Shown here: positions 1 to 64,000 of the stretch, one piece after another | Layout: every line of letters starts with the position of its first letter | How positions within the stretch are numbered: position 1 is the stretch's first letter | Assembly (NCBI GenBank): GCA_942491345.1 | Contig: CALOAN010000011.1 | Location: forward strand, 53,113 to 117,112 | Direction: 5' to 3' | Source of the DNA: an uncultured actinomycete | Lineage (GTDB): Bacteria > Actinomycetota > Acidimicrobiia > Spongiisociales > UBA5794 | Length of the DNA: 64,000 bases | The notes under the pieces: generated by a model | Seen by the model: the letters and a program-made list of their open reading frames with translations, nothing else | Told to the model about the DNA's origin: nothing | The model's database searches: none | Position numbers and translations under genes: made by a program

Positions 1-955
1 TCATGGGTTTTTTCGTGGTCAGGGATTCCAGGCTGATCTCCATATCGGATATCCAGCTTTTGTCCCATTCTTCGCGCGGTGGAAAATCCCAGGTGTCCTT
101 GGGCACCAGAAACCCTTTGACAGCACAAAAGGACATGATGGCCATACCGACCAGGGCCCCGATCAGGGAGGGGAACTCAGGACCTAAGAAAACACCGGTA
201 AAGACATAGGGAATGGTGAAGGCCACGCCACCCAGCAGGGTAAACGGCAAAATGGAGAGCCCTTCGGTCCAGGATTTATTCTTGCCGAAGAAGCGGGTCA
301 TCATGACCACCATGAAGGTCGGGATAAGGGTACCGCAAATGGCGTGAATGATGGCGCTTTGGGCCGTTATCAGCTGCAGGTAATCCGTGAAATTCATGCC
401 GACCTGAGCGAGTTGGGCGGTCAGTTCAGGGCTTTCCAGACCGCCTTTGACACCGATCAGGATGGGGGTACCCACCGCGCCGAAGGTCACCGGCGTGCTC
501 TGGATCATCATCCCGATCATGACGGCCGCCATTGCCGGGAAGCCCACCGCCACCATGAGGGGTGCCGCGATGGCGGCCGGCGTGCCAAAGCCGGAGGACC
601 CCTCGATGAAGGCGCCGAACAGCCACGCGATCAGCACCAACTGAACCCGGCGATCCGGGCTGATATCGGCGAAGCCGGAGCGAATGGCAGTAATGGCGCC
701 CGAATGTTTAAGGGTGTTGAGGAGCAGAATGGCCCCGAAGATAATGTAGAGGATGTTGACCGTCAGAAACAATCCCTGGATGGTGGAAGCGACAACACGC
801 ACCGTATCGACTTTCCAGAAGGCGATGGCCACCACGACGGCCACCACGTAGCAGATGGGCATGGCCCGTTTGGCGGGCCAACGGAAACCGACCAGCAGCA
901 CGGCAGCGGTCAAAATAGGCAAGACGGCTAAGAACGATTGAAGACCAAGACTCAT
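1..955 (-). CDS. lctP: L-lactate permease (LctP family), 3' end beyond window edge
   Basis: Absent from the ORF track because there is no stop in the window. Manual translation from ATG 955 (RBS AAGGAGG): MSLGLQSFLAVLPILTAAVLLVGFRWPAKRAMP...GAILLLNTLKHSGA...AWLFGAFIEGSSGFGTPAAIAAPLMVAVGFP, the typical LctP signature. Confidence 0.88.
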   Translation of the reverse strand, partial: MSLGLQSFLAVLPILTAAVLLVGFRWPAKRAMPICYVVAVVVAIAFWKVDTVRVVASTIQGLFLTVNILYIIFGAILLLNTLKHSGAITAIRSGFADISPDRRVQLVLIAWLFGAFIEGSSGFGTPAAIAAPLMVAVGFPAMAAVMIGMMIQSTPVTFGAVGTPILIGVKGGLESPELTAQLAQVGMNFTDYLQLITAQSAIIHAICGTLIPTFMVVMMTRFFGKNKSWTEGLSILPFTLLGGVAFTIPYVFTGVFLGPEFPSLIGALVGMAIMSFCAVKGFLVPKDTWDFPPREEWDKSWISDMEISLESLTTKKPM

Positions 956-1474
956 GAGGAACCTCCTTATTTTAAAATACGTCTAAAAAAAGGTGACATA
1001 CGGCTTCGGGACACAAAATCGTGAACATTCATGTTTTCTTTTCTCTTTTGCTCTCCGCGCTCAAGCTGTGGCGCTTTTAAAGCAATTACTATACCTGAAA
1101 GCCAATCTTTTTACTTTTTATTTGTTTCCAGGCAGTTAGATGTTTTTATGTCAAATCGGCAACGGAAAGATAAGCATACGCTTGCAAAATTGCGAAACGT
1201 CAATAGAAGAATATCGAAAATGGCGTTGGTTGTCGAAGAAGAACGGATCGAAAGGGGTGCGATTCAAATGGGTCTATTCAACGGACCAGTCGCCCTTGCC
1301 GAGGCTTGCCATCCGCCGGAATTGTTCCGGTCAGTACGCTGTTCGTCTTATGACTATCAAGGTTTCACATCATAATGGCGGACGAACTCATAGCATGGAC
1401 CGCTGTCGATATACTTCCTTTAAAACAGATCCTTATCCATATGGCGTATCTCAGACCCGCGATCGCGCGGGAAT

Positions 1475-1490
1475 TGGCATAGACTATGCT
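1475..1490 (+). promoter_or_regulatory. putative sigma54 -24/-12 promoter of the CoA-transferase gene
   Basis: TGGCATAGACTATGCT; GG and GC have the correct 12-bp offset; 234 bp upstream of ATG 1724. Confidence 0.5.
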
Positions 1491-1723
1491 TATCGACGAT
1501 AGCGGAGTACAGCCCTGGTCGAGAGGCGGAGATGAAACGCGCCCGGGCGGCGCTCTTTTCGATATGCTGACCATCTGCTCTAAATGGTAATTGGCCTCGC
1601 CCTAACCCGAAAGGAAGCGTTTGTCCGTCGGGCGGAGATGGCCTTCGCGAATATTGCGTGCTGGCTGGCGGGAAAACCGCAGAACAAGATTCTCTGAAAC
1701 CCACAAATAAGGGATGTTTTTTA

Positions 1724-3205
1724 ATGTCCGGACCTTATCCAACCTTATCGACCGAGGAAGCCGTAACCCATATTCAAAACGGCGATATGATTTCGTTCAG
1801 CGGCTTTACGCCTGCCGGATCGGCCAAAGCGGTCCCGATGGCCTTGGCCCAACGCGCCACCGAAGAACATGCCAAGGGACACCCCTTCAAGGTGCGTGTG
1901 CTCACCGGCGCCTCCAGTGGCTACAGTATTGATGAAGCGCTGGCCAAAGCCGATGCCATTGCCTGGCGCGGGCCCTATCAGGCGGACGGCACCCTGCGCA
2001 AACAAATCAATCGGCAGGAGGTGGAATATGTCGACATGCACCTGTCTCATCTCCCCCAGGCCGTTGCTGAAGAATTCTTATGGCAAATCGATACCGCTGT
2101 CGTGGAAGCAACCGAAATAACACCGGACGGTCGGGTGTATCTCACCACCTCCATTGGCGCCTCACCGACTTATTTAAAATATGCCAAAAAAGTGATCATT
2201 GAAATCAATCGGCACCAGTCGCTCCGATTGAGGGAAATGGCTGACATTGTGGTGATGCCGCCACCGCCCTACCGATACCCGATTCACATCTACGACCCGT
2301 TGACCCGGATCGGATGGCCCTACGCCCAGGTGGACCCGGAGAAAGTCATCGGTATCGTCGAAAGTGATGAGCCGGATCGCCTGGGTGCCTTCAACCCGCC
2401 GGATGACACCAGCCTCAAAATCGCGGCGCATGTCACCCGTTTCCTGCTCGATGAACTGCGGGCCGGCCGTATTCCGCCGCGTTTTCTGCCCTTGCAATCC
2501 GGCGTCGGCAACGTCGCCAACGGCATCATGTCTGTTCTGGGAACCCATCCGGATGTGCCGCCGTTTATGATGTATTCGGAAGTTTTTCAGAATTCCCTGG
2601 TGGATATCATGGCCGCCGGGAAGCTCCTGGGCGCCAGCGCCACCAGCCTGACCATAACAGCGGACAAGCTGCAGCAGATTATCGACAACATCGACTTTTT
2701 TGGTCCACGGATCGTCCTGCGGCCCCAGGAAATTTCAAACCATCCGGGCATTATCCGCAGATTGGGGGTCATCGCGATCAATACGGCCATCGAATTCGAT
2801 ATCTACGGAAATGTGAATTCTTCGCATCTGTTCGGTACGGATATCATGAACGGTATTGGCGGCAGCGGCGATTTTACACGCAACAGCTATATTTCCATTT
2901 TTACGGCACCGTCCGTTGTCAAGGACGGCCGATTATCGACGGTCGTCCCCATGTGCACCCACGTCGACAGCAACGAACACTCCACCCAGATCATCGTCAC
3001 GGAGCAAGGCTTGGCGGACCTTCGTGGTCTGGGCCCCGTGCAGCGCGCCAACCTGATCATCGAAAAATGTGCCCATCCCGACTATAAACCGTATCTCGAA
3101 AAATATGTCCGGGAAGCACGGGTCGGTCACATCCCTCATGATCTCGGCCGATGTTTTGAACTGCACCAAAACTTCCTGGCATCCGGCACCATGTTGTCCG
3201 ATTGA
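1724..3205 (+). CDS. acetyl-CoA hydrolase / succinyl-CoA:acetate CoA-transferase family protein
   Basis: Motifs SGFTPAG, LTGAS, YVDMHLSH, LQSGVGNVAN, YSEV (catalytic Glu) and NGIGGSGDF. Start placed at ATG 1724. Confidence 0.92.
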   Translation: MSGPYPTLSTEEAVTHIQNGDMISFSGFTPAGSAKAVPMALAQRATEEHAKGHPFKVRVLTGASSGYSIDEALAKADAIAWRGPYQADGTLRKQINRQEVEYVDMHLSHLPQAVAEEFLWQIDTAVVEATEITPDGRVYLTTSIGASPTYLKYAKKVIIEINRHQSLRLREMADIVVMPPPPYRYPIHIYDPLTRIGWPYAQVDPEKVIGIVESDEPDRLGAFNPPDDTSLKIAAHVTRFLLDELRAGRIPPRFLPLQSGVGNVANGIMSVLGTHPDVPPFMMYSEVFQNSLVDIMAAGKLLGASATSLTITADKLQQIIDNIDFFGPRIVLRPQEISNHPGIIRRLGVIAINTAIEFDIYGNVNSSHLFGTDIMNGIGGSGDFTRNSYISIFTAPSVVKDGRLSTVVPMCTHVDSNEHSTQIIVTEQGLADLRGLGPVQRANLIIEKCAHPDYKPYLEKYVREARVGHIPHDLGRCFELHQNFLASGTMLSD

Positions 3206-3427
3206 AACGCTAAACCAACGAGAGCACAAAGGCTGTTTGATTGCGCTAAAGGGATGCCTTGTCCCGCAGACCATGGCGGATTGGGATGTCGGCCGGACCC
3301 GCGATGAAAAAGGAAATCCGGCCGGTTTAGGGCGAAGCGCTTCGGGGCGGGCGTAAAAGGCGTTGTCCCGGACGGCAGCGCACGAAAATCACGGCGGTGC
3401 ATCCGGCGCCTCTGCGTGTTTGGTTTT

Positions 3428-3883
3428 CTATTCCTTTTCCTGCTGGAACACGCGTCCGGGGAAACGGACCAGTTCTTTTATACGCGCCTTCCGTATCTTT
3501 TGTTCCTGCAGATCTTTTTTTTCGAAGGCTTCACTCAACTTGACCATCAGTTCTTCCAGCTTGATGGGTTTTAGAAGATAGTCGAAGGCCCCCATTTTCA
3601 TCCCTTCGATGCTGGTTTCAACCGAGCCGTGCCCTGTCAGCAGGATCACCTCCGTCAATGGCTGATGACGTTTGATTTCCCGCAAGGTTTCAATACCGTC
3701 GATCCCCCCCGGCATTTTGACATCGAGAATGACGACGTCGATGCGCTTTTCCCCTAATATTTTCAGCGCCTCTTCGCCGCTGGTGACACCCACGGTATCG
3801 ATGTTGCGTTTTTGGAGACGTTTGACCAGTGTTTCCAGGAAATCGACTTCATCGTCAACGACCATAATACTGAAATAATCCAT
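3428..3883 (-). CDS. single-domain response regulator (REC + short C-terminal helix)
   Basis: VVDDE, VILDVKMPG, LLTGHG and YLLKP motifs; RBS GGGGAGG before ATG 3883. Confidence 0.92.
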   Translation of the reverse strand: MDYFSIMVVDDEVDFLETLVKRLQKRNIDTVGVTSGEEALKILGEKRIDVVILDVKMPGGIDGIETLREIKRHQPLTEVILLTGHGSVETSIEGMKMGAFDYLLKPIKLEELMVKLSEAFEKKDLQEQKIRKARIKELVRFPGRVFQQEKE

Positions 3884-3906
3884 ATGTGCCTCCCCGTCAT
3901 GATGCG

Positions 3907-5568
3907 TCATTTTTTTTCCGGAATGACAATCGGAATTTCAACCGTAAAAACGGCCCCCTTGTCGGGATTGTTTTTCACCTGAATGCTGCCGCCCATTTTG
4001 CTGATGATGCTGTGGCTGACCCAGAGGCCAAGGCCGGTTCCTTTGCCGGATTCTTTGGTGGTATAAAACGGGTCGAAAATTTTGCGCATTTTTTCTTCGC
4101 TGAGCCCCGGGCCGTCATCCCGGATATTCACTACGATAACATCATCACGGCGTCGACTGTCCACCTCGATCGCGCCGTTGCTGCCGATGGCGTCGATCGC
4201 GTTCGAGATCAGGTTTAAAAACACTTGTTGCAGCTGGGCCTGGTCACCGGCGATAATGGGGATCGTATCCGCCAGATCCACCTGGATATCGATATTGTTG
4301 ATGCGGGCATGATTTTCGAGAATGGTGATGGTTTGGTGAATGGTGTCATTCACATCCACATCTTCCAGGCGCGGTTCCATTTTCCGCGCGTATCCGAGCA
4401 TATTGTGAACGACTTTGCGCGCGCGCTCGACGTGTTCTTCGATTTTGGCAATGGATTTCCTGAATTCCGCGATGTTTTCACTCTCCCTGAGTTCTTCTTC
4501 CGCCAGCAGGTCTTCCAGCCAGCCCGTTTTCTGGAGGATGACGGCCAGGGGGTTGTTGATTTCGTGGGCCACACCGGCCGCCATTTTGCCGAGGGCCGCC
4601 AATTTGTCCGACTGCATCAACTGGGCATTGAGTTCGATCATTTCCTGATCGGCTTTGATCAGCCGGCTGATGGCCAGCCGGGTGGTAAAAACCGTCGTCG
4701 CCATGATCGCCAGGACGCCCAGGGTGATAATGAATATCTCCGTCTGGCGCAGGGCAAACAGACGCGACATGAGCTCCAGTGGTTGCTGGTTGATGACCAG
4801 CAGCCACTTGTTGTCGTTCAGCCAACTGCCGGCATAGAGCCGTTCTTCACCCGTTGGATCGGGCTTTTCGATGACGGTGACACGTCCCCCGAATTGAGTT
4901 GTATCGAGGCTGGTTTTTTCCAGCACGTCCCCGTCAAACCGGGGGCGGGTCTGAAAGATGCCATCCCGGTTGACCAGGTAGGCATCCCCTGTCCGGCCAA
5001 TCTGGGCCGACCGTATGATCTCCTCGAAGCGGTTGGGGTCGATCGTGGCCCTCAGGATCCAGGCCTGCTGATTTTCATGGCGGCGGACCGCGATAATGAA
5101 ATGCGGCTGACGGCGAAACCCCATATAGACGTCACTTTTATAGTGCCCTTTGACGATCACCTCGTTAAACCAGGGCTGATCGAAATAATTGCGACCCCGG
5201 AGATCGTAGGGCCCCACATAGGCCCTGTGGGTGCCGATGCTGTCGATAATTCCCAGGTCGACGAACGCGCCGGCATGGGCATTCATGACGTCGAAAATGC
5301 GCGCCAGGTTTTTTTCGTCGATCATGTGGTCAAAGGTGTGGGTATCCGCCATGGCATTCAGAATGGCCGTGCGCTCCTTTAAAAACAGATCGACCGCTTC
5401 CGCCTGAGCCTGGGCCCGGTATCGGATTTGCTCCTTGGTTTTCTCGCGGCAGGTCGCTTCGAACTGGTAGTAAAGCGTCATCCCCAGAATCAGCAGCGGG
5501 GCCAGGGACACGACCAGTGTCAGGGCGATAATTTTTCGCTGCAGATTGCGATACACCTGTTCCTTCAT
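3907..5568 (-). CDS. membrane sensor histidine kinase with extracytoplasmic Cache-like domain (HK1)
   Basis: Two TM segments, H-box GVAHEINNPL, N-box NLISNAIDA, G-boxes DDGPG and FYTTKESGKGTGLGL. Confidence 0.93.
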   Translation of the reverse strand: MKEQVYRNLQRKIIALTLVVSLAPLLILGMTLYYQFEATCREKTKEQIRYRAQAQAEAVDLFLKERTAILNAMADTHTFDHMIDEKNLARIFDVMNAHAGAFVDLGIIDSIGTHRAYVGPYDLRGRNYFDQPWFNEVIVKGHYKSDVYMGFRRQPHFIIAVRRHENQQAWILRATIDPNRFEEIIRSAQIGRTGDAYLVNRDGIFQTRPRFDGDVLEKTSLDTTQFGGRVTVIEKPDPTGEERLYAGSWLNDNKWLLVINQQPLELMSRLFALRQTEIFIITLGVLAIMATTVFTTRLAISRLIKADQEMIELNAQLMQSDKLAALGKMAAGVAHEINNPLAVILQKTGWLEDLLAEEELRESENIAEFRKSIAKIEEHVERARKVVHNMLGYARKMEPRLEDVDVNDTIHQTITILENHARINNIDIQVDLADTIPIIAGDQAQLQQVFLNLISNAIDAIGSNGAIEVDSRRRDDVIVVNIRDDGPGLSEEKMRKIFDPFYTTKESGKGTGLGLWVSHSIISKMGGSIQVKNNPDKGAVFTVEIPIVIPEKK

Positions 5569-5606
5569 AATGCCCCCCGCTTGGATTCTCCCGCGGTTGC
5601 CTTGTT

Positions 5607-7268
5607 TCAGCCGACCGTCGGCCAGGCCAGCCAGCGCCAGTAGCCGAACACCGCCCAAAACCAGAGCACGAGCCAGGCCAGGATCGTCACCGGAACCCCG
5701 TATTTTATAAAATCCATGACGTCCAGCAGGCGTTCGCCGGTTTCCGGATCGCGCCCCATACCGAAACAGATGGCGTTGTTGGGCGTTCCCACAACGAGGA
5801 AGTTCGCAAAGGATGACGAAAAAGACGTAATCAGCCCCACCTTCCAGACGCTGACATTGGCTAAGGTTGCCATGGGCAGCACGATGGGACCTAAAGCGGC
5901 AACCGTGGCGCCGTCGCTCATGAAATTGGTCATGGTGCCGGTGAGAATACTGACACCGACGACAAGCCCATCGCCTTTGGTCAGCGCATCCGGCAGCAGG
6001 TTGACGAATGAATTGGCCAGCCAGAGAGCGCCGCCGGTGAACTTGAGCCCCACCCCCATGGCACAGGCCGCCGCATAGAGTCCCACCACGTCAAACGCCA
6101 CGCCTTCCTGCAGGTCCTCCCAGGTTATGATGCGGCACACGAACATGGCCATCACGGCGTACAGCGTCGGCCCGCCGAGACCGGCATGTTCGCCGAGCAC
6201 GATCCAGGCGATCACCAACGCCACCAGGATGATGGCCATCAGCGCTTCCCGCCCCCCGAATTTGGGCATGCGGGCCACTTCGGCCTTGACGACTTCACTG
6301 GGATTCATTTCCTTGACCTGGAATTTGGGTTTGCAGCGGATGTACATGTAAGCGCCGATCACCACCGACATCAGCGGAACGAAGGGCATGCCGATTTTCA
6401 TCCAGTCGAGAAACGAAATCGGGGACCCATACTCCATTAAATAGCCCACCATGATGGCGTTGCGCCCCCCGGCCGCCGGCGACCCCGGCCCCCCGTGATT
6501 GGCGGCGAAGCAGACCCCCAGGAGCAGAAAAATCGCCAGCGCGCGATCCTTCTGGACACCGTGTATTTTGCAGGTCACCTTGTAGATCCCCATCAGCACC
6601 GGGATCAGGAGGGCCACCAGGGCATGCTCGGACAAAAAGCCAGCCGAAATCGCCAGCATGGGCAGGAACATGAAGGCAAAGGCCTTGGTGCTCTTGATAC
6701 GGCTCAATAAAATAAGACCGATGCGCTTATCGAGTCCTGTTTTGGCCACCCCCACGGCCACCGCCAGGATGCCGAAAATGAAGAAAACGGCATCTTTCAT
6801 ATACGCCTGGGATATTTCATTGATGGGCAAAATCATAAAAAGGTAGAGCAGCACCGCCACCAGAAGGTCGGTGGCCCCCAGGGGCAAGGCTTCGGTCCCC
6901 CATAAAAAGGCTGCCAGGAAAAGGATGCCCACCATGATTTTTGCCAGCTGCGCCACTTTTTCGTCGGTCAGCAGCGGTTCTTGATCGTGGTTCGTAGGGA
7001 CGGCCTGCCCTTGTTTTTCAGCCGTGAACGCTTCCGGTCGCAGTTTCTTGTTGACCGTGTCGACAATCGTGTTGCAGCCCGTCCCGAGTTTATATCCCGG
7101 CGGGTCGGCCTTGCGGACCATGTCCAGCATGCTTTGCGGCGGCGGTAACATCACGATCGCCAAAAAGACCAACCCGGCGATCAGGATCAGAATGGGTTTA
7201 TATCCCGGTCGATTTTTCCATGTCCATGCCTGTGTCGCGATTTCCTCAGTTGCCATATGATGTGTCAT
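5607..7268 (-). CDS. DASS/SLC13 family anion transporter (copy 1)
   Basis: Many TM helices; LWGTEALPLGAT, MKDAVFFIFG, VAKTGLDKRI, GGRNAIM and VGTPNNAI motifs; RBS GAGGAGG. Confidence 0.88.
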   Translation of the reverse strand: MTHHMATEEIATQAWTWKNRPGYKPILILIAGLVFLAIVMLPPPQSMLDMVRKADPPGYKLGTGCNTIVDTVNKKLRPEAFTAEKQGQAVPTNHDQEPLLTDEKVAQLAKIMVGILFLAAFLWGTEALPLGATDLLVAVLLYLFMILPINEISQAYMKDAVFFIFGILAVAVGVAKTGLDKRIGLILLSRIKSTKAFAFMFLPMLAISAGFLSEHALVALLIPVLMGIYKVTCKIHGVQKDRALAIFLLLGVCFAANHGGPGSPAAGGRNAIMVGYLMEYGSPISFLDWMKIGMPFVPLMSVVIGAYMYIRCKPKFQVKEMNPSEVVKAEVARMPKFGGREALMAIILVALVIAWIVLGEHAGLGGPTLYAVMAMFVCRIITWEDLQEGVAFDVVGLYAAACAMGVGLKFTGGALWLANSFVNLLPDALTKGDGLVVGVSILTGTMTNFMSDGATVAALGPIVLPMATLANVSVWKVGLITSFSSSFANFLVVGTPNNAICFGMGRDPETGERLLDVMDFIKYGVPVTILAWLVLWFWAVFGYWRWLAWPTVG

Positions 7269-7402
7269 GGATCCTCCTCGCCGATCTTTTTCTCCTATAC
7301 CTGGTTGTCTGTGCCGCGCATCTCCGGCGTGGCACGGCGCCTGACAGGCACCATGTCGATGGCCAAGCCCGACAATAAGCCGATCGCGTGTTCGCTATCC
7401 CT

Positions 7403-7831
7403 TCACGACATCTTTCCTTCGGGACAACGATGCCCGGCAGCCTCTGCAATCCCCACCGTTGACGACCGCAACAGCCGACCGACGGCCTCCTTGATGCGCT
7501 CCACGCTGTCCCCGGCTTTTTCGATGATGGTGACCCAGCGATCATCGTTGCGAAGCAGCGCTTCGTCATGGCGCAGATGGGTATGAAGCACGATGGGAAG
7601 CACCGGAATGCGATCCGCCAGGGTGGCTAACATCGCGGCCAGGTCGATACCGGGTAAATCGGGATCCAGAATCAGCAGATCGATGCCATCCCGGGCATAG
7701 GCCATTTTCAAAACGTTCTCAGCAGTGGCGGCCATTTTCACGCGATAGCCTTCCGCCATCAGCTCACGCAGTAAAAACATGCGCACATGAGAGTTGCGGT
7801 CGGCAATCAATATGGTGAAAAATTCTTCCAT
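7403..7831 (-). CDS. atypical stand-alone receiver-domain protein (copy 1)
   Basis: ILIADRN...DLLILDPDLPG...IVLHTH...IIEK; REC fold pattern with an altered acidic pocket. Confidence 0.78.
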   Translation of the reverse strand: MEEFFTILIADRNSHVRMFLLRELMAEGYRVKMAATAENVLKMAYARDGIDLLILDPDLPGIDLAAMLATLADRIPVLPIVLHTHLRHDEALLRNDDRWVTIIEKAGDSVERIKEAVGRLLRSSTVGIAEAAGHRCPEGKMS

Positions 7832-7957
7832 CACTTACTCCGCTATCAAAGCCGTCAGGCGAAAGGGTCTCATAATCCGTTCGTCGGCAGTGAAAAGATC
7901 CTGCGCCCGCATCACACCGGCGACTCTCCCGGAAAATTTCATTGCCGGACATCGCCC

Positions 7958-8404
7958 TCAGGAATTCGCGATAATCTCCCGCGGGGATTTCATCAGGTAC
8001 CGCATCCGGGCCACCCGTATTTTTTCCTCCATCCCCTGCCGCCGAGAAAATGCTTCCTCGGCTTTGGCGATAAGATCCTTGACATCGGTGGGTTTCATCA
8101 GATAGTCGCTGGCGCCGGATTTCAATCCATCGATGGCCGATTCCACGGTGGCGTGCCCGGTGAGCATGATGACTTCCGTCATGGGAAATTGGCGTTTGAT
8201 TTCCACAAGGGTTGCGTTGCCGTCCATACCCGGCATCTTGACATCCAGAATAACGACATGCACCATGGTCTGGCGCAATGTTTCCAGCGCCTCAGCCCCA
8301 CTGCGGGCCGTCACGACGTCATATCCCTTTCTTTCAAGCAGCTTCTTGGTCGTGGCGAGAAATCGTTCCTCGTCGTCCACCAGCATGAGTTTCATTGCTT
8401 CCAT
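7958..8404 (-). CDS. single-domain response regulator
   Basis: LVDDEE, VILDVKMPGMDG, MLTGHA and YLMKP motifs. Confidence 0.92.
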   Translation of the reverse strand: MEAMKLMLVDDEERFLATTKKLLERKGYDVVTARSGAEALETLRQTMVHVVILDVKMPGMDGNATLVEIKRQFPMTEVIMLTGHATVESAIDGLKSGASDYLMKPTDVKDLIAKAEEAFSRRQGMEEKIRVARMRYLMKSPREIIANS

Positions 8405-8491
8405 TTCACGTTCCCTCCTGATTTCCATAGGTCTTGCGTTATCCTCAGCACAGAAGGCGCATCACCCCATCGCATGCAGGATGGGGCGCCA

Positions 8492-10189
8492 CTATGCATC
8501 TCTGGTATCGGTCGTCGGCAACCGAACCGTAAAAACAGAACCACGCCCCTGATCGCTTTTCACTTCCATGGTGCCCCCCATGCTCTCGATGATGCCGTAG
8601 CAAACGGAGAGGCCTAGTCCGGTTCCTTCGCCCACCGGTTTGGTGGTGAAAAACGGTGAAAACACTTTGGCAAGGTTGTCCGGGCTGATACCGCAGCCAT
8701 TATCGGAGACCATGATTTCGACCCAGCCATCCGGTTTCATTACCGTGTCGATGCGCAACTCCCCGCCGGATGAGCCATGCCGGTCGAGGATGGCGTCGAG
8801 GGCGTTGTTGAAAAGATTGATCAACACCTGCTGAAGCTGGGCCGGATCCCCTTGCACCGGGGCGGCATCATCCGCCACCTGCTGTTCAAGCGTGATCCCA
8901 TGGACGCTGGCCCGTTTCGCTACCATCTGAACGACTTCGGGGATGTAGCGGTGAAGGTCGATGGACTGAACGGTGGGCTCCGCCTGCCGTCCGAATTTCA
9001 AAATCGCCTGTGTAATTTGTGCACAGCGCGATATTTGAAGGTCCACCTGATCCATGGACTCCTCCAGTTCCGTTAGCGACGGCGACGGCTTTAATTCGCC
9101 TGCTTCCTTCAGGTCGGTTAAGATGGCCGCCATCAGGGACTGTTCGCTTTTTATGATCTGGAGCGGATTGTTGATCTCGTGGGCAAACCCCGCAGCCATC
9201 TCCCCCAACTCAGCCAACCGGCTGGCACTAATGAGTTGTTGGCCGAGTTGGTCTTTCTCCGCATCGATCTTTTGCATGCGGTTCACGATACGGTTGGTGA
9301 GATAAAACGCCGCGACAATGATCAGCAAACCACCCAGCAGACAAATCAAAGCCGTGGCAAAGACCGTCGTGCGGAGGGCCTGATAAGCTTCCGCTTTGGC
9401 CTGTCGCACGAACAGAACCCAGGTGCCGCCTTTCAAGAGGGTAACGGCATACAAATAATCCCCCTTGGTAAAATAGGTGTTTTCGCTAATGGGCACTCCC
9501 TGCGGGCCATCGCGAAACCGCATGACGTCACCGGCCACATCCAACAAGTTGCCGTCTGATCTGCGGGTCGTCTGGAGCACCCCTTCCCGATTCATGATGA
9601 AGGCTTCGCCGGTTTGGCCAATTTCCACGCCTCCTACCAAGGTGTTGAAGGTCTGACTATCGATGGTCGCGCGCAGAACCCAGCGTCCCTGATCGCTGTC
9701 ACGCGCAACAGCGATGACGAAATGGGGAGACTTTCGAAAGCCCATGAAAACGTCACTGATAAAGACCCCCTGTTTGATCACTTCCTTGAACCAGGATTCA
9801 TCCTTGTAGATTTTACCGGTCAACGGAAAAGGTCCCTGATACGCCACGTGAACCCCATTGGCATCAAAAACACCCAGATCCGTATAGGCATTGGAGGTTA
9901 GCTGGAGGCGTGAAAAAATGGTGGCCAACATCTGGTGGTGGCGCAGTTCATCGAACTGGTAGGAGGCGTGAATCAACTCCAGATCACTTACCCGCTCCTT
10001 TAAAAACGATTCGATAATCTCGCGATGATCGCGTGCGATCCGCTGCATATTCTTAAGCGTGCGGGTCTCTAAAGAAACCTTGAAGTGATAGAAACCGATG
10101 AGCAGGATCAAAACAAAAGGAATGGCCGGCACGAGGATCATACAGGTCAATATGGTACGCTTAATCGAACTGTAACGATGGCGACTCAC
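8492..10189 (-). CDS. membrane sensor histidine kinase, Cache-like (HK2)
   Basis: Two TM segments, H-box GFAHEINNPL, NLFNNALDA, DNGCG, FFTTKPVGEGTGLGL; GTG start. Confidence 0.93.
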   Translation of the reverse strand: MSRHRYSSIKRTILTCMILVPAIPFVLILLIGFYHFKVSLETRTLKNMQRIARDHREIIESFLKERVSDLELIHASYQFDELRHHQMLATIFSRLQLTSNAYTDLGVFDANGVHVAYQGPFPLTGKIYKDESWFKEVIKQGVFISDVFMGFRKSPHFVIAVARDSDQGRWVLRATIDSQTFNTLVGGVEIGQTGEAFIMNREGVLQTTRRSDGNLLDVAGDVMRFRDGPQGVPISENTYFTKGDYLYAVTLLKGGTWVLFVRQAKAEAYQALRTTVFATALICLLGGLLIIVAAFYLTNRIVNRMQKIDAEKDQLGQQLISASRLAELGEMAAGFAHEINNPLQIIKSEQSLMAAILTDLKEAGELKPSPSLTELEESMDQVDLQISRCAQITQAILKFGRQAEPTVQSIDLHRYIPEVVQMVAKRASVHGITLEQQVADDAAPVQGDPAQLQQVLINLFNNALDAILDRHGSSGGELRIDTVMKPDGWVEIMVSDNGCGISPDNLAKVFSPFFTTKPVGEGTGLGLSVCYGIIESMGGTMEVKSDQGRGSVFTVRLPTTDTRDA

Positions 10190-10283
10190 GAGAAGGCCCT
10201 TTCCCGCGTGTGATTTATTCAGATGCCATCATGGTGGCAGTGATCGATAATGCATGTCACACAATTGCTTCTCTTTTCGTTAA

Positions 10284-10299
10284 AGCAATAGATATGCCA
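10284..10299 (-). promoter_or_regulatory. sigma54 -24/-12 promoter (island unit 4: HK2-RR-REC*-DASS1-HK1-RR)
   Basis: Minus strand TGGCATATCTATTGCT; identical to the motif at 15801-15816. Confidence 0.82.
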
Positions 10300-10396
10300 T
10301 CCAATTTGACAGACTTCACCATGGCGCAACTATTCGTTTTTGTATGGGTTATTTTATTTTTACTACAGGCTGTGGTGTTCCCATTAAACGGACGGC

Positions 10397-10413
10397 TGTC
10401 GTGAACTTTTACA
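10397..10413. promoter_or_regulatory. putative sigma54-activator upstream binding site (UAS)
   Basis: TGTCGTGAACTTTTACA, 98 bp from the promoter; matches the sites at 15912, 24253 and 27709. Confidence 0.65.
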
Positions 10414-10700
10414 CAGCGGAAAGTAATTTTTCCGGCAGGGAGGTAAGAAGCAACCGAGGGCGGTGGGATGCTTTCGCTTCACGCCGATTAGCGTTGTCGG
10501 GCGTATCCGCACTTCTCTTTTGATCTTGGCACAGCGATGTTGTTTTAAGGAGGGCTTCCGCAGGCAGAGTGCCGGTCGAACAGCTTGTGCAGCGCCGTTC
10601 GGCCGGCAACGGTTTGGCTATCTGACAGGAATGGGGCCCGGCTCAGATGATGCCACGGCGGCCACGTCCAGATGGCGTGGCATGTCGCGCAGGGCGGGTA

Positions 10701-11159
10701 TTATTTCTCCTTCTCTTGCTGAAACACACGCCCGGGAAAGCGCATCAATTCCTTGATTTGGGCTTTCCTGATTTTCTGGTCATGAAGATTTTTCTTTTCG
10801 AAAGCTTCTCCCAGCTTGGCCATCAGATCTTCCAGCTTGATGGGTTTCAAAAGATAATCGAACGCCCCTAGCTTCATCCCTTCGATGCTGGTTTCCATCG
10901 ATCCGTGCCCCGTCAGGAGAATCACTTCCGCCAGCGGCTGATGGCGTTTGATTTCCCGCAGGGTTTCAATGCCATCCATTCCGCCCGGCATTTTGATATC
11001 CAGAATAATCACGTCGAAGCGTCGTTTTTCCAAAGCCGCCAGCGCTTCTTCGCCGCTGGTGACACCGACCGTATCGATGTTGCGCTTCTGCAGACGCTTG
11101 ACCAGTGTTTCCAGAAAATCGACTTCATCGTCAACGACCAAGATGCTGAAATAATCCAT
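10701..11159 (-). CDS. single-domain response regulator (paralog of 3428-3883)
   Basis: MDYFSILVVDDEVDFLETLVKRLQKRNIDTVGVTSGEEAL, near-identical to copy 1. Confidence 0.92.
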   Translation of the reverse strand: MDYFSILVVDDEVDFLETLVKRLQKRNIDTVGVTSGEEALAALEKRRFDVIILDIKMPGGMDGIETLREIKRHQPLAEVILLTGHGSMETSIEGMKLGAFDYLLKPIKLEDLMAKLGEAFEKKNLHDQKIRKAQIKELMRFPGRVFQQEKEK

Positions 11160-11181
11160 CTGTGCCTCCCGTCTTGGTGAT

Positions 11182-12844
11182 TCATTTTTTTTCCGGAATC
11201 ACAATCGGAATCTCAACCGTAAACACGGCGCCCTTATCGGGGTTGTTCTTCACGTGAATACCGCCGCCCATTTTGGCGATAATGTTGTGGCTGACCCAGA
11301 GACCGAGGCCCGTTCCCTTGCCGGGGTCCTTGGTGGTGAAAAAGGGGTCGAAAATCTTGCGCATCATGTCCTCACTGAGTCCCGGACCGTCATCCTTGAT
11401 GGTCACCACAATATGGTCATCGCTGCGCCAGCTGGCCACCTCGATGGTGCCGTTGCTGCCGATGGCGTCGATGGCGTTGGTAAGAAGATTCAAAAAGACC
11501 TGCTGGAGCTGGGCCTGGTCCCCGGCGATAATCGGCACCGTTTCCGCCAGATCCACCTGAATGTCGATATTGTTGATGCGGGCATGGTTTTCAAGAATCG
11601 TGATGGTCTGGTCGATGGTGCTGTTGACGTCCACGTCCTCCAGACGGGGCTCCATTTTACGGGCATAACCCAACATATTATGGACCACTTTGCGCGCCCG
11701 TTCAACATGCTGCTCGATTTTGGCAATGGATTGCCGGAATTCCGCGATATTGGCACTTTGCTTGAGCCCCTCCTCCTCCAGAAGATCTTCCATCCAGCCC
11801 GTCTTCTGGAGGATGACGGCCAGGGGGTTGTTGATCTCGTGGGCCACGCCGGCGGCCATTTTCCCCAGGGCCGCCAGCTTGTCCGACTGGACCAGCTGGG
11901 CATTGAGTTCGATCATTTCCCGATCGCTTTTCTGCAGCCGGTTGATGGTGAGCCGGGTCGTAAAAATGGTGGTGGCCACGATCCCCAGAACACCCAAGGG
12001 TAATGATGAAGATCTCCATCTGACGCAGCGCAAAAAGACGCGACATGAGCTCCAGGGGCTGCTGGTTGATGATCAGCAGCCACTTGTTGTCATTCAACCA
12101 GCTGCCGGCATAAAACCGTTCCGTGCCGGCGGCGTCCTCCAGTTCGATCACCGTCACCCGACCGCCGAACTGCCGGGTGTCGATGGTGGTCTGGCCCAGC
12201 ACATCGCCGTCGAAACGCGGGCGGGTCTGGAAAACCCCCTCCCGGTTGACCAGGTAGGCGTCGCCCGTGCGCCCGATCTGGGCCGACCGCACGATCTCCT
12301 CGAAACGGTTGGGGTCGATGGTGGCCCGCAGGATCCAGGCCTGCTGGTTCTCATGGCGCCGCACCGCGATGATGAAGTGCGGCTGTTGGCGGAACCCCAT
12401 GTAGACGTCACTTTTGTAATGCCCCTTGATCATGACCTCGTTGAACCAGGATTGATCGAGGTAGTTGCGCCCTCGCAAATCATAAGGGCCGATATACGCC
12501 CTGTGGGCCCCGCGGCTGTCGATAATGCCGAGATCCACGAAGGCGCCGGCCCGGTTGTTCATCACTTCGAAAATGCGGGCCAGATTCTTCTCGTCGATCA
12601 TCTGCGCGAAGTCATGGGTATCCGCCATGGCATTCAGAATGGCCGTGCGCTCCTTCAGAAACAGATCCACCGCCTCCGCCTGGGCCTGGGCCCGGTAGCG
12701 GATCTGTTCCCGGGTCATTTCGCGGCCGGCACTTTCGAACTGGTAATAGAGCACACCCCCCAGGATCAGCAGCGGCGTCAGCGACATCACCAGGGTCAGG
12801 GTAATGATTTTACGCTTGAGCGTGCGATACAGGCCTTCTTTCAT
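11182..12844 (-). pseudogene. sensor histidine kinase HK3 (paralog of HK1) with a +1 frameshift near 11996-11997; may be a sequencing error
   Basis: ORFs 11702-12844 (sensor half) and 11182-12033 (kinase half) join at ACC CTTG GGT, against ACC CTG GGC in HK1. Confidence 0.85.
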
Positions 12845-12881
12845 GGTCTGCTCCTGTTCCGTCTGGCCCGCGTGGCGTGCA

Positions 12882-14543
12882 TCAGCCGCCGTTCGGCCAG
12901 GGCAGCCACTGCCAGTAGCCGAAGATCGTCCAGAACCAGAGCACCAGCCAGCCCAGAATCGTCACCGGAATCCCATATTTGATGAAATCCATGACGTCCA
13001 GCAGGCGTTCGCCGGTTTCCGGATCCCGCCCCATGCCGAAACAGATGGCGTTGTTGGGGGTCCCCACCACCAGGAAGTTGGCGAAGGAGGAGGAAAAGGA
13101 CGTGATCAAGCCCACCTTCCAGACACTGACGTTGGCCAGGGTCGCCATGGGCAGCACGACGGGACCTAAAGCGGCCACGGTGGCACCGTCGCTCATGAAG
13201 TTGGTCATGGTGCCGGTGAGCAGGCTGACGCCCACCAGAAGACCGTCGCCCTGGGTCAGCACGTCGGGCAGCAGTCCGACGAAGGAGCTGGCCAGCCACA
13301 GGGCGCCGCCCGAAAACTTGAGGGCCACTCCCATGGCGCTGGCAGCGGCGTAAAGCCCCACCACGTCGAAGGCCACCCCGTCCTGCACATCCTCCCAGGT
13401 AATGATCCGGCACAGAAACATGGCGACGACGGCGTAAAGCGTCGGTCCCCCGAGTCCGGAATGTTCGCCGAGCACGATCCAGGCGATCACCAGGATCACC
13501 AGGATGACGGCCATCATGGCCTCGCGCCCACCGAATTTGGGCATGCGGGCCACCTCGGCCTTGACCACTTCACTGGGATTCATCTCCGGGACTAAAAACT
13601 TCGGTTTGCAGCGCAGGTACATGTACCCCCCGATGGCCACGGATATGAGGGGCACGAAGGGCATGCCGGTGATCATCCACTGCAGAAACGAAATCGGGGC
13701 CCCGTATTCCATCAGGTAGCCGACCATGATGGCGTTGCGCCCCCCGGCCGCCGGGGATCCCGGGCCCCCGTGGTTGGCGGCAAAGGTGACGCCCAGCAGG
13801 AGAAATATGGCCAGGGCGCGATCCTTGTCGACGCCGTGCATCTTGCAGGTGACTTTGTAGATGCCCATCAGGACCGGCACCAGGAGGGCCACCAGGGCGT
13901 GCTCGGATAGAAAACTGGCGGACATGGCCAGCATGGGCAGGAAGATAAACGCAAAGGCCTTGGTGCTCTTGATACGGCTCAACAGAATGAGCCCGATGCG
14001 TTTATCCAGGCCGGTTTTGGCCACACCGACCGCCACGACTAGAATCCCGAAAACGAAGAATACCGCATCGGTCATGTAGGCCTTGGAGATTTCTTCCATG
14101 GGCAGAATCGCGAACAAGTATAGCAAGACACCCACCAGGATATCGGTGGCCCCCAGGGGCAGGGATTCCGTTCCCCACAGGAAGGCTGCCAGGAAAAGGA
14201 TACCCACCGTGAGAATGGCCAATCGGGCCACTTCTTCCGGCGTGAGAAGCGGTTTCGGGTGGTGATTCGTTTTGACGGGCTCTCCCTGCTTTTCGGCGCG
14301 GAAGGCTTCCGGCCGCAACTTCTGGTTGACCGTATCGGTGATCGTGCGGGCGTCACGCCCGAGCTTGTATCCCGGGGGGTCGATCGTGCGGACCAGATCC
14401 AGCATGCTCTGGGGTGGCGGTAAAACGGCGAGCGCCGCAAAGGCCAGGGCCGCAATCAAAATCAGCAGGGGTTTGTACCCCGGACGATTTTTCCATGTCC
14501 ACCCCGGGTCCGAACCTTTGTCGATGGGCATATGATGTGCCAT
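12882..14543 (-). CDS. DASS/SLC13 family anion transporter (copy 2)
   Basis: 553 aa, same length as copy 1 and collinear with it; same motifs. Confidence 0.88.
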   Translation of the reverse strand: MAHHMPIDKGSDPGWTWKNRPGYKPLLILIAALAFAALAVLPPPQSMLDLVRTIDPPGYKLGRDARTITDTVNQKLRPEAFRAEKQGEPVKTNHHPKPLLTPEEVARLAILTVGILFLAAFLWGTESLPLGATDILVGVLLYLFAILPMEEISKAYMTDAVFFVFGILVVAVGVAKTGLDKRIGLILLSRIKSTKAFAFIFLPMLAMSASFLSEHALVALLVPVLMGIYKVTCKMHGVDKDRALAIFLLLGVTFAANHGGPGSPAAGGRNAIMVGYLMEYGAPISFLQWMITGMPFVPLISVAIGGYMYLRCKPKFLVPEMNPSEVVKAEVARMPKFGGREAMMAVILVILVIAWIVLGEHSGLGGPTLYAVVAMFLCRIITWEDVQDGVAFDVVGLYAAASAMGVALKFSGGALWLASSFVGLLPDVLTQGDGLLVGVSLLTGTMTNFMSDGATVAALGPVVLPMATLANVSVWKVGLITSFSSSFANFLVVGTPNNAICFGMGRDPETGERLLDVMDFIKYGIPVTILGWLVLWFWTIFGYWQWLPWPNGG

Positions 14544-14698
14544 GCCTCCTCCTCCAAAATCTTCTTAAATCCGTTATGTCGAATGGGTTTATTTTACTTG
14601 CCGGGCAGAGCGTCGCTTCCTTCCTGAAACGACATCATGCCGCCCCTGTATACCGCTTATCGATGCCGCGCCATTGAATCGCAAAGCGGCAGTCACCG

Positions 14699-15253
14699 TT
14701 ATAGTGCACAAGCCTTGATGGACGCGGTAATGGCCGCGAACACATCCGTCAACCGCAGGATGCCGACAATATCCGCCTTCCGCCGCACCAGCAGGGATTG
14801 ATAGCCCCCCACAACCAACTGATGAATGGCATGGTCCAGGGTTGCCTCGACATCGATGGTTTCCCCGTCCGACGGCACGTGCATGAAATCCTGGACGTGC
14901 TGCGCACCGGCCTTCTTGCAGATATCGTGCATGGCGCCGCCCCAGAGATTGTATTTTTCCATCAGCGATTTCATGAAAGCGCGTGTCATTCCGGTATGGG
15001 CTAAGCTTTCGCGCGCCAGGAAGGTCTCGTATTTGGGCTCCAGCGACCTGAGGACTTCCGTCTGGCCGATCTTCCCAACAACATGCCCCCGGGCATCGAG
15101 AACAAGGACGGCCCGTTGCGGATGGCGGTTGGCGTCAAATTTCTTCTGGGATTCCTCAAGGGCCAGGACGGCTTCATAGAGCGTGGCATCTTCGGATACC
15201 GTGGCGTAGTCCGCAAGCGGGATCATCAGATTTTCAATCTTCTGTGAATTCAC
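14699..15253 (-). CDS. stand-alone CBS-pair domain protein
   Basis: LMIPLADYATVSEDATLYEAV...VLVLDARGHVVGKI...ATLDHAIHQLVVGGYQSLLV...IVGILRLTDVF; its GTG start overlaps the upstream stop (GTGA). Confidence 0.82.
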   Translation of the reverse strand: MNSQKIENLMIPLADYATVSEDATLYEAVLALEESQKKFDANRHPQRAVLVLDARGHVVGKIGQTEVLRSLEPKYETFLARESLAHTGMTRAFMKSLMEKYNLWGGAMHDICKKAGAQHVQDFMHVPSDGETIDVEATLDHAIHQLVVGGYQSLLVRRKADIVGILRLTDVFAAITASIKACAL

Positions 15254-15681
15254 GACAATTCTCCTTCGCGGTAGTTGGGTCCACCAGCTTCGGTAAAATC
15301 CTGAACAGACGATGACAGCAGCTTCCCGACAGTTTCTCTGATACGTTCGATGCTGTCCCCTGTTTTCTCGATAACCGTTACCCAGTCGCTATCGATAGCG
15401 CCGATGACATCCTCGTCGTAACGCGAATGGGTATGGAGGACGATGGGCAGCCGGCCATTGTTTTTACGCAAGGCCATAAGCAGCGGCACCCCTTCGAGTC
15501 CCGGTAAATTTGGATCCAGGATCAACAGATCGATGTTGCCCGCGGGGCTGGCCATCTTGAGAACATGATCACCATTGGCGGCAAGTTTCACGCGATACCC
15601 CGACGCCATCATCTCCCGCATCAAGAACATGCGCACATGGGAATTACGATCAGCGATTAGAATCATGTTCGAAGCTGCCAC
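15250..15681 (-). CDS. atypical stand-alone receiver-domain protein (copy 2)
   Basis: ILIADRNSHVRMFL...DLLILDPNLPG...IVLHTH...VIEK; GTG start with RBS AAGGGG. Confidence 0.78.
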   Translation of the reverse strand: MAASNMILIADRNSHVRMFLMREMMASGYRVKLAANGDHVLKMASPAGNIDLLILDPNLPGLEGVPLLMALRKNNGRLPIVLHTHSRYDEDVIGAIDSDWVTVIEKTGDSIERIRETVGKLLSSSVQDFTEAGGPNYREGELS

Positions 15682-15800
15682 CGGACACCCCTTATTCCAG
15701 TAAATGCGGCCATTCCCCCGGGGAAGCAAATACGCCTCGCAAGCGCCGTGCTATGATGAAGATCTTCGCATCGTCGCATCAAAGGCTTTTGTCGTCTTTC

Positions 15801-15816
15801 AGCAATAGATATGCCA
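15801..15816 (-). promoter_or_regulatory. sigma54 -24/-12 promoter (island unit 3: REC*-CBS-DASS2-HK3-RR)
   Basis: Minus strand TGGCATATCTATTGCT. Confidence 0.82.
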
Positions 15817-15911
15817 CCGCGAAACAAACGCGACATTCAACTCTATAGCACTGTATTTATTGTATTTTTTAATTTGAGAACATGCTCAATTTGAAAGACA
15901 GCGGGGACACT

Positions 15912-15951
15912 TGTCGGTATTTTTTACATGATGATAAAAATAATTACGACA
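15912..15951. promoter_or_regulatory. putative paired UAS for a sigma54 activator
   Basis: TGTCGGTATTTTTTACA followed by the inverted copy ATAAAAATAATTACGACA; 96 bp from the promoter. Confidence 0.7.
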
Positions 15952-16037
15952 AAACGAGAACACCGCGCGGGAGAACCGGCCGGTAAAAGACGGTGTGGGG
16001 AATTCGAGAACCGCCATATGGCCGGGGCAAGGCTCGT

Positions 16038-18680
16038 TTAGAGATCTGGTTGGATTAGGGGGTCGCCATTCTCACTGGACGACGCATCCGTCAGCGACCG
16101 GATGTCTTTTTGCATCTTGGACCGGTAGAAATCGACCATGGACCGATTGGTCATGATCATGTCCAGTTGCCGGGTGTGGAGCGTCAGGTACCCCAATATT
16201 TTGATGCGATCCAGCATGTAGGCCTTTTCAAACCCTTCGATCCGGGCGATCAGGTTATCTTCTTTCACGCTCACCCGGAAATTGTTTTCTTCCAGCAGTT
16301 CCGCGATGAAATGAATGCGTTTGATGCGTCGGCGGTCGTCGGCCGCTCCGCCTTTGAACTGAAAGCCGATATAGTTCTCCGGGGTGCGATCGCTGACCAG
16401 CGCTTCCAGGGTGGAGAAATGATACCCCAACCGGGAATTGAGGTTGCAGTAGTGTTTGGAAATCATGAAATAGTTGCGGTCCGCGTAGCGCGAGCGGACG
16501 CCGGGGGTCAAAGCGGGATTGGCCGTGGACTGGAACATGACCGCCATCAACCCTTTGCCGTCCAGCGCCGGGGGGCCGTCCCAGGGAATGGCCGCAAACC
16601 CGTCCCAGAACGCCAGCATGGGAATCGATGCGATGTTGTCGAGTCGGATATATTTCCCCCGGACCTCTTCCTTGAAGCCGTCGTCCAGGTTCAAAATCCA
16701 CCACTGCATGGGGGCATGGAAGTAGAGCTGCTTGCTGGAGCGCTCGTTGAAATGATGGTCCCGGCCGAAATGAAACATCTCATGAACGGACTTTTCATGA
16801 ATGAACCGTGTGATGTCATGGAACGTGCGACAGTTGGCCGGTGCAAACTCGGAGGCATCCGGGTCCAGCAGGTTCAAGGGCACGATCAGGCGCCCCACCT
16901 GCGCCAGGGTCTCGTAAACCGGGCTGCCGACCATCAGGCTGGTTTTCGGCGGGGACGACGCCAGCAGCGCTTCGATACGGCCGGCGTGAATGGCGCGATT
17001 CCCGGCATCCAGCGTGATCAGGGTTCCGGGCTGAAGTTCTTCCAGTGCATCGGTAACACCGAAAAGGGCCGGCAGCTCGAACTCACGCGCCACATTGGCC
17101 AGGTGCCCCGTAAAACTGCCATGCGCCGTAATCACGCCGGCCGCCCGGGTCAAAAGAGACGCCCAGCGGGGGTGCGCTTCGCGCGTCAACAGGATGGCCC
17201 CTTGCGGAAAGGCCAGCATATCCAGCCCGCTGTCCACGCGGTGAATCGGGCCGACCGCGATGCCCGGGCAGGCCGTAATGCCGCCTGCCAAGAGCACACT
17301 GTCTCCCTGTGCCGAATTGAGTGGACCGTCTGAGGATGGCGCCCGGGAGGGCATCTGCAGCAGGGGCCGGCATTGCAGGATGCAAATCTCCCCCTGCTGA
17401 TCGGTGGCCCACTCGATATCCTGGGGCGCGCCATAGTGGTCCTCCAACTGGACCGCCGTGGCCGCCAGGGCCAGGGCCTGCGCATCTTCGAGCGAGGCCC
17501 GGAGGCGAAGCCCCTCATCCATGATATCCAGCCGGCAAACCCCTTCTTCGGGATAACAGGTAAAGCGGCGTTCTTTGGGGCGAATCTCCCGTTGGACGAT
17601 GCGCTGCGGACGACCGCGGTCGACGACGAAAAGATCGCCGTCCACCGAACCGTCCACCACGGCTTTGGGAAGCCCCCAGGCGGAATTGATCACGATATTG
17701 CGGTCGTTGAGGTCGAAGGGGTTGCGGGAGTACATCACCCCGCCGGCCACCGTATCCAGCATGGCAAGACAGCCGACACACATGGCAATGTCTTCATCCC
17801 GGAAGCCTTTGTTGAGCCGGTAGGTGATGGCCGGCAGGCTGTATTTACTGGCTACGATTTGCTTGTAGGCATCGAAAAGACTATCGCCGCTTACGTTTAA
17901 TTCCGAACGGTGCATCCCCGCAAAAGAGCTGCCTTTTTCATCTTCACCCAGGGCGCTGCTGCGCATGGCCGCCGTCAACCCGGGGCCGTGGGGCGCCGCC
18001 ATGACGTCCCAGGCCTGTCGTATGGCGGTGGCCAGATCGGGCGGCATTTCCGACTGGACGATCAGTTTGTCCAGGCGGGCGTGAAGCCGGTAGAGATTCT
18101 CGATGTCGTCCAGATCGGCCGATTGCATCAAGCGGTCGATTTCCGCTTTGAGATCGTTGTGGGCCAGAAAACGGTCGTACGCAAAGGCGGTGATCACAAA
18201 GCCGGAAGGAACGCGCAGGCCGAGCCGGTTTTTCATTTCCCCGAGATTGGCCATCTTGCTGCCCACCAGATCGACCATGTCCTTGTCGATGTCATCCAGC
18301 ACAATGACCAGGCGCTCATCCAGCGCTTTCCTTTCACGGCCCATCATCGCGTCGATCTGTTGGCTGATCGCTTTGAAACGCGGCGTCAGGGCATCGTATT
18401 TTTCGGGTGCCAGCCGTTGCAGATTGTCCACCATCTGAAAAACGCTCACCGAAGCGCTGGTGACACAGGCGCGCACAAAGGCCATACCGAAAGGCCGGTT
18501 TCCCTGAAGCGCGCCTTCGATTTCCGCCATGATTTCCAGGGCTTTGTTGTTGGCGCTGATAAGCTGTTTAAAATAGGCGTAGCGTTCACGGAAAACCAGG
18601 CGCAGGTTATCCACATCGACGGTGTCGACCGTCTCCTGTTTTGGAAAAATTTTGCGGATGATCTGTCGAAAGTTGATCAT
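16038..18680 (-). CDS. PEP synthase/PPDK-like protein: ATP-grasp + phospho-His swivel domain + non-canonical C-terminal domain
   Basis: VGSKMANLGEM, RVPSGFVIT, MRSSALGED..SFAG, PQDIEWA and LQCRP (nucleotide-binding domain); GSFTGHLANVARE (phospho-His domain). The C-terminus does not show the PEP/pyruvate-binding barrel motifs. Confidence 0.85.
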   Translation of the reverse strand: MINFRQIIRKIFPKQETVDTVDVDNLRLVFRERYAYFKQLISANNKALEIMAEIEGALQGNRPFGMAFVRACVTSASVSVFQMVDNLQRLAPEKYDALTPRFKAISQQIDAMMGRERKALDERLVIVLDDIDKDMVDLVGSKMANLGEMKNRLGLRVPSGFVITAFAYDRFLAHNDLKAEIDRLMQSADLDDIENLYRLHARLDKLIVQSEMPPDLATAIRQAWDVMAAPHGPGLTAAMRSSALGEDEKGSSFAGMHRSELNVSGDSLFDAYKQIVASKYSLPAITYRLNKGFRDEDIAMCVGCLAMLDTVAGGVMYSRNPFDLNDRNIVINSAWGLPKAVVDGSVDGDLFVVDRGRPQRIVQREIRPKERRFTCYPEEGVCRLDIMDEGLRLRASLEDAQALALAATAVQLEDHYGAPQDIEWATDQQGEICILQCRPLLQMPSRAPSSDGPLNSAQGDSVLLAGGITACPGIAVGPIHRVDSGLDMLAFPQGAILLTREAHPRWASLLTRAAGVITAHGSFTGHLANVAREFELPALFGVTDALEELQPGTLITLDAGNRAIHAGRIEALLASSPPKTSLMVGSPVYETLAQVGRLIVPLNLLDPDASEFAPANCRTFHDITRFIHEKSVHEMFHFGRDHHFNERSSKQLYFHAPMQWWILNLDDGFKEEVRGKYIRLDNIASIPMLAFWDGFAAIPWDGPPALDGKGLMAVMFQSTANPALTPGVRSRYADRNYFMISKHYCNLNSRLGYHFSTLEALVSDRTPENYIGFQFKGGAADDRRRIKRIHFIAELLEENNFRVSVKEDNLIARIEGFEKAYMLDRIKILGYLTLHTRQLDMIMTNRSMVDFYRSKMQKDIRSLTDASSSENGDPLIQPDL

Positions 18681-18847
18681 GCGGCCCGGTGACGTTTGCT
18701 GGTTAGGGTGGATGGTGACGGTATCATTGCACAAGGGCATCCGGCAAGGGATGCGCAGGCGCGGCGTTTTAAAGCGCCCGCCTTCTGCCAATTCGGATAA
18801 ACAAAAGCCGTAAACGGATCATCGCATCCCCGCTGACGGCTTTCTTG

Positions 18848-18879
18848 AAAAAAGCGCCGGGCCGCTTTCGGCCCGGCGC
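18848..18879 (-). terminator. intrinsic terminator after the TauE-accessory gene
   Basis: Minus strand GCGCCGGGCCG-AAAG-CGGCCCGGCGC-TTTTTT: perfect 11-bp stem plus a 6-U tract. Confidence 0.85.
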
Positions 18880-18913
18880 CGGTCACAGCAGCGATCGGGT
18901 GGCCGCCGCACGG

Positions 18914-19600
18914 TCAATGTTCGAGGCGCAGCCCCCATCCTTCAAACAGGAACATGATGCCAAACCCATACCAGAGCGTATAGAGCACGTAAAACACCAA
19001 CGAAAAGATAACGATGCCGTAGCGATCCGATATGCTCTGGGGTTCGATGCGGTAGTAATTATAGGCGGTTTCGATGGCTTTTTGGTTGATGGTGGCCACG
19101 ATCTTGGCGGCCTTGAACTGTTTCTGGCGTTTGAGTTCCTTTTCCATGGCATTACTCGCCGCCCACCAGTTGTAGAGAACCTGCCGTTCTTCGTATCCAT
19201 ACTTGTCGGACACGGCAGTCCCCTTGTTGTGATACATCAGATCGGCGTCCTCGAGACTGACCGCGAGCATTGCCCCCAGGTCTCCGTCCAGTGAGAGCGC
19301 GGCACCCGAGACGTTGACCAGCGCGCCCCCTTTCTGGAAAAGCAGGGATGTCTGGCGGGCCTGGGTTTCATCCTGCATGGTCAAGGTCAGCTTGACATTG
19401 CTGCCGGCGTAGGTTTTGGCTTCGTCCTGCATGGCCGGAATATAATAGGCGGACCCCTTGGATATGGAGTTGTAGAGCGAATCGAGATAGTCGAGACCGT
19501 TATGCCCTTTGAAAATCGGCATGAACATCACGATCAAGATCACCACAAAAATCGCCATCATGCCGGCGCCGCTGTAGAATTCTCCTTTTTTTGCGATCAT
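18914..19600 (-). CDS. hypothetical membrane protein (N- and C-terminal TM helices, large extracytoplasmic loop), coupled to the TauE gene
   Basis: 228 aa; hydrophobic segments at both ends; ATGA overlap with the TauE stop. Confidence 0.8.
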   Translation of the reverse strand: MIAKKGEFYSGAGMMAIFVVILIVMFMPIFKGHNGLDYLDSLYNSISKGSAYYIPAMQDEAKTYAGSNVKLTLTMQDETQARQTSLLFQKGGALVNVSGAALSLDGDLGAMLAVSLEDADLMYHNKGTAVSDKYGYEERQVLYNWWAASNAMEKELKRQKQFKAAKIVATINQKAIETAYNYYRIEPQSISDRYGIVIFSLVFYVLYTLWYGFGIMFLFEGWGLRLEH

Positions 19601-20889
19601 GAGTGCGCCTCCCCCTCTCCCTTCAACTTGCTGATGTTGGTCACAAAGGTACCGATCACCCAGACACCGAACCCGGATATGACGATGAAAAAGGCCCAGA
19701 TGCCGATGGTGTCTAAAGTGTTGCCCAGACCCGGCGAGATCGGAATCACGCCCATCTCCCCCAGTTTGGCGGGCAAGGCGAATATCCGGTTGACGAAACC
19801 GGCCAGGACCGCCATGGCGTAGAAACCACGGATGGTGATGCCAGGCACAACCTTAGTCACCATGGCACCGATCTGGATTCCCAAAAGCGACCCCAGGAGC
19901 ATGCCCATGGCCAGGGTGTAGAAGATAAAACCGTAGATGGCATACTGGCTGATGGAAGCATAACCGGCGGTGAACACGATCTGGAAAATATCGGTGCCCA
20001 CCGTTGTCATGGAAGAGACGCCCAGGACATAGACAAAAATCGGAAAGGTCAGAAAGCCGCCGCCGACGCCCATGATGCCGGCCGCAAGCCCCACCAGAGC
20101 GCCGCTGAGAACCAGGAAGACCCACGATATGCCACGGCCGCCCGGCACCAGGTCATGATCGAAACGCACCATCGGGGGGATTTTCAGGGCTTGGATTTTT
20201 TTGGGCAGGCCACCCATCTCGACGCCCTCGTCCTTGCCGCCGTGGGCACCGGCATCGGTATTGCCTCCCTTGCGGGCCTTGAGAAAGTCGACCATGGCGT
20301 AGATACCCAAAAAACCTAGCATTCCGGCATAAACAGTGGTGATAAAGGCATCACTTAATACGGGGTTGATCTCATACAAGACCCGGTTGATCACACCGCC
20401 TGTGGTCGCCCCTAAAATCGCACCCAGCAGGAAAACCACCGCCAGGGGGACGGACACATTGCCCAGCTTGCGGTGAATCACGCTCCCCATGATGGCTTTG
20501 GCAAAAATATGGAAGAGGTCCGTGCCGACGGCCAGAATACCCTTGATACCGGCGCTCATCAGGGCCGGTGCGATGATAAACCCCCCACCGGCACCGATGC
20601 AGCCGGTAATCAAGCCGGCCCCGAGCCCGATGAGAATGGATACGATAAAAATGCCGGTGCTGTAAAAGGCGGGACTGTAGGCCTTTTTACCGCCCAGCAG
20701 GTCCGGCAGCGCGCCGCCGATTTGTTCGGCAAACGCTATGCCGCCCAGAAGCACCGGAATCAGCAGCAGACCCAACAGCAGGATCCGTTTGCGGTCGTGC
20801 AGAATGGTGTGGGCATTGTCAATCTCCCACGCGGCAAAGGCTTTTGCTCCGGCCATCATGAACTGGCCCCATTGTTGGAAAAAATTCAT
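19597..20889 (-). CDS. TauE/SafE (TSUP) family sulfite/oxyanion exporter
   Basis: Repeated motifs GLITGCIGAGGGFIIAPAL / GLAAGIMGVGGGFLTFP and AVGTDLFH / TVGTDIFQ. Confidence 0.88.
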   Translation of the reverse strand: MNFFQQWGQFMMAGAKAFAAWEIDNAHTILHDRKRILLLGLLLIPVLLGGIAFAEQIGGALPDLLGGKKAYSPAFYSTGIFIVSILIGLGAGLITGCIGAGGGFIIAPALMSAGIKGILAVGTDLFHIFAKAIMGSVIHRKLGNVSVPLAVVFLLGAILGATTGGVINRVLYEINPVLSDAFITTVYAGMLGFLGIYAMVDFLKARKGGNTDAGAHGGKDEGVEMGGLPKKIQALKIPPMVRFDHDLVPGGRGISWVFLVLSGALVGLAAGIMGVGGGFLTFPIFVYVLGVSSMTTVGTDIFQIVFTAGYASISQYAIYGFIFYTLAMGMLLGSLLGIQIGAMVTKVVPGITIRGFYAMAVLAGFVNRIFALPAKLGEMGVIPISPGLGNTLDTIGIWAFFIVISGFGVWVIGTFVTNISKLKGEGEAHS

Positions 20890-20941
20890 TGCGTTTTTCT
20901 CCTCCCATGCTCGGTTGTTTCGATAGCCCAATATCTTCACT

Positions 20942-21379
20942 TCACTCTGTCGGCGAACTTTCCGATTTCAGCATCATGTTCAGGGTTTTTATTTTTGCTT
21001 CCTGTATCGTCTTTTTGTGAAAGGCATCCTGAATCTTATAGAGTAAATCATCGATATCGACCGGTTTCATCAGGTAGTCAAAGGCCCCGTTTTCCATGCC
21101 TTCCCGGGCCACCTCCAGGCTTGCATGCCCGGTCAGCATGACCACCTCGGTCAGGGGCGTCTTTTTTTTGATCGCCCGCAGTGTTTCAATGCCCCCCATG
21201 CCCGGCATCCTGACATCCAGCACCACCACGTCCGCCGGGAACTGGGCCAGATGCACCAGCGCCTCTTCACCGCTGCCGACACCGGCGGCGTTCACATCGC
21301 GTTTACGCATCCGCTTGAGCAGGGTCTGCAAAAAGTCCGGTTCATCGTCCACAAACAGGACCGTCATTGGTTCCGACAT
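20942..21379 (-). CDS. single-domain response regulator
   Basis: LFVDDE, VVLDVRMPG, MLTGHA, YLMKP. Confidence 0.92.
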   Translation of the reverse strand: MSEPMTVLFVDDEPDFLQTLLKRMRKRDVNAAGVGSGEEALVHLAQFPADVVVLDVRMPGMGGIETLRAIKKKTPLTEVVMLTGHASLEVAREGMENGAFDYLMKPVDIDDLLYKIQDAFHKKTIQEAKIKTLNMMLKSESSPTE

Positions 21380-21380
21380 C

Positions 21381-21755
21381 TCATTTCTCCCGTTTAACGG
21401 CCTGCATGATTTTGGCGACGAGATCCTCCAGATCGCTGGGTTTGGTCAGGTAGTCAAACGCACCGGAGGCAACCCCTTCCCGCGCCGCCTGCTCCGAGCC
21501 GTGCCCGGTCAACATGATCACCGGCATGGCCGGAACGAGTTTCTTGAATATCTTGAGGATTTCGATACCGTCCATATCTTCCAGTTTCAGGTCCAGCACA
21601 GCCACATCAAAATCCTGTTTGCGCAATGTCTGGATCGCCTCGGTTCCGCTATAGGCTGCCGTAACGACCATATTCCGTTTGGATAACCGTTTGCTCAGAA
21701 CGTCGACGAAACCCACTTCGTCGTCCACCAGAAGCAGCTTTATGGTCTTGGGCAT
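21381..21755 (-). CDS. single-domain response regulator
   Basis: LLVDDE, AVLDLKLED, MLTGHG, YLTKP; start at ATG 21755 after RBS GAGGAG. Confidence 0.9.
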   Translation of the reverse strand: MPKTIKLLLVDDEVGFVDVLSKRLSKRNMVVTAAYSGTEAIQTLRKQDFDVAVLDLKLEDMDGIEILKIFKKLVPAMPVIMLTGHGSEQAAREGVASGAFDYLTKPSDLEDLVAKIMQAVKREK

Positions 21756-21907
21756 GTCTCCTCGCTCATCCGTTTGGGCTGTCAATGCTCTGAGCAGCGC
21801 ACCCCGTCGGCACCCCACGTTTTGGCCGCGCGCGGCACGCCGTCGCCAGGTATCGGCGGGCGGCGTACCCCCGGCCGCTTTGGTTTATCCCAACAGCACC
21901 GGTCGAA

Positions 21908-22340
21908 TCAGGTGCGGGCTTTGAGAATGTTACTCACCCGGGCTTCACGAATCTTCTCTTCATGATCGCGCTTTTTCTTGGTGGCCGCATTCACCTTTTC
22001 GATGAGTACATCCATGTCGCAAGGTTTCATCAGGTAATCGAAGGCCCCCAGCCGCATGCCCTCGATGCTCGTTTCCACGGTGGCATGACCGGTGAGCATG
22101 ATGACCTCAACCAAGTGGAAATTCCTTGCGAATTTCTTTCAGTGTCTCGATCCCGTCCATTCCCGGCATTTTGACGTCCAAAATGACAAGATCGATCTGG
22201 CTGTTTTCTTTGAGGGTTTCCAGCGCCTCTTCCCCGCTGTAGGATTTGAAGACGGTAAGCTTCCGTTTGGTCAGCCGCTTTGTCATGGTATCGACAAAGG
22301 GGGCCTCATCGTCCACCAGCAAAACAATCGGTTCCAACAT
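21908..22340 (-). pseudogene. single-domain response regulator with a +1 frameshift at 22113-22114; may be a sequencing error
   Basis: ORFs 22107-22340 and 21908-22114 join at CCA CTTG GTT GAG; removing one base gives ...EFPLVEVIMLTGH. Confidence 0.85.
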
Positions 22341-22403
22341 GGTCGTTCTCCTTGCGTTAAAACGATTTTAGTGGTCCGTGACATTGCACGTGTTGTCTCG
22401 ATC

Positions 22404-24101
22404 TTAACCAACGTGTTCTTCTCGGACGGGAATCTTGATCACAAACGTCGTCCCTTCGTCCATGGTACTGTCCACACTGATATCGCCGCCCATCTTTTTG
22501 ATGATGCCGTAACAAATCGACAGACCCAGGCCGGTGCCTTTGCCCACCGGTTTGGTCGTGTAAAACGGGTCGAAAATCCGATCGAGGTTGGCGGGCGGAA
22601 TTCCCGGGCCGGTATCCCGCACTTCGATGACCAACTGGTTCTTTTCACGGCGGGTGGCGACAACAATTTCCCCCCCCTGCCGCTCCATGGCATCCACCGC
22701 GTTGTTGATCAGGTTGAGGAACACCTGCTGCATTTCGGAGGGTGACGCCTGGATGGTCGGCAAGTGCGCGTCCAATTGCGGCGTGATGGTCACCTTGGCG
22801 TATTTGGCGCGCTGTTCCGAGAGACCCACGACCTCCTCGATCAGATCGTTGATCGAAAACTCTTGCAAGCGGGCATCGGTTTTACGGGCAAAACTGAGCA
22901 GTTTGTGGGTAATTTCCTTGCAGCGCTTACCCTGTGTATTGATCTGCTTCAAGGCCCGCTCGAACTCGTCCAGGTTCTCACTCCGGGCGAAATCCTCCTC
23001 CTCCAGCAGGTCCTGAATCCATCCGGCTTCCTCGACCATGATGGCCACCGGGTTGTTGATTTCGTGAGCGATGCCGGCCGCCAGTTCACCGATGGACGCC
23101 AGTTTGCCGGTTTCGATCACCTGCTCGTTCATCAATTCCTTGGCACGGTCGGCCTCTTTGATACGCCCCACCTGCCGGATGGAGAGCATGCTGGCCATGA
23201 TGATGATGCTCACCCCGCCGACGATAAAGATGACGACGGAAATGAACTGGGCGCGCCTCAAATCCGAGAACGCGTCCGCGCTTTCCTGCCGGTAGACCAG
23301 CAGCCAATCTTTGTCCTTGAGCAGGGCCGTGACGTAGATACTTTCTTTGCCGTCATCGCCCTCACGCTCCATAATCGTGACATCGTTGTTCAGTTCTTTT
23401 TCACAGTCGAAAAAATGCCCGTAGCACCCTTTGCTGGGGACGAAGTCGATCAGCGGCTTGGTCTGGAATTCGCCCCGGCGGTTCAGGATATAGGCAAACC
23501 CGGTTTCCCCCACCCGTATATTTTCCACCAGGTCGTTGAACGCCACGAAATCAATGGTGGCCCTCAGGATCCACGGTTCCCCGTTAAAGGTGTTCTTGAC
23601 CGCAATGATGAAATGGGGCAGCCGTCGCAATCCCAAGAAAACGTCGCTGATCACATACTCCTTGCTCATGGCCTGCTGAAACCAGTCCGTGTCTGCATAA
23701 ACGGCCTCGGTCAGTTTGAAAGGGCCGGCATAGGCCACCTGCTGGCCGGCGCCGTTGATGACGCCAAGATCCACAAAAACGGGGCGGTAGTTGCGCTGCA
23801 GGGAGGCCAGGGTCGACTGCAGGAAGGTTTCGTCGCTCAGATTGGCGTAACCGAGGTTTCGGGATAGAAACCGGATATCCGCCAGTTTATCCACTAGAAA
23901 GGCATCAATTTGCTGCCGGTGTTTTTCCACCAATTCTTCAAGGTGGGCATACACTTTTTCCCGATAGGAGGCATAGAAATTGTAATAGATGGTGCTGCCC
24001 ACCAGAAACACGGGAATGAAGGAGACAACGATGATCGCCACCGTCATATTCAGCGTCAGCGAGCGATAATAAGGGGATAGCAGCTGTTTCGGTTTCGACA
24101 T
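22404..24101 (-). CDS. membrane sensor histidine kinase, Cache-like (HK4)
   Basis: Two TM segments, GIAHEINNPV, NLINNAVDA, DTGPG, FYTTKPVGKGTGLGL; start at ATG 24101. Confidence 0.93.
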   Translation of the reverse strand: MSKPKQLLSPYYRSLTLNMTVAIIVVSFIPVFLVGSTIYYNFYASYREKVYAHLEELVEKHRQQIDAFLVDKLADIRFLSRNLGYANLSDETFLQSTLASLQRNYRPVFVDLGVINGAGQQVAYAGPFKLTEAVYADTDWFQQAMSKEYVISDVFLGLRRLPHFIIAVKNTFNGEPWILRATIDFVAFNDLVENIRVGETGFAYILNRRGEFQTKPLIDFVPSKGCYGHFFDCEKELNNDVTIMEREGDDGKESIYVTALLKDKDWLLVYRQESADAFSDLRRAQFISVVIFIVGGVSIIIMASMLSIRQVGRIKEADRAKELMNEQVIETGKLASIGELAAGIAHEINNPVAIMVEEAGWIQDLLEEEDFARSENLDEFERALKQINTQGKRCKEITHKLLSFARKTDARLQEFSINDLIEEVVGLSEQRAKYAKVTITPQLDAHLPTIQASPSEMQQVFLNLINNAVDAMERQGGEIVVATRREKNQLVIEVRDTGPGIPPANLDRIFDPFYTTKPVGKGTGLGLSICYGIIKKMGGDISVDSTMDEGTTFVIKIPVREEHVG

Positions 24102-24144
24102 GGGACCCGGTTTCCTCTTCGGCAATGAAGGTGCCCCTCCGAAG

Positions 24145-24160
24145 AGCAACAACCATGCCA
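24145..24160 (-). promoter_or_regulatory. sigma54 -24/-12 promoter (island unit 2: HK4-RR-RR-RR-TauE-accessory)
   Basis: Minus strand TGGCATGGTTGTTGCT, 44 bp upstream of the start codon. Confidence 0.82.
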
Positions 24161-24252
24161 CATAGGATACAGGGCATCCATTTCTAACATACTGTTTATT
24201 ATATTTATTTTTATTTTCAGGAGAACGTTCGAAGATAAAGCCAGTCGGCGTG

Positions 24253-24289
24253 TGTCGGTTTTTTTTACAGGGTGCAAAAAATAACGACA
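24253..24289. promoter_or_regulatory. putative paired UAS for a sigma54 activator
   Basis: TGTCGGTTTTTTTTACA-GGG-TGCAAAAAATAACGACA (inverted pair), 93 bp from the promoter. Confidence 0.72.
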
Positions 24290-24495
24290 CTGATGACGAA
24301 CGATTTTCCTCGAATACGGTTGGCCAAGATGCAGCCGGCAGAGAGCGGGCAAGCGATGATGCCGGCCGGTCAATCAACCCGGACCGCGCGCCACAGAAGC
24401 CCCAAGAGCCCCGTCGGCATGCGCTTGGGAGCAGTTTAAATTGTTGATCGAAGCATAGCGGCGGGCGATGGACCACTTTTTATCAAACAAGGCCG

Positions 24496-25932
24496 TCAGC
24501 CATCGCCTTGATAAACTGCGGTCTCAATTTTGAGATGGTATTTATCGATTTTGGCATGCAGCGTCGGCCGGGACATCCCCAGCAGTTTGGCGGCACGGGA
24601 TCGATTGCCGCCGGTGTACTGCAGCGCCTCATGGATAAGGATGCGGGCAAAAAAATCCATGCAGCGGTCGTACAAGTTGTCGGTATCCTCCGCTTTGGCG
24701 GCATCCCGGAACCAGCGCCGGATATCGCTTTCCAGGCTGCCGCTTTCCGCCTGCGGATGATCGTCCTTGCCCGCCAAGGCCGCCGCAATATCGGGCGGAC
24801 CGATAGGCGCACCGCGGTTGAAGATCAGTGTTTTTTGGAGGGTGTTGGCCAGTTCCCGGACGTTGCCGGGCCAGCGGTTGTTGGTTAAGGTGGCCAAGGC
24901 CCCCTCGGTGATACCCGGGTTTTTGATCCCCAGTTCCGCTGCGAATCGATCCAGGAAATAAGCGCTCAACAACGGAATATCGGTAATCCGCTCCCGCAGG
25001 GAGGGCAGGCCGATGGTAATGACCTTGAGCCGGTAGTAGAGATCCTCACGAAACAGGGCCTGGGAGATAAGCGTTTCCAGGTCACGGTTGGTGGCGGCGA
25101 TAATCCGCACATCCACCGGAATGGTCTCCCGTCCGCCAAGACGTTCGATTTTTTTCTCCTGCAACAGTCGCAGTATTTTGGTTTGAAGATTGACGGGCAT
25201 ATCGCCAATTTCATCAAGAAATACCGTACCGCCGCCGGCCTGCTCGATCTTGCCCAGCCGGCGATGGGCCGCGCCGGTGAAAGCGCCTTTCTCGTACCCG
25301 AAAAGCTCGCTTTCCAGCAGGGTCTCGGGCAACGCCACGCAATTGATCACAAGGAAGGGTTTGTCCGCACGCTGGCTGTGCTGATAAATCGCCCGCGCCA
25401 CCAGCTCTTTGCCGGTGCCCGTTTCGCCGCGAATCAAAACAGTGGCATCCGTCGACGCCACGCGCCCGACCATTTTGAAAACCTGCTGCATGGCATCGCT
25501 GCGTCCGATGATGGCGTCGCGGTCGGTTTTCGCGGGGGCGTCGCCCATATTGACCGGCGAGCGCATAAACCTTCCGGTCTCGAGCGCCTGGCCGATGGTT
25601 TTCAGCATGGCCGGTATGTCGAAAGGCTTGAGGATATAATCAAACGCGCCCATCTTGGTGGCTTCAATGGCGGTTTCGGTGGTGCTGAAAGCGGTCATGA
25701 TAATGACCGGCAGCTTGGGTTCAACCATATGAATGGCCCGAAACGTTTCCAGTCCGTTCATTCCGGGAAGACGGACATCGAGCACCACCACGTCGGGCAG
25801 GGCGGCGCCGACGATTTGCAGGCCCTCCTCACCGGAGGCCGCGCTTTGCACCTGATGGCCTTCTTCGATCAGCAGTTTGGCAAAACTTTTGCGCAGTTGA
25901 TCGTCATCGTCGATGATGAGGATGTGACTCAT
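24496..25932 (-). CDS. NtrC-family sigma54-dependent response regulator (REC-AAA+-HTH)
   Basis: IIDDD/VLDVRLPG receiver; GETGTGKE, GAFTGA, FLDEIG and WPGNVREL; C-terminal HTH GNRSRAAKLLGMSRPTL. Confidence 0.95.
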   Translation of the reverse strand: MSHILIIDDDDQLRKSFAKLLIEEGHQVQSAASGEEGLQIVGAALPDVVVLDVRLPGMNGLETFRAIHMVEPKLPVIIMTAFSTTETAIEATKMGAFDYILKPFDIPAMLKTIGQALETGRFMRSPVNMGDAPAKTDRDAIIGRSDAMQQVFKMVGRVASTDATVLIRGETGTGKELVARAIYQHSQRADKPFLVINCVALPETLLESELFGYEKGAFTGAAHRRLGKIEQAGGGTVFLDEIGDMPVNLQTKILRLLQEKKIERLGGRETIPVDVRIIAATNRDLETLISQALFREDLYYRLKVITIGLPSLRERITDIPLLSAYFLDRFAAELGIKNPGITEGALATLTNNRWPGNVRELANTLQKTLIFNRGAPIGPPDIAAALAGKDDHPQAESGSLESDIRRWFRDAAKAEDTDNLYDRCMDFFARILIHEALQYTGGNRSRAAKLLGMSRPTLHAKIDKYHLKIETAVYQGDG

Positions 25933-27418
25933 CGGTTGACTCCTTTACCGGCAGTGTCACGATAAGGGTTGCCCCGCCGCCTTCGGTTTCGGCGATATCC
26001 AGCCACCCGTGGTGTTCGTCGATGATGCGTTTGGCAATGCTCATCCCCAATCCGGTGCCTTCTTCCTTGGTCGTAAAAAAGGGATCGAACACTTTGGGGC
26101 GCAGCGCTTCGGGAATCCCGGGGCCATTGTCACTCACACGGATGACGGCCTCGCGCCGGGCATCCGTCCCCAGGGACACCACTTCTTCAATCCGAATGGT
26201 CCCCCCTCTTTCCATGGCTTCACAGGCATTGATCACGAGGTTCACCAGGACCTCTTTTAGTTGGTCCGGATCGGCATCCACCGCGGGAAGGCTGCTGCTG
26301 CGGATCACCTCGACATGAACATCATAGGATTTCAAGCGATGGGACAGGAGTTGCAGCACCGTGTCCACCACGGCCGAGGGGCTGATGCGTTGCATGACCA
26401 GCTTGGGCGGGCGGGAAAATTCCAAAAAATTTTGCACGATGGTGTCGATGTGGCGAATTTCCTCGGAAACGACATCGAAATCTTCCTGCTGGGCGTCGTT
26501 CAATTTAAGGCTGCGCTCGAGGGAAAACAGCCGCATTTTCACCGAGGTGAACGGGTTGCGGATGCTGTGCGCCATTCCGGCCGCCAGTTTGCCGACGACG
26601 GCCAGTTTTTTGGCCTGCAGAAGGTTTTCCCGGCTTTTCTCCAATTCGGATTGGGTGGAATCCATATTGTCCAGCAGGTCGTAAACCCGGTGACTGAGGA
26701 TTTTGATGACGTTTTCCTTCTTCGTCACGACGTCTTCATGGGTGACGGCTTGAATCAGTCGCCGGATCGGCCCCAGGATCTCTTTTACGACGATCATGGC
26801 CAGGAAAAGCGCCAGGATAAAATTCGCCAGAATCGCAACCACGGCGATCGTTCGAAGCTTTAGGGCCTCGGCGCGGCTTTCCTGCCGTGCTTCGATGATG
26901 TTGTGCACATTGACGGTCTTGAACTTGTCGCACAGGTCGAGAATGGTAAAAAAGCGTTCGCGCACCTCTTCGTGCAAAACGGCCCCGGCGTCGGAACGGC
27001 CGCTTTTATAGAGCAAAATCACTTTGTCCCGGGAGTGAACATACTGGCGGTATTCGGCGGCAATGCGGTTGATCGTGTCTTTTTGATCCGGGGAGGCGGC
27101 AAGCGACTGGGCATCGTTCAATTTGCGGTTGAAGCGCTCCTGGTATTCACGCAGCTGCCGCAGCCAGTCCGGATTGCCGTCCAGAAAATAGTAGGAAACG
27201 AATCCTTTCTGGTTGGCTAAAGCGATCTGCAGATCTTCGGCGGTTTCCAGCAGCACCATATTTTCGTCGGTGACGGTGGTGATGAGTCCTTCGATCCGGT
27301 AAGTATACCAGATCATCACCACGGCGCCCAAAAACGTGATCAGGACCAGCGATGCCAGCATCAGGTAAATTCGCTTGCGCAGAACGATGCGGTTCCAAAT
27401 GGGAATGTTAAAGGGCAT
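25904..27418 (-). CDS. sensor histidine kinase with four-helix-bundle sensor and atypical H-box (HK5)
   Basis: Two TM segments; H-box GMAHSIRNPF; NLVINACEA, DNGPG, FFTTKEEGTGLG. Confidence 0.9.
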   Translation of the reverse strand: MPFNIPIWNRIVLRKRIYLMLASLVLITFLGAVVMIWYTYRIEGLITTVTDENMVLLETAEDLQIALANQKGFVSYYFLDGNPDWLRQLREYQERFNRKLNDAQSLAASPDQKDTINRIAAEYRQYVHSRDKVILLYKSGRSDAGAVLHEEVRERFFTILDLCDKFKTVNVHNIIEARQESRAEALKLRTIAVVAILANFILALFLAMIVVKEILGPIRRLIQAVTHEDVVTKKENVIKILSHRVYDLLDNMDSTQSELEKSRENLLQAKKLAVVGKLAAGMAHSIRNPFTSVKMRLFSLERSLKLNDAQQEDFDVVSEEIRHIDTIVQNFLEFSRPPKLVMQRISPSAVVDTVLQLLSHRLKSYDVHVEVIRSSSLPAVDADPDQLKEVLVNLVINACEAMERGGTIRIEEVVSLGTDARREAVIRVSDNGPGIPEALRPKVFDPFFTTKEEGTGLGMSIAKRIIDEHHGWLDIAETEGGGATLIVTLPVKESTDESHPHHRR

Positions 27419-27593
27419 GGTCAGAAAGCCTAAATCGTGTCGTGATCGGCGTATGCCGCAATGGCCGGCAGGAGTGACGAGCGAACCACCGCACTTGCGA
27501 TCGATCCATGTTGGTATGCCATCGGCAACGCCGTCGGCGCACTCGGATGGCATCCCCTTTTCGCCGGAAAACGCATCGCAACCCGTTAAAGAC

Positions 27594-27609
27594 AGCAAAG
27601 CACATGCCA
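27594..27609 (-). promoter_or_regulatory. sigma54 -24/-12 promoter (island unit 1: HK5-NtrC)
   Basis: Minus strand TGGCATGTGCTTTGCT. Confidence 0.78.
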
Positions 27610-27708
27610 AACCACAACCGTGAATCCCGAAAACCGGCAAATGGCGGCCCGTGCCGTGGACTCAGATGCGAATCATCATAAAAAATCAAAAAAAGAACCG
27701 CATTAAGG

Positions 27709-27725
27709 TGTCAGATTTTTTTACA
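27709..27725. promoter_or_regulatory. putative UAS for a sigma54 activator
   Basis: TGTCAGATTTTTTTACA, 100 bp from the promoter. Confidence 0.65.
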
Positions 27726-27854
27726 GTTGGCAAATTAAATTTAAGATGGCAGGCGTTCGTTCGGGTAGGTGAATGCGCAGGCAAGGCGTTTTTTGATAAG
27801 CCGGCGGAAGCGATGCGCTGTCTGGTAGAATAGCTGCCGGATGGTGATTCATCA

Positions 27855-29678
27855 TCAACGAAACACGATGAAACACCCCAGCGTGATCAGCGTGGGAACC
27901 ATGCTGGCGGCCAGCAGCATGAGGGGCGAAATACCGTTTTCAAAATAATTTTTCAAAATGCTCTGGCCGGCCGGGTTGGGCGCATTGGCGATAATGGTCA
28001 ACCCCCCACCGGCGACCGCCCCGGCCACCACGGCGTACTTGAGGCTATCGGTCAGGTTCGGCACAAGGGTGCTCAAAAAGGTAATGGCGGCATTGTCGTT
28101 GAAAGCCGTAAGGGCCGCGGCACCCAGCATCAGCGGGATTTCCGATAGCGCCCCCAGTACCGGCGCAATCCACCATCCCTGCACGCCCCCGTGAATCACC
28201 AAGCCCCCCAGGAAAAACCCGACCAGCAAGGGCGGCTTCAAATCGATGCGGTTCTGGAAAGGTGCCGTCACTTGCGAAAACCCCAGAAAAAACAAAAGAC
28301 CGGGAATGAAAATGGCCGGATCGTGGGCGTTCAGGATGGTCCAGCCCATAAACATCACGTGGAACACGATGACGAGGACAGGTACCGGGTCATCGCGGCT
28401 GTCCCATTCGGGATCAAGATAATCGGGACGCTGATCCTCCGGCAGCAATACCGGAAACGTCCGGCGGAGATTCTGGCGCTTGATTTCTTCAAAGCGCATA
28501 TCGAATGCGTCCCTTGCCAGCTCGGATGAAATGCCGCGGACCCGCAATTGATTTTCATGCTTCTTACGAAGTTTTTTTTCAATCGTCCTTTTTAACTCGC
28601 TGTAGCGTTTTTCGATGACGTCGCGAAACCCCATCTCTTCACTCAGCCCAGCCCCCATCCCGTCGAATTCCGGTTCAAACTCGGTTCGTTGAATGAAGGT
28701 TCGCATGATGTCGTCTTTGAGGCTGACGACGGCAAAGGCCTCTTCCAGTTGAAACAGCTCACGGCGAAAAATAAAATAGTACAAGCCGTTGGAGGCCAGA
28801 ATCGCCAGCGCCGCTTTCCAGCCGAAATGGGTGAGCATGTAAATCGTGTCCCAATGCCACGGCTCGGATACCATGAGCACCGGTGGGGCGGCAAAATTCG
28901 ACAGGGTCCCGCCGATCGAGATATTGACGAACAGGAGTCCGATCGTGGCGTACTTAAAGGGTTTTCCGGGATTGAGGTCATAGAATTTGCGGGCCAGCAA
29001 AAGCGCACTGATGGTCATGGCGGCAGGCTCGGTTATCAGGGATCCGAGCAGCGGTCCGATGGTCAGGATCGTCATCCACCAGGCCCGAAGGGTTCCGCCC
29101 AGCAGTCCGGCAATATGCGCCATGGCGGATTCCGCAAGCTTCAGGATCGGACGCGTGGCCGCCAGGGTCATGATGACCACCACGAACATGGGTTCCGTAA
29201 AATTGACCCGCTGGGTGATGTAATAATGAAGGGTCGTCCAGTCGTAAAAAAAGAAAATGGCACCGGTGAGGGCCGCTGCCCACAGACCGAAAACCACTTC
29301 GATCTCTCCCAGAAAATGGAACACTTCAGCACCGATGTGCACCGAATGGCGATCGACAAGGCCGTTTTCAATCCGCATCTGGTGCTCATGCTCCCAGCGG
29401 TGGGCCACCTTCAAAAAACGGCTGGTCAGAAAGGTATGCACTATGGCAGCAAAAAAGATGGCCGTTGCCGCGAAATTGAAGGGGTTTAAGCGAATACGGT
29501 TCAGGAGAATGGTGCCAAGTCCATCGGCGTGCTCATCGCCATAACTGTCCAGGCTTCTTGGGAATTCGATGGTGTCGGTCGATGGGGCGTGCCCGCTTCC
29601 GGCGCCTAACACCGGAGATGCCATCAACAGGAACGCGATTGCCGCCCAAACAACATGTCCGCCGGACCATCTCAGCAC
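27855..29678 (-). CDS. putative Na+/H+ antiporter (DUF1504-type) with an internal soluble insertion
   Basis: FHFLGEIEVVFGLW, NFTEPMFV, GSLITEPAAMT, NISIGGTL and GGGLTIIANAPNPAG motifs; multiple TM helices. Confidence 0.75.
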   Translation of the reverse strand: MLRWSGGHVVWAAIAFLLMASPVLGAGSGHAPSTDTIEFPRSLDSYGDEHADGLGTILLNRIRLNPFNFAATAIFFAAIVHTFLTSRFLKVAHRWEHEHQMRIENGLVDRHSVHIGAEVFHFLGEIEVVFGLWAAALTGAIFFFYDWTTLHYYITQRVNFTEPMFVVVIMTLAATRPILKLAESAMAHIAGLLGGTLRAWWMTILTIGPLLGSLITEPAAMTISALLLARKFYDLNPGKPFKYATIGLLFVNISIGGTLSNFAAPPVLMVSEPWHWDTIYMLTHFGWKAALAILASNGLYYFIFRRELFQLEEAFAVVSLKDDIMRTFIQRTEFEPEFDGMGAGLSEEMGFRDVIEKRYSELKRTIEKKLRKKHENQLRVRGISSELARDAFDMRFEEIKRQNLRRTFPVLLPEDQRPDYLDPEWDSRDDPVPVLVIVFHVMFMGWTILNAHDPAIFIPGLLFFLGFSQVTAPFQNRIDLKPPLLVGFFLGGLVIHGGVQGWWIAPVLGALSEIPLMLGAAALTAFNDNAAITFLSTLVPNLTDSLKYAVVAGAVAGGGLTIIANAPNPAGQSILKNYFENGISPLMLLAASMVPTLITLGCFIVFR

Positions 29679-29858
29679 GCTGGACTCTCCTTGCCGCTAT
29701 GAATTGGAGACTGATCATACCAGGGATTTCTTCGCCGTCAAGGCCGCCCCCCTGCCAAGGCCTGTTTATCGACGTACCGATCACCAAAAAACGCCAGCCA
29801 TGGTGGTCAATCCACGGCTGGCGTTACACTTCTAACACCGGCGGTCCATCGATGCGGA

Positions 29859-31487
29859 TTACTGTTGCCAGTAGGGGTTGATGATGTCTTCAAATATGGT
29901 CATGGCGGCCTCGGCCCCCATGCCGGTGGCCGTGACGATCTGCTTGTAGCCCCCCTCCACATCGCCGGCCGCGTATATCCCGGGGATATTGGTACGGTGT
30001 TTGGCATCGCGGGCGATATACCCCTCTTCGGTAAGTTCCAGCCCTATCTTACTGGCCAATTCCACCGCCGGTGTATAGCCAATGGACAGAAAAACACCGT
30101 CCACCGGCATGGTCGAGGTTTCATTGGTCTGGTTATTGAAAAGCTCAACCGAGGTCACCCGCTCCTCCCCCAAAATATCCTTTATTTCCGTATTCCAAAG
30201 GACGGGGATACCGGATTCCTTGAGATTTTTGACGAGAAACTCCTGGGCGCGCAAGGTGTCGCGTCGATGCACGAGGGTAACCGCGACCCCCATGTGGTGA
30301 AGGTGAAGCGCTTCGGTCACGGCACTGTTGCCGCCCCCCACCATGAGCACCTTTTTGTCACGGAACAGCGGCCCGTCACAGGTGGCGCAGTAGCTCACCC
30401 CCCGTCCACTCAGTCGTTTTTCGCCCGGCACACCGAGCATGCGGTGGCTGGCACCCGTGGCCAGCAGAATGGTCTTGGTCATGAACTTGCGCCGTGTGGT
30501 TTGCACCTCGTGCGGTGTTCCCGGCTTGATGTCGATGACTTTTTCACCCTGGAAAATCTGCACGTATTCCAGCGCATGATTGACCATGATGTCCACCAGG
30601 GTCTTCCCCCCCACCTGGGTAAAACCGGGGTAATTTTCGACAATGGGCGTCGTGGCGACCTGCCCACCGAGGGCATTGGCCTCCACCAAAGCGGTCTTGA
30701 GGCCGCTGCGAACGGCGTAGATCGCCGCGGTGATCCCGGCCGGCCCGCCGCCCACGATCGTAAGGTCGGTTTCCACCACCTCGGCATCCACATCGGGAAT
30801 AAAAATGGTCTGGGGCTCGAGTTTCTGCAGCGAGCTCATAAAGACTTCTTCGGCCTGGGCGCCCTGGCCGATCAGGGTTTCGTTGGCGTAGGCCACGGGA
30901 ACACTCTGGGCCGCATACTGCTGGGCAATATCCGGGCGGCATTGGATATCGATGAGTTCAAGCGAAATCAGATCCGGTCGCGCCACCGCCGCCTTGGCCC
31001 CGTTGACCGCTTCCTGGGGGCAATAGGGGCAGGACGGGCTGATGAAGACTTTTACATGACGCGGCGCATCGATGCGTTCGAGAACCTTCAAAGACTGCTC
31101 GCTGGCATTGCTGTTGCCCGAACCCACCAGCAACAGCAGTTCCAGAAAAGTCCGGGCCTCCTCGCCCATCGGGGCACCAATCCAACGGATGTTGTATTGA
31201 TCCGGCGCAATCACCAGGGTTGGCGAAACCGTGACGTTATGCTGGCGTGCCTTTTCATGACTCAAATCATATTCGTGCAGCGTAATCTTGTCCGTGAGCT
31301 CACGAAAAGCGCGAATGACCTGGCGGTTGGCCTGGGCGAAGACATCGTCCCTTGATTTTTCAGTAAAGAGCAACAGCTGGATAGCATTGGGCATCTGGGC
31401 AAAGGTTGCACGCAGTTGATTGAGAAAGGCTTGGCCGTCAGCCCGGTTCGGTGCTGAATTAGCTTCCATACCTGCCATTTCCATCAT
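29859..31487 (-). CDS. thioredoxin reductase fused to an N-terminal double thioredoxin/glutaredoxin-like domain (AhpF-like architecture)
   Basis: N-terminal CPYC; GGGPAG FAD site; YCATCDG redox pair; GGGNSA NADPH site; GIYAAGDV. Confidence 0.9.
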   Translation of the reverse strand: MMEMAGMEANSAPNRADGQAFLNQLRATFAQMPNAIQLLLFTEKSRDDVFAQANRQVIRAFRELTDKITLHEYDLSHEKARQHNVTVSPTLVIAPDQYNIRWIGAPMGEEARTFLELLLLVGSGNSNASEQSLKVLERIDAPRHVKVFISPSCPYCPQEAVNGAKAAVARPDLISLELIDIQCRPDIAQQYAAQSVPVAYANETLIGQGAQAEEVFMSSLQKLEPQTIFIPDVDAEVVETDLTIVGGGPAGITAAIYAVRSGLKTALVEANALGGQVATTPIVENYPGFTQVGGKTLVDIMVNHALEYVQIFQGEKVIDIKPGTPHEVQTTRRKFMTKTILLATGASHRMLGVPGEKRLSGRGVSYCATCDGPLFRDKKVLMVGGGNSAVTEALHLHHMGVAVTLVHRRDTLRAQEFLVKNLKESGIPVLWNTEIKDILGEERVTSVELFNNQTNETSTMPVDGVFLSIGYTPAVELASKIGLELTEEGYIARDAKHRTNIPGIYAAGDVEGGYKQIVTATGMGAEAAMTIFEDIINPYWQQ

Positions 31488-31863
31488 TGTCCATCCTCCT
31501 TCGTGGCATGGGTTCGATAGTAGACGATCGATGATTCTTTTCAGGTCCGTATATGTCTGATAAATGCCGGCCACTCTGCCAACCGGCTCTAAGCCATAAA
31601 TGATACGAAAAACAAAGGGACGTTACAAAAGCATCGTCAATCACCGGTTATTAACACCCAAACCGCATGGGATTGGGTAACGGTCATATACCGCTGTATG
31701 TAACTTATAATTATAGGGCGCGTACCGAAAATGGCAACAAACACGGGGCAGGTTTTGGTCGGGATCATGGTCAGCAGCCATCGAGATTACAACCGTGCGG
31801 AGAGGACTTCATGGTGCGGCAACCGGCTTTTCGCCGCGGGAATCTTTTGAAATCATGTTTCCA

Positions 31864-31984
31864 ACGGTTTCGTAAAACGTCCGAAATCAAGGCTTGCGAA
31901 TCCCGAGGAAAGAGGCGTACTTGCGTTACGCCGCAATGACGAGGGATACGCGTAACGCGGATATCGGACGTTTTACGAAACCGT
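31864..31984. repeat. 121-bp palindromic MITE/REP-like element
   Basis: Perfect 21-bp terminal inverted repeats ACGGTTTCGTAAAACGTCCGA / TCGGACGTTTTACGAAACCGT; internal hairpin GGCGTAC..GTTACGCC. Confidence 0.8.
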
Positions 31985-32690
31985 CAATTCTTGCCCGGTG
32001 CTTTATGCGCATACTGCCAAATGGCTTCCGCCAGCTGCAAATCCTCCGGTGTCGTAATTTTGATGTTCATGCGGCTTCCCGGAACAATCGTCACGGCCTT
32101 TCCCAGGCGCTCCACCAGCTGACCGTCATCCGTCCCCATAAACCCCGCTTCGCGCGCCTGGTGGTGCGCTTCCCGAATGAGACCAAGCCGAAACCCCTGT
32201 GGCGTCTGGGCCATCCAGACCGCATCACGGGGCAGCGTTTCAACGATCCGTCCATCATCGCCCGCCTGCTTGAGTGTATCGCATGCGGCCACCGCTGTAA
32301 GACAGGCACCATATGCCATCGCAGCTTCCAGGCACTGGGACAGCACTTTCGTCGACACAAACGGTCGGACCCCGTCGTGGATCAGGACCACGTCATCCGC
32401 CTGCCCGCGACTCGCCGCAAGCCCTAAAAAAACACTTTCCTGGCGATCCCGCCCGCCTGGAATGATTTGCAACGTCGACGATGTGGACAACCCATCGGCA
32501 ATCTGCTCGACGACAATACGCCGTCTCGGTTGCCGCGACCACAAGAATGATTTCTTCAAAAAGGCCGCTTTGGGTAAAAACAGAGCGTTCGTTTCAGAAT
32601 CGGCACGCCACCCAGCGGCAAATACGGTTTTCGGATCGATCCGCCCATCCGGAGACCCTGTCCGGCAGCAACAATGATGGCTGAATTCAT
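31984..32690 (-). CDS. ispD: 2-C-methyl-D-erythritol 4-phosphate cytidylyltransferase, with two apparent frameshifts (about 32576-32584 and 32508-32513)
   Basis: IIVAAGQGLRMGG..RKPYLPL; middle segment VFTQSGLFEEIILVVAA in a third frame; GGRDRQESV, VLIHDGVRPF, AQTPQGF, TDD and NIKITTPEDL. Confidence 0.9.
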
Positions 32691-32787
32691 AAGGTTTCTT
32701 GCTTGAAAGGAGATGGGGTCATAATAGTGCCGGCGTTGCCCTGACCGACCACGCGATAACCAGGTCAACGATCCATTCCTGGTGGAA

Positions 32788-34096
32788 TTAACGTAAATAG
32801 AGAAGCTCTTTCGGCAAGGGAACGCCCTTTCCCATGGTGTCTTCACCATAATTGACACCCGCCAGAATTTCGATGTCCTGAAGTGCCCTAACGTCCCCCT
32901 CGAAAACAACTTCTTTAATGTTTTCCTTGTTGATCTTTCCCGCCGGCCCACTGGATATCCAGGACACTGCTGGCATCGAAGCGATCCTCTCCGATACACA
33001 ATTCCACCTGTCCGCCAAAATGCTGAACGATTTTGGCAACAAGCAAGCTGGGACGACTATGGAAGCCGAGTTTCACCGGGATGCCAACGGTAATGGAACC
33101 ACGTTCGATGTTTTCATTGAGAATCTCCCGCGCCAGTTGATTCCCGATCGTCAGGAAATGACAGGCGTAGAACAATCCATAATTAATGGTGCGGTCAAGA
33201 AGATCTTCCGGCACGACCAGTTTGGAAAGTCTTTCCTGGACCTGCTGGTAGATGTTCTTAAAGCTGGTTCGATGCTGATGCCGTTCGTAAAAATGGAGCA
33301 GCCGCCCGATCATCTGCAATAGATGAAACACAACGGAGAAATAACTGCGCAACTGTTTTAGTTTACGGTTGCCGAACCGGTAGCCGCCCTGAATGACATA
33401 GGAGTCAAAGCTGGACTGCAGATTATGGACCAGCATCTCGAATCGTCGAATCTCGACCTCATTGACCTTGGTGGGCACGATCGCGGCCAGGGCATCAACG
33501 GGGTAAGGTTCGTAAAAACCAAGTTGGTCAAAATTCTGGGCGATACTCAGAAATTCACTGGCGATTTTTACGATATGTTTCTTCTGTAGATCTTTGTTTT
33601 CATCATCGATGTCATAGTCCAGCAGGTCGGTTGATGTAATGCTCGGAAACTTGGTGGGATCGAAACCTTTTCCAGGGGCCGGGATTTCCAGCCGCTTTGC
33701 CTCCGCAATGATGGCCGGCGCCAGTCGACACAGGCAATCATTCAAGAAATTAAGCGTGTGCACCCCCTGGATCTCAAATTCTTCGGAATCCTGGAGATCA
33801 TAGTAACCCAGCCTGTTGGTGATGTGCTTCTGCGAATAAGCACCCAAACTGAGATGGCGCACGGTCGCCGTCAGTTCACGGTAATAGTACCAGTCGTTAT
33901 TATTTTTCGCTCCATGGAAGTCGAGAAAATCTTCCATCAACTGTGTCGTACTGATCAGTTTTGAATATAGTTTTTTAGTGAAAAAATGACGGTCGCCCTG
34001 GGATGCGATAATGTATTCGCAGCAGCGCAGATAATCATGGGAAAAAATGCGCACCTTTTCTTGATAGGATATGGGTTGTTCTTGTGTATCTCTCAT
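32788..34096 (-). CDS. large protein with a C-terminal HPr-like phosphocarrier domain; apparent +1 frameshift at 32936-32938
   Basis: GIPVKLGFHSRPSLLVAKIVQHFGGQV..FDASSVLDI (HPr His and Ser motifs). Removing one A from GGG AAAG ATC joins ORFs 32915-34096 and 32788-33042. Confidence 0.75.
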
Positions 34097-34193
34097 TGGG
34101 CCACACTTTAGGGTTGCATTGAAATCGGTCGCCAGGATTTTGATATGGAAGGGAACCCAGAGCGACGCATCTTCCGTTTTGAAGTTTAAAAAG

Positions 34194-34590
<397 letters not shown>

Positions 34591-34628
34591 TTGCCGCACA
34601 TTGGATCCTTACAATACGGTAATATATT

Positions 34629-35351
34629 TCAGGAATTATCCCAGTAAAGAATCCTATTACAGAAGGGGCACAATTTCAAGCTGTCAAACCGCTGCAGCTC
34701 GTTGAACATCTGGGGGGGGATATTCATATGGCAGCCCATGCAAATTGAATTGCGGACAGGCGCCACGGCTTTGCCATCCGGGCACATCTTTTTGACTTTT
34801 ATAAAGGCTTTCAACAATTCCGGGGCAATGTCGGCTTCCACCGTCTTCACTTCACGGGACAGATCGGAGAATCGGGTTTCGCTTTCAGACGCGCTTTCGG
34901 CCACGGCCTTTTTGTCCGAAGCCACCTGCTCATCAAGCTGTCGCTGTTCTTCTTCCCGGGCACTAATCGTCTGGCTGAGGGTTTCCATCTCAGTCATACA
35001 CTCCAACATTTCATCTTCGATTTGTGATTTGCGCGCCCGCAACTGCTCTTCTTCCTTGAGGAGTGACTGGTATTCCCGATTCGTTTTTACGGCCCGTCGT
35101 TTCTCTTCGGTTTTCTCGATCAGGGTCGTATTCACCCGGACCTGTTCCTCAGCGTCATTGTAGCGCGCTTGCAAATCCTCAAACGCGGCCTTTTGCTTCT
35201 CGATCGACCTTAAAAAAGTGTCCAGTTCTTTATCTAATTCAGCGATTTTATCAGCCACAGCATCGAGGTTTTTCTGCACCCCAATCTTCTGTATTTCAAT
35301 CCGCTGCAGGCTTAAAAGGTTCTCCATCTGTGCACGGGTAATTGCTGTCAT
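34629..35351 (-). CDS. coiled-coil protein with C-terminal C4 zinc ribbon (DUF164-like)
   Basis: Long coiled coil followed by CMGCHM...LCPFCNRILYW; typical position between nif3 and rnpB. Confidence 0.88.
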   Translation of the reverse strand: MTAITRAQMENLLSLQRIEIQKIGVQKNLDAVADKIAELDKELDTFLRSIEKQKAAFEDLQARYNDAEEQVRVNTTLIEKTEEKRRAVKTNREYQSLLKEEEQLRARKSQIEDEMLECMTEMETLSQTISAREEEQRQLDEQVASDKKAVAESASESETRFSDLSREVKTVEADIAPELLKAFIKVKKMCPDGKAVAPVRNSICMGCHMNIPPQMFNELQRFDSLKLCPFCNRILYWDNS

Positions 35352-35507
35352 GATCTCTCAGGCACTCCTTAAAATGAATTTTCCGCGGGGCCTTCGCCCG
35401 GTAGCAACCGTCGAATGACGGTGCTGATCGCAGGGTCAATGGTTCTGTTCAGATGACCTATTCACACGTAAAAGAAAACGGTTATCGCAAACACACATGG
35501 GCCGACA

Positions 35508-36311
35508 TTAAAGCGTTATAAAGGGCGCCTGTTCGCATAAACAGGCTTCGACAAGAATATCCAGGCCACCGGCACTCATATGGTCCGCCAATCGCTTTGA
35601 GAACGGTTCCAGAAGGATATGCTCCGATTCATAATGGCCGATATCGATCACACCCCTGCCGTGGGCCTCGACTTCCCGCGCCTCATGATAGCGAACGTCT
35701 CCGGTAATATATAGTTGCGCATCGGAAGCTAAAAAAGTCTTAAGCAGGCTCGATCCGCTGCCCGAACATAGCGCCACGCGAACGACCGGGAGTTGCGGGT
35801 CACCGGCAAATCGTATATGAGGTATCGCCATCCGAGACTTGATCTGTGCTGCCAGATCCGCCAGTGTCGTCCGGGCCGGCAAGCTGCCAATGCGACCCAA
35901 TCCACAATGCAAGTCATCTTGAACGGGCTGTAAAACCGTCAGACGTTCAACCGCTAAAAAAGATGCCAGAATATCGTTGACGCCACCCTGCGTGCTGTCC
36001 AGATTCGTATGGGCTGAAATCACGGCAATATTGTGACGCAATAATTCGCGCAAAATCCCTCCCAGAGGGGTATCCAGATCCAGCGCGCGCAAGGGACTGA
36101 AAATGAGCGGGTGATGCGTCACAAGCACTTCGGCCTTACGGTTACGCACTTCTCGGATGACTTCCGGTGTCGGGTCAAGCGCTGTTAGCACACGCTTAAC
36201 CGGCCATTGGCGGCGGCCTACCTGCAAGCCGATATTATCCCATTCCTCTGCCAATGCAGCCGGTGCAATGGATTCTATCGCGTTGAGGATATCGTTGACC
36301 GTCGCATCCAT
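35508..36311 (-). CDS. Nif3-like dinuclear metal centre protein (GTP cyclohydrolase 1 type 2 homologue family)
   Basis: AEEWDNIGLQVG, LVTHHPLIF, SAHTNLD, ITGDVRYH and IDIGHYESE. Confidence 0.92.
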   Translation of the reverse strand: MDATVNDILNAIESIAPAALAEEWDNIGLQVGRRQWPVKRVLTALDPTPEVIREVRNRKAEVLVTHHPLIFSPLRALDLDTPLGGILRELLRHNIAVISAHTNLDSTQGGVNDILASFLAVERLTVLQPVQDDLHCGLGRIGSLPARTTLADLAAQIKSRMAIPHIRFAGDPQLPVVRVALCSGSGSSLLKTFLASDAQLYITGDVRYHEAREVEAHGRGVIDIGHYESEHILLEPFSKRLADHMSAGGLDILVEACLCEQAPFITL

Positions 36312-36340
36312 TACGCCATGCTTCTCCAATTCCCGAATAT

Positions 36341-36375
36341 AAAAAAGGCGTGGATCCTAAGTGAACCACGCCTTT
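36341..36375 (-). terminator. terminator-like hairpin downstream of tRNA-Ile2
   Basis: Minus strand AAAGGCGTGG-TTCACTTAGGA-TCCACGCCTTTTTT. Confidence 0.6.
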
Positions 36376-36506
36376 CGAGGTTATCGGTCGGAGACAATGT
36401 CGTTGTCCCCCCCAATTTTTTAAATCTTTCTGCATCCATGCCAATCATATCCTATCTCATTAACCGCATCCATATCATAATACGGCAACCTGCGTGACAA
36501 AATATA

Positions 36507-36579
36507 TGGGCCCACCTGGGATCGAACCAGGGACCTACCGGTTATGAGCCGGTGGCTCTGCCAGCTGAGCTATGGGCCC
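36507..36579 (-). tRNA. tRNA-Ile2 (anticodon CAT, lysidine-modified); CCA not encoded
   Basis: GGGCCCATAGCTCAGCTGGCAGAGCCACCGGCTCATAACCGGTAGGTCCCTGGTTCGATCCCAGGTGGGCCCA; G1-C72, C4-G69, A73; located downstream of rpoD. Confidence 0.9.
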
Positions 36580-36708
36580 CAAAAAAGCTCAAAAAAGAGC
36601 GTCATCTGTACTATCTGCCTTGATTGGTTTTGTCAAGCCGTACAACCGCCCGCGCAACGACTAGGGCGTTACAAACCGGTGCGAAAAGATAACGGCTCTT
36701 TATGATTT

Positions 36709-38955
36709 TCAGCTCTCGATAAAGTATTTCAACTTCCGACTGCGGGTCGGGTGCCGGAGTTTCCGCAATGCCTTGGCTTCAATCTGCCGAATACGCTCGC
36801 GGGTGACGGCAAAGTCTTGCCCCACTTCTTCCAGCGTATGGTCCGCCTTTTCACCGATCCCGAATCGCATGCGCAACACCTTTTCTTCTCTCGGGGTCAA
36901 GGTCGCCAGGACCTTGCGGGTCTGCTCCGCCAAATTCAGACTGACGGCCGCATCGGAAGGCAGCATAAACTTCTTATCCTCGATAAAATCTCCCAAATGG
37001 CTATCTTCTTCTTCACCAATGGGTGTTTCCAGGGAAATGGGTTCACGTGCTATTTTTAGCACTTTACGCACTTTTTCAAGAGGGATCTCCATTTTCTCAG
37101 CAATTTCTTCCGGAGAGGGTTCCCGTCCCTGCTCCTGCACCAGATAGCGCGATGTTCGAATCAGCTTATTGATCGTTTCAATCATATGAACCGGAATTCG
37201 AATCGTGCGGGCCTGATCGGCGATCGCACGCGTAATCGCCTGACGGATCCACCAGGTGGCATAGGTACTGAATTTATACCCCCTTCGGTATTCAAATTTA
37301 TCAACCGCCTTCATCAGGCCAATGTTGCCCTCCTGAATGAGATCAAGAAACTGCAAACCGCGATTGGTATATTTTTTGGCAATGCTCACCACCAGGCGCA
37401 GGTTGGCCTTGGTCAGTTCGCTCTTGGCCAGTTTGGCATGAAACCGCCCCTCATCGACACTGCTGATAATACGCTTGAGGATACGATTATTCGCGTTGAT
37501 CTGTTGTTCTTTTTCCTCCAGGTCGCTCTGTACGGTACACAATTCTTTATATATCAGGCTCAATTCTTTTTGGGTCAGATCGGCGCGCACTTTGGCCCAC
37601 TTGATAAAACGGGTTTCCGAAGCCAAGTTGGGACGCAATTCATTGATCGGCGCATCCACAATGTCTGCGTATATGGCGATCGTCTTATGTCTGGATTCGA
37701 ACCATGCGATCTGGTTCCGAATAATATTTTCGATTTTTTCAACGACACTGCTTTCCAAGCGCCAGTCCTTTAGCAGTCCGAAAATCTTATGCGTCCGACG
37801 GGATATCGCCCGCCGGATGCGCCGCTGCTCATCCGCCTTCGTATTCGACCGGAAAAGCTTCTCCCGAAACGCACGATTTTCTTCATTGATGTCGTGGATG
37901 GCCTGGATGGTTTGCAGAAATCTACCCGTTTGTTCCGCCTCATCAACAAAAGCATCCCCTTCATCAATATCTCTCAGGACGTTTTTTGGGCGCAAGGCAC
38001 CGTTTAGGATGTGCCCCCCCAACTCTAGAATACAATTGACCGCCGTCGTCGTATCCAAAAGTGCCCGCAATACTTCCTGCTCACCGGCTTCGATCTTTTT
38101 GGCAATCTCGACTTCCCCCTCACGACTTAGCAGCGTGACATTACCCATTTCACGCAAGTACATTTTGACGGGGTCCGTTACGGTGCCAAATTCCGTGAGC
38201 CCCGCATCGACGGTTTTTATTTTTCCGCCCTGAATATCTTTGGCCTTGGCCGTCAGGCTCTGCTTTTCTTCGTCCAACACCTCGATGTCATATTCATCGA
38301 ACATCATAAGCGTATCGTCAATTTGGTCCGACGACATCAATTCTTCGGGGAGGACCTGATTGATCTCACTGTAAGTCAAAAATCCCTGGGCCTTGCCCTT
38401 GGCCACCAGGGTTTCCAAAGCCTGAACAACGGCTTCCTTCCCGTTTTCAACCTTCGCTTTTTTGGGCACATCTTTGGCGGCAACGGTTTTCTTCACAGAT
38501 GCCTCTGCCTTGGCACCCTTTTTGGGCGCCACCGCTTTTGATTTGGTCGCTTTTTTTTGCTCGACGGCGTTTGCCTTGACAGCCTGTTTTTTGGACGAAG
38601 GTTTGCGGGCATCCGTTTTTTTGGCGGTAACGGCTTTTTTCGGTGTCGCTTTCTTTTTCAGCGCCGTCTTCTTTTTCGTGGTGGTCTTTTTGGTTTTGGT
38701 CGCCTTTTTCACCTCGGCGGCACCTTTTTTTGTTGCAGCCTTGGCGGCGCTCTGGGGCGCGGCCGACTTGGCGGACGCTTTTTGGGTTTTCTTTTTCACA
38801 GCCTCCTTTTTAGAAGACTTGACGGGGCGCGCTTTGGCCGCTGCCGTTTTTTTCCGCTGGCCGGCCTTAGACTTGCGATCCGTCTTGGCCTTGGTTTCCG
38901 TCTTTTTTTTCTGCTTGGCGGATTCTTCGATCTTTGCCGCGGCTTTCTTTGCCAT
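36709..38955 (-). CDS. rpoD: RNA polymerase primary sigma factor with a long Lys/Ala-rich N-terminal extension
   Basis: [53 protein letters not shown] and [14 protein letters not shown]. Confidence 0.97.
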
Positions 38956-39041
38956 AAAAACTTGCCTCCCGCATACGTGGAATTGGTGCATTCATTCGAT
39001 AAAAAAAGGGGGTCGAGCCGCCCCGGTTCTAACCGGCCGGG

Positions 39042-40870
39042 TCAATCCACCTCCTTTGATAATCCTGTCTTTGCCTGATACGCCTTCACCAGGTCAAGTT
39101 GCTTCTGTTTTTCTCTCAAAAGTTGTTGCTCACGTTCCTCATCATGGTCCCGCTTGGCCTGTTTCAGCTGTTCATATAATGGTGCAGCTTTCCGTCGTTG
39201 TCGGGTCGCCACGAAATAATTGATGGCCCTCAGGCAACCTTGAAATTCCCACTCCTCTTCGTGAAGGCTCAATTGGGCCTTCAACCGACGCAGCGCATCG
39301 TGTCTTTCGTCATCGAGCCCGTCTTCGGCAGGGGCGGCGGCATCCTTTCCATCCAAGGCATCCTGCGCGATCGCCCGCAGACCCGGGTCATCGATCAGGT
39401 TCACAATATTTTGTTTGCGCACTTCGGGCAAAATATCCGGAAACTGGAGCATCATGGCAACCAGCTGGCGCTCGTGAGGGCTCCCGCCTGAAACCTTTAT
39501 TGGCTCCGATGCTGACGTCGTCACACGACCCGAACGCCTCCCGGGGGAACCTGTCACCGGCGTTACGGCCACCTGCCGGATTCTTTCCAAAATGGCCGCT
39601 TCGTCAATATCGACCCTTTCCGACAAATACTTGATATAAACCGACCTTGCCACCGGATCCTCAAAGGCCGCCATCGGTTCCGCGACATCTCCTAAGGCCT
39701 TGATTCGTCCTTCCATGCTCGTGCCATGGCGTTCAATCGCGGCATCGATCAGAAACGGCATGATATTTTTGGCCTCCTGGGCCTTCGCAATGAACGCCTG
39801 GGGCCCAAATTCCATTATGAACGTGTCCGGATCATGCCCCGGGGCAAAACCAGAATGCGGGCATCGACAAATTCCCGCGCAAACACATCGATGCTGCGGT
39901 GCGCAGCTTTAATGCCGGCCTCGTCCGAATCAAACACCAAAATCGCACGACCGGATTGGCCAATATGCCCCCGCAACATGCGAACATGATCTTTGGTCAG
40001 GGCCGTCCCCAAAGTGCCAACCGTATTTTGGACACCATTCTGGTGCAGCGCGATGACATCGAAATATCCTTCAACAATATAAACCAGTTCTGCGGCCCTG
40101 CAATGGGACTGGGCGATATCCAAGCCGTAAACCGAATAACTTTTGCGATAGACCTCCGTTTCCGGTGAATTCAGGTATTTGGGAAGGGCATCATCCAGCA
40201 CCCGACCGCCAAAGGCGATCACGCGGCCACGATTATTCGATATCGGAAAAATAATCCGTTCGCGAAACCGATCGTAGTACCCTTGCCCCTGCCTGCGGCG
40301 TGCCACCAGGCCCGCTTTTTCCGCCAAGTCGAGCGACACGCCATTACGCTCGAAATAACGCGCCAGATTGTCCCAACCCGCCGGCGCGAAACCGATATTA
40401 TAAGCATCAATGACGTCCGGCCGGAATCCTCTGTTGTGCAAATAATCACGTGCGGCCTTGCCACGTGGGTCGCTGCGCAGTGTTTTGCGGTAAAGCCCCA
40501 TGCTCAAATGGTTGAGCTCTAAAATCGCCTCCCGCTCGCTCAAGCGGCGCTTCTGTTCCCGTGTCTGGCGCTGCTCGGGTAGGGCAATGCCTGTCCTCTC
40601 GGCTAAGATTTTGACCGTTTCCGGAAACGAGGTCCCCTGCTGCTTCATCAGAAAACTGAATACGTTACCGCCTTCACCGCATCCGAAACAGTAAAACATC
40701 TGCTTGTCAGGACTAACGGTAAAAGAGGGTGTCTTTTCCGCGTGAAACGGACACAACCCCAGATAATTTTTGCCCGCCTTTTTCAACAGAACCGTCTCGC
40801 CCACCACATCAACGATACTACAGGCATCCTTGATTTCTGCGATTTTTTCTTCCGGTATAAAGGGGGCCAA
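39042..40870 (-). CDS. dnaG: DNA primase; apparent -1 frameshift in the CCCCGGGG run at 39837-39844
   Basis: CPFHAEKTPSF...CFGCGEGG zinc finger; YLNSPET, VEGYFDV and VFDSDEAG TOPRIM motifs; LVLP then GHDPDTF continues in another frame. Confidence 0.95.
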
Positions 40871-41175
40871 CCAGCAATTCCTCCCAATGGTGAAACGAGT
40901 GGGTAAACGAATGGAAGGGAGATGTTAGATAGGATGAAGCTTGACCGGCTGTTTTTTATATTTCACTCGGGTCACAGTGATTCCCACAGTGTCATTACAA
41001 AATTCATTTAAACGTGCATACCTAGATTATGAATTGATTTTTGTCAATCAAAATTTATATGCGGCCGATGTGTTGCCGATACACGTTTCTCCCGGCCGGG
41101 GAATGCATGCCATCTCGGAAAAATCTTGATGGATAGACAGGCTGGTGCCCGTGCAGGCGCGGCGTTGGCGGGCTA

Positions 41176-41916
41176 TTAAGAGGGGGTTCCTTCAGACCGG
41201 ACGAGGGCAATGGCTTCCTTTAGATCCAAAGAGCCGCTGTATAGCGCCTTTCCGGTAATGACACCATTGACACCGACAGGTCCCAGCGGCAACAGATTTC
41301 TGATATCATCAATGGTGGACACACCACCGGAGGCCACGATGGGTATCGAAACAGCTTCGGCCAGCTGCCGGGTCGCTTCGAGGTTCGGACCGCTTTGCAT
41401 ACCGTCCCGGTGTATATCGGTAAAATTGATGGCCGCGATGCCGACATCCTCAAAACGGCGCGCCAGATCAATGGCTGTTGTTCCGGTGGTTTCCGTCCAT
41501 CCCTCAATGGCAACATACCCATTGCGGGCATCGATGCCTACGACAATTCGCTCCGGAAAGGCCCGGGCGGCCTGAATGACAAAGTCCGGGTTGCGAATGG
41601 CTTCCGTACCCAGAACGATGCGCGACACACCGATGCCGATATAATTTTCGATGGTCGCCATATCACGAATGCCCCCACCCAGCTGCAGCGGGACTTTGAC
41701 GCCGTTCAGAATGCTTTCGATAGCGGGCAGATTCCGGGGTTTTTTATCGACCGCCCCGTTTAAATCGACCAGGTGAATGAGTTCCGCACCCAGGGCCTCC
41801 CAGCGCTGTGCCATGGCCGTCGGGTCATTGGAAAAGACGGTTTCGCGGTCCATCATGCCCTGCAGAAGGCGAACGCAACGCCCATCCTTGATATCGACTG
41901 CCGGTATAATAATCAT
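41176..41916 (-). CDS. hisA: ProFAR isomerase
   Basis: IIPAVDIKDGRCVRL, IHLVDLNGA, LQLGGGIRD, FTDIHRDGM and VASGGV. Confidence 0.95.
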   Translation of the reverse strand: MIIIPAVDIKDGRCVRLLQGMMDRETVFSNDPTAMAQRWEALGAELIHLVDLNGAVDKKPRNLPAIESILNGVKVPLQLGGGIRDMATIENYIGIGVSRIVLGTEAIRNPDFVIQAARAFPERIVVGIDARNGYVAIEGWTETTGTTAIDLARRFEDVGIAAINFTDIHRDGMQSGPNLEATRQLAEAVSIPIVASGGVSTIDDIRNLLPLGPVGVNGVITGKALYSGSLDLKEAIALVRSEGTPS

Positions 41917-42593
41917 GGTTGCTTGAATTCCTTAAACATGTCGTCCATAGCGGTTGTCGCCATTTCCTCTGACGTTACCCAACGGCCGCCGCGCTGGAAA
42001 AAGGCCCCGATAAGACGCAGATCATCCGCCAGGGCCTGCTGGGTTTGATCAAAATAACCAGACCAGACCAGCTTTTGTTCGACACAATCGATCAAATAGA
42101 CATCGAACGCCACGGAAGCCGCCGATTCCGCCGAATAATCCGCTCCAACCCGGTCTTTAAAACGGTATAAGTAGCCCTGGATCACCATATCAGCATTTAA
42201 CATGCGGCCCGTCTGGGCCAGGATTTTCAGAGGTGAGCGTTGGGAATCCTCGGCAGATTTGAGCGCATCCATGACGTCATAGGCTTCCCGCGAGGGAATG
42301 GTTTGGAGAGCGGTTTGCTGCTGCAAGGCACCGACAAGCAGATCCGTGAGGAAACGATCAGCGCCCTCGCTGACAGGACCGGTCATGAATACTTTGCCGG
42401 TCAGAGGGCATCTCACATTCACATTTATTCCGTGAAGCCAGGCCATATTCTGAAACGGCAACACCAGGACTTTCCCTGTACCATCAAACTCCCCGGTTGC
42501 GTGGGTCACCGGCCCGCTGGATTTACAGGCCCACAGCCCGATAAAACAGACCAGAATCAGTGCCCATTTTAAAATAAGACATGGTAACTTCAT
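41913..42593 (-). CDS. hypothetical lipoprotein
   Basis: Signal peptide ending in the lipobox-like LWA-C; ATGA overlap with hisA. Confidence 0.72.
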   Translation of the reverse strand: MKLPCLILKWALILVCFIGLWACKSSGPVTHATGEFDGTGKVLVLPFQNMAWLHGINVNVRCPLTGKVFMTGPVSEGADRFLTDLLVGALQQQTALQTIPSREAYDVMDALKSAEDSQRSPLKILAQTGRMLNADMVIQGYLYRFKDRVGADYSAESAASVAFDVYLIDCVEQKLVWSGYFDQTQQALADDLRLIGAFFQRGGRWVTSEEMATTAMDDMFKEFKQP

Positions 42594-42697
42594 AAAATTC
42601 TCTTCAGGTGTTGGTGCCGTTAGGAAAAAGCAACGCGGCATGCATCAGAAAATCACTGGCAAACAGTTTTCGGATGGATCGCAGGTTTTAGAATACC

Positions 42698-43288
42698 TCA
42701 GATAGCGCCCTTAGTGGAACGAACCCCCTTAACCCTGCCGTCCAGCCCGACGGCTTGGGCCAGTGCACGACCCATCGATTTAAAGACCGATTCGATGATA
42801 TGGTGCGGGTCGTCACCATAGCGGACGTTAATGTGCAAATTCATTCCGCCGCGCGTCGCCAACGCACGACAAAATTCTCGGACCAGATGAGGGGCGAACT
42901 GACCAGCAGGTCCCATGCCTTCAGGTAAACGGCAGACGAGATAGGGTCTTTTAGAGAGATCGATCGTCACTTCCCCCAGGGCATCATCCATGGGTGTTAC
43001 CGCATGTCCATATCGCCGGATTCCTTTGCGGTCGCCCAGAGCACAATCCAGGGCCTCGCCCAGAACAAGTCCCAGATCTTCGACCGTATGATGGTAATCG
43101 ACCTCTATATCGCCCCGGGCCGCAATGTCGATATCCATAAAACCATGTGCGGCCATCAGGGTCAGCATGTGATCCAAGAAGGGAATGCCGGTCAAGATAT
43201 CAGTGTGTCCCCGACCATCGAGATTGAGCCGGGCCTTGATGCGGGTCTCCTTGGTATTGCGTTCCACTTCCGCCGTGCGCTCTTGCAT
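42698..43288 (-). CDS. hisB: imidazoleglycerol-phosphate dehydratase
   Basis: RNTKETRI, TGIPFLDHML, DYHHTVED, PMDDAL, DPHHIIESVFK and STKG. Confidence 0.96.
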   Translation of the reverse strand: MQERTAEVERNTKETRIKARLNLDGRGHTDILTGIPFLDHMLTLMAAHGFMDIDIAARGDIEVDYHHTVEDLGLVLGEALDCALGDRKGIRRYGHAVTPMDDALGEVTIDLSKRPYLVCRLPEGMGPAGQFAPHLVREFCRALATRGGMNLHINVRYGDDPHHIIESVFKSMGRALAQAVGLDGRVKGVRSTKGAI

Positions 43289-43435
43289 TCTTGTCTATCC
43301 CCTTCCGGGACGTATCCGCTATTGATTGTTTTTTACGGATAAGTACAATGGAGACGAACAGCAAGTCAAGGGCATCATGGGGTATCATCCATATGGATAA
43401 CGGAAATTGCGATGTGTCGTGCGAGGAGACAAACT

Positions 43436-44671
43436 ATGCATACGGTGACAGTCGACGATCCTGAAGTAGGCGTTCTCATCGATCGGGAAGCTTCCCGCCT
43501 GCAGAACACCATCAACCTGATAGCGGCAGAGAATCATTCACCGGACAGTATCCTTGCGGCCCAGGGATCGGTTTTTTCGATGAAGGCCGCCGAGGGCTAT
43601 CCGAAAGCCCGCTATCACGGGGGGTGTCTCCACACCGACGCGCTTGAGCAACTTGCCGGCACCCGCTGCCGGCAGCTTTATGGTGCCGACCACGCCAATC
43701 TGCAACCCCACAGCGGTGTCGCGGCCAATCTGTCCGTTTATTTTGCGATGCTGGATATCGGCGATCGCGTTTTATCCATGAAGCTTTCCCACGGCGGCCA
43801 CCTCTCACACGGCGCCAGTGCCTCCATCACAAGTCGCTGTTTTGATTTCTCACATTACGGTGTTTCATCGAAGACAGAGCAAATCGACTACGACGCCGTG
43901 GCGTCTTTGGCCAAAGAACGGCAACCCAGGATGATTGTCGCCGGGGCAAGTTCTTATCCGCGATTGATCGACTACGGTCGACTGGCGGACATTGCGGCCG
44001 GCGTTTCGGCGCACTTAATGGTTGACATGGCGCATATTGCCGGCCTGGTGGCGGCCGAAGCCATTCCAAGCCCGGTTCCGTATGCCGATTTTGTGACCTT
44101 CACCACCTACAAGACCCTGATGGGAGGACGCGGCGGTGTGATTCTATGCAAACGCCCCCATGCCGCCCGCATCGACCGGTCCGTATTCCCCGGCTGCCAG
44201 GGAACCCCGGCCATGAATATGATCGCCGCCAAGGCGGTCTGTTTCCACCGGGCGGGAAAACCCGCCTTTCGTAAAATTCAACACCAAACCCTTTCCAACG
44301 CCAGTTGCATGGCCCAGGAGCTTGTATCCCGCGGTTATCGCATCGTGAGCGGTGGAACGGATAATCATCTGGTTCTCATTGACCTGCGCCCCAGGGGACT
44401 GACCGGAGACCTGGCCGAAAAACAGCTCGAAGCAGTCGGCCTGATTGTCAATCGCAACCCGATTCCCAATGATCAGCAAAATCCCACAACAGCCGGCGGT
44501 TTGCGTCTGGGGACACCGGCCATCACGGCAAGGGGTATGAAAGAACCCGAAGTCAAGTGCATCGTGGCGTGGCTTGACACCGTTCTGACCAACCACCACC
44601 GGAAAAATATCCAGGAGAACATCGCCCGCGAAATCGCGGCGCTCTGTCATCGATTTCCTGTTTCCTACTAA
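43436..44671 (+). CDS. serine hydroxymethyltransferase-fold PLP enzyme with a divergent active site
   Basis: NLIAAEN, EGYP, QPHSG, GGHLSHG, DMAHIAGL, TTYKTL and GLRLGTP; several canonical SHMT residues are substituted. Confidence 0.85.
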   Translation: MHTVTVDDPEVGVLIDREASRLQNTINLIAAENHSPDSILAAQGSVFSMKAAEGYPKARYHGGCLHTDALEQLAGTRCRQLYGADHANLQPHSGVAANLSVYFAMLDIGDRVLSMKLSHGGHLSHGASASITSRCFDFSHYGVSSKTEQIDYDAVASLAKERQPRMIVAGASSYPRLIDYGRLADIAAGVSAHLMVDMAHIAGLVAAEAIPSPVPYADFVTFTTYKTLMGGRGGVILCKRPHAARIDRSVFPGCQGTPAMNMIAAKAVCFHRAGKPAFRKIQHQTLSNASCMAQELVSRGYRIVSGGTDNHLVLIDLRPRGLTGDLAEKQLEAVGLIVNRNPIPNDQQNPTTAGGLRLGTPAITARGMKEPEVKCIVAWLDTVLTNHHRKNIQENIAREIAALCHRFPVSY

Positions 44672-44890
44672 GGCATTATCGATAAAATGACGAATTTGTG
44701 GTATGTTTTCATCGCCATGCACCTCTGCGACAAAATCAGCACGGGGTGCCCATCGTACCTGAAACATGGCACGATGATCGACCGGCCATTCAAAAGTGTG
44801 CGGCCACACCCCGCGATCGGCTAACCAAAGCGTTGCGATCACCTTTTTCAAGGTATGTCCTGTCTAACCCTCCAGAGCGAGAAGACTTGA

Positions 44891-45358
44891 ATGTCGGCAA
44901 CCGAAGCGAAAACGGAATGGCTGGAACGAATTCGAGATATCTTCAACAACAAGATTTCCTTCAACCAGGTGTTAGGCCTTCGCGTGCATGCCCTTGAGAC
45001 GGATCGCCCCAAAATCCGTTTCGACATGCGCGAGGACTTGGTGGGCAATTACATCAAGGGATCACTGCACGGTGGTGTCATATCGGCCGTTATTGACGTG
45101 ACAGGAAGTCTGGCAGCATTCATGGGGCACCAGAAGAAGCAGGCTGGGGAGTCGGTGGACGTCAAATTGGATAAATTCCGTAAACTCGGAACCATTGACC
45201 TGCGCATCGACTACCTGCGCCCGGGCGTCGGGCAAAGATTTGAAGCGACCGGATATATTCTACGAATCGGTAACAAAGTCGCTGTCACCCGTATCGAATT
45301 GAAAAATGAAATCGATCAATTGATTGCGGTTGGAACCGGTGCATATGTCATTGCCTGA
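44891..45358 (+). CDS. hotdog-fold thioesterase (PaaI-like)
   Basis: FNQVLG, LHGGVISAVIDVTG, GTIDLRIDYLRPG and GNKVAV. Confidence 0.88.
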   Translation: MSATEAKTEWLERIRDIFNNKISFNQVLGLRVHALETDRPKIRFDMREDLVGNYIKGSLHGGVISAVIDVTGSLAAFMGHQKKQAGESVDVKLDKFRKLGTIDLRIDYLRPGVGQRFEATGYILRIGNKVAVTRIELKNEIDQLIAVGTGAYVIA

Positions 45359-45572
45359 TGCGCAAGCCGCCCGATGATTGGCAGGCCATCAGCGTTTTTC
45401 CATTCATTCCAGGCCTGCACAAGCCATTGACAATTCTGCCTACGAAGTAGGCGTTTACACTTCGCATGTCATCCCGCCAAGCGACCCAAACTCTCTCAAA
45501 ATACATAAATTAATATTTATATTCAGCATGTTATCTTATTTATAGCCCGTCAGCGATACGATCCTGACGCCC

Positions 45573-45588
45573 TGGCATGTATCCTGCT
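45573..45588 (+). promoter_or_regulatory. putative sigma54 promoter
   Basis: TGGCATGTATCCTGCT, preceded by an AT-rich tract at about 45500-45545. Confidence 0.5.
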
Positions 45589-45668
45589 TTAACAAATACC
45601 AATGAAAATCGCTATTGATCCGACAACGCATCTGATTGACCCAACGGGAAAGGAGCAACATCTGAATC

Positions 45669-45962
45669 ATGGATATCAGCGAACATGCCCCGATAACGTC
45701 CCCCCCTTTCATCGATATTGATCACACCATGAAAATGCGCACCCAAGAAAAGCCCCATAGCTGCCCGTGGTGCGGCTCCGAAAAAATTGCACTCATGTTA
45801 AGCGGTATGCCGGTCTTTATCCCGGAATTGGAGAACGCTCTGGACGGCGGCGGTATCGCTATCGGTAGCCTTAGAAGGGGCAACGACGAACCTGCCTGGC
45901 AGTGCACGGATTGCTGCGCCCAGTTTTTCCGTGAAACCACGGATCGTCGCTCTCTGTCTTGA
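45669..45962 (+). CDS. small hypothetical protein with CPWC...CTDC (zinc-ribbon-like)
   Basis: Two CxxC pairs; AAGGAG upstream; start uncertain (45669 or 45729). Confidence 0.55.
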   Translation: MDISEHAPITSPPFIDIDHTMKMRTQEKPHSCPWCGSEKIALMLSGMPVFIPELENALDGGGIAIGSLRRGNDEPAWQCTDCCAQFFRETTDRRSLS

Positions 45963-46114
45963 TACACATCTGTCTAAGAAGGCCTTAACGGGTTGTCGGC
46001 AACAAATCGCGTGTCGCCCGGGGATCGATTTTACATCATACCACCCCACCTTTTTTTTCGCTGGAAATGTTCTTAAACCATATCAATTCATACGCCGATC
46101 GGCAGATGGTATTG

Positions 46115-46297
46115 TTATTGGGCTTCCTCCTTTTCGACAATGATCTGCCCGGCGTAGCGCCCGGCCACATCTGCCTCGACACAGATATCGGCGTGGATTG
46201 CTCTGCGGGCTTCCGCTGCGTCAACGGCGACCGTTAAAGGACAAAAATAAGGCGTGCCATCGTCCTCAATCGAAATATAACGTTCGGTATCATTCAT
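46115..46297 (-). CDS. small hypothetical protein (60 aa)
   Basis: Strong RBS AAGGAG; fills an otherwise empty gap. Confidence 0.6.
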   Translation of the reverse strand: MNDTERYISIEDDGTPYFCPLTVAVDAAEARRAIHADICVEADVAGRYAGQIIVEKEEAQ

Positions 46298-46862
46298 TGA
46301 ATTCGCTCCTTTATTAAAAATTTACATCTGAGAAGTAATCGTGATGCGGGGAATCAAAAAACCATCAATACGCTATCAGCGCTTGAGCACAATTTGGGCC
46401 TGATGGCTTTTGCCATTCAGCCCTGCATAGAAAATTGTGGTGTCTCTCCAGTGAACCTCCGCTACAAACTCATTTTCAATATTAGGCGCCCCCCAAAAAA
46501 CGCAACCATAGACTTTTTGTGGTGAAATGATAGCTAAACCCCATGACACCACCGTAAACAAGTATCAAACGATTCAACAATACCGCATTCTCTGGTATAC
46601 GGCCATCAAAGCCGCGGATTTTCCACTCGGAATTTCTATCGCGGGAATCTCCATGGCGCGCACAGCCTTTACGGCGTTCCTGTTTGGAGGATCTGGGAGC
46701 AGGGCTCTAAATCACGTCGCTTCCGGGTGATACTGGGGTCAAAAAAGTCCTCCCTTGAGATCGGAATGGTTTTGCGGTAACAAACGCCCATCCGGCAAAT
46801 ACACGTGGACCCTGAAATTTAAAGGCCGGTAACCGCTGTTCCCAAAGATTGGAGCAATCCGA

Positions 46863-48254
46863 ATGCGCGTTATCAAAGTTGGCGGCGGCTGTTTGAACGG
46901 CAAAAAAACGATCAAAAACATCGTGGACCTCATCGTGCGTCGTGGGCAGGGTCACGTTTTTGTCGTATCGGCGCTGCACGGGATAACGGATCTTCTCATC
47001 GACAGCTTGAAGACGGCGCTGGCCGACGAGACCACGATTCCCTCCATCATGGGTAAACTGAAGGCCCGTCATTTACTGGTGGCCCGACACCTGATAGGGC
47101 GCAAGCAGCATCTTAATGAATACACGCGGGAGTTGGAGAAAAGCCTCGGCAAACTCGAACGCCTATACTATGGTTTGAATTTCACCCGGGCCATCACGCC
47201 CCGCTTGACGGATGTCATCACCAGCTACGGGGAACGACTTTCCGCTCAACTCATGGCCACCATCCTTCGCAGTCGCGGCATATCCGCTACCTGTCGCATG
47301 CCACATAAAATCGGGTTGATTACCGATGGCAAATACGGCGATGCCACCGCCGATTTGACGAAAACGAGCCGTCATTTCAAAACGCACCTCACCCCCCTCC
47401 TAGGGAAAAAGAAAATTCTTTTTCTACCGGGTTTTTTCGGCACTAGCGAAGAGGGCGAAATCACGACCTTTGGACGGGGGGGAAGCGACTATGCGGCGGC
47501 CGTGGTGGCTGTCGCTCTTAAGGCTGAAAGACTCGACATCTGGAAAGACACGCAAGGGTTCATGAGTGCGGATCCCCGATTGGTACCGGAAGCGCAGTTG
47601 ATTCCGATTTTATCTTATGAGGAAGCAGCGGAACTGGCCTATTTCGGGGCCAAAATTTTACACCCGCGCACCGTCGAACCGGCACGACGCAAAAAGATGG
47701 CGATCGCCATTAAAAACACGTTGGCGCCCGACGCCGACGGCAGCTTGATCACCGCGCGCAGTCCCCGTCCGCGCAGTGTTATTAAAAGTGTGGCCTACGA
47801 TACCGACATCGGCATCCTGAAAGTTCATGCCTCAGGCGTTGGTGCCCGGCCGGGTATTCTGAGCGAAGTGGCCACCTGTGTTGCGGACAAGGGCATCAAC
47901 ATCAAGTCCGTTGTCACCTCCCAGACATGCATCAGTCTGCTTCTGGCCCAACGGGACATGGAACCGGCCCGTCAGGCCTTGATGGGCGTTCGGCCGCGCC
48001 CGTTCCGCAAACTCGACCGCCTGGAGGATGTCGCCCTCATCGGGATTGTCGGTGACGGCATTCAGCACCGTGAGGGAATTGCCGCCCGCTGTTTTACCGC
48101 CGTCGCCAACTGTCGGGTCAACGTGGAAATGATCTCATTCGGTCCTTCGCGCGCCGCCTTATATTTCATCGTAAAAAAAAGCGACCTCGAGAGTGGGATC
48201 AATGCCATACACAGCACGTTTTTCAGCACCCCCCGGTGCCATCGTTCGGCGTAA
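46863..48254 (+). CDS. lysC: aspartate kinase with C-terminal ACT domains
   Basis: VVSALHGITD, SYGERLS, FGRGGSDY, ADPRLVPEA and LAYFGAKILHP; ACT-like C-terminal repeats. Confidence 0.88.
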   Translation: MRVIKVGGGCLNGKKTIKNIVDLIVRRGQGHVFVVSALHGITDLLIDSLKTALADETTIPSIMGKLKARHLLVARHLIGRKQHLNEYTRELEKSLGKLERLYYGLNFTRAITPRLTDVITSYGERLSAQLMATILRSRGISATCRMPHKIGLITDGKYGDATADLTKTSRHFKTHLTPLLGKKKILFLPGFFGTSEEGEITTFGRGGSDYAAAVVAVALKAERLDIWKDTQGFMSADPRLVPEAQLIPILSYEEAAELAYFGAKILHPRTVEPARRKKMAIAIKNTLAPDADGSLITARSPRPRSVIKSVAYDTDIGILKVHASGVGARPGILSEVATCVADKGINIKSVVTSQTCISLLLAQRDMEPARQALMGVRPRPFRKLDRLEDVALIGIVGDGIQHREGIAARCFTAVANCRVNVEMISFGPSRAALYFIVKKSDLESGINAIHSTFFSTPRCHRSA

Positions 48255-48542
48255 AATCCAACCGATGTTCTCCACGCGATTCTCTCCCGAGCCGAAGACG
48301 GCGCTTGGGATACGACACAAGCATCTGCCATTGACACATTCGCATGCGCGCTCAAAAAATAAAATCACACAACATAGAAACAGCTTCCTCGGATCAATTG
48401 CTATTCCTCAAGACCGCCATCAAAAGCAAAGCGTATAGAGCACAGCAAAGAGTCTAAACCGGTGCCTTCCAAAGAAGGATTCCAGGTCTATCCGCTGAGG
48501 GATTGAATGTAGAATGAACTATGGATGGGTTCGTTTAAGGGC

Positions 48543-48580
48543 GGGAGGATGACAGGCAATAGGCCCAATGTCATCCTCCC
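48543..48580. terminator. hairpin between convergent genes
   Basis: GGGAGGATGACA-N14-TGTCATCCTCCC, perfect 12-bp stem, no clear U tract. Confidence 0.55.
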
Positions 48581-48594
48581 CACACAAGGCTTGA

Positions 48595-48954
48595 CTATTG
48601 GCCGGGGACAATAATGCGGGAGTCTTCCGTTTTCTGGTACTTTTTCTGCATTTCTTCCAGCTGGGAAATCATCTCGCGGGTTGCTTGTCGCATCGCTTCC
48701 GGAAAGGCCGCCAAAGCCTCTTGGAGATTATTGACCATCAGTCGGGCCTGGACGGGCAAAGGACCCTCCGGTGTTAGCAACTGCGTTGTACCGACAAATA
48801 TTTCGGTCCGTGCCCCATCTACGGAGCCGTCCGTTTTCACCGGAACCAAACGCCGAATGGCACCCGCTTTCAGATCCGTATAGGATTCTTCGCGGTATAG
48901 GTTCTGTGCATCCAGATTAAAATCAATTTGATCCGTCGAATTTTGATCCACCAT
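48595..48954 (-). CDS. conserved hypothetical cytoplasmic protein
   Basis: 119 aa, LYREESYTDLKAGAIRRLVPV...SRIIVPG; protein-like composition. Confidence 0.78.
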   Translation of the reverse strand: MVDQNSTDQIDFNLDAQNLYREESYTDLKAGAIRRLVPVKTDGSVDGARTEIFVGTTQLLTPEGPLPVQARLMVNNLQEALAAFPEAMRQATREMISQLEEMQKKYQKTEDSRIIVPGQ

Positions 48955-49034
48955 GTTTTGTATTCCTTAATTAGCTGGTTCAATGACCATAGGACACCTG
49001 TCACATCGGCCGTATCGCCAGAATGATGAGCGCT

Positions 49035-49718
49035 TTAGATGCGTTTGCGGGATTCTTCTTCGATTTTCTCAATCGCTGTGACGTAAGGGCTGTCCGAAGG
49101 CAGGGCTTCTTTCAAATGCTGGGCAAAGGTTTCTATCCGTTCCAAGGCTTCGGCCTGGGTCTGTATGATGGTTTCATATTCTTTCTGCAAGCCGAAAAGA
49201 TGATCGATTTTCCCGCCGAGGGTTCGTAGAATTTGACCCAGTTGTTCTTCGGGCAGATCGTCCCGATTTTCCAACAGCGTCAGGGCCTGATTGTGCAAGG
49301 CCCGATAAATCTGCAGCGTGTCCCCTGAATTGATAAACTTGCGGTAGTCCAGAATGCGCTCAATCTTGGCTTTCAGCTCATTCAGCGGAATGGGTTTCAT
49401 GATATAATCAAAGGCCCCCATACGCATGGCTTCGACCGCGGTTTCAATCGTCGCGTAACCTGTAATCATAATGACCTCGGCATTTGGCATATGCTCTTTG
49501 GCATATTTTACCAACGTCATCCCGCCCTCCATCCGGCCGTCGACATCGGGCATATTCTTATCGGTCAAAATGATATCGTACTGATGGGTCTGCATCAAGC
49601 TGATCGCGTTGGCCACATCTCTGGCAATGTCAGCCTGGTAACCGATTTTTTCAAGAAACCGGGAGAGCAGATCGAGGATGCTTTCTTCGTCGTCAGCGAC
49701 GAGTATTCTGACGTCCAT
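49035..49718 (-). CDS. response regulator (REC + helical C-terminal domain, no recognisable DNA-binding domain)
   Basis: LVADDEE, ILTDKNMP, MITGYA and YIMKP. Confidence 0.88.
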   Translation of the reverse strand: MDVRILVADDEESILDLLSRFLEKIGYQADIARDVANAISLMQTHQYDIILTDKNMPDVDGRMEGGMTLVKYAKEHMPNAEVIMITGYATIETAVEAMRMGAFDYIMKPIPLNELKAKIERILDYRKFINSGDTLQIYRALHNQALTLLENRDDLPEEQLGQILRTLGGKIDHLFGLQKEYETIIQTQAEALERIETFAQHLKEALPSDSPYVTAIEKIEEESRKRI

Positions 49719-50087
49719 GTAAAATATCTCCACAGAAGTTCCAGCAGTTACTGGATGCTGTATTTTTATAGAGGACTTCTAGGATGCCCGTTAATAATCG
49801 GCAGACCAAGTAAGATTATGGCCTGATGACGATTCCCCGCGCCAATTCGGGCCTAATATTTCCCAGTTGCCGTTGTTTGTCAAATCATATTCTCATCCGG
49901 ATGGCCCGCGCTGTCATCATCGCAATCGGAAGCAAAACGTAACAACACCGCAGTATATCTGACGGTAATTATGGGCCCATCCACGTCCTGCCAACGGGTA
50001 CGAGAGCCCTTTGGGCATGCTGAACTCGTCGCGCCGTATCGGACAAATCCACAGGGGCTAGCAATGGAACGAAGGTGTGCCAACCCA

Positions 50088-51101
50088 TTAAGAATTCCGG
50101 CCATTTATCGTTGCCGGTTTAGCCGGTGACTCCAACGCGTAGCGTTTGATTTTTTCTACCAGGGTGGTGCGGTTCAGGTTGAGCAGTTGGGCCGCTTTGT
50201 TCTTGACCCACTTGGTCTTTTCCAGGGACTGCAATATCAACGCCTTTTCAAACTCCGTCACCGCCGAGTTGAGGTTGATCCCCTCGTCGGTCAGCGCCAC
50301 ACTCCCCCCGCCGACAGGGTGGCTCAAAGCGCCGCCCCGGATCTTGACCGGCAAATCCTCCGCCTCGATCACGCCCTCCGGCGTCAATACCACCAAGCGC
50401 TCCACCAGATTGCGTAGCTCACGCACATTGCCCGGCCAGGCATGCCGCATCAAAGCGGCCCGCGCCGAATCCGAAAACCCCGACACCGAAGACTGCGTGC
50501 GCTCATTGAAATGGCTCAGAAAATGCTCTGCCAGCAGCATGATGTCATCGCCCCGCTCACGCAATGACGGCAGCACCAGCGGGATGACATACAACCGATA
50601 GTACAGATCCTCGCGAAAGTGCCCCTCACTCACCTGCACTTCCAGATCACGATGCGTGGCCGCAATCACGCGCACGTCCACGTGCACCGTCCGATTGCCG
50701 CCCACCGGCTCAAACTCACCCTCCTCTAAGACCCGCAGCAGCTTCACCTGCAGGTCCGGGCTCATATCCCCGATCTCATCCAGAAAAATCGTACCGCCAT
50801 GGGCCTGCTCGAATTTGCCGATCTTGTTGGCCGTAGCACCGGTAAAAGCCCCCTTCACATGCCCGAACAACTCGCTTTCCAGCAGGTTCTCCGGAATGGC
50901 GCCACAATTGATCGACACGAAATCCTTGGCGGCGCGCTGCGAATTGCGGTGAATGGCACGGGCCACAAGGCCCTTGCCGGTCCCCGTCTCCCCGCTGATC
51001 AAGATCGTGCTGTCGCTGCCGCTGACCCGACGCATCACCCCAAACAACCGGCGCATCACGTCACTGCCGCCAACAATACCGTCTAAATGTATATCCGACA
51101 C
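50088..51101 (-). CDS. sigma54-dependent activator lacking an N-terminal regulatory domain (AAA+ - HTH)
   Basis: [54 protein letters not shown]; an in-frame stop 20 codons upstream excludes an N-terminal domain. Confidence 0.9.
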
Positions 51102-51440
51102 AAAGAAACCCTCTGAAACACCGCCTGTCGTAGAATGCCAACGACGATAGCGATATCATCTGAAAAAAATACCGAAATCCCGGCCTTCAGGATCGTATTC
51201 TGAATATTTGGTTGGTTACCGCTTTGCCTGTGGTGTATCACATCTTCGGGGTAATATAAAATTCAAGGGCTTACGTGTCAACACGGCCGGAGCACACTGA
51301 AGCACGTCAAAGATCAACCGACCTCTTTAGGCTAAACGGGAATATACCTGCGGGACGAAGAATCCATGCCAATCGTGGCTATCGCGGTGAGGCCGAATCC
51401 ACCTTCGATTCATCCTGCGCATCGCATGATTTCGGATACG

Positions 51441-51710
51441 TCATCTGTCGGGCAGCAAAAGCCTTAACTTCCGGACAATCCATTGACTCGGGACCTTGGA
51501 CACGGCCCAACCGATCACCACCGCGGTGATAAACATTACGTAGATTCCCATTCCCGTGCGATCGAGCGGTAACAGGTAAGGGCCCAGAATGACCGCCAGC
51601 GTAACGCCGATAACGATCCGCCAAGTATCATCGGAAAGTAGAATATGGAAAAACAGGTTAACCGGTGTCATTCGTTTCTTCTTAGGTGCAGGATCATTGG
51701 GTGTCGTCAA
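51441..51710 (-). CDS. small membrane protein (2 TM)
   Basis: Two hydrophobic segments; GGAG upstream. Confidence 0.65.
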   Translation of the reverse strand: MTTPNDPAPKKKRMTPVNLFFHILLSDDTWRIVIGVTLAVILGPYLLPLDRTGMGIYVMFITAVVIGWAVSKVPSQWIVRKLRLLLPDR

Positions 51711-51811
51711 AAGCGGCTCCTATAGATAATCGTTGATAATCGTTCGTTCGGTCAGTACCTTGTCAAAGGCTCCGTTGGCAACACGGATGCCATTTACGCC
51801 AAGCCGATCGT

Positions 51812-52603
51812 TCATGGATTTTGAGGTGCCAATATAATTTCGATCCTTCGATTCTTGCTGCGCCCGCTTTCCTTTTCGTTGGATGCCAGCGGACGATGAA
51901 AGCTGTACGCACCGGCGGCCAAACGGTTGGGATCCAGGCCCGCCTTTTCCTCCAGGAAACGCACCACAGCAATCGCACGAGCCGCCGAAAGTTCCCAGTT
52001 GGAAGGGAAACGGTCTGCCAGAGCCGGACCGATGGGCACATCATCCGTATGGCCTTCCACAACAATTTGATCGAAAGCCCCTTCCCTCAGGGATTCGGCA
52101 ATTTTCATCAGCGCTAGCTGACCCGGTTTATTGATCTTGTCGCTGCCGGTGCTAAAGAGAATTTTATCTAAAAACGTGACTTTCAGTTTTCCTTCCATCT
52201 CCTCGATCTTGACATCTTTAGCAGCAATTTGTTCACGCAGGTTTTCCTCGATTTTCTTTCGCGACCGGCTGAAGTCTTCGATCACTTTTTCTTGTGTTTG
52301 AATGATCGTTTCACTTTTCTTTAACCGGTTTTCTAATTGAAGAACTTCTTCATGCAGCTGGTTGTTGATCTCCAGGACATTCTCATGCCGACGTGCAAGA
52401 TTTTCATTGTCTTCCCGCAGTTGCATGATATCGGTCGTCAGAACGTCAATACGCTCTTCCAGAGCCTTCTGCGTCTCAACAGAACGCGCCTGTTCGACCG
52501 CCATGGACTGCTGGAGTTCAAGGTGCTGACTTTTGGATACACAGCTTACGGTCCCGATTAGAATCGAGACCGCTATCAGCAGAACGGTTGTTCGGTCCAT
52601 CAT
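51812..52603 (-). CDS. OmpA/MotB-family peptidoglycan-binding lipoprotein with coiled coil
   Basis: Lipobox-like TVS-C; VEGHTDD, NWELSAARA and NRRIEI. Confidence 0.87.
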   Translation of the reverse strand: MMDRTTVLLIAVSILIGTVSCVSKSQHLELQQSMAVEQARSVETQKALEERIDVLTTDIMQLREDNENLARRHENVLEINNQLHEEVLQLENRLKKSETIIQTQEKVIEDFSRSRKKIEENLREQIAAKDVKIEEMEGKLKVTFLDKILFSTGSDKINKPGQLALMKIAESLREGAFDQIVVEGHTDDVPIGPALADRFPSNWELSAARAIAVVRFLEEKAGLDPNRLAAGAYSFHRPLASNEKESGRSKNRRIEIILAPQNP

Positions 52604-52714
52604 CTTCCTCCAAGGGGAAAACTGTGGGTGACGCGCGCGGCCTTTCGGCACCCGGAAGTCGTCCCAGTGAACCGATCAGGATGATTGACCACAACGCGCC
52701 TTAGTTCGCTTTCA

Positions 52715-53290
52715 TCACGCCAACAGACTGCGTCGACAAAAAGTGACGGCGGCGTTGCGCGCCTGAGTGATGCCACGCCCTTTTAACAGTGAGTGCTGCC
52801 GGCTCATCCCGTTGATCATCGATATCAGCACATACGCTGTTTCGGCAACCGGGACGTCGCAGAACTCTCCGCTGGCAATGCCTTTTTCGATACAACGGGT
52901 CAAATAGACATTGTGCCACTCATAGATACCGATCATCCGGCTATAACACACGTGTTCGGGATCTTTGATCCGCGCCGGGCAGGAACTCATCACCAGACGG
53001 GTCCGGCGGGGCATTTCTTCCACGGCTTGTTGGGTGACATGGATCAAATTCTCGATTTTGTCAAATTCACTGGGAGTCTCCAGGGGAAGCGCTTCCAGAC
53101 GACCGACATATTCATCGAAGGCCCCATTCAGGATATGGGTAAACAATTCTTCCTTGCCTTTGAAATGATAATAAATGAGCGGCTCGGTAACACCGGCTTC
53201 GCGCGAAATCTGCAGGGTTGTAGTACCGTCATAGCCCTGCTCGGCAAACAGCCTCACAGCAGTGTCGATCAGATTCTTTTTCTTTCCCAT
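52715..53290 (-). CDS. TetR/AcrR family transcriptional regulator
   Basis: LFAEQGYDGTTTLQISREAGVTEPLIYYHFKGKEELF HTH. Confidence 0.93.
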   Translation of the reverse strand: MGKKKNLIDTAVRLFAEQGYDGTTTLQISREAGVTEPLIYYHFKGKEELFTHILNGAFDEYVGRLEALPLETPSEFDKIENLIHVTQQAVEEMPRRTRLVMSSCPARIKDPEHVCYSRMIGIYEWHNVYLTRCIEKGIASGEFCDVPVAETAYVLISMINGMSRQHSLLKGRGITQARNAAVTFCRRSLLA

Positions 53291-53362
53291 CGGTATAATC
53301 CCTATAGTGGAACAATGATGGTTATCGCCAGCAAAATTCAGCCATCGATTGGTTTTAGTGCA

Positions 53363-53377
53363 ACTTAAGGTTTAAGT
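53363..53377. promoter_or_regulatory. candidate TetR operator palindrome
   Basis: ACTTAA-GGT-TTAAGT between the divergent tetR and MFS genes. Confidence 0.45.
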
Positions 53378-53618
53378 GGAAATTAAAACATCCAGACCAT
53401 GAATGCAAGTCGTAAAATAGACGATGTTCAGACAACTCCCGGCAGCCGTTAGATTCATCACGCCAGGCGCGCTGCAGGTCGCATGCTTAACAGACATCTT
53501 TGTGAGCAACTGACGATCGCCGTTTCCGGCGCCAAGGGTTGCATTCCCCGACGCAAACCGCTACCTACGGCGGATTGCCATATTGCCTATTATCGAACGG
53601 ACGCCAAGGAGATTGACC

Positions 53619-54830
53619 GTGCCCCCAAATTGCGGCCGACGCCCGGATGAGCCTACCCGCAGAGAACCACTGGTATTTGATTTGATACTGACGGGGGGGT
53701 GCCGTCTGGTTCTCAATACCGCCCGGCGTTTTGCCTACCCTTTCGCACCCGCCTTAAGCCGTGCCATGGGCGTACCGCTAACCCATATCACGTCCATGAT
53801 TGCCGTCAACCAAGCCAGTGGGTTGCTGGCCCTGTTTTTCGGCCCGTTCGCCGATCGATTGGGTTATCGCTTCATGATGCTGCTGGGGCTCTTCATGCTG
53901 GCCGTCGGAATGCTGGCCGCCGCCAGTCTTCCTTTTTACGCAGTCGTGTTGATGGCTCTCTTTCTTGCCGGTCTGGGAAAAAATATTTTCGATCCCGCTT
54001 TGCAGGCCTATGTCGGCGAAAGGGTCCCCTACGCAAAGCGCGGCCTGGTCATCGGCCTGATTGAAACCAGTTGGGCGGCCAGCACCCTGATCGGTATTCC
54101 ACTGGTTGGTTTTTTAATTGCGTGGCAAGGCTGGCGCGCACCCTTTGCAGTGATGGGCCTGGCAGCTCTTGTGGGGATGGTTCTGATCGCCCTGCGGCTG
54201 CCGTCCAAATCGGTGCCACTTCCCGGTCGACTCAACGTTTCCGATCTCCGACGCGCCTGGGGACGGCTTTTCCAAAGCCAAACGGCACGCGCCATGCTGT
54301 TGCTGGCCTTTCTGGTAAGTATGGCCAACGATTGCGTCTTTGTCATCTACGGTGCCTGGCTGGAGCAGCAATTCCATCTGAGCGTAACGCAATTGGGACT
54401 GGGCACCAGTGTCATCGGTATCGCGGAATTGTGCGGTGAATTTATGACCGTCGGGCTGGCAGACCGCATGGGCAAACCACGTGCCCTTTTCCTGGGGATT
54501 GGGTTGAGCATGGCCGGCTACCTGGTTTTACCATGGACGGATATCTCCCTGCCGCTTGCCCTGGCGGGGCTTTTTGCCCTTTTCATTGCGGTCGAATTCA
54601 CCTTTGTCACGGCCCTGTCCATGGCAACCGAAATCCTTCCCGACCAGCGTGCCACCATGATGTCCGGCTTGCTGGCCGTCGCCGGTTTAGGACGTATGGC
54701 CGGTGCCATCACGGGCGGATTCCTCTGGATTTCACACGGTACAACGGTCGTAGCGCTGGTATCGGCGTTGCTGTGCGGGCTCGCCGCCATGGCCTTGGCA
54801 ACCGGTCTACATAAAAGCCGTCCCATGTGA
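53619..54830 (+). CDS. MFS transporter
   Basis: About 12 hydrophobic segments; motif A GPFADRLGYR and GLADRMGKPR; GTG start after AAGGAG. Confidence 0.9.
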   Translation: MPPNCGRRPDEPTRREPLVFDLILTGGCRLVLNTARRFAYPFAPALSRAMGVPLTHITSMIAVNQASGLLALFFGPFADRLGYRFMMLLGLFMLAVGMLAAASLPFYAVVLMALFLAGLGKNIFDPALQAYVGERVPYAKRGLVIGLIETSWAASTLIGIPLVGFLIAWQGWRAPFAVMGLAALVGMVLIALRLPSKSVPLPGRLNVSDLRRAWGRLFQSQTARAMLLLAFLVSMANDCVFVIYGAWLEQQFHLSVTQLGLGTSVIGIAELCGEFMTVGLADRMGKPRALFLGIGLSMAGYLVLPWTDISLPLALAGLFALFIAVEFTFVTALSMATEILPDQRATMMSGLLAVAGLGRMAGAITGGFLWISHGTTVVALVSALLCGLAAMALATGLHKSRPM

Positions 54831-54955
54831 CGGCCGTGATCCGCGTTAGCGCTTGCCAAGCCGCCCGCAACGCCCTAATATAGATAAAGCCTTCATCTTC
54901 CCGGCACCATTTTGTCAGTTCGCAATGGGCCCAAAAAGTCGCCCGGAAACCACCT

Positions 54956-55564
54956 ATGAATAGAATCAAGAACGCTTGCCGCATCGGTTTGATCCTGGTT
55001 TTGACCCTGCTGTACTTTGTGGGATGCACCGCCACGCCATCACACCTGCCCACCCCACCGGTAGCCGCGCCCAACGCTCCGTCTGAAACCTTCGTGCTCC
55101 CGGCCCTAGACGATCCCGCGCACCTGGAATACCTGGGCATTGAAACAACCGAAGCGTTCCCATTGACCGCCATCCGGACTCAGGTCTTGATTATCGAGGT
55201 CTTTTCCATGTACTGCCCCCACTGTCAGCGCGAAGCCCCCAACGTCAATCAGCTTTACCAAAGCATCACCAAGGATCCCTATCTGAGCGAGCGCATTAAA
55301 TTGATCGGTATCGGCGTCAGCAATACCAGCTACGAAGTGAATCAATTTCGCAAATCGTTCGAAATCCCATTTCCCCTTTTTCCCGACCGCAGTCGTGATC
55401 TGGCCCGCCAGTTGGAGGTCCGACAGACACCGACATTTATCGGCTTCGTGTGGGAAAACGACATCCCGAGACGTTTTTTGCACGCCCCGGGCAGCATGGG
55501 AAAGGTGGATGAATTTCTGACCCGTGTCGTCCAACTGGCAAACCTCGGAGATGGCCAGCCCTGA
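54956..55564 (+). CDS. TlpA/redoxin-like thioredoxin-fold lipoprotein
   Basis: Lipobox FVG-C; EVFSMYCPHCQREAP; QTPTF cis-Pro loop. Confidence 0.82.
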   Translation: MNRIKNACRIGLILVLTLLYFVGCTATPSHLPTPPVAAPNAPSETFVLPALDDPAHLEYLGIETTEAFPLTAIRTQVLIIEVFSMYCPHCQREAPNVNQLYQSITKDPYLSERIKLIGIGVSNTSYEVNQFRKSFEIPFPLFPDRSRDLARQLEVRQTPTFIGFVWENDIPRRFLHAPGSMGKVDEFLTRVVQLANLGDGQP

Positions 55565-55632
55565 CGGAGATTTTTCGGAGCATCATAATAGGGCCTGTCT
55601 TCAGCGTGGCGTCATAACAAACAAAGGATCGC

Positions 55633-57123
55633 ATGCACCGAATCCACCTATCCGTCCTGCTGTTACTGGCATTGCTCGTTGCTGGCTGTCAATCCACCCA
55701 ACGCGTCAGCCAACCGGGTGCCCTGTCGCCCATCGAAAGCTGCCGGCAATTACTGTCCCTGGTGGATCAGGCCGTTGTCGACGCTGAAACGACGGATACG
55801 TCTGTGTTCCGGGTGAAAGGCTTCCCTTATCTTCGCACCAACCGTTTCCTGGGGCAAATGGCCGCAACGGAAAACAGCCCGCCAGCCATCCGCCGATGGC
55901 TTGAGGGCATGCACCAACTGGATCTGGAAGCACGCGAAAAGGAAATCCTGAATCTAAACCAAAATCAGTTCCAGAAATTGGTGAATCAATCCCGCCGTCT
56001 CACGGACCGGCGAACATTTATTGACGAGGTTTGTGCCTGTTCCGACCGCCTGTATGTGAGCAACGCCACCGCACCGGATCTGGCGAGCGACGTCCGGGAT
56101 ACCATTGATATCCCGACAGAATATCGGACGTGGCGTCGCGTCGTGGGCCTTTACCCTTTAGTGGCGCTACCGGTGGCTTACGCCAGCGCCGACGCTTTCG
56201 ATGAATTCCGTGCATGGCATGCCATGCCACCCGAAAAACTCCCTAAAATCGGCCAACCGGTCGTATACCGCCCCGCCGGCCACACCGATGACAACCGAAT
56301 CGATCCGGTGACGCTTTACCGAACAGCCCCCATGGACGCCCTGGGACTGCCCCGCTTGGCCCCGCAAGATGAACAGCGACTGATCGATGCGCTGGCGCCC
56401 ACCATTGTTCAGGATACCGCAGCGGGCTATGATCGGATCGGACAAGTGCAATGGTCAAATGGCGAACTGGCCATTGCCCGCGCCACACCCACCGGTTATT
56501 ATTATCTCAGCCAGGGCCTCTTCAACGGCCGCCCCAGCCTCCAAATCAATTTTGTTTTCTGGTATTCCCATCGCGCCGGCGATAGTGCCCCCTGGATTGA
56601 ATGGGGGCAGTTGGATGGTTTAACGGTACGCATCAGTCTTGACCACACTGGGCATCCCGTGATGCTGGACATCATGAACAACTGCGGCTGCTATCATTTT
56701 TTCGTACCCAACCAGTCCCGCATCAGCCGTGTGCAAACGCCTTTGGTAGGGCTGGATCCTCTGGTACCGGCCTGGCTGCCGGGTCATTTTCCTGACCGGA
56801 GACTGCAGCTAATGGTCAGTTCGGGCTGGCATCAGGTCCAGCACATCGCGGCCGGCAACACGGTCGAGGAAGCCGTGCCCTACGAACTGCGGCCTTATCA
56901 TGAACTGGAGATGCTGGCCGATGAAAATGGACAGCATCACAGCATGTTTAATACGGACGGGATCGCATGGGGGTCGGACCGTGTCGAACCGGCCCTCTTT
57001 TTTTCCATGGGCATACCGAATGTCGGCAGCATGCGACAACGCGGACACCATGCCATCAAAATGGTCGGACGTGCCCATTTCGACGACCCGCAGCTGTTCG
57101 ACAACACCTTTGAGTATCGCTGA
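55633..57123 (+). CDS. hypothetical lipoprotein with an NNCGCYH motif
   Basis: Lipobox VAG-C; 496 aa; no recognisable family. Confidence 0.78.
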   Translation: MHRIHLSVLLLLALLVAGCQSTQRVSQPGALSPIESCRQLLSLVDQAVVDAETTDTSVFRVKGFPYLRTNRFLGQMAATENSPPAIRRWLEGMHQLDLEAREKEILNLNQNQFQKLVNQSRRLTDRRTFIDEVCACSDRLYVSNATAPDLASDVRDTIDIPTEYRTWRRVVGLYPLVALPVAYASADAFDEFRAWHAMPPEKLPKIGQPVVYRPAGHTDDNRIDPVTLYRTAPMDALGLPRLAPQDEQRLIDALAPTIVQDTAAGYDRIGQVQWSNGELAIARATPTGYYYLSQGLFNGRPSLQINFVFWYSHRAGDSAPWIEWGQLDGLTVRISLDHTGHPVMLDIMNNCGCYHFFVPNQSRISRVQTPLVGLDPLVPAWLPGHFPDRRLQLMVSSGWHQVQHIAAGNTVEEAVPYELRPYHELEMLADENGQHHSMFNTDGIAWGSDRVEPALFFSMGIPNVGSMRQRGHHAIKMVGRAHFDDPQLFDNTFEYR

Positions 57124-57190
57124 GTCCCCTGATGGGGAAGATAAGCCGGAAACGGTTTGCGTTGTCGGGGAAGCGCTTTAATCTTTATAA

Positions 57191-58033
57191 ATGACAAACA
57201 CGGCAGCTCTCCCGAAGGAAAGGAGCCATTTGAATCGTATGTCATCTCCGGACTACACTCTATTGGATCGCCCGGATGTCCTGGCAATGCTTTTTCACCC
57301 GCGTCTCGAACCGGCCGGCACAGACACCGGACCCGCCCATGACCTTTTGATTCCCGTCGCAAAGGACCAAAAGATCGGCGCCCGATGGCATATGGGACCC
57401 GTCACCGGTCCGAACCTCCTTTTCTTCCACGGCAACGGCGAAATCGTGGCGGATTACGATGAATTAGGCCCGCTCTATAATTCATTGGGCATCAACCTGC
57501 TGGCCGTGGACTACCGGGGGTACGGACGCTCCAGCGGAACACCCAGCGTCTCCGCCATGATGACCGACTGTCACATGATCTTTCCCTTTTGCGAAGACTG
57601 GCTCCGTCAGAACAACTATTCCGGCCCGCTGATCCTCATGGGACGCTCTCTCGGAAGCGCTTCGGTATTGGAACTGGCTGCCACTTATCCGGATCGCACC
57701 CACGGACTCATTCTCGAAAGCGGTTTCGCCTATGCGGCCCCTTTGCTGCGCCTGCTGGGTATCGATCCGGAACGCATCGGCTTCGATGAGAGGGCGGGCT
57801 TTGCCAATCTGGATAAAATAAGAAGTTACCCGGGCCCCACCCTGATCATTCACGCCGAGTATGACCACATTATCCCGTATGCCGACAGTGAGGCGCTCTT
57901 CGCGGCATCCCCGGCGCAGGCGAAAAGTCACGTGAAAATTCCCGGTGCCAATCACAACGATATATTTCTTCGCGGGATGGCAGCCTATCTGGATGCTGTT
58001 CAAACTTTCTGTAGAACCTGTATGAAACCATAG
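57191..58033 (+). CDS. alpha/beta hydrolase (start uncertain)
   Basis: FFHGNGE, DYRGYGRS, GRSLGS nucleophile elbow, IHAEYD and GANHND. Confidence 0.88.
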   Translation: MTNTAALPKERSHLNRMSSPDYTLLDRPDVLAMLFHPRLEPAGTDTGPAHDLLIPVAKDQKIGARWHMGPVTGPNLLFFHGNGEIVADYDELGPLYNSLGINLLAVDYRGYGRSSGTPSVSAMMTDCHMIFPFCEDWLRQNNYSGPLILMGRSLGSASVLELAATYPDRTHGLILESGFAYAAPLLRLLGIDPERIGFDERAGFANLDKIRSYPGPTLIIHAEYDHIIPYADSEALFAASPAQAKSHVKIPGANHNDIFLRGMAAYLDAVQTFCRTCMKP

Positions 58034-58069
58034 GCCCGCACCATTCAGTCACCCGCGGCCGATGATGCA

Positions 58070-58975
58070 TCATAGGGCAACAAAACGATCAAAGGCGCTC
58101 CAGAATTGGGCCCGCCGGGCATCCGTCTCCACCAGCAGCTCATGGCGGGCTCCTTCGATGCAGACGATACGGCAGTCCGCCACGTGGCGGCAAAATTGTT
58201 CCTGAGCACGGCGGCATACGATCTGATCTTCCGCGGCGGTGACCATCAGGAATGGCACCCGGAGGGCGCGGGTGAAAGCCGGTGCGGCTGCACGGTCGAT
58301 GGACTGCATGGCCGCGTCGAGCCAGCCGTACGTCACCCCCCCCACCGCCAATCGAGGATCGCGCTGAATCATGGCCACATTGCGCTCAAACCGAAGCCGA
58401 TCCGAAGTCAGGGGATTTCCCTCGAATCGGCAATCCCGAGCATTGACCCCCCCGGCCCCCAGGACATAGGCACCTTGCAGCCCTTTCCGGACAGCGGTGC
58501 GCGCCAGCCAACGCAGCAATGAACGCGGTAAAAACCGCGGCAACTGGATATCGATCATCGGCGAAGTCAAGATGACCCGGACAAAACGCTCGGGATAGCG
58601 TTCAAGAAACCTTATGGCGATATGGCCTCCCATGGAATGGCCCAGGAGGATGAAAGGTGAAGGGGCGCGACGGCTTTGAAGGATTGCCATCAGTTGGTCC
58701 AAATCGTCCAGATAGTCTTCGAAACAGGTGACATAGCCCTTCTGGCTGTCGGCCAACATCCGGTCTGAAAGACCTTGCCCCCGCCAGTCGCAACTGTATA
58801 CTTCGAAGCCTCTCTGGTTGAGTTCTTCGACGACCTCGGCGTACTTTTCCATATACTCGGTACGCCCGTTGAAAAATAATACAGTCCCTCGGGGCGGCGA
58901 AGCTGCCGCAGGCGCAAATCCCCAGCGGACCGCACGTTGGTCACGGGTCGTGAAGGTATCGAAATTCAGAACCAT
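58070..58975 (-). CDS. lysophospholipase L2-like alpha/beta hydrolase
   Basis: GRTEYMEKY, DWRGQGLS, GHSMGG and GARHELL. Confidence 0.88.
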   Translation of the reverse strand: MVLNFDTFTTRDQRAVRWGFAPAAASPPRGTVLFFNGRTEYMEKYAEVVEELNQRGFEVYSCDWRGQGLSDRMLADSQKGYVTCFEDYLDDLDQLMAILQSRRAPSPFILLGHSMGGHIAIRFLERYPERFVRVILTSPMIDIQLPRFLPRSLLRWLARTAVRKGLQGAYVLGAGGVNARDCRFEGNPLTSDRLRFERNVAMIQRDPRLAVGGVTYGWLDAAMQSIDRAAAPAFTRALRVPFLMVTAAEDQIVCRRAQEQFCRHVADCRIVCIEGARHELLVETDARRAQFWSAFDRFVAL

Positions 58976-59140
58976 CGTCGTATCAATCTCCTCAGTCGTT
59001 TGCATACAAACGGCCGCAGCCGGTTCTTGTCTCCCGGCAGGCATTGACCACCACTCACGAGTGCTCTATGGTGATCATCCTGGCAACGAAAATTTTTATC
59101 CGGGCAATACCCTCGCAACAGGAAAGGATCTATACCATAC

Positions 59141-59389
59141 ATGGCGCAACACTCCCATCGTTTTGTCGAAAACTTCGAAGGTTTTGTCGGCTTCGGACTG
59201 GATCGCGATGCTGATGAGAACACCCTTATTTACTATCTACAAAAAATATCCGATGACACGCTTGCCCGGACACTGGTCCAGCGAATGACAGATGGAGAAC
59301 GGCAAGACGTATTCGATATCCTCACCCGTCTTTTGCAGGACCATCTGAGTGAAAATGAGTACCATCAGCTGTTCCTGAAAGATCGATAG
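59141..59389 (+). CDS. small conserved hypothetical protein (82 aa)
   Basis: AAAGGA RBS; helical acidic protein ending HLSENEYHQLFLKD. Confidence 0.7.
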   Translation: MAQHSHRFVENFEGFVGFGLDRDADENTLIYYLQKISDDTLARTLVQRMTDGERQDVFDILTRLLQDHLSENEYHQLFLKDR

Positions 59390-59581
59390 GGACCCACCAA
59401 AACGATTGTCGCTCAAGCCACGACGGCTGCGGTATGGTATACCGGTGCCGTGGCCGTCAGAGCGATTGCGTATAAGACGATGCTTCAACGCGGATTGCCA
59501 AACCGTGAGACCGCTGGCCCGGATCACAAACTGTCATGGAGGGACACACATTAACCCACTTTGTGAATAGAGGAGATTCTT

Positions 59582-60781
59582 TTGCTGACAAACAAACAAT
59601 GGCAGCGTTATGCCGACGTCATGATGTGGGCGCTTCAGACGGCCCGTAAACGCCGTTTCAAAAAAAACGACCTTGTTCTGTTGCGGTACGATTTGCCCGC
59701 CCGCCCCCTGGCCGAACGCCTTCACTCCGGACTGCTTGGGATGGGGATACATCCGGTGATACGCGCCATGCCGACCCCGGCCATGGAAACCGATTTCTAC
59801 CGGATGGCCAGCTCGCGGCAATTAACGTTTATTCCTCCGGGCGAAGAAACGCTTCTCAATCACCTCAACGGCAGCATCTTTCTTTTTGCACCCGAATCCA
59901 TCACCCACCTGAGCGGTATCGACCCCAAGCGGATCGGCCGCACGGCGCTGGCCCGCAAACCGTTGCGCGATATTCTGGATCAACGGGATGAACAGGGGTT
60001 GTTCGGCTGGACGTTGTGCCTGGTGCCAACCCCTGAATTGGCCCGCCAGTCCGGCCTGACGTTAACGGAGTACACCGCCCAGGTAATCAAGGCCTGTTTC
60101 CTGAACCGCACCCGGCCGCTGGAACACTGGCAGGAAATTTTTCGCAATGCGGTCACCCTCAAACGATGGTTGAACCGCATGGATGTCCGCAGCTACCACG
60201 TCATGTCGGAAAAAACCGATTTAACGATTACTCCCGGTGCCCAACGGCAATGGATCGGGTTGTCCGGTCACAATATTCCCAGCTTTGAGTTGTTCACATC
60301 ACCCGATTGGCGGGGAACCCAGGGGGTCTACTACGCCAATCAGCCATCCTACCGCAGCGGCAATTACGTTGAAGGTGTGACGCTTGAATTCAAAAAGGGG
60401 CGGGTTGCCTCTGCGCGGGCCGAACAAGGCGCGTCGTTTCTGCGCCAACAACTATCCATGGATCCCGGCGCGTCCCGGGTGGGTGAATTTTCACTAACCG
60501 ACCGGCGCTTTTCTAGGATTACCAAGTTCATGGCCAACACGCTGTACGACGAAAACTTCGGCGGCCGCCAGGGCAATTGCCACATCGCCCTGGGATCGTC
60601 CTACAGCGACACCTTTCGGGGACCAGCCAAGAATCTCTCCCCGAATAAGAAAAAAGAACTGGGGTTCAATACCTCGGCCCTGCACTGGGATTTGGTCAAC
60701 ACCGAACGCAAGCGGGTAACCGCGCGTCTCAAGGGTGGGCAAACCGTCACGATCTACGAAAACGGCCAGTTTTGCTACTGA
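59582..60781 (+). CDS. aminopeptidase, M29 family
   Basis: NIPSFELFTSP, VGEFSL, TLYDENFG, HIALG and ALHWDLV. Confidence 0.88.
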   Translation: MLTNKQWQRYADVMMWALQTARKRRFKKNDLVLLRYDLPARPLAERLHSGLLGMGIHPVIRAMPTPAMETDFYRMASSRQLTFIPPGEETLLNHLNGSIFLFAPESITHLSGIDPKRIGRTALARKPLRDILDQRDEQGLFGWTLCLVPTPELARQSGLTLTEYTAQVIKACFLNRTRPLEHWQEIFRNAVTLKRWLNRMDVRSYHVMSEKTDLTITPGAQRQWIGLSGHNIPSFELFTSPDWRGTQGVYYANQPSYRSGNYVEGVTLEFKKGRVASARAEQGASFLRQQLSMDPGASRVGEFSLTDRRFSRITKFMANTLYDENFGGRQGNCHIALGSSYSDTFRGPAKNLSPNKKKELGFNTSALHWDLVNTERKRVTARLKGGQTVTIYENGQFCY

Positions 60782-60934
60782 TGTCCGACCGCAAACATGG
60801 AGGAAGGCCCGGGCGTTGGGTGACACCACGATAAATTCTACTATTGCTTAAGGCGGCGAAGGACATGACCGTGCAGCACCGGGATGGGTATTCCAACAGA
60901 AAGGTGAATCGCAAGCGAGGATAAAAAAGAGAAA

Positions 60935-61297
60935 TCAGGCCTCGGGAAGACCGCGCTTGATCAGTCCATGAACCGATTCAACCAGTCGGTGGATGGAGAA
61001 GGGTTTTTCCAACACATGGTCGAAACCAGCGCCATCAAGGAGCCATGGCGTACCCGACATCCCGATGACCGGCGTCTGTCGCTTGCCGGAACTGCGGATA
61101 TACTTCAAGATATCTCGACCGTCCATCCCCTGCAGCAAAACATCCGTCACGACCAAATCAAAGCGCCCGCTCAAAAACTTCTGGAGACCTTCGCGCCCGT
61201 CCGCAGCCGTTTCTACGTCAAATCCGCAACGTGACAGCGCATAGTCGAATACTTGCAGGATCGACTGTTCGTCATCAATGATCAGAACGGATTCCAT
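60935..61297 (-). CDS. single-domain response regulator
   Basis: IIDDE, VVTDV, IGMSG and LEKPF. Confidence 0.88.
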   Translation of the reverse strand: MESVLIIDDEQSILQVFDYALSRCGFDVETAADGREGLQKFLSGRFDLVVTDVLLQGMDGRDILKYIRSSGKRQTPVIGMSGTPWLLDGAGFDHVLEKPFSIHRLVESVHGLIKRGLPEA

Positions 61298-61533
61298 ATT
61301 GCTCCACGTCGCTTGTCGTCATGGTGAGGGCACTGGATGGCAAGGACTGATAGCGGAAAACAAATTTCATGTCAACTACATATTGTGGAAGAAAAATATC
61401 GCCCTACCACATATGCGTTTTTTGGTCGTACAAGATGGTCTGAATAGGGAGACAGGCGGGGCTTTCAGAAGGCGACGCGATGGCGGACTGAATAAAATCA
61501 GACATCCACGCCGCAGCGAAAACGGGGAACGTG

Positions 61534-62031
61534 TTATACTTTGTATTTACCGAAATCTTCCGGAGAGAGCTTTTCGAGGTACTCCTTCCATTTGCGACCC
61601 TCCTCGCTGTCATCCGAGGCTTCGGCATCCGCCTCAAAGGGGCGGGCTTTGGCGATGACGTCCTGATCGATGAAAATGGGGGCCTCAAAACGCAGTGCAA
61701 TGCCGATCGCATCGCTGGGGCGGGCGTCCATGCTGAACGGCTGGTCCTGGGATAAAAAATTGATCCGGGCGTAAAAGGTGTTGTCCTGCAGGTCGCAAAC
61801 TTCGATACTGCTCACCGTAATACCCTGCATCTCAACAAATTTTTTAAACAGATCGTGGGTCATCGGCCGGTCGAATTTAATATTCTGCAACGCCGATGCA
61901 ATTGATGTTGCTTCCAGCAATCCGATCCAGATCGGCACAGTCTGGTCGCCCTCTTCCGTTTTGAGAATAATGATGGGGGTGTTCGTAGCCGGATCCATGG
62001 TCATGCCGGCAATGACGGCTTTAAGCAGCAT
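61534..62031 (-). CDS. bifunctional nuclease family protein (DUF151)
   Basis: PIWIGLLEATSI, RPMTHDL, FYARI and DARPSDAI. Confidence 0.9.
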   Translation of the reverse strand: MLLKAVIAGMTMDPATNTPIIILKTEEGDQTVPIWIGLLEATSIASALQNIKFDRPMTHDLFKKFVEMQGITVSSIEVCDLQDNTFYARINFLSQDQPFSMDARPSDAIGIALRFEAPIFIDQDVIAKARPFEADAEASDDSEEGRKWKEYLEKLSPEDFGKYKV

Positions 62032-63436
62032 GGCATTCTTTCCCTCTTGGGCAGCCCTTAGACGGTTCTTTCCGCACCAATTCGCCCCGCAAAGAGTGCG
62101 CGTAGGCCTTTTCAATGCGCACCACGACCATCTGGCCGACCTGAAGTGTTTCCTCCGAACCAACATCCCGGCCCGGATTGAAATTGACAATTTTATTCCC
62201 CGGTGTTCGCCCGGACCACTGGGGCCCAGCGTCGATGGATTCCGCCAGGCCGGGGCGGGTGCTGTTGCCCTCCACCATGATTTCCTGCAGCGTGCCGACC
62301 AGCGCCCGGTTTTTCCTCAATGTGATTGTCTCCTGGGTTGCGAGGAGTTCCTGGAGTCTCGCTTTGATCTCGTCTTCGTTGACCTTTTTTTTAAAATGCG
62401 ACGCCGGAGCAATCTCGCGGTCGGAATACATAAACGCAAAAATACTGTCGAAAGCCACCGTCTCCACCAGTGCCAGGGTTTCCTCGAAATCCTCCCGCGA
62501 CTCCCCAGGGAAGCCAACGATAAAATCCGACGTGACCGCAATGTCCGGTCGTATGCTCCGCAGGCGTTCGATGCGGTCAAGGTATACTTGGCGGGTGTAC
62601 TTGCGATTCATCCGTTTGAGCACCTGGTCGGATCCGGACTGCACCGGCAAATGGATATGGGGACAAAGTTTGACCAGTTTCCCGAAAGCGCCCATGAGAT
62701 CATCCGACAGGTCTTTGGGATGCGAAGTCGTAAACCGAATCCGGCGCAAGCCTTCAATGCCGTTCACCCGCTCCAAAAGCTCAGCAAACGATGACAGCCC
62801 TTCCTTACGACCGAAGCTGTTGACGTTCTGACCCAGCAATGTGACTTCCCGCACGCCGCCCCGGACCAGCGTTTCAATTTCAGACAGGATCCGGTCGGGA
62901 TGGCGGCTCATCTCCGTCCCCCGGACATAGGGCACCACACAATAGGAGCAGTAGTTGTCACAGCCCTGCATAATCGTCACAAAACGAGATACCTGGCCAT
63001 CGCTATGGAATCCTGCCGTCAGATCGATTTCATCGATCCCATCGGATTGTGCCACATCCACCACCCGGATCCGGCGTGTCTTGGCCTGGTCCACGATACG
63101 TGGCAGACGCGGGATGGCGTGGGTGCCGAAAACCAGATCCACATGGGGCATTCGAGACAGGATGGCTTCCCCCTCCTGCTGGGCGACACAACCGCCAACA
63201 CCGATTAGGAGGGTCGGGTTTTGGCGCTTCATGCGCGCCAGACGACCGATAAAGCTGAAGGCTTTCTGTTCTGCTTTGGCCCGAATGGCACAGGTATTGA
63301 CAATGACCAGGTCGGCCTCTTCGAGGGTGTCGGTTTGGCGATATCCGCCAGGCGCCAACGCCCGGGCGATCCGGTCCGAGTCGTAAACATTCATCTGGCA
63401 GCCGATGGTATTGATGTATAGTTTCTGATGTCTCAT
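62021..63436 (-). CDS. miaB: tRNA-i6A37 methylthiotransferase
   Basis: TIGCQMNVYDS, NTCAIRAKAEQK, QGCDNYCSYCVVP radical-SAM motif, HLPVQSGS and a TRAM domain. Confidence 0.95.
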   Translation of the reverse strand: MRHQKLYINTIGCQMNVYDSDRIARALAPGGYRQTDTLEEADLVIVNTCAIRAKAEQKAFSFIGRLARMKRQNPTLLIGVGGCVAQQEGEAILSRMPHVDLVFGTHAIPRLPRIVDQAKTRRIRVVDVAQSDGIDEIDLTAGFHSDGQVSRFVTIMQGCDNYCSYCVVPYVRGTEMSRHPDRILSEIETLVRGGVREVTLLGQNVNSFGRKEGLSSFAELLERVNGIEGLRRIRFTTSHPKDLSDDLMGAFGKLVKLCPHIHLPVQSGSDQVLKRMNRKYTRQVYLDRIERLRSIRPDIAVTSDFIVGFPGESREDFEETLALVETVAFDSIFAFMYSDREIAPASHFKKKVNEDEIKARLQELLATQETITLRKNRALVGTLQEIMVEGNSTRPGLAESIDAGPQWSGRTPGNKIVNFNPGRDVGSEETLQVGQMVVVRIEKAYAHSLRGELVRKEPSKGCPRGKECHAA

Positions 63437-63726
63437 GCGGCACCCTGGAGCGTGGACCGGGGATCCGGCAACGGCTCCATCAGAATATCCCGGCTGGCGC
63501 ACAGGGCGTCCAGCAGTTCCGCCACCAGGTGCTCGCTGCCGGGTGCGATCAAAACCTTCACGATACCTTCCCGCGCGTCGACGGTCGTCAATACGGCCAC
63601 CCCGTCATAGGCTTCCAGAATAAACCGTAAATAGCTGATATTCCGACGATTGATCCTGAAGTAGCGCTGCGTGGTATGTAACGCGGTCGCTGGCTGCGTG
63701 AGGTCCCTATTGTCGATGGAGGTCAT
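63433..63726 (-). CDS. DUF4911-like small protein
   Basis: ISYLRFILEAYDGVAVLTTVD...VLIAPG; ATGA overlap with miaB. Confidence 0.75.
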   Translation of the reverse strand: MTSIDNRDLTQPATALHTTQRYFRINRRNISYLRFILEAYDGVAVLTTVDAREGIVKVLIAPGSEHLVAELLDALCASRDILMEPLPDPRSTLQGAA

Positions 63727-63940
63727 TTGTCGGGTCGTGGGCGTCAAAATCCATTTTCCTGAAGGTTTAAGATGGACTCGTAGAAAGTCATGTTTCAGAC
63801 GGTTGCTGAATATAACCATATGGTCTCTATTTGCAACCCCCAAACCCATGGCAAGCCCCCGCCCCAAATGCCCTCAGGCCTTATAACAGGCAGGAAGAAA
63901 AGGTTGCCCGGGCACAGGGAATGCGCTATATGCCGCTGCG

Positions 63941-64000
63941 ATGAATATGCTTTGGGACATCCTTGAACCCGACCCTGCCGCCGTTCGGCACCTGACGTCC
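63941..64000 (+). CDS. start of an unidentified CDS running off the window
   Basis: MNMLWDILEPDPAAVRHLTS; too short to assign (loosely resembles RecJ N-termini). Confidence 0.3.
   Translation, partial: MNMLWDILEPDPAAVRHLTS

Follow-up and report, generated by a model that had tools for sequence, protein, structure and literature searches.

The closest described counterpart of this locus is a putative "DASS-type sulfate transporter cluster" with two-component systems (TCS) and CBS proteins in Desulfosarcina variabilis 3be13 (Sci Adv 2025, PMC11887813). According to the available portions of that genomic and proteomic report, the sulfate assignment is based on TCDB similarity and protein abundance only, and the DASS proteins are constitutive across many organic substrates. 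In the model put forward there, Cache kinases sense external sulfate, 'WalR type' response regulators bind promoters and induce DASS, and CBS proteins form a second level of control; its available text and legends make no mention of sigma-54, TauE or a dikinase (PMC11887813). The original prediction for our locus had named no characterised system with this architecture, but its DASS/TCS/CBS part is thus already described as a putative sulfate-uptake cluster.

We compared this cluster with an island in the window, by which we mean the whole stretch of 64,000 nucleotides that was analysed. Ds. variabilis encodes proteins 77-79% identical to DASS_a, annotated as 'SLC13 family permease' and 'sodium/sulfate symporter', and its cluster shares with the window the order DASS-dCache kinase-single receiver, CBS and degenerate receiver genes, homologues of HK_b, RR_b, HK_f and RR_e, and the same upstream site at the same distance from the sigma-54 promoter. 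On the other hand, the window has no USP genes, no REC-CBS fusion and fewer DASS copies, and it visibly carries an NtrC/HK_g pair and a TauE-P228-dikinase module; the available Ds. variabilis locus ends where such a module might follow. By sequence comparison, the island is related to the published putative sulfate-uptake cluster of Desulfosarcina and joined to a widespread transporter/dikinase module.

Gene content of the island

ORF and Pfam analysis confirmed an unbroken minus-strand run of sensors, receivers and anion transporters from 3428 to 27640 (Table 1), although with 20 genes rather than the 19 originally counted. Its predicted composition was borne out by the Pfam domains: five histidine kinases, four with a periplasmic dCache_1 sensor and one with a 4HB_MCP/CHASE3 sensor; nine receiver proteins, namely, six canonical single-domain receivers, two degenerate ones with an ADRN motif and one NtrC-type activator, so that eight are without an output domain; two DASS permeases and one TauE permease, the latter with a coupled partner (P228); one CBS-pair protein; and one PPDK_N plus PEP-utilizers protein (PPSL) in which the PEP/pyruvate TIM barrel is absent. 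Receiver residues are canonical in seven of the nine, while two are without the second acidic residue and the Lys. As had also been claimed, no catabolic enzyme was found among the ORFs and Pfam domains of the interval, and all-against-all clustering of 84 loci revealed none that recurs with the module.

Segments 3428-7268 and 10701-14543 are 80-90% identical and represent one RR-HK-DASS cassette present twice. HK_c and the receiver at 21908..22340 contain +1 frameshifts, each gene being split by a 1-bp insertion relative to the 94-97% identical relatives L002 and L081, in both of which the receiver's counterpart is intact (143 aa). The dREC_c and CBS genes overlap by 4 nt, as do the P228 start and the TauE stop; the HK_g and NtrC genes also overlap, and HK_g is likely the cognate kinase of the activator.

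Table 1. Genes and regulatory elements of the island, by descending coordinate
Feature	Position	Strand	Basis
Upstream activator site (UAS) 4, CTGTAAAAAAATCTGACA, 116 bp upstream of P4	27709..27726	-	motif search
Sigma-54 promoter P4, TGGCATGTGCTTTGCT, heads HK_g-NtrC operon	27594..27609	-	promoter motif
HK_g, histidine kinase, periplasmic 4HB_MCP/CHASE3 sensor	25904..27418	-	Pfam
NtrC-type sigma-54 activator, REC + AAA+ (GAFTGA present) + HTH_8	24496..25932	-	Pfam
UAS 3, two inverted copies (24253-24270 and 24272-24289)	24253..24289	-	motif search
Sigma-54 promoter P3, TGGCATGGTTGTTGCT	24145..24160	-	promoter motif
HK_f, dCache_1 histidine kinase	22404..24101	-	Pfam
Single-domain receiver, split by +1 insertion near 22116	21908..22340	-	comparison with relatives
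RR_e, canonical single-domain receiver	21381..21755	-	Pfam, receiver residues
RR_d, canonical single-domain receiver	20942..21379	-	Pfam, receiver residues
TauE/SafE (TSUP) family permease, enlarged, ~431 aa	19597..20892	-	
P228, 228-aa protein, two transmembrane segments	18914..19600	-	
Strong intrinsic terminator: 12-bp stem (11 G-C pairs) followed by T-run	18853..18880	-	
PPSL, PEP-synthase-like dikinase	16038..18680	-	
UAS 2, ATGTAAAAAATACCGACA	15912..15929	-	motif search
Sigma-54 promoter P2, TGGCATATCTATTGCT	15801..15816	-	promoter motif
dREC_c, degenerate receiver, D-R for DD, without conserved Lys-Pro region	15250..15669	-	
CBS-pair protein, 184 aa	14699..15253	-	
DASS_c, non-canonical DASS permease, SEH/SDG motifs	12882..14543	-	
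HK_c, dCache_1 kinase, HK_a paralogue, +1 insertion near 11993	11182..12844	-	
RR_c, canonical single-domain receiver, RR_a paralogue	10701..11159	-	
UAS 1, GTGTAAAAGTTCACGACA	10397..10414	-	motif search
Sigma-54 promoter P1, TGGCATATCTATTGCT	10284..10299	-	promoter motif
HK_b, dCache_1 histidine kinase	8492..10189	-	
RR_b, canonical single-domain receiver	7958..8428	-	
dREC_a, degenerate receiver, ADRN motif	7403..7834	-	
DASS_a, non-canonical DASS permease	5607..7268	-	
HK_a, dCache_1 histidine kinase	3907..5568	-	
RR_a, canonical single-domain receiver, last gene of run	3428..3910	-	

Sigma-54 promoters and the shared upstream site

A common site, (TTTACA-N4-)TGTAAAA-N6-GACA, precedes each of four sigma-54 promoters of the form TGGCAT-N5-TTGCT at a distance of 109–116 bp; its TGTAAAA-N6-GACA part has 9 matches when two mismatches are allowed, against 0.9 expected by chance. 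The promoters head the units HK_g-NtrC, HK_f-three receivers-TauE-P228, dREC-CBS-DASS-HK-RR and HK_b-RR_b-dREC-DASS-HK-RR. The single upstream motif that had been claimed for four promoters is real, and it is conserved across genomes: relatives, including Ds. variabilis, hold 47 distinct site–promoter pairs with a spacing of 102-116 bp (mode 112-114), preceding dREC, HK_f, RR_d, TauE, DASS, HK_b, USP and Pat-like genes. Ds. variabilis has three copies of the common site, in each case followed at 113 bp by a TGGCA element, the -12 element being TTGA rather than TTGC at two of the three. The recurrence of CBS, USP and Pat-like acetyltransferase genes behind this promoter type in relatives gives some support to the energy-state gating suggested originally.

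The position of P4 in front of the HK_g-NtrC operon implies autoregulation, and this operon has a site–promoter pair in the window, in the close relatives L001, L002, L004 and L081, and in the distant loci L039 and L048. Since few distant loci have the activator beside the core genes (next section), it is by this autoregulatory placement that it is assigned to the shared site. Apart from the activator, the island encodes no DNA-binding protein. However, the proposed convergence of the Cache sensors on it as a single sigma-54 output is not supported, because its own paired kinase is of the non-Cache type, the Cache kinases are themselves products of sigma-54 operons, and their partner receivers (all eight stand-alone REC proteins of 125-160 aa) have no DNA-binding domain. 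Neither an Hpt protein nor another connector is present in the island.

The same features bear on the published model as it stands, in which Cache kinases sense sulfate, receivers bind promoters, and sigma-54 and the dikinase would be incidental. The Ds. variabilis cluster as far as described (PMC11887813) is homologous to the window cassettes, and the three classes of Cache kinase have sensor domains that are 34-38% identical, with conserved blocks, consistent with one ligand type. However, the receivers, promoter-binding in the available part of that paper (PMC11887813), are REC-only in the window, and so are the corresponding ones of Ds. variabilis itself (134-150 aa). Moreover, the promoters found are of the sigma-54 type with a common enhancer site; a promoter of this kind depends on an AAA+ activator, of which the island has just one, paired with the non-Cache kinase. 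We therefore consider the model in this form quite unlikely.

The TauE-P228-dikinase module

The conserved core of the island, RR–TauE–P228–PEP-synthase-like dikinase, occurs in ~85% of distant loci (P228 in 57/66, TauE in 55/64, and a receiver, just upstream of TauE, in 53/62). The expected synteny of TauE and its partner with the PEP-synthase-like gene was thus seen (~86% of distant loci), but that with DASS was rare: within 10 kb of the dikinase, DASS genes occur in only 4/28 distant loci, CBS in 3/28 and NtrC in 2/28 (7-14%). These frequencies speak against an island "built around" the dikinase, as do the strong terminator between P228 and the dikinase gene, whose hairpin and T-run can be recognised in the majority of 18 related loci that were inspected, and the lack of a sigma-54 promoter or upstream site of the gene's own. 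We view TauE/P228/dikinase as a widespread module of predicted transport role that is joined here to DASS cassettes. P228 has no Pfam match; it has 3362 homologues, the best 120 of which are almost all exactly 228 aa long and unnamed.

The same frequencies would fit independent modules that merely adjoin in this lineage through duplication and rearrangement, as would the lack of HK_b-RR_b in the close relative L001 and the recent duplication of one cassette. However, since the same site and spacing head every unit in the window and the corresponding units in other genomes, common regulation is indicated even where the modules are dispersed, and we regard mere adjacency as very unlikely.

PPSL consists of an N-terminal helical domain (~120 aa), an ATP-grasp domain, a swivel domain with an invariant His526 and a conserved C-terminal domain (~300 aa), for which no Pfam, PDB-sequence or Foldseek match was found and whose structure prediction has a low pLDDT of 53. 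The many invariant polar residues and glycine-rich motifs of the latter are typical of a catalytic pocket, which argues against the phospho-His hub of the original prediction, i.e., a dikinase serving as a non-canonical phosphodonor that lets ATP/AMP status enter the two-component network via stand-alone receivers. Such a role would be in line with the receiver gene so often accompanying the module, with the receivers that also adjoin paralogous dikinases, with the conserved N-terminal helical domain, and with PTS Enzyme I, which has a homologous swivel domain and a protein as its phosphorylation target. However, apart from Enzyme I, the best-matching characterised relatives (PEP synthase, rifampin phosphotransferase and PigC/RedH) act on small molecules, a check of ten homologues of unusual length, from among 1205 representative clusters of the C-terminal domain, showed no REC fusion, and every receiver already has an adjacent kinase. 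A phosphodonor role is thus highly doubtful.

Probable function and related systems

It is moderately probable, in our view, that the whole island forms one sigma-54 regulon, in a Desulfosarcina-like sulfate reducer of the Desulfobacterales, that combines three modules: the conserved core; accessory cassettes, in which units of DASS, Cache kinase and receiver are grouped with CBS and pseudo-receiver proteins; and a regulator pair of the NtrC-type activator and its own four-helix-bundle kinase. The original reading as a sigma-54-controlled signalling and anion-transport island is supported, while its interpretation holds only in part. Under the regulon explanation, HK_g would phosphorylate the activator, which would then bind the shared site and turn on all four units, among them its own operon, which would amount to positive feedback. 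The induced Cache kinases would sense a periplasmic anion, likeliest sulfate or a related sulfur oxyanion, and phosphorylate the adjoining single-domain receivers, which, having no DNA-binding domain, must act through protein contacts. Such contacts would most likely be made with the permeases encoded alongside, with the pair of CBS protein and pseudo-receiver, or with the dikinase, and transport would be adjusted post-translationally. Through the CBS protein and the translationally coupled pseudo-receiver, the activity of the DASS permeases may be tied to adenylate or energy status. The dikinase would self-phosphorylate on its swivel histidine using ATP, with release of AMP, and hand the phosphate to a putative acceptor held by its unique C-terminal domain, possibly the solute moved by TauE-P228.

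We infer that the solute of the island is most likely a sulfur oxyanion, the sulfate link being the close likeness of DASS_a to proteins of the published Ds. variabilis cluster and the shared gene order. Counting against this, the binding motifs of the DASS permeases contain SEH/SDG, with acidic residues, instead of the SNT of carriers for carboxylate and sulfate; this replacement, confirmed against VcINDY, is unusual in a site for anions. The island is flanked at 1658-3205 by a gene for succinyl-CoA:acetate CoA-transferase, L083 has an acetyl-CoA hydrolase/transferase gene after PPSL-HK-RR, and genes of Pat-like acyl-CoA-dependent acetyltransferases (NDP-forming acyl-CoA synthetase/GNAT) stand behind the same site and promoter type in L015, L055 and L065; these likewise count against it and point toward organic acids or acyl-CoA status. 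A dicarboxylate, acetate or other short-chain acid might thus be sensed and imported in a DctB/DctD-DctA-like manner and activated by the dikinase, and dCache_1 kinases and DASS carriers commonly handle carboxylates. However, it is the SNT carboxylate/Na+ motifs that are replaced, no catabolic pathway genes recur with the module in 84 loci, the CoA-transferase promoter is without the shared site, and constitutive DASS proteins on many organic substrates, as reported in the available part of PMC11887813, do not suggest such a ligand. An organic acid is therefore possible, though unlikely.

The preferred sulfur-oxyanion reading finds a parallel in Dissulfuribacter thermophilus, a thermophilic sulfur disproportionator of another order, in which adjoining PEP synthase, TauE partner and TauE/SafE proteins rise together in thiosulfate disproportionation (PMC13490349). 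The partner's SEED annotation is 'transmembrane protein co-occurring with sulfite exporter TauE/SafE', and a few genes separate this group from those for USP and a 'sulfur deprivation response regulator' (PMC13490349); the shared order TauE-partner-PEP synthase is a likeness by annotation and gene order alone. In the DctB/DctD-DctA system for C4-dicarboxylates, as in the island, a kinase with a periplasmic Cache sensor occurs together with an NtrC-type sigma-54 activator that has its enhancer site upstream, and the product under control is an anion carrier. In the island, however, the kinase next to the activator has a four-helix-bundle sensor instead of Cache, the Cache kinases pair with output-less receivers, and the place of DctA is taken by non-canonical DASS and TSUP proteins. 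PPSL has the ATP-grasp and mobile phospho-histidine domains of PEP synthase, pyruvate phosphate dikinase and rifampin phosphotransferase, in the order of PEP synthase, but it differs in an extra N-terminal helical domain and in a 300-aa match-less domain in place of the PEP/pyruvate TIM barrel. The nitrogen PTS (Enzyme I-Ntr/NPr/EIIA-Ntr) is a phospho-histidine relay that is genetically linked to sigma-54 and associated with ion-transport control. Although the island has no HPr or EIIA homologues and its enzyme uses ATP via an ATP-grasp fold instead of PEP, the two share, conceptually only, a swivel-histidine enzyme, a sigma-54-linked regulatory setting and the control of ion transport.

Gene content of the island and its shared promoter site

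Six-frame ORF prediction combined with Pfam scans shows that the island is an uninterrupted run of minus-strand genes (see table). The original prediction described 19 consecutive genes; the orientation was right, but we find 20. Its inventory of five kinases, nine receiver proteins (eight without an output domain), two DASS permeases, TauE with a partner, a CBS protein and a PEP-synthase-like protein (hereafter the dikinase) was recovered in full. In the order of transcription, the run begins with the 4HB_MCP/CHASE3 kinase HK_g, an NtrC-type activator, the dCache_1 kinase HK_f, three single-domain receivers, TauE, its membrane partner P228 and the dikinase. It continues with a degenerate receiver, a CBS-pair protein, a DASS permease, a dCache kinase and a receiver, and ends with a dCache kinase, a receiver, a degenerate receiver, the other DASS permease, a dCache kinase and a receiver.

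Coordinates of features in the window and in related loci (L numbers) of other genomes
Feature	Locus	Coordinates	Strand
Island, uninterrupted gene run	window	27640 down to 3428	-
RR-HK-DASS cassette, two copies	window	3428-7268; 10701-14543	-
ADRN degenerate receivers	window	7403-7834; 15250-15669	-
Frameshifted Cache kinase (insertion)	window	11182-12844 (~11993)	-
Frameshifted receiver (insertion)	window	21908-22340 (~22116)	-
Dikinase	window	16038-18680	-
P228-dikinase hairpin	window	18880-18853	-
Sigma-54 promoters	window	10299; 15816; 24160; 27609	-
Sigma-54-like site TGGCATAGACTATGCT	window	1475-1490
Succinyl-CoA:acetate CoA-transferase family gene	window	1658-3205	+
Na_H_antiport_3 family membrane protein	window	27855-29678	-
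Thioredoxin-domain/pyridine-nucleotide-disulfide oxidoreductase fusion	window	29859-31574	-
RNase P RNA	window	34196-34584	-
tRNA	window	36507-36579	-
rpoD	window	36709-38991	-
DNA primase, two abutting ORFs	window	39042-39815; 39815-40870	-
Second sigma-54 activator	window	50088-51101	-
REC-CBS fusion	L085	8548-9450
Hybrid kinase	L042	5607-6806
Chromate-transporter family genes	L013	19588-21021
Chromate-transporter family genes	L083	17227-19794
Enhancer and promoter ahead of Pat-like/USP genes	L015	1307-3275
Enhancer and promoter ahead of Pat-like/USP genes	L055	832-4229
Enhancer and promoter ahead of Pat-like/USP genes	L065	1342-4009
Enhancer and promoter ahead of Pat-like/USP genes	L057	2128-3227

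A receiver-kinase-DASS cassette is present as a segmental duplication with 80-90% nucleotide identity, and the 1-bp difference in its offset (7275/7276 bp) corresponds to the frameshift of the second copy. One Cache kinase gene and one receiver gene carry a single-base insertion apiece when compared with relatives 94-97% identical, both genes being unbroken in L002 and L081. These insertions may reflect genuine pseudogenisation or mistakes in assembly. The DNA primase of the window is split in two, with the zinc ribbon, catalytic core and Toprim on one ORF and the DnaB-binding region on the next; if this is a third frameshift, as it may be, sequence error would become the likelier cause. On its upstream side the island is flanked by an Na_H_antiport_3 family gene, adjacent in L081 too, and a gene for a thioredoxin-domain/oxidoreductase fusion, and the nearby RNase P RNA, tRNA and rpoD place the island in an ordinary chromosomal housekeeping region.

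Using a weighted scan for TGGCAC-N5-TTGCW, we located four sigma-54 sites of the -24 GG / -12 GC type, one in each large intergenic gap, and the motif TGTAAAA-N6-GACA sits 109-116 bp upstream of every one of them. When two mismatches are allowed, this motif has nine occurrences in the window where chance predicts 0.9, and no shuffle gave as many as nine. In the loci fetched around dikinase homologues, the site-promoter pair was found in 47 distinct instances with a spacing of 102-116 bp (mode 112-114), and the site extends to the consensus TTTACA-N4-TGTAAAAAAw.CCGACA, which contains an inverted repeat. The gene directly behind the pair is always one of the following: a degenerate receiver (dREC), HK_f, the single-domain receiver RR_d, TauE, DASS, the Cache kinase HK_b, USP, a Pat-like acetyltransferase, or the HK_g-NtrC operon. 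Of all our results this phylogenetic footprint is the strongest, and it bears out the earlier claims that the island is sigma-54-controlled and that its four promoters share one motif.

The HK_g-NtrC operon carries the pair in the window, in four close relatives (L001, L002, L004 and L081) and in the distant loci L039 and L048. Since the pair thus precedes the activator's own operon, we infer that the NtrC-type activator binds the shared site and that transcription is sigma-54-dependent. The receiver domain of this protein (Response_reg, 1.9e-30) keeps the acidic pocket, phospho-Asp, Thr and Lys, and is accompanied by a sigma-54 activation domain (Sigma54_activat, 1.3e-73) with the GAFTGA loop, read as EKGAFTGA in the translation, and by a C-terminal HTH_8 (2.2e-13). 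A second sigma-54 activator of the window, 337 aa long, consists of AAA+ and HTH_8 only, without a receiver or sensor domain. The CoA-transferase gene convergent with the island has a sigma-54-like site upstream and was considered as a regulon member; we rejected it, as the shared site is absent 113 bp upstream and the nearest look-alike is 494 bp off.

In four related loci the enhancer and sigma-54 promoter stand ahead of Pat-like acetyltransferase or USP genes, so the regulon is wider than the window shows. The Pat-like proteins, which combine NDP-forming acyl-CoA synthetase domains with GNAT, lie behind the shared promoter type in L015, L055 and L065. That genes for CBS, USP and Pat-like proteins recur within the regulon lends a measure of support to the proposed gating by energy state.

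The TauE-P228-dikinase core

The dikinase contains PPDK_N (1.5e-90) and PEP-utilizers (5.2e-18) domains in Pfam, but it resembles PEP synthase solely over residues ~122-576, that is, over the ATP-grasp and swivel domains, with the swivel His526 invariant in 28 sequences. The NCBIfam PEP synthase model is covered from position 4 to 472 of 798 with a score of 330 against a cutoff of 598, matches in the PDB end near residue 615, and the Pfam scan did not find the PF02896 (PEP-utilizers_C) TIM barrel. Likewise, the full-length AlphaFold model (pLDDT 72) gave Foldseek matches confined to the ATP-grasp and swivel parts (1.5e-25 to 2ols). The C-terminal domain of ~300 residues occurs in 1205 representative clusters; among the best 150 matches it is located at the protein end, most such proteins being 830-900 aa long, and it bears the invariant polar or glycine-rich motifs HDITRF.HEK, WW.LNLDDG, QFKGGAAD and HTRQ.DM. 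This domain has no Pfam match, and a profile search of PDB sequences returned no significant match. Modelled by itself it folded poorly (pLDDT 53), with a best Foldseek E-value of 0.02, which is not significant. None of the ten representatives of unusual length checked, out of the 1205 clusters, fuses it to a receiver.

The dikinase family is large: at 90% identity it exceeds 2955 clusters, nearly all of 860-880 aa, and it occupies at least 563 loci across species-representative genomes, almost all from Desulfobacterales or other Desulfobacterota. We compared the window proteins with 81 loci by tblastn, taking as distant those loci whose dikinase is merely 53-62% identical. In the distant loci, P228 lies directly upstream of the dikinase in 57 of 66, TauE upstream in 55 of 64 and a receiver in 53 of 62, a Cache kinase stands farther upstream in 22 of 47, and a kinase-receiver pair follows downstream in 15 of 60. 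Of 28 distant loci, four have a DASS gene within 10 kb of the dikinase, three have CBS and two a close homologue of NtrC. As the core is present in most distant loci and DASS, CBS and NtrC in few, the island is a composite of a receiver-TauE-P228 / terminator / dikinase core, variable DASS/kinase/receiver/CBS cassettes and a regulator pair, tied together by the shared enhancer site and not by fixed adjacency. The dikinase does co-occur with P228, TauE and a receiver in most distant loci, and rarely with DASS; an island built around it is not demonstrable.

TauE (PF01925, 1.1e-34) has 9-10 hydrophobic segments, and its stop is overlapped by the start of P228, which has no Pfam match. P228 has 3362 homologues; among the best 120, nearly all are exactly 228 aa long, and those named are called hypothetical. 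A 12-bp G+C-rich hairpin followed by a T-run lies between P228 and the dikinase, in a spacer whose median length across loci is 190 bp; of 18 such spacers inspected, most show both hairpin and T-run. Rfam detected no riboswitch or RNA element in this spacer or the rest of the island. When 1151 ORFs of 84 loci were clustered all against all, no catabolic enzyme recurred near the module; the genes that did recur were solely those for signalling and transport and for CBS, USP and Pat-like proteins. Searches of the literature for TauE with a dikinase and a response regulator, and for an NCBI protein name, returned no relevant match, and a paper on the Desulfovibrio sigma-54 regulome held nothing bearing on the module.

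Several loci show further genes near the module. A second dikinase paralogue, 33-36% identical and often near receivers, lies within 10 kb in L011, L012, L014, L041, L053, L072 and L083, directly upstream of TauE in L053 and L072. A REC-HisKA-HATPase hybrid kinase of 399 aa is present in L042 and eight other loci and absent from the window. Genes of the chromate-transporter family, another family of oxyanion carriers, occur in a few loci, in L083 together with ChrB.

Receivers, permeases and a proposed circuit

In our alignment, the acidic pair, phospho-Asp, Thr/Ser and Lys are complete in seven receivers, namely the single-domain RR_a-RR_e, the repaired frameshifted receiver and the activator. 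In the two ADRN proteins Asp and Thr are kept, Arg stands in the second acidic position and the Lys-Pro region is missing; these proteins are probably pseudo-receivers. A 4-nt overlap joins one of their genes to the CBS gene, and Desulfosarcina variabilis (L085, CP159846.1) encodes a 300-aa REC-CBS fusion whose window counterparts are separate, translationally coupled genes; the overlap and the fusion suggest that pseudo-receiver and CBS protein function jointly. The three Cache kinase classes have periplasmic domains 34-38% identical with conserved blocks.

In DASS permeases, Ser-Asn-Thr/Val motifs at the hairpin tips bind Na+ and substrate. The two of the island match PF00939 (1.3e-38), align with VcINDY over ~400 residues and score 189.9 and 178.7 bits with TIGR00785, just under its cutoff of 198.6, but these motifs are absent, SNT being replaced by SEH and SNV by SDG. 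The change is kept in all orthologues (67-97% identity) except in L005, where the first motif is SAH, and two more DASS types in related loci likewise lack SNT.

The gene content, the promoters with their shared site, the terminator, the synteny and the residue-level features are shown; how they work together is a proposal. The earlier interpretation holds in part: an island of signalling and anion transport under sigma-54 is supported. It had been proposed that several Cache sensors converge on a single sigma-54 output; this is not borne out, as the Cache kinases are products of sigma-54 promoters and not shown inputs. We propose instead that HK_g would activate the NtrC-type protein, which would then bind the shared site and switch on its own operon and three other units. 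The Cache kinases made from these units would sense a periplasmic anion and phosphorylate the output-less receivers. Through protein contacts, these receivers may in turn affect the permeases, the dikinase or the pair of CBS protein and pseudo-receiver. The dikinase would phosphorylate some acceptor at the expense of ATP.

A bolder reading, which we consider unlikely, is that TauE-P228-dikinase is a new solute-handling or signalling module co-governed with sulfate uptake by one sigma-54 activator. The dikinase, through its novel acceptor domain, would phosphorylate the anion brought in by a two-part TSUP transporter and trap the solute, or its phosphate would pass to the co-conserved stand-alone receiver, giving a two-component system a kinase-free, ATP/AMP-sensing input. 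If true, such a module would be found in dominant marine sulfate reducers. Desulfobacteraceae account for a large share of carbon mineralisation in marine sediments, and the route and control of sulfate uptake in sulfate reducers are a long-standing question.

Relation to published clusters

A 30.5-kb "DASS-type sulfate transporter" cluster with many two-component systems and CBS, USP and REC-CBS proteins has been described in Ds. variabilis 3be13, with related clusters in 26 sulfate-reducer species (PMC11887813, Sci Adv 2025). According to that paper, the DASS proteins are abundant and formed constitutively, and their assignment as sulfate carriers comes from TCDB similarity and proteome abundance; in the model it proposes, external sulfate is sensed by the Cache kinases, promoters are the targets of "WalR-type" regulators, and CBS proteins contribute a further control at the level of energy or APS. 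The window permease DASS_a is 77-79% identical to Ds. variabilis P0478 and P0476, and tblastn on L085 likewise points to orthology. L085 shares the DASS-Cache kinase-receiver cassette and encodes homologues of dREC, HK_b (53%), RR_b (74%), HK_f (59%) and RR_e (79%); the enhancer site occurs in it three times, always with a TGGCA element precisely 113 bp downstream. The kinases, receivers and CBS protein of the published cluster are also in the window; USP is absent there and present in L085, L055 and L057. The homology thus marks the island as a relative of the Ds. variabilis cluster, and the earlier statement that no system of this architecture could be named no longer holds, since part of it has been published, in descriptive form. 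The partner regulators here consist of REC only, in conflict with the promoter binding assumed in the accessible part of PMC11887813, whose text and legends there mention no sigma-54, NtrC-type activator, TauE or dikinase.

In Dissulfuribacter thermophilus, adjacent genes annotated "PEP synthase", a further annotated gene and "TauE/SafE" encode proteins all more abundant in thiosulfate disproportionation, and abundance is lower for a nearby USP and "sulfur deprivation response regulator" (PMC13490349, 2026 proteomics). The order of the first three is that of the window core, a likeness at the level of annotation and gene order. Orthology to putative sulfate carriers, the known TSUP substrate range and these data make a sulfur oxyanion the solute that we favour. 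An organic acid is the less likely alternative, and it draws support from the succinyl-CoA:acetate CoA-transferase gene adjoining the island, an acetyl-CoA hydrolase/transferase gene behind the module in L083 and the Pat-like genes of the regulon.

From the cluster published so far in descriptive form, our analysis derives testable hypotheses, namely an enhancer site, four sigma-54 promoters, a candidate master activator with its sensor kinase, and receivers unable to be transcription factors, while the regulation shared by the widespread unnamed TSUP permease/P228/dikinase module offers a first handle on the role of that module. The features that appear to be new are the sigma-54 logic with its enhancer, the candidate for a master regulator, the pairing of pseudo-receiver and CBS protein, the non-canonical motifs of the DASS permeases and the link to the very widespread TauE-P228-dikinase module.

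Follow-up and report, generated by a model that had tools for sequence, protein, structure and literature searches.

In enteric bacteria, NtrB/NtrC control glnAp2 from two dimer sites ~100-140 bp upstream of a TGGCAC-N5-TTGCA promoter, and the kinase-regulator genes are positively autoregulated. The locus described here, contained in a 64-kb stretch of DNA (the window), resembles that system in its activator with REC, AAA+ and HTH_8 domains, in two dimer sites upstream of the promoter and in predicted positive autoregulation. The two differ in the motif (TGCACC-N5-GGTGCA for NtrC versus TGTC-N6-TTTTACA-N3-TGTAAAA-N6-GACA here, with site centres 20 bp apart), in the kinase (NtrB is cytoplasmic and controlled by PII, whereas the kinase here is a membrane 4HB/CHASE3 sensor) and in the targets, which are not nitrogen genes here; the window's activator also scores below the NtrC equivalog cut-off (498.7 versus 558.6 with the ntrC model, its best NCBIfam match, AtoC being second best). 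DctB/DctD of rhizobia and AtoS/AtoC of E. coli are alike in combining a two-component sigma-54 activator, an anion (carboxylate) uptake or utilisation operon and upstream tandem sites. DctB, however, is a periplasmic PDC/Cache-type sensor and the activator's own kinase, whereas the Cache kinases here would be targets of the activator, paired with stand-alone receivers, and the transporter is DctA there versus DASS and TSUP proteins here. AtoS is the best NCBIfam match for every kinase of the cluster, and the kinases and the activator score far below the equivalog cut-offs of AtoS/AtoC.

Sigma-54 regulomes have been reconstructed for Desulfovibrio vulgaris Hildenborough from co-located activator genes, conserved -24/-12 promoters and upstream motifs (PMC4641369). 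The type of inference is the same, in a sulfate reducer rich in sigma-54 activators, but that study covers Desulfovibrionales, whereas the activator here belongs to another orthogroup, in Desulfobacterales. TauE, Cache, PEP synthase and pyruvate phosphate dikinase are not mentioned in it (DASS was not among the terms), so nothing in that paper points to the present cassette. The DASS-type sulfate-transporter/two-component/CBS cluster of Desulfosarcina variabilis 3be13 (Sci Adv 2025, PMC11887813) is syntenic with the locus and consists of the same families, namely DASS symporters, Cache-domain kinases, response regulators and CBS proteins, and an orthologue of the window's activator sits at its end. 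The regulators are of WalR type in that paper's description, and its model is PhoRB-like, whereas the neighbouring regulators here are receiver-only; in its main text and part of the supplements, the cluster is assigned neither a sigma-54 promoter nor an upstream site or an enhancer-binding protein.

Four operons share a sigma-54 promoter and an upstream site

Exact TGGCAY-N5-TTGCT occurs four times on the two strands of the window, with starts at 10284, 15801, 24145 and 27594, all on the minus strand; 0.04 occurrences were expected from shuffles, and four were reached in 0 of 100 shuffles. Exact TGTAAAA-N6-GACA, which the first-pass annotation gave in its plus-strand form TGTC-N6-TTTTACA, was also found at four sites (10397, 15912, 24253 and 27709) versus 0.03 expected from shuffles, one per sigma-54 box, on the minus strand and in the orientation of the paired promoter. 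The gap between upstream site and box is 92-99 bp in all four pairs. The exact pattern search recovered the four boxes and four motifs of the first-pass annotation with the coordinates and sequences claimed there, and its offsets of 98, 96, 93 and 100 bp are arithmetically correct.

10284..10299, minus strand: sigma-54 -24/-12 element TGGCATATCTATTGCT (pattern match)
10397..10413, minus strand: upstream site, proximal 17-mer TGTAAAAGTTCACGACA without distal half (pattern match)
15801..15816, minus strand: sigma-54 -24/-12 element TGGCATATCTATTGCT (pattern match)
15912..15951, minus strand: upstream site, proximal 17-mer TGTAAAAAATACCGACA at 15912-15928 plus degenerate distal half at 15935-15951 (pattern match for the 17-mer)
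24145..24160, minus strand: sigma-54 -24/-12 element TGGCATGGTTGTTGCT, predicted transcription start near 24134 (pattern match and alignment)
24253..24289, minus strand: full 37-bp dyad TGTCGTTATTTTTTGCA-CCC-TGTAAAAAAAACCGACA, distal half 24273-24289, proximal half 24253-24269 (invariant alignment columns)
27594..27609, minus strand: sigma-54 -24/-12 element TGGCATGTGCTTTGCT, predicted transcription start near 27583 (pattern match and alignment)
27709..27725, minus strand: upstream site of the kinase-activator operon, proximal 17-mer TGTAAAAAAATCTGACA (kept in L081, L083, L084 and L086)

The 17-bp motif previously taken for the whole upstream activating sequence is real and conserved, but it is only the promoter-proximal half of the 37-bp dyad TGTC-N6-TTTTACA-N3-TGTAAAA-N6-GACA. 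Inverted partners had been called clear at two places: the one at 24273-24289 is (1 mismatch, 3-bp spacer), whereas the one at 15935-15951 is only partial (3 mismatches and a 6-bp spacer instead of 3). A clear distal half was not seen at 27709..27725. Three of the four regions have the AT-rich tract formerly assigned to every promoter, at 35-65 bp upstream of it; in the 27594 region a T-rich tract abuts the upstream site and the remainder is GC-rich. IHF sites, as would suit the bending mentioned alongside it, were not confirmed, no match to the IHF consensus being better than 2 mismatches. The ATG of the Cache kinase gene downstream of the 24145 promoter is at 24101, and rpoN is absent from the window.

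Taken at face value, such matches might be chance or functionless relics of segmental duplication, since, as noted earlier, the boxes at 10284 and 15801 have the same 16-mer, and the window holds two copies of a DASS/Cache kinase/receiver module with 83-85% protein identity. The flanks of the two 16-mers are unrelated, however, so their identity arose without recent block duplication; together with the shuffle expectations and the conservation of elements and spacing across genera and metagenomes (see below), this effectively refutes the relic explanation.

We propose that four minus-strand operons of this sulfate-reducing bacterium probably form one sigma-54 regulon that is run by the NtrC-family activator encoded at 24496-25932 and would serve the control of sulfate uptake; the common upstream site and sigma-54 promoter of the operons suggest that one NtrC-type activator, whose gene lies in their midst, acts on all of them. 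Such a mechanism is textbook, yet it would offer a way into the control of sulfate uptake in marine sulfate reducers.

The module tracks the activator across rearranged loci

24496..25932, minus strand: NtrC-family enhancer-binding protein (REC, sigma-54 AAA+ domain with GAFTGA present, HTH_8)
25904..27418, minus strand: sensor histidine kinase (4HB_MCP_1/CHASE3, HisKA, HATPase_c), its start at 27418 being taken from a 504-aa call in L081

These two genes overlap by 29 bp, which makes the 4HB/CHASE3 kinase the likely cognate kinase of the activator. Across 121 orthologues, most positions of the activator HTH show at least 90% invariance, and all remaining response regulators of the cluster are receiver-only. 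The site/promoter pairing is kept in relatives with an activator 61-96% identical, including Desulfosarcina ovata and D. variabilis, in which gene order is rearranged and the pairing retained; the same modules are present in L081, L083, L084, L085, L086 and L001. In a five-species alignment of the activator/Cache-kinase intergenic region, both halves of the dyad, the -24/-12 element and an AATAAA tract stand out as the invariant islands. The -12 reads TTGAT, not TTGC, in the D. ovata module and in two of the three from D. variabilis. In the latter species, two DASS genes and one Cache kinase gene each have a sigma-54 module directly 5' of them.

In the window, as in L081, L083, L084 and L086, a separate module belongs to the kinase-activator operon. 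The kinase and activator genes of D. ovata follow directly on the gene before them in a module-driven row; those of D. variabilis stand last in a row of this kind, and no separate module intervenes. From these arrangements positive autoregulation can reasonably be inferred, as had been suggested for the activator's own operon.

A metagenome scan with the composite site and promoter pattern, blind to the activator and to any protein, gave at least 126 modules. The site-promoter gap is sharply peaked at 94-98 bp (86 of the 126 modules listed), with side clusters at 83-88 and 106-110 bp, about one helical turn off. TGTAAAA and GACA were fixed in the pattern beforehand; the distal TTTTACA, which lay outside it, is conserved at 1.1-1.6 bits among the modules listed. 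Homologues of the window's gene families adjoin 81 of these 126, an activator orthologue of at least 60% identity is in the locus of 22, and 20 lie within 1.7 kb downstream of an activator orthologue. We conclude that the module, its rigid spacing and its tie to activator orthologues are conserved across Desulfobacterales.

The promoters could be real and the dyad bound by a different activator, either a paralogue elsewhere or the second sigma-54 activator that the window encodes at 50088-51101, with co-location of 24496-25932 incidental. A few listed modules (L177, L185, L199, L205 and L208) adjoin activators only 36-49% identical to it, and 45 of the 126 listed have no recognised neighbour; the latter could belong to paralogous activators. 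We nevertheless consider this improbable: the recognition helix of the second activator reads NRTTLVEKI versus SRPTLHAKI in 24496-25932, its gene has its own sigma-54-like promoter and no dyad, and the motif follows 24496-25932 orthologues through rearrangements and lies within 1.7 kb downstream of one in 20 protein-blind matches. The earlier assignment of the regulon to the 24496-25932 activator is supported by these comparisons.

Proposed target genes and the likely transported anion

22404..24101, minus strand: dCache_1 sensor histidine kinase, first gene of the operon (domain search)
21910..22340, minus strand: stand-alone receiver gene with a 1-bp frameshift near 22111 (frame analysis)
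21381..21818, minus strand: stand-alone receiver, REC only (domain search)
20942..21379, minus strand: stand-alone receiver, REC only (domain search)
19597..20940, minus strand: TauE/TSUP-family anion permease (domain search)
18914..19600, minus strand: conserved 228-aa membrane protein of no assigned family, always adjoining a TauE-family gene
18853..18880, minus strand: strong hairpin of terminator type (12 pairs followed by a T run), separating the 228-aa and PEP-synthase-like genes
16038..18791, minus strand: PEP-synthase-like protein (ATP-grasp and swivel-His domains, conserved C-terminal domain of no known family)
15250..15729, minus strand: divergent stand-alone receiver, ADRN replacing the usual acidic pair
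14699..15253, minus strand: CBS-domain protein (4-nt overlap with the receiver gene)
12882..14543, minus strand: DASS/SLC13 anion symporter (74-76% identity to D. variabilis proteins)
11182..12844, minus strand: dCache_1 histidine kinase, split by a frameshift near 11990-12003 (84-85% identity to kinase 3907-5658)
10701..11159, minus strand: stand-alone receiver (domain search)
8492..10189, minus strand: dCache_1 sensor histidine kinase (domain search)
7958..8428, minus strand: stand-alone receiver
7403..7834, minus strand: divergent stand-alone receiver of the 15250-15729 type
5607..7268, minus strand: second DASS/SLC13 symporter (83% identity to 12882-14543)
3907..5658, minus strand: dCache_1 sensor histidine kinase (domain search)
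3428..3910, minus strand: stand-alone receiver, last gene of the row

The first-pass annotation had missed the target of the regulon, a DASS-type putative sulfate-transporter cluster of Desulfobacteraceae. The D. variabilis matches of the 12882..14543 protein are named SLC13 family permease and sodium/sulfate symporter, and the 135-bp gap upstream of the 5607..7268 symporter gene holds no promoter of its own. Judged by homology, the DASS and TauE-family proteins here are likely sulfate transporters. Alternatively, the same circuit might control sensing and uptake of an anion other than sulfate: either a di- or tricarboxylate or an organosulfonate, the latter together with sulfite export. For the DASS proteins, the only model matched is that of the general DASS subfamily, with scores under its cut-off; the JGI label of close homologues is 'sodium-dependent dicarboxylate transporter' and the Pfam name of the permease family 'sulfite exporter TauE/SafE'; and targets elsewhere among the modules listed include acetyl-CoA hydrolase/transferase, ADP-forming acyl-CoA synthetase and BKACE with a TRAP transporter. 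Such a substrate is possible but rather unlikely, given synteny and 74-76% identity with the D. variabilis cluster, which was assigned to sulfate uptake from proteomics, and the response of D. autotrophicum DASS genes to sulfate concentration. Moreover, the window's operons are without catabolic enzymes for carboxylates or sulfonates, and DsrC-like and DsrM-like genes are also among the listed module targets elsewhere. Sulfate stays the favoured substrate.

Cache kinases and the proposed circuit

The Cache kinases had been proposed as the activator's own sensors, in a positive-feedback and possibly bistable switch. They would then be extra sensors phosphorylating the activator in a many-kinases-to-one-regulator network with sensor-abundance feedback. 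All kinases share an HExxNP-type HisKA box and the same best AtoS model, the activator is the cluster's only DNA-binding regulator, and sensors and activator are co-regulated. Yet the residues after the phospho-His read HSIRNPFTSVKMR in the 4HB/CHASE3 kinase versus HEINNPLAVILQK in the Cache kinases, and the receiver alpha-1 helix reads DDDDQLRKSFAKLL in the activator versus DDEVDFLETLVKRL, common to the stand-alone receivers. Every Cache kinase is followed by its own receivers, and a D. variabilis REC-CBS fusion suggests protein-level output. We find the extra-sensor arrangement doubtful, and bistability is not supported. The Cache kinases are regulon members but probably not the activator's own sensors: their DHp helices and the stand-alone receiver alpha-1 helices form a group apart from the adjacent 4HB/CHASE3 kinase and activator receiver.

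In the circuit that we favour from these comparisons, the adjacent 4HB/CHASE3 kinase would phosphorylate the receiver domain of the activator, and activator dimers on the dyad halves, with centres 20 bp (two helical turns) apart, would assemble into an active ring. Bending of the AT-rich DNA between site and promoter would let the ring contact the sigma-54 holoenzyme and open the promoter. One output would be the kinase-activator operon itself, giving positive feedback; the other would be the three operons for Cache-domain kinases, stand-alone receivers, the CBS protein, two DASS/SLC13 symporters and the TauE/TSUP permease. The predicted function, by homology to the published D. variabilis cluster, is transcriptional control of sulfate uptake, and the Cache kinases and receivers may act as a second tier, probably post-transcriptional. 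Constitutive abundance has been reported for the DASS proteins of D. variabilis (PMC11887813), which an inducible circuit would fit only with the activator on at seawater sulfate.

Among the metagenome modules listed, the receiver type of 15250..15729 is the commonest first gene after the module. The PEP-synthase-like protein (16038..18791) lacks the PEP/pyruvate TIM barrel; its gene is syntenic with the cassette and may possibly be transcribed from the 24145 promoter, although the strong terminator-like hairpin 5' of it speaks against this.

Four sigma-54 promoters in the window are each paired with an upstream site

The observation of paired promoters and upstream sites was confirmed, and the matches are far beyond chance. 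The first-pass annotation described four minus-strand -24/-12 boxes and four 17-mers, and all of them are present exactly as reported there. On both strands of the 64-kb window, TGGCAY-N5-TTGCT occurs exactly four times, solely at 10284, 15801, 24145 and 27594 (shuffle expectation 0.04), and the boxes agree with the GG-N10-GC core of the sigma-54 consensus TGGCAC-N5-TTGCW. The upstream pattern TGTAAAA-N6-GACA, read in promoter orientation, is found exactly and solely at 10397, 15912, 24253 and 27709 (four sites versus 0.03 expected from shuffling). Every upstream site is co-oriented with its own promoter, and 97, 95, 92 and 99 bp lie between the two elements, equivalent to the offsets of 98, 96, 93 and 100 bp that had been annotated correctly. 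Two of the promoters are identical 16-mers embedded in otherwise unrelated DNA. The distance from promoter to start codon of the first gene ranges from ~43 to ~175 nt. The four modules (upstream site plus promoter) and the genes that follow them are:

10284-10413, minus strand: module; dCache kinase, two receivers, a second DASS symporter (83% identical to the first DASS in the window), dCache kinase, receiver
15801-15951, minus strand: module; divergent receiver, CBS protein, DASS symporter, frameshifted dCache kinase, receiver
24145-24289, minus strand: module; dCache kinase, three stand-alone receivers (one frameshifted), TauE/TSUP permease, 228-aa membrane protein
27594-27725, minus strand: module; 4HB_MCP/CHASE3 histidine kinase (25904-27418), overlapping the activator, an NtrC-family enhancer-binding protein (24496-25932)

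A strong terminator-like hairpin follows the 228-aa gene, and the PEP-synthase-like gene comes next. No internal promoters were found 5' of the DASS genes of the window, and no Rfam RNA families in the regulatory regions. The remaining window is ordinary chromosome with rpoD (36709-38991), dnaG, his genes, glyA and an aspartate-kinase-like (amino-acid kinase plus ACT) gene. The window lacks rpoN. Class A RNase P RNA (34196-34584, minus strand) and tRNA-Met (36507-36579, minus strand) lie near rpoD/dnaG, a core-chromosome context.

The upstream element is a dyad

When the modules were aligned on the 17-mer, TTTTACA appeared at positions -10 to -4 with 1.1–1.6 bits. Since this heptamer is conserved though the search pattern did not require it, we take the whole element to be the dyad TGTC-N6-TTTTACA-N3-TGTAAAA-N6-GACA, which can also be read as two TGT-N11-ACA 17-mers with centres 20 bp apart and whose constant part is the promoter-proximal half. 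The 17-bp upstream activating sequence of the first-pass annotation holds for sequence and sites, but it is only half of the dyad. Of the two inverted partners called clear there, 24273-24289 is good (one mismatch), whereas 15935-15951 is degenerate, with three mismatches and a 6-bp instead of a 3-bp spacer; both halves are intact in the window at one site only, 24253-24289. The elements have the features of an enhancer, being dyad-symmetric, conserved, phased with the promoter and lying, at 92–99 bp upstream of it, in the range of ~80–150 bp expected of such sites. A weakly conserved AT-rich stretch lies 28–51 bp upstream of the -24 box. IHF bending, named in the first-pass annotation as frequent with such activators, was not supported: between enhancer and promoter, the best matches to WATCAANNNNTTR in the regulatory regions carry two mismatches.

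A fifth candidate module, made up of a box at 1475-1490 and a one-mismatch site at 982-998, was rejected for wrong spacing and orientation. The box itself, TGGCATAGACTATGCT (plus strand), is sigma-54-like and lies 5' of an acetyl-CoA hydrolase/transferase gene (1658-3205, plus strand); the badly placed one-mismatch site is the sole dyad half in that region. A 70%-identical homologue of this enzyme in a metagenome locus (L123) is found downstream of a Usp gene under a dyad/sigma-54 module. Also discarded was a weak GG-N10-GC match at 18776-18791, ahead of the PEP-synthase-like gene, which no upstream site accompanies. Six additional one-mismatch matches to TGTC-N6-TTTTACA lie outside the modules (22559, 30530, 35929, 38644, 49718 and 982; expectation for all matches 0.73); where the position was checked, the majority are intragenic.

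The modules are conserved with the activator in Desulfobacterales

An exact-protein look-up of the activator gave no match. The scan of a genome collection with peptide patterns returned one near orthologue (61% identity), a single one because of the patterns used; closer relatives were obtained by protein search and contig look-ups. The protein search placed the activator in a large orthogroup in the Desulfobacterales, with identities from 96% to ~70% and named members from Desulfosarcina. On four orthologue contigs (96, 87, 83 and 76% identity) the gene order is kept: kinase, activator, dCache kinase, three receivers, TauE-family gene, 228-aa gene and PEP-synthase-like gene. The same contigs retain dyad and promoter both 5' of the dCache kinase and 5' of the kinase-activator pair. 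Promoters are conserved in the relatives' loci L081-L086 and L001, with a dyad-promoter gap of 118 nt in L084. A five-sequence alignment of the region between the activator and Cache kinase genes leaves as invariant islands TGTC, TTTT.CA, TGTAAA, GACA, an AATAAA tract and TGGCA...TTGCT.

The arrangement differs in D. ovata and D. variabilis, where the cassette sits upstream of the kinase-activator pair. These two genes are directly continuous with the preceding gene in D. ovata, and a 250-bp gap without a module precedes them in D. variabilis. The Cache kinase in both species is preceded by a dyad and a TGGCAY-N5-TTGAT promoter at unchanged spacing. The strict promoter pattern missed these promoters, and the TTGAT variants of the -12 element were found by reading the sequence; of the four modules of the Desulfosarcina isolates (L087 590-605, L088 1501-1516 and L209, the D. 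variabilis locus), three have GA at -12 where GC is canonical, the dyad spacing being unchanged. A 61%-identical orthologue, from a Desulfobacterium metagenome-assembled genome, is flanked by two modules, one driving Usp and CBS genes and the other receiver, GGDEF and cytidylate-kinase-like genes.

The activator is the best candidate for the dyad-binding protein

As the first-pass annotation had it, the gene at 24496-25932 encodes an NtrC-type protein, with Pfam matches to REC (E = 1.9e-30), the sigma-54 AAA+ domain (1.3e-73) and HTH_8 (2.2e-13). Its translation contains GETGTGKE and FLDEIGD (Walker A/B), EKGAFTGA (GAFTGA loop) and LDVRLPG with the phospho-acceptor Asp. The scores against NtrC proper (TIGR01818, 498.7; cut-off 558.6) and AtoC (NF008469, 452.8; cut-off 714) are below the curated equivalog cut-offs, by which the activator is neither NtrC nor AtoC. 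NtrC and sigma-54 are the textbook case of enhancer design, and the mechanism proposed here is the same.

The window encodes a second sigma-54 activator (50088-51101, minus strand; 337 aa) of PspF-like architecture, consisting of AAA+ and HTH only, without an N-terminal domain. Its recognition helix is unlike that of the NtrC-family activator, and its own sigma-54-like promoter has no dyad. Of the regulators in the cluster, the NtrC-family activator alone has a DNA-binding domain, and its HTH is nearly invariant among 121 orthologues. Because, in addition, its co-location with the dyad outlives rearrangement, we infer that the NtrC-family activator binds the dyad, and a regulon putatively under its control is well supported by the comparative evidence. 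Upstream of the second activator are a sigma-54-like box, TGGCATCCGTGTTGCC (51777-51792, minus strand), and a small membrane-protein ORF (51441-51710, minus strand); this region may be a separate stress module.

An activator-blind scan recovers the same gene families

Metagenome contigs were scanned for TGTAAAA-N6-GACA followed after 80–110 nt by TGGCAY-N5-TTG[AC][AT], irrespective of the activator, and at least 126 modules in at least 120 loci were found. The gap is 94–98 nt in 86 of the 126 modules listed, with side clusters at 83–88 and 106–110 nt and few between. This distribution is not flat across 80–110 nt as chance matches would give; the side clusters stand about one helical turn either way, as expected from helical phasing and looping on one face of the helix. 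Homologues of the window's gene families adjoin 81 of the 126 modules listed. For 22 of the 126, the locus, often a short one, includes an orthologue of the activator with 60% identity or more, and for 20 this orthologue ends no more than 1.7 kb upstream of the module and on its strand. Among the modules listed, a receiver of the divergent type is most often the first gene 3' of the module (25 cases); CBS-ACT proteins (11), Usp (9) and cytidylate-kinase-like proteins (5) also recur as targets. Single-case targets include acetyl-CoA hydrolase/transferase, ADP-forming acyl-CoA synthetase, RsbRD_N with a DsrM-like protein, and a tandem DsrC-like protein.

Plausible autoregulation and possible signalling tiers

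The kinase-activator operon has its own site and promoter (27594-27725), which are conserved, and positive autoregulation, as suggested in the first-pass annotation, is plausible from this arrangement. A bistable switch, proposed along with it, is not supported. That the Cache kinases are the activator's own sensors, also proposed there, is not supported either. The DHp residues after the phospho-His of the 4HB/CHASE3 kinase are unlike those of the Cache kinases, and the receiver alpha-1 helix of the activator is unlike that of the stand-alone receivers; these differences weakly favour two separate signalling tiers over that reading. The D. variabilis locus encodes a REC-CBS fusion (L209 8548-9450), and the CBS part of this fusion and the CBS protein of the window (14699-15253) are homologues (E = 3e-15), which hints that the receivers may act at the protein level, on CBS proteins.

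Relation to the sulfate-transporter cluster

In 2025, a DASS-type sulfate-transporter cluster containing "numerous TCSs and CBS-domain proteins" was described for D. variabilis 3be13 (PMC11887813), with a proposal of sulfate sensing by Cache kinases, "WalR type" regulators and a PhoRB-like model. The published case for sulfate as the transported and sensed ion rests on proteomics and transcript levels. The genes of the window match this cluster in DASS symporters, Cache kinases, response regulators and CBS proteins, in synteny. The window DASS protein at 12882-14543 is 74–76% identical to D. variabilis proteins named SLC13 family permease and sodium/sulfate symporter, and the locus holding one of the latter abuts the activator's locus in D. 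variabilis. Modules with gaps of 96, 94 and 95 nt lie directly 5' of two DASS genes and one Cache kinase gene in this species. In contrast to the published WalR-type assignment, the regulators adjoining the Cache kinases are receiver-only: in the window, D. variabilis and D. ovata they are 124–160 aa long with a Response_reg match only, and the Trans_reg_C winged-helix output domain of WalR/OmpR-type proteins is absent from them.

In the main text and accessible supplements of PMC11887813, this cluster was found to be assigned neither a sigma-54 promoter nor an upstream site or enhancer-binding protein, and the literature searched gave no description of the activator or motif. A regulon reconstruction of the same kind exists for Desulfovibrio (PMC4641369); TauE, Cache, PEP synthase and pyruvate phosphate dikinase are not mentioned in it, DASS being outside these terms. 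In D. autotrophicum, sulfate concentration elicits a response of DASS genes (Tarpgaard 2017, cited in PMC5840216), and in a supplementary protein list the sigma-54 two-component regulator HRM2_40310 lies two locus tags past the DASS gene HRM2_40290 of this species. Sulfate as both substrate and signal is what the literature would suggest.

The control of the switch between high- and low-affinity sulfate uptake in sulfate reducers has been a question since the physiology of ~1990 (summarised in PMC5840216), and neither that review nor PMC11887813 names a regulator or cis-element for it. We tentatively raise the idea, which we consider rather doubtful, that in marine Desulfobacteraceae the transcription of sulfate-uptake genes might be under one sigma-54 activator as master switch, which would set the transporters plus a post-translational tier. 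The activator would set the levels of the high- and low-affinity DASS/TSUP transporters as well as those of the Cache kinases and stand-alone receivers; this array of kinases and receivers would act on CBS and Usp proteins and so tune transport after translation. If true, this would replace the published PhoRB/WalR-like model. The value of the putative regulon itself is that it supplies the missing transcriptional layer, and with it a revised model, for a cluster to which the control of sulfate uptake is ascribed in marine sulfate reducers that are abundant. Site, protein and promoter are now concrete targets for cultured strains, and the DNA signature of dyad plus promoter picks out regulon members in sediment metagenomes.

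Other features of the window

A hairpin, CTCTTCGG-N16-CCGAAGAG (24110-24141, minus strand), lies in the predicted 5' leader directly after the 24145 promoter and just 5' of the ribosome-binding site. The 96% relative has a similar hairpin, and in the 87% relative it differs in register. Several genes look interrupted: an extra G near 22111 shifts the frame in the receiver gene at 21910-22340, a dCache kinase is in two frames (break at 11990-12003), dnaG (39042-40870) consists of two abutting ORFs in different frames, and ispD (31984-32999) seems shortened at its N-terminus. These point either way, to indel errors of the assembly or to real pseudogenes.

The PEP-synthase-like protein (16038-18791, minus strand; ~870 aa) has ATP-grasp and swivel-His domains without the PEP/pyruvate barrel, and conservation is very strong over its C-terminal 280 aa. 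A structure prediction with fold search recovered only ATP-grasp and swivel-His, leaving the C-terminal domain unmatched, with residues 640-740 poorly modelled. Orthologues (59–86% identical) are common in Desulfobacterales and are found in the relatives' cassette next to the activator's orthologue, and a paralogue (36–38% identical) is often divergent beside the module in metagenome loci.

Follow-up and report, generated by a model that had tools for sequence, protein, structure and literature searches.

Whether a gene that reads as a serine hydroxymethyltransferase (SHMT) in every family search is also a true glyA is the question raised by positions 43436..44671 (+ strand, stop codon included) of the window, the 64,000-nucleotide stretch of DNA analysed here. 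By its open reading frame and the length of its homologs, the gene encodes a SHMT-family paralog of 411 amino acids, a member of a Desulfobacterales clade designated A-H-Y-T after four of its residues. The enclosing ORF spans 43412..44671 (+) and the ATG at 43436 is internal to it; this ATG, and not the one at 43412, was taken as the start because a Shine-Dalgarno-like GAGGAG (43423..43428, +) stands 7 nt upstream of it and because the homologs are 411 residues long. A putative σ-70-like promoter, TTGATT-16-TACAAT (43322..43349, +), is proposed from a consensus match only, in the divergent intergenic region between hisB and the paralog, and no riboswitch or leader was matched in Rfam around the window gene at E-values up to 1, a locus of 64% identity giving only sub-threshold noise. 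The product is an intact, full-length SHMT-family protein: it matches the Pfam SHMT family (PF00464) over its full length with 445 bits, NCBIfam NF000586 with 506.9 bits (cut-off 335), and the B. stearothermophilus enzyme (bsSHMT) with 420 bits, and its AF2 model (pLDDT 94.6) has as best structural match a SHMT, with a Z of 54.5 and an rmsd of 1.3 Å over 366 residues. All 60 matches listed by both PDB sequence searches are named serine hydroxymethyltransferase, and a search of the ESM Atlas with the paralog returned generic SHMT clusters only. Since the alignment with bsSHMT is collinear over residues 6-404, the numbering of the window protein is that of bsSHMT.

The active site sets the protein apart. 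Its motifs read SMKAAEGYP, RYHGG, TFTTYKT, CQGTP and LRLGTP, and the four substitutions listed by the first-pass annotation (Tyr55 to Ala, Tyr65 to His, His228 to Tyr and QGGP to QGTP, in E. coli terms) are all present in the bsSHMT alignment, as Ala51, His61, Tyr225 and Thr257, the last at the second Gly of QGGP; S31A and P231G were absent from that annotation. Set against 154 canonical SHMTs, the 121 variants show exactly six diagnostic positions, S31A, Y51A, Y61H, H225Y, P231G and G257T. The canonical residues are invariant or nearly so (99-100% for Ser31, Tyr51, Tyr61, His225 and Gly257), and the window protein replaces all six. Along the gene, always on the + strand, the codon of Ala31 (43526..43528) takes the place of Ser31 (E. 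coli Ser35), a binder of the substrate carboxylate; that of Ala51 (43586..43588) the place of Tyr51/Tyr55, a ligand of the partner subunit's PLP phosphate that is Thr in PbzB and mSHMT; and that of His61 (43616..43618) the place of the substrate-contacting Tyr61/Tyr65, which is His in PbzB and mSHMT. The codons of Tyr225 and Lys226 (44108..44113) keep the PLP lysine and change the His before it to Tyr, Gly231 (44126..44128) stands for the Pro of KTLRGPRGG, and Thr257 (44204..44206) for a Gly of QGGP that binds the partner's PLP phosphate through its backbone amide. In SHMT, Tyr51′ and the amide of Gly258′ both bind the partner's PLP phosphate, and Tyr61′, Ser31 and Arg358 hold the substrate (PMC10397204). 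A strict His61/Tyr225 residue swap was discarded as a rule, His61 being found also with His225 (7qcw and tree row P0267) and with Thr225 (mSHMT and the copies in genomes G026 and G066).

Much of the catalytic apparatus is unchanged. The PLP lysine and the C-terminal Arg of LRLGTP, already noted as kept, are present as the Schiff-base Lys226 and the substrate-carboxylate Arg357 (44504..44506, +), together with the PLP contacts Ser93, Gly94, His122, Asp197 and His200, the acid/base Glu53, and the folate-site residues Leu117, Gly121, Leu123 and Asn341 (44456..44458, +). The PLP, acid/base and folate-site residues, Asn341 among them, are 100% conserved across the 121 clade members. PDB entry 2vmn, the bsSHMT mutant N341A, is among the structural matches. 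The pattern of substitution is neither chance nor decay, because the best 120 homologs (63-92% identity) have KAAEG, R[FY]H, TTYKT and QGT in 120/120 cases, the six signature residues, which lie in the active site or next to it, are invariant in 121/121 clade members, and the window gene has a dN/dS of 0.11-0.14 relative to four orthologs.

A canonical glyA in the same genome had been named by the first-pass annotation as the first thing to look for, and one was found by a PF00464 profile search on contig C10 of the window's own assembly, but the result is confounded, the window contig being chimeric, with the window inside a foreign segment of ~120 kb. That segment, from ~5 to 124.5 kb of contig C11, has 52-58% GC, against ~63.5% in the rest of the assembly, and in tetranucleotide composition it correlates with the remainder at 0.65, where the other contigs correlate with one another at 0.99. 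In view of this chimerism the C10 gene is another organism's, and on the GC and tetranucleotide mismatch it was rejected as evidence of a second copy. The assembly's own glyA being uninformative, co-occurrence was therefore tested in relatives. In the closest syntenic ones a canonical glyA (NKYAEGYP/RYYGG/TTHKT/QGGP) stands beside the ortholog of the window gene. The variant class is patchy, occurring in ~25 of 121 sampled genomes of the order (~21%); apart from two, these genomes also have a bacterial or archaeal-type SHMT, and the two exceptions encode a GcvT-SHMT fusion whose residues are canonical. No variant-bearing genome examined for it lacked a further SHMT-family protein bearing the canonical residues, and in these relatives the variant does not serve as the sole or principal SHMT. 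Ala51 is found in 100% of the subclade to which the window protein belongs (A-type) and is replaced by Thr51 in a sister Desulfobacterales subclade (T-type), one member of which is the only stand-alone SHMT of the closed 5.57-Mb genome G080, where a GcvT-SHMT fusion is also present. Our literature searches yielded neither a paper describing a natural GcvT-GlyA fusion nor anything on "glyA2" in taxa whose names begin with Desulfo. No cultured carrier was seen, the sources named among the best 120 hits of the A-type and T-type queries being all MAGs and many of the hits bearing no source name.

In a maximum-likelihood tree, 44 non-canonical homologs form one clade (97% SH-aLRT), in which the Desulfobacterales variants are a subclade at 99% SH-aLRT. 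When the six signature columns were removed, the tree holding the 44 together had a log-likelihood 21 units above that of a free quick search, and the clade was not rejected by the AU test (p = 0.74). The clade unites the window protein with the wider T51/H61 homologs of Streptomyces, Burkholderia and Vibrio, among them a T-H-Y-T row, P0192, whose nearest solved structure is 7qcw, a TAEG/RYH chain. The window protein thus appears to group with PbzB/FmoH/mSHMT-type homologs rather than with GlyA, in a tree anchored indirectly, by 7qcw and by rows G026/G066 and P0161, close homologs (60-66% identical) of the TRIS-plasmid mSHMT, and without PbzB, FmoH and the Teo1 mSHMT themselves among its rows. 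This grouping and the coexisting canonical SHMTs favor the earlier suggestion that the gene encodes a SHMT-fold paralog, probably not a true GlyA. The Desulfobacterales paralogs are a hitherto unstudied lineage.

Four known systems help to interpret it. In enzymes of the PbzB type (PbzB, AsmD, FmoH and XvbB; Shi et al. 2022), TAEG..RYH replaces YAEG..RYY (PMC10098953), and these enzymes form 2-hydroxymethylserine or alpha-methylserine with the help of mTHF (PMC10098953; PMC13351049); the T68Y/H78Y double mutant of PbzB is inactive (PMC10098953). They share with the window protein the SHMT fold and dimer logic as well as the PLP Lys and the residues of the folate site. Of their motif xAEG..R[YF]H, in which Thr replaces Tyr55 and His replaces Tyr65, the window protein has the His, as His61, with Ala, also a small residue, at position 51 where PbzB and mSHMT have Thr; it differs further in S31A and P231G, at an identity of ~40-45%, and 7qcw, a solved TAEG/RYH homolog, has His and Ala in place of Tyr225 and Thr257. 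The setting differs as well, since Burkholderia and Vibrio members lie near an NRPS or ATP-grasp cluster, whereas the window gene has no such cluster and its lineage is found in a chromosomal housekeeping context in anaerobic Desulfobacterales, unlike the natural-product PbzB type. As regards the structure, PMC10098953 cites 7QWZ for PbzB, and the PDB search gives 7qcw, a 460-aa chain with T76/H86 in a TAEG..RYH motif that may be the same protein; a literature search for "7QCW" returned an unrelated paper only.

The second system, mSHMT (alpha-methylserine or D-alanine 2-hydroxymethyltransferase, EC 2.1.2.7), is represented here by the product of glyA2 on plasmid p1_Teo1 of Pseudomonas hunanensis Teo1, where its function in TRIS degradation is genetically implicated (PMC10848231). 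It reads T51/H61/T225/S257 and, like the window protein, is a THF-dependent SHMT homolog with His61 that has lost the canonical Tyr51, His225 and Gly257; unlike the window protein, which is 42% identical to it, it keeps Ser31 and the canonical loop, and its operon, glyA2-dsdA-folD-purU-dsdX, has no counterpart around the window gene. Two Desulfobacterales genomes (G026 and G066) carry a 66%-identical mSHMT-type copy that is distinct from the window lineage. Canonical GlyA (EC 2.1.2.1; 1KKJ, and 1DFO from E. coli) is the best overall match (~50% identity to bsSHMT and to a relative's canonical glyA), with the same length and the same PLP and folate residues, but differs at Ser31, Tyr51, Tyr61, His225, Pro231 and Gly257. 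In an engineered form, the SHMT of S. thermophilus with Y55T or Y55S (Hernandez et al. 2015), donor use is widened to D-Ser and D-Ala, Y55T gaining D-Ser (PMC4761611); the PDB entries 6TGH and 6TI4 of this enzyme are among the structural matches. The position is that of Tyr51 in our numbering, likewise changed to a small residue, although there as a single laboratory change in a canonical enzyme followed in a folate-free aldol assay.

Most likely, the window protein would be a hydroxymethyltransferase that depends on folate and acts on an alpha-substituted or D-amino acid. That it is a functional dimeric PLP- and THF-dependent hydroxymethyltransferase of the methylserine/PbzB type, and not a housekeeping glycine/serine SHMT, has in our judgment about an even chance of being correct. 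Side chains crowding the substrate C-alpha and closing off the glycine pocket would have been removed or reshaped, namely Tyr51′ and Tyr61′, contributed by the partner subunit, as well as Ser31, here Ala, His and Ala, and the phosphate and pocket contacts would probably have passed to Thr257 and Tyr225. In characterised relatives with the Tyr to Thr and Tyr to His changes, the enlarged pocket accepts an alpha-substituted PLP-amino-acid adduct, after which a hydroxymethyl group is shifted between 5,10-methylene-THF and C-alpha, interconverting D-Ala and 2-methylserine, or Ser or D-Ser and 2-hydroxymethylserine. By analogy with these characterised relatives, the window protein may catalyse the same type of reaction, and alpha-methyl-Ser was an apt substrate in the screen proposed by the first-pass annotation. 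Relative to them, the Desulfobacterales proteins add Ala51 in place of Thr, Ala31, Gly231 and surroundings that are housekeeping, not biosynthetic or catabolic.

Several points speak against the methylserine/PbzB-type reading. Overall, the protein is nearer in sequence to canonical SHMT than to the characterised enzymes acting on alpha-substituted amino acids; residue 51 is Ala and not Thr, and Tyr225/Thr257 match neither the T/S of mSHMT nor the H/A of 7qcw; and no pathway-linked gene lies near the paralog in the loci examined. In the window the order is hisB, SHMT paralog, thioesterase and lysC, a housekeeping setting. The hisB gene (IGPD; 42698..43288, - strand) remains a divergent neighbor in orthologous loci as distant as 70% identity; the 4HBT-type hotdog thioesterase (44891..45358, +), 220 bp downstream on the strand of the paralog, is conserved only in the four closest relatives. 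Other subclades have the paralog in a MlaC-MMPL-gene-RraA-like-cyclase context or beside a Liv-type ABC transporter, and the T-type member of G080 lies between enolase plus a glycerate kinase family gene and alanine dehydrogenase, adjoining also the mreBCD-PBP2-rodA genes. Neighborhoods vary by subclade, with no operon partner found to be common to all, and no D-Ser/D-Ala catabolic gene, folD/purU or NRPS was seen near the paralog in the loci examined. It is conceivable, and we put it forward tentatively, that the A31-[A/T]51-H61-Y225-G231-T257 lineage (Desulfobacterales/Syntrophobacterales) carries out folate C1 transfer on a substrate new to the SHMT family, a reaction that would be part of ordinary, chromosome-encoded metabolism in these anaerobic sulfate reducers and not of secondary metabolism or xenobiotic catabolism. 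It might, for example, make or consume 2-methylserine or 2-hydroxymethylserine, or act in a D-amino-acid-linked C1 shuttle beside the Wood-Ljungdahl or glycine pathways; neither 2-methylserine nor 2-hydroxymethylserine has, to our knowledge, a natural role in these organisms.

The strongest alternative, which we regard as unlikely yet worth serious attention, is an isofunctional second SHMT, a GlyA isozyme in which the six changes compensate one another and the interconversion of serine and glycine is kept, perhaps tuned to the reductive-glycine or serine-assimilation direction. Y51A and G257T could amount to a swap, because Tyr51′ shares its phosphate contact with the Gly258′ amide; the hydroxyl of Thr257 would stand in for that of Tyr51, alongside the exchange at His61/Tyr225. 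The NF000586 score, the fully conserved folate, PLP and acid/base residues and the housekeeping neighbors of the window gene fit such an isozyme, as does the T-type member of G080, the only stand-alone SHMT there, in a serine-cycle-like setting. PbzB itself retains trace serine formation from glycine, so SHMT activity of the window protein may persist. Against it, the changed residues are sites where single substitutions cripple SHMT: bsSHMT Y51F and Y61A and E. coli Y65F, whose structures are among the matches, are mutants reported to lose activity, in work attributed to Bhavani in 2008 and Contestabile in 2000. The clade also nests with enzymes of different specificity, is accessory, always has a canonical-residue SHMT-family protein alongside (in G080 too), and diverges 1.4-1.6 times faster than canonical glyA over the same genome pairs.

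It is improbable that the protein is a folate-independent threonine or beta-hydroxy-amino-acid aldolase, L-threonine transaldolase or alpha-methylserine aldolase. Such SHMT-fold paralogs exist (cf. PMC5490192, PMC7162832), and loss of Tyr51 and Tyr61 alters the handling of beta-hydroxy substrates; however, Glu53, Leu117, Gly121, Leu123 and Asn341 are 100% conserved (n = 121), which would not be expected if folate were not used. The conserved folate site also speaks against the alpha-methylserine aldolase of the Ralstonia/Variovorax type, described as THF-independent (PMC7918591). The threonine aldolases and transaldolases named by the first-pass annotation are not the closest relatives: the TIGR04506 score is 87.9 bits, far under the cut-off of 650, and membership in the fluorothreonine/threonine transaldolases was rejected on it. 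The PDB matches listed are all SHMTs by name. Slightly more improbable still is a PLP enzyme on the SHMT scaffold without any C1 transfer (a D/L-alanine or serine racemase, or an aminotransferase), for, despite the racemase and transaminase side reactions of SHMT, the proposal of GlyA as a D-Ala source in Chlamydia (cf. PMC3935232), and the alanine dehydrogenase and mreBCD-PBP2-rodA genes adjoining the G080 homolog, the folate pocket is conserved, the alanine dehydrogenase neighbor occurs at one examined locus only, and a bona fide alr (TIGR00492) in 5/5 relatives tested led us to reject replacement of alanine racemase.

The paralog is labelled "serine hydroxymethyltransferase" or "glycine hydroxymethyltransferase" by annotation pipelines and submitters, so that it would pass for GlyA when the metabolism of Desulfobacterales is reconstructed; the six-residue signature is a simple annotation rule that separates such paralogs from true glyA. 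The enzymes wanted for alpha-tertiary amino acid synthesis are a small set (PMC13351049). If the paralog is indeed PbzB/mSHMT-like, the lineage would add the natural pocket variants Ala51, Ala31, Gly231, Tyr225 and Thr257, and current models of a widespread group of environmental sulfate reducers would lack a folate-linked reaction that acts on alpha-substituted or D-amino acids.

The gene lies on the forward strand in an open reading frame at 43412..44671 (419 aa), and its start is likely the ATG at 43436, since a GAGGAG at 43423-43428 stands 7 nt upstream of it and the homologs are almost all of 411 aa. The resulting 411-aa protein (P0001) matches the Pfam SHMT model from end to end (445 bits) and scores 506.9 bits against NCBIfam NF000586 (cut-off 335). 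Its AlphaFold2 model (mean pLDDT 94.6) has bacterial SHMTs as top structural matches (Z 54.5, rmsd 1.3 Å, 366 residues), and because residues 6-404 align to 6-404 of the B. stearothermophilus SHMT (1KKJ), its numbering is that of the Bacillus enzyme.

All the altered motifs listed by the first-pass annotation were found in the protein, in which A51, H61, Y225 and T257 align with E. coli Tyr55, Tyr65, His228 and the second Gly of QGGP, and Lys226 and Arg357 are retained. In this TTYKTLMGGRGG/QGTP family, KAAEG, R[FY]H, TFTTYKT and QGT[PT] were present in 120/120 best homologs (63-92% identity), which, where named, come from Desulfobacterales, Desulfobacteraceae, Thermodesulfobacteriota or Deltaproteobacteria MAGs. 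When 154 canonical SHMTs were compared with 121 variant sequences, the positions at least 85% conserved in the former, at least 90% conserved in the latter and occupied by different residues were only S31A, Y51A, Y61H, H225Y, P231G and G257T; the earlier list had thus named four of the six and missed S31A and P231G. The remaining residues with a known role, E53, S93, G94, L117, G120, G121, H122 and L123, as well as S172, D197, H200, K226, R232, N339, N341 and R357, are 100% conserved in the variant clade. The dN/dS of the gene against four orthologs is 0.11-0.14, and the variant, although diverging 1.4-1.6 times faster than canonical glyA between the same genome pairs, is still well conserved. 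The substitutions are a fixed signature and not decay. According to neutron and X-ray structures of the T. thermophilus SHMT, the PLP phosphate is held by two side chains (Ser95 and Tyr51*) and three backbone amides (Gly94, Ser95 and Gly258*; asterisks mark the partner subunit), Ser31, His200, Arg358 and Tyr61* make up the substrate site, and the base is likely Glu53* (PMC10397204). Given these roles, the six changes would reshape the pocket on its phosphate/C-alpha side without touching the folate side.

A canonical glyA in the same genome, the comparison that the first-pass annotation had called for, was found by a PF00464 search on contig C10 of the window's own assembly (G000), but this result is confounded by the chimeric nature of the window's contig, C11. 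The assembly has about 63.5% GC, against 52-58% in C11 from about 5 kb to 124.5 kb, a segment that includes the window (C11:53113-117112) and ends in a sharp switch near 124.5 kb; in tetranucleotide usage it correlates at about 0.65 with the other large contigs, versus 0.99 for the rest of C11. Moreover, the window is syntenic with Desulfobacterales MAG contigs, with gene-by-gene protein identities of 58-98%, and carries the housekeeping genes dnaG, hisA, hisB and aspartokinase. Taken together, these features indicate that C11 is a chimera and that the glyA on C10 comes from a different organism. Whole-genome inference for the window is therefore unsafe, and relatives were used instead.

The suspicion that the gene is a paralog and not the sole SHMT was borne out in these relatives, since every variant genome checked for it encodes another SHMT-family protein. 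The four closest genomes, whose orthologs share 77-92% identity and the hisB/gene/lysC neighbourhood, have beside the variant (445-451 bits) a glyA with NKYAEGYP/RYYGG/TTHKT/QGGP (550-556 bits), and two more distant ones (G008 and G009), whose copies are about 55% identical and have Thr at position 51 (T-type; the window protein is A-type, with Ala), also combine the variant with a canonical glyA of 547-548 bits. Three of the four genomes with an approximately 64%-identical copy (G005, G006 and G010) have an archaeal-type SHMT as partner in place of bacterial glyA; it keeps the canonical residues and has 4bhd/4uqv, presumably the M. jannaschii enzyme, as best PDB match (365 bits). Across the order, the score class of the variant (410-466 bits) occurs in about 25 of 121 sampled genomes, 17 of them checked by motif; about 17 have a bacterial canonical glyA and six the archaeal type. 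Neither was found in G080 (a single 5.57-Mb contig), G019 or G007 (the last from the first set of relatives), each of which encodes an 890-970-aa fusion of GcvT (NF001567, 336 bits) to a C-terminal SHMT domain that retains S31, Y51, E53, Y61, H225, K226 and R357. The variant is an accessory gene of about one fifth of the order.

These partner proteins deserve mention on their own account. The archaeal-type SHMT (L092:1444-2769 (+); also L102 and L103) replaces bacterial glyA in several Desulfobacterales genomes, and in two sampled genomes (G098 and G125) it is the only match at an E-value limit of 1e-40. The GcvT-SHMT fusions (L094:1366-4053 (-); also L093, L104, L105, L106, L138 and L139) have an N-terminal aminomethyltransferase and a C-terminal, archaeal-type SHMT domain in which every canonical catalytic residue is present; no other SHMT-family protein of the closed genome G080 has these residues. 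We found no paper on such a protein.

Substitutions of this kind occur well beyond the Desulfobacterales. When 50%-identity representatives were searched, 81 of 150 matches had Y-Y-H-G at positions 51/61/225/257, and 17 had T-H-Y-T, with further A/S/T-H variants. The T-H-Y-T hosts include Streptomyces, Burkholderia, Vibrio and Kibdelosporangium, and the Burkholderia and Vibrio genes sit in NRPS/TauD or ATP-grasp/GCS2 clusters. An IQ-TREE tree of 82 sequences gathered all 44 non-canonical ones in a single clade (97% SH-aLRT), within which the Desulfobacterales variants, both A-type and T-type (KTIEG/RFHAG/TFTCYKT/QGTS), form a subclade (99% SH-aLRT). Without the six signature columns a free quick search did not recover the single clade, but the tree constrained to it had a log-likelihood 21 units higher (AU test, p = 0.74), which favours common descent over a signature artefact. 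Common descent of the 44 homologs is thus moderately supported by the sequences, short of proof. A second, distinct methylserine-type lineage within Desulfobacterales is represented by T51/H61/T225/S257 homologs in two genomes (L119, G026:C108:13800-15900; L120, G066:C88:700-2800), the former sharing 66% identity with the mSHMT on the TRIS plasmid of Pseudomonas hunanensis. An otherwise canonical SHMT of a Thermovirgaceae MAG (L037:750-2063 (+)) keeps Tyr51 and QGGP but has RYHGG and TSTTTKT, which suggests that Tyr61 changed to His independently there, together with the loss of His225. In Burkholderia, Cap15 and CD-NTase domain genes, a CBASS-like defence island, adjoin the NRPS-linked T-H-Y-T homolog and a phage-type integrase (L109:13770-18142).

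Several relatives of the window enzyme have been characterised. The PbzB-type enzymes (PbzB, AsmD, FmoH and XvbB) are defined by TAEG..RYH in place of the YAEG..RYY of GlyA; PbzB makes 2-hydroxymethylserine from serine or glycine with PLP and mTHF, its T68 and H78 were argued to enlarge the pocket for the PLP-serine adduct, and the T68Y/H78Y protein is inactive (Shi et al. 2022, PMC10098953). With THF, FmoH converts alpha-methyl-L-serine and D-alanine into each other (PMC13351049), and a THF-dependent mSHMT has been proposed to convert 2-hydroxymethylserine to D-serine in bacterial TRIS degradation (PMC10848231). We located the gene of the latter on plasmid p1_Teo1, in the operon glyA2-dsdA-folD-purU-dsdX; its product, with T51/H61/T225/S257, shares 42% identity with the window protein. 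In the S. thermophilus SHMT, the Y55T substitution alone extends the range of donors to D-Ser (PMC4761611), and structures 6TGH and 6TI4 of that engineered enzyme are among the structural matches of the P0001 model. The best PDB match of a Streptomyces T-H-Y-T protein is 7qcw, a TAEG..RYH homolog of solved structure. The window lineage differs from the characterised enzymes in having Ala and not Thr at 51, together with A31 and G231, and Y225 and T257.

The neighbourhoods of the variant gave no consistent functional clue across the subclade loci compared. In the window subclade the order is hisB, the gene, a 4HBT thioesterase and lysC; the 64% subclade has MlaC-MMPL-gene-RraA-like-cyclase-DUF3786, and in one of its loci the gene and its RraA-like neighbour are only 25 bp apart; and in G114 the gene ends a Liv-type ABC transporter operon. 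G080 (L140:6219-11480 (+)) has a tightly packed array of enolase, a glycerate kinase family gene (DUF4147/MOFRL), the T-type paralog and alanine dehydrogenase, followed by mreB-mreC-(mreD)-PBP2-rodA, a serine-cycle-like setting seen in this one genome. In the window (41176-43288 (-)), hisB is followed by a 242-aa gene with no Pfam match, a lipoprotein according to the first-pass annotation, and then by hisA; the order recurs in relatives (L003-L006), L108 has a 226-aa gene with no Pfam match between IGPD and His_biosynth, and the arrangement is a stable feature of the lineage.

For the window gene itself, the analysis shows a conserved signature, folate and PLP sites that are still in place, a paralog's status in relatives and a position in the non-canonical clade. 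The best reading from sequence is that the product is a hydroxymethyltransferase of the methylserine/PbzB type, dependent on PLP and folate, whose enlarged pocket would here too take an alpha-substituted or D-amino acid. The rival of an SHMT isozyme that is isofunctional thanks to compensating changes, to which we give roughly one chance in four, would agree with an overall sequence closest to GlyA, the intact folate site, the trace of glycine-to-serine activity kept by PbzB and the serine-cycle-like context in G080. A folate-independent aldolase or transaldolase is unlikely, because the folate residues are conserved in the clade and the TIGR04506 score is 87.9 against a cut-off of 650. A racemase role is not needed, since alr is present in 5/5 relatives tested. 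The methylserine/PbzB type is a kind of enzyme already known; what is new is a large chromosomal lineage in the anaerobic Desulfobacterales and Syntrophobacterales, with a pocket variant of its own and linked to no known pathway.
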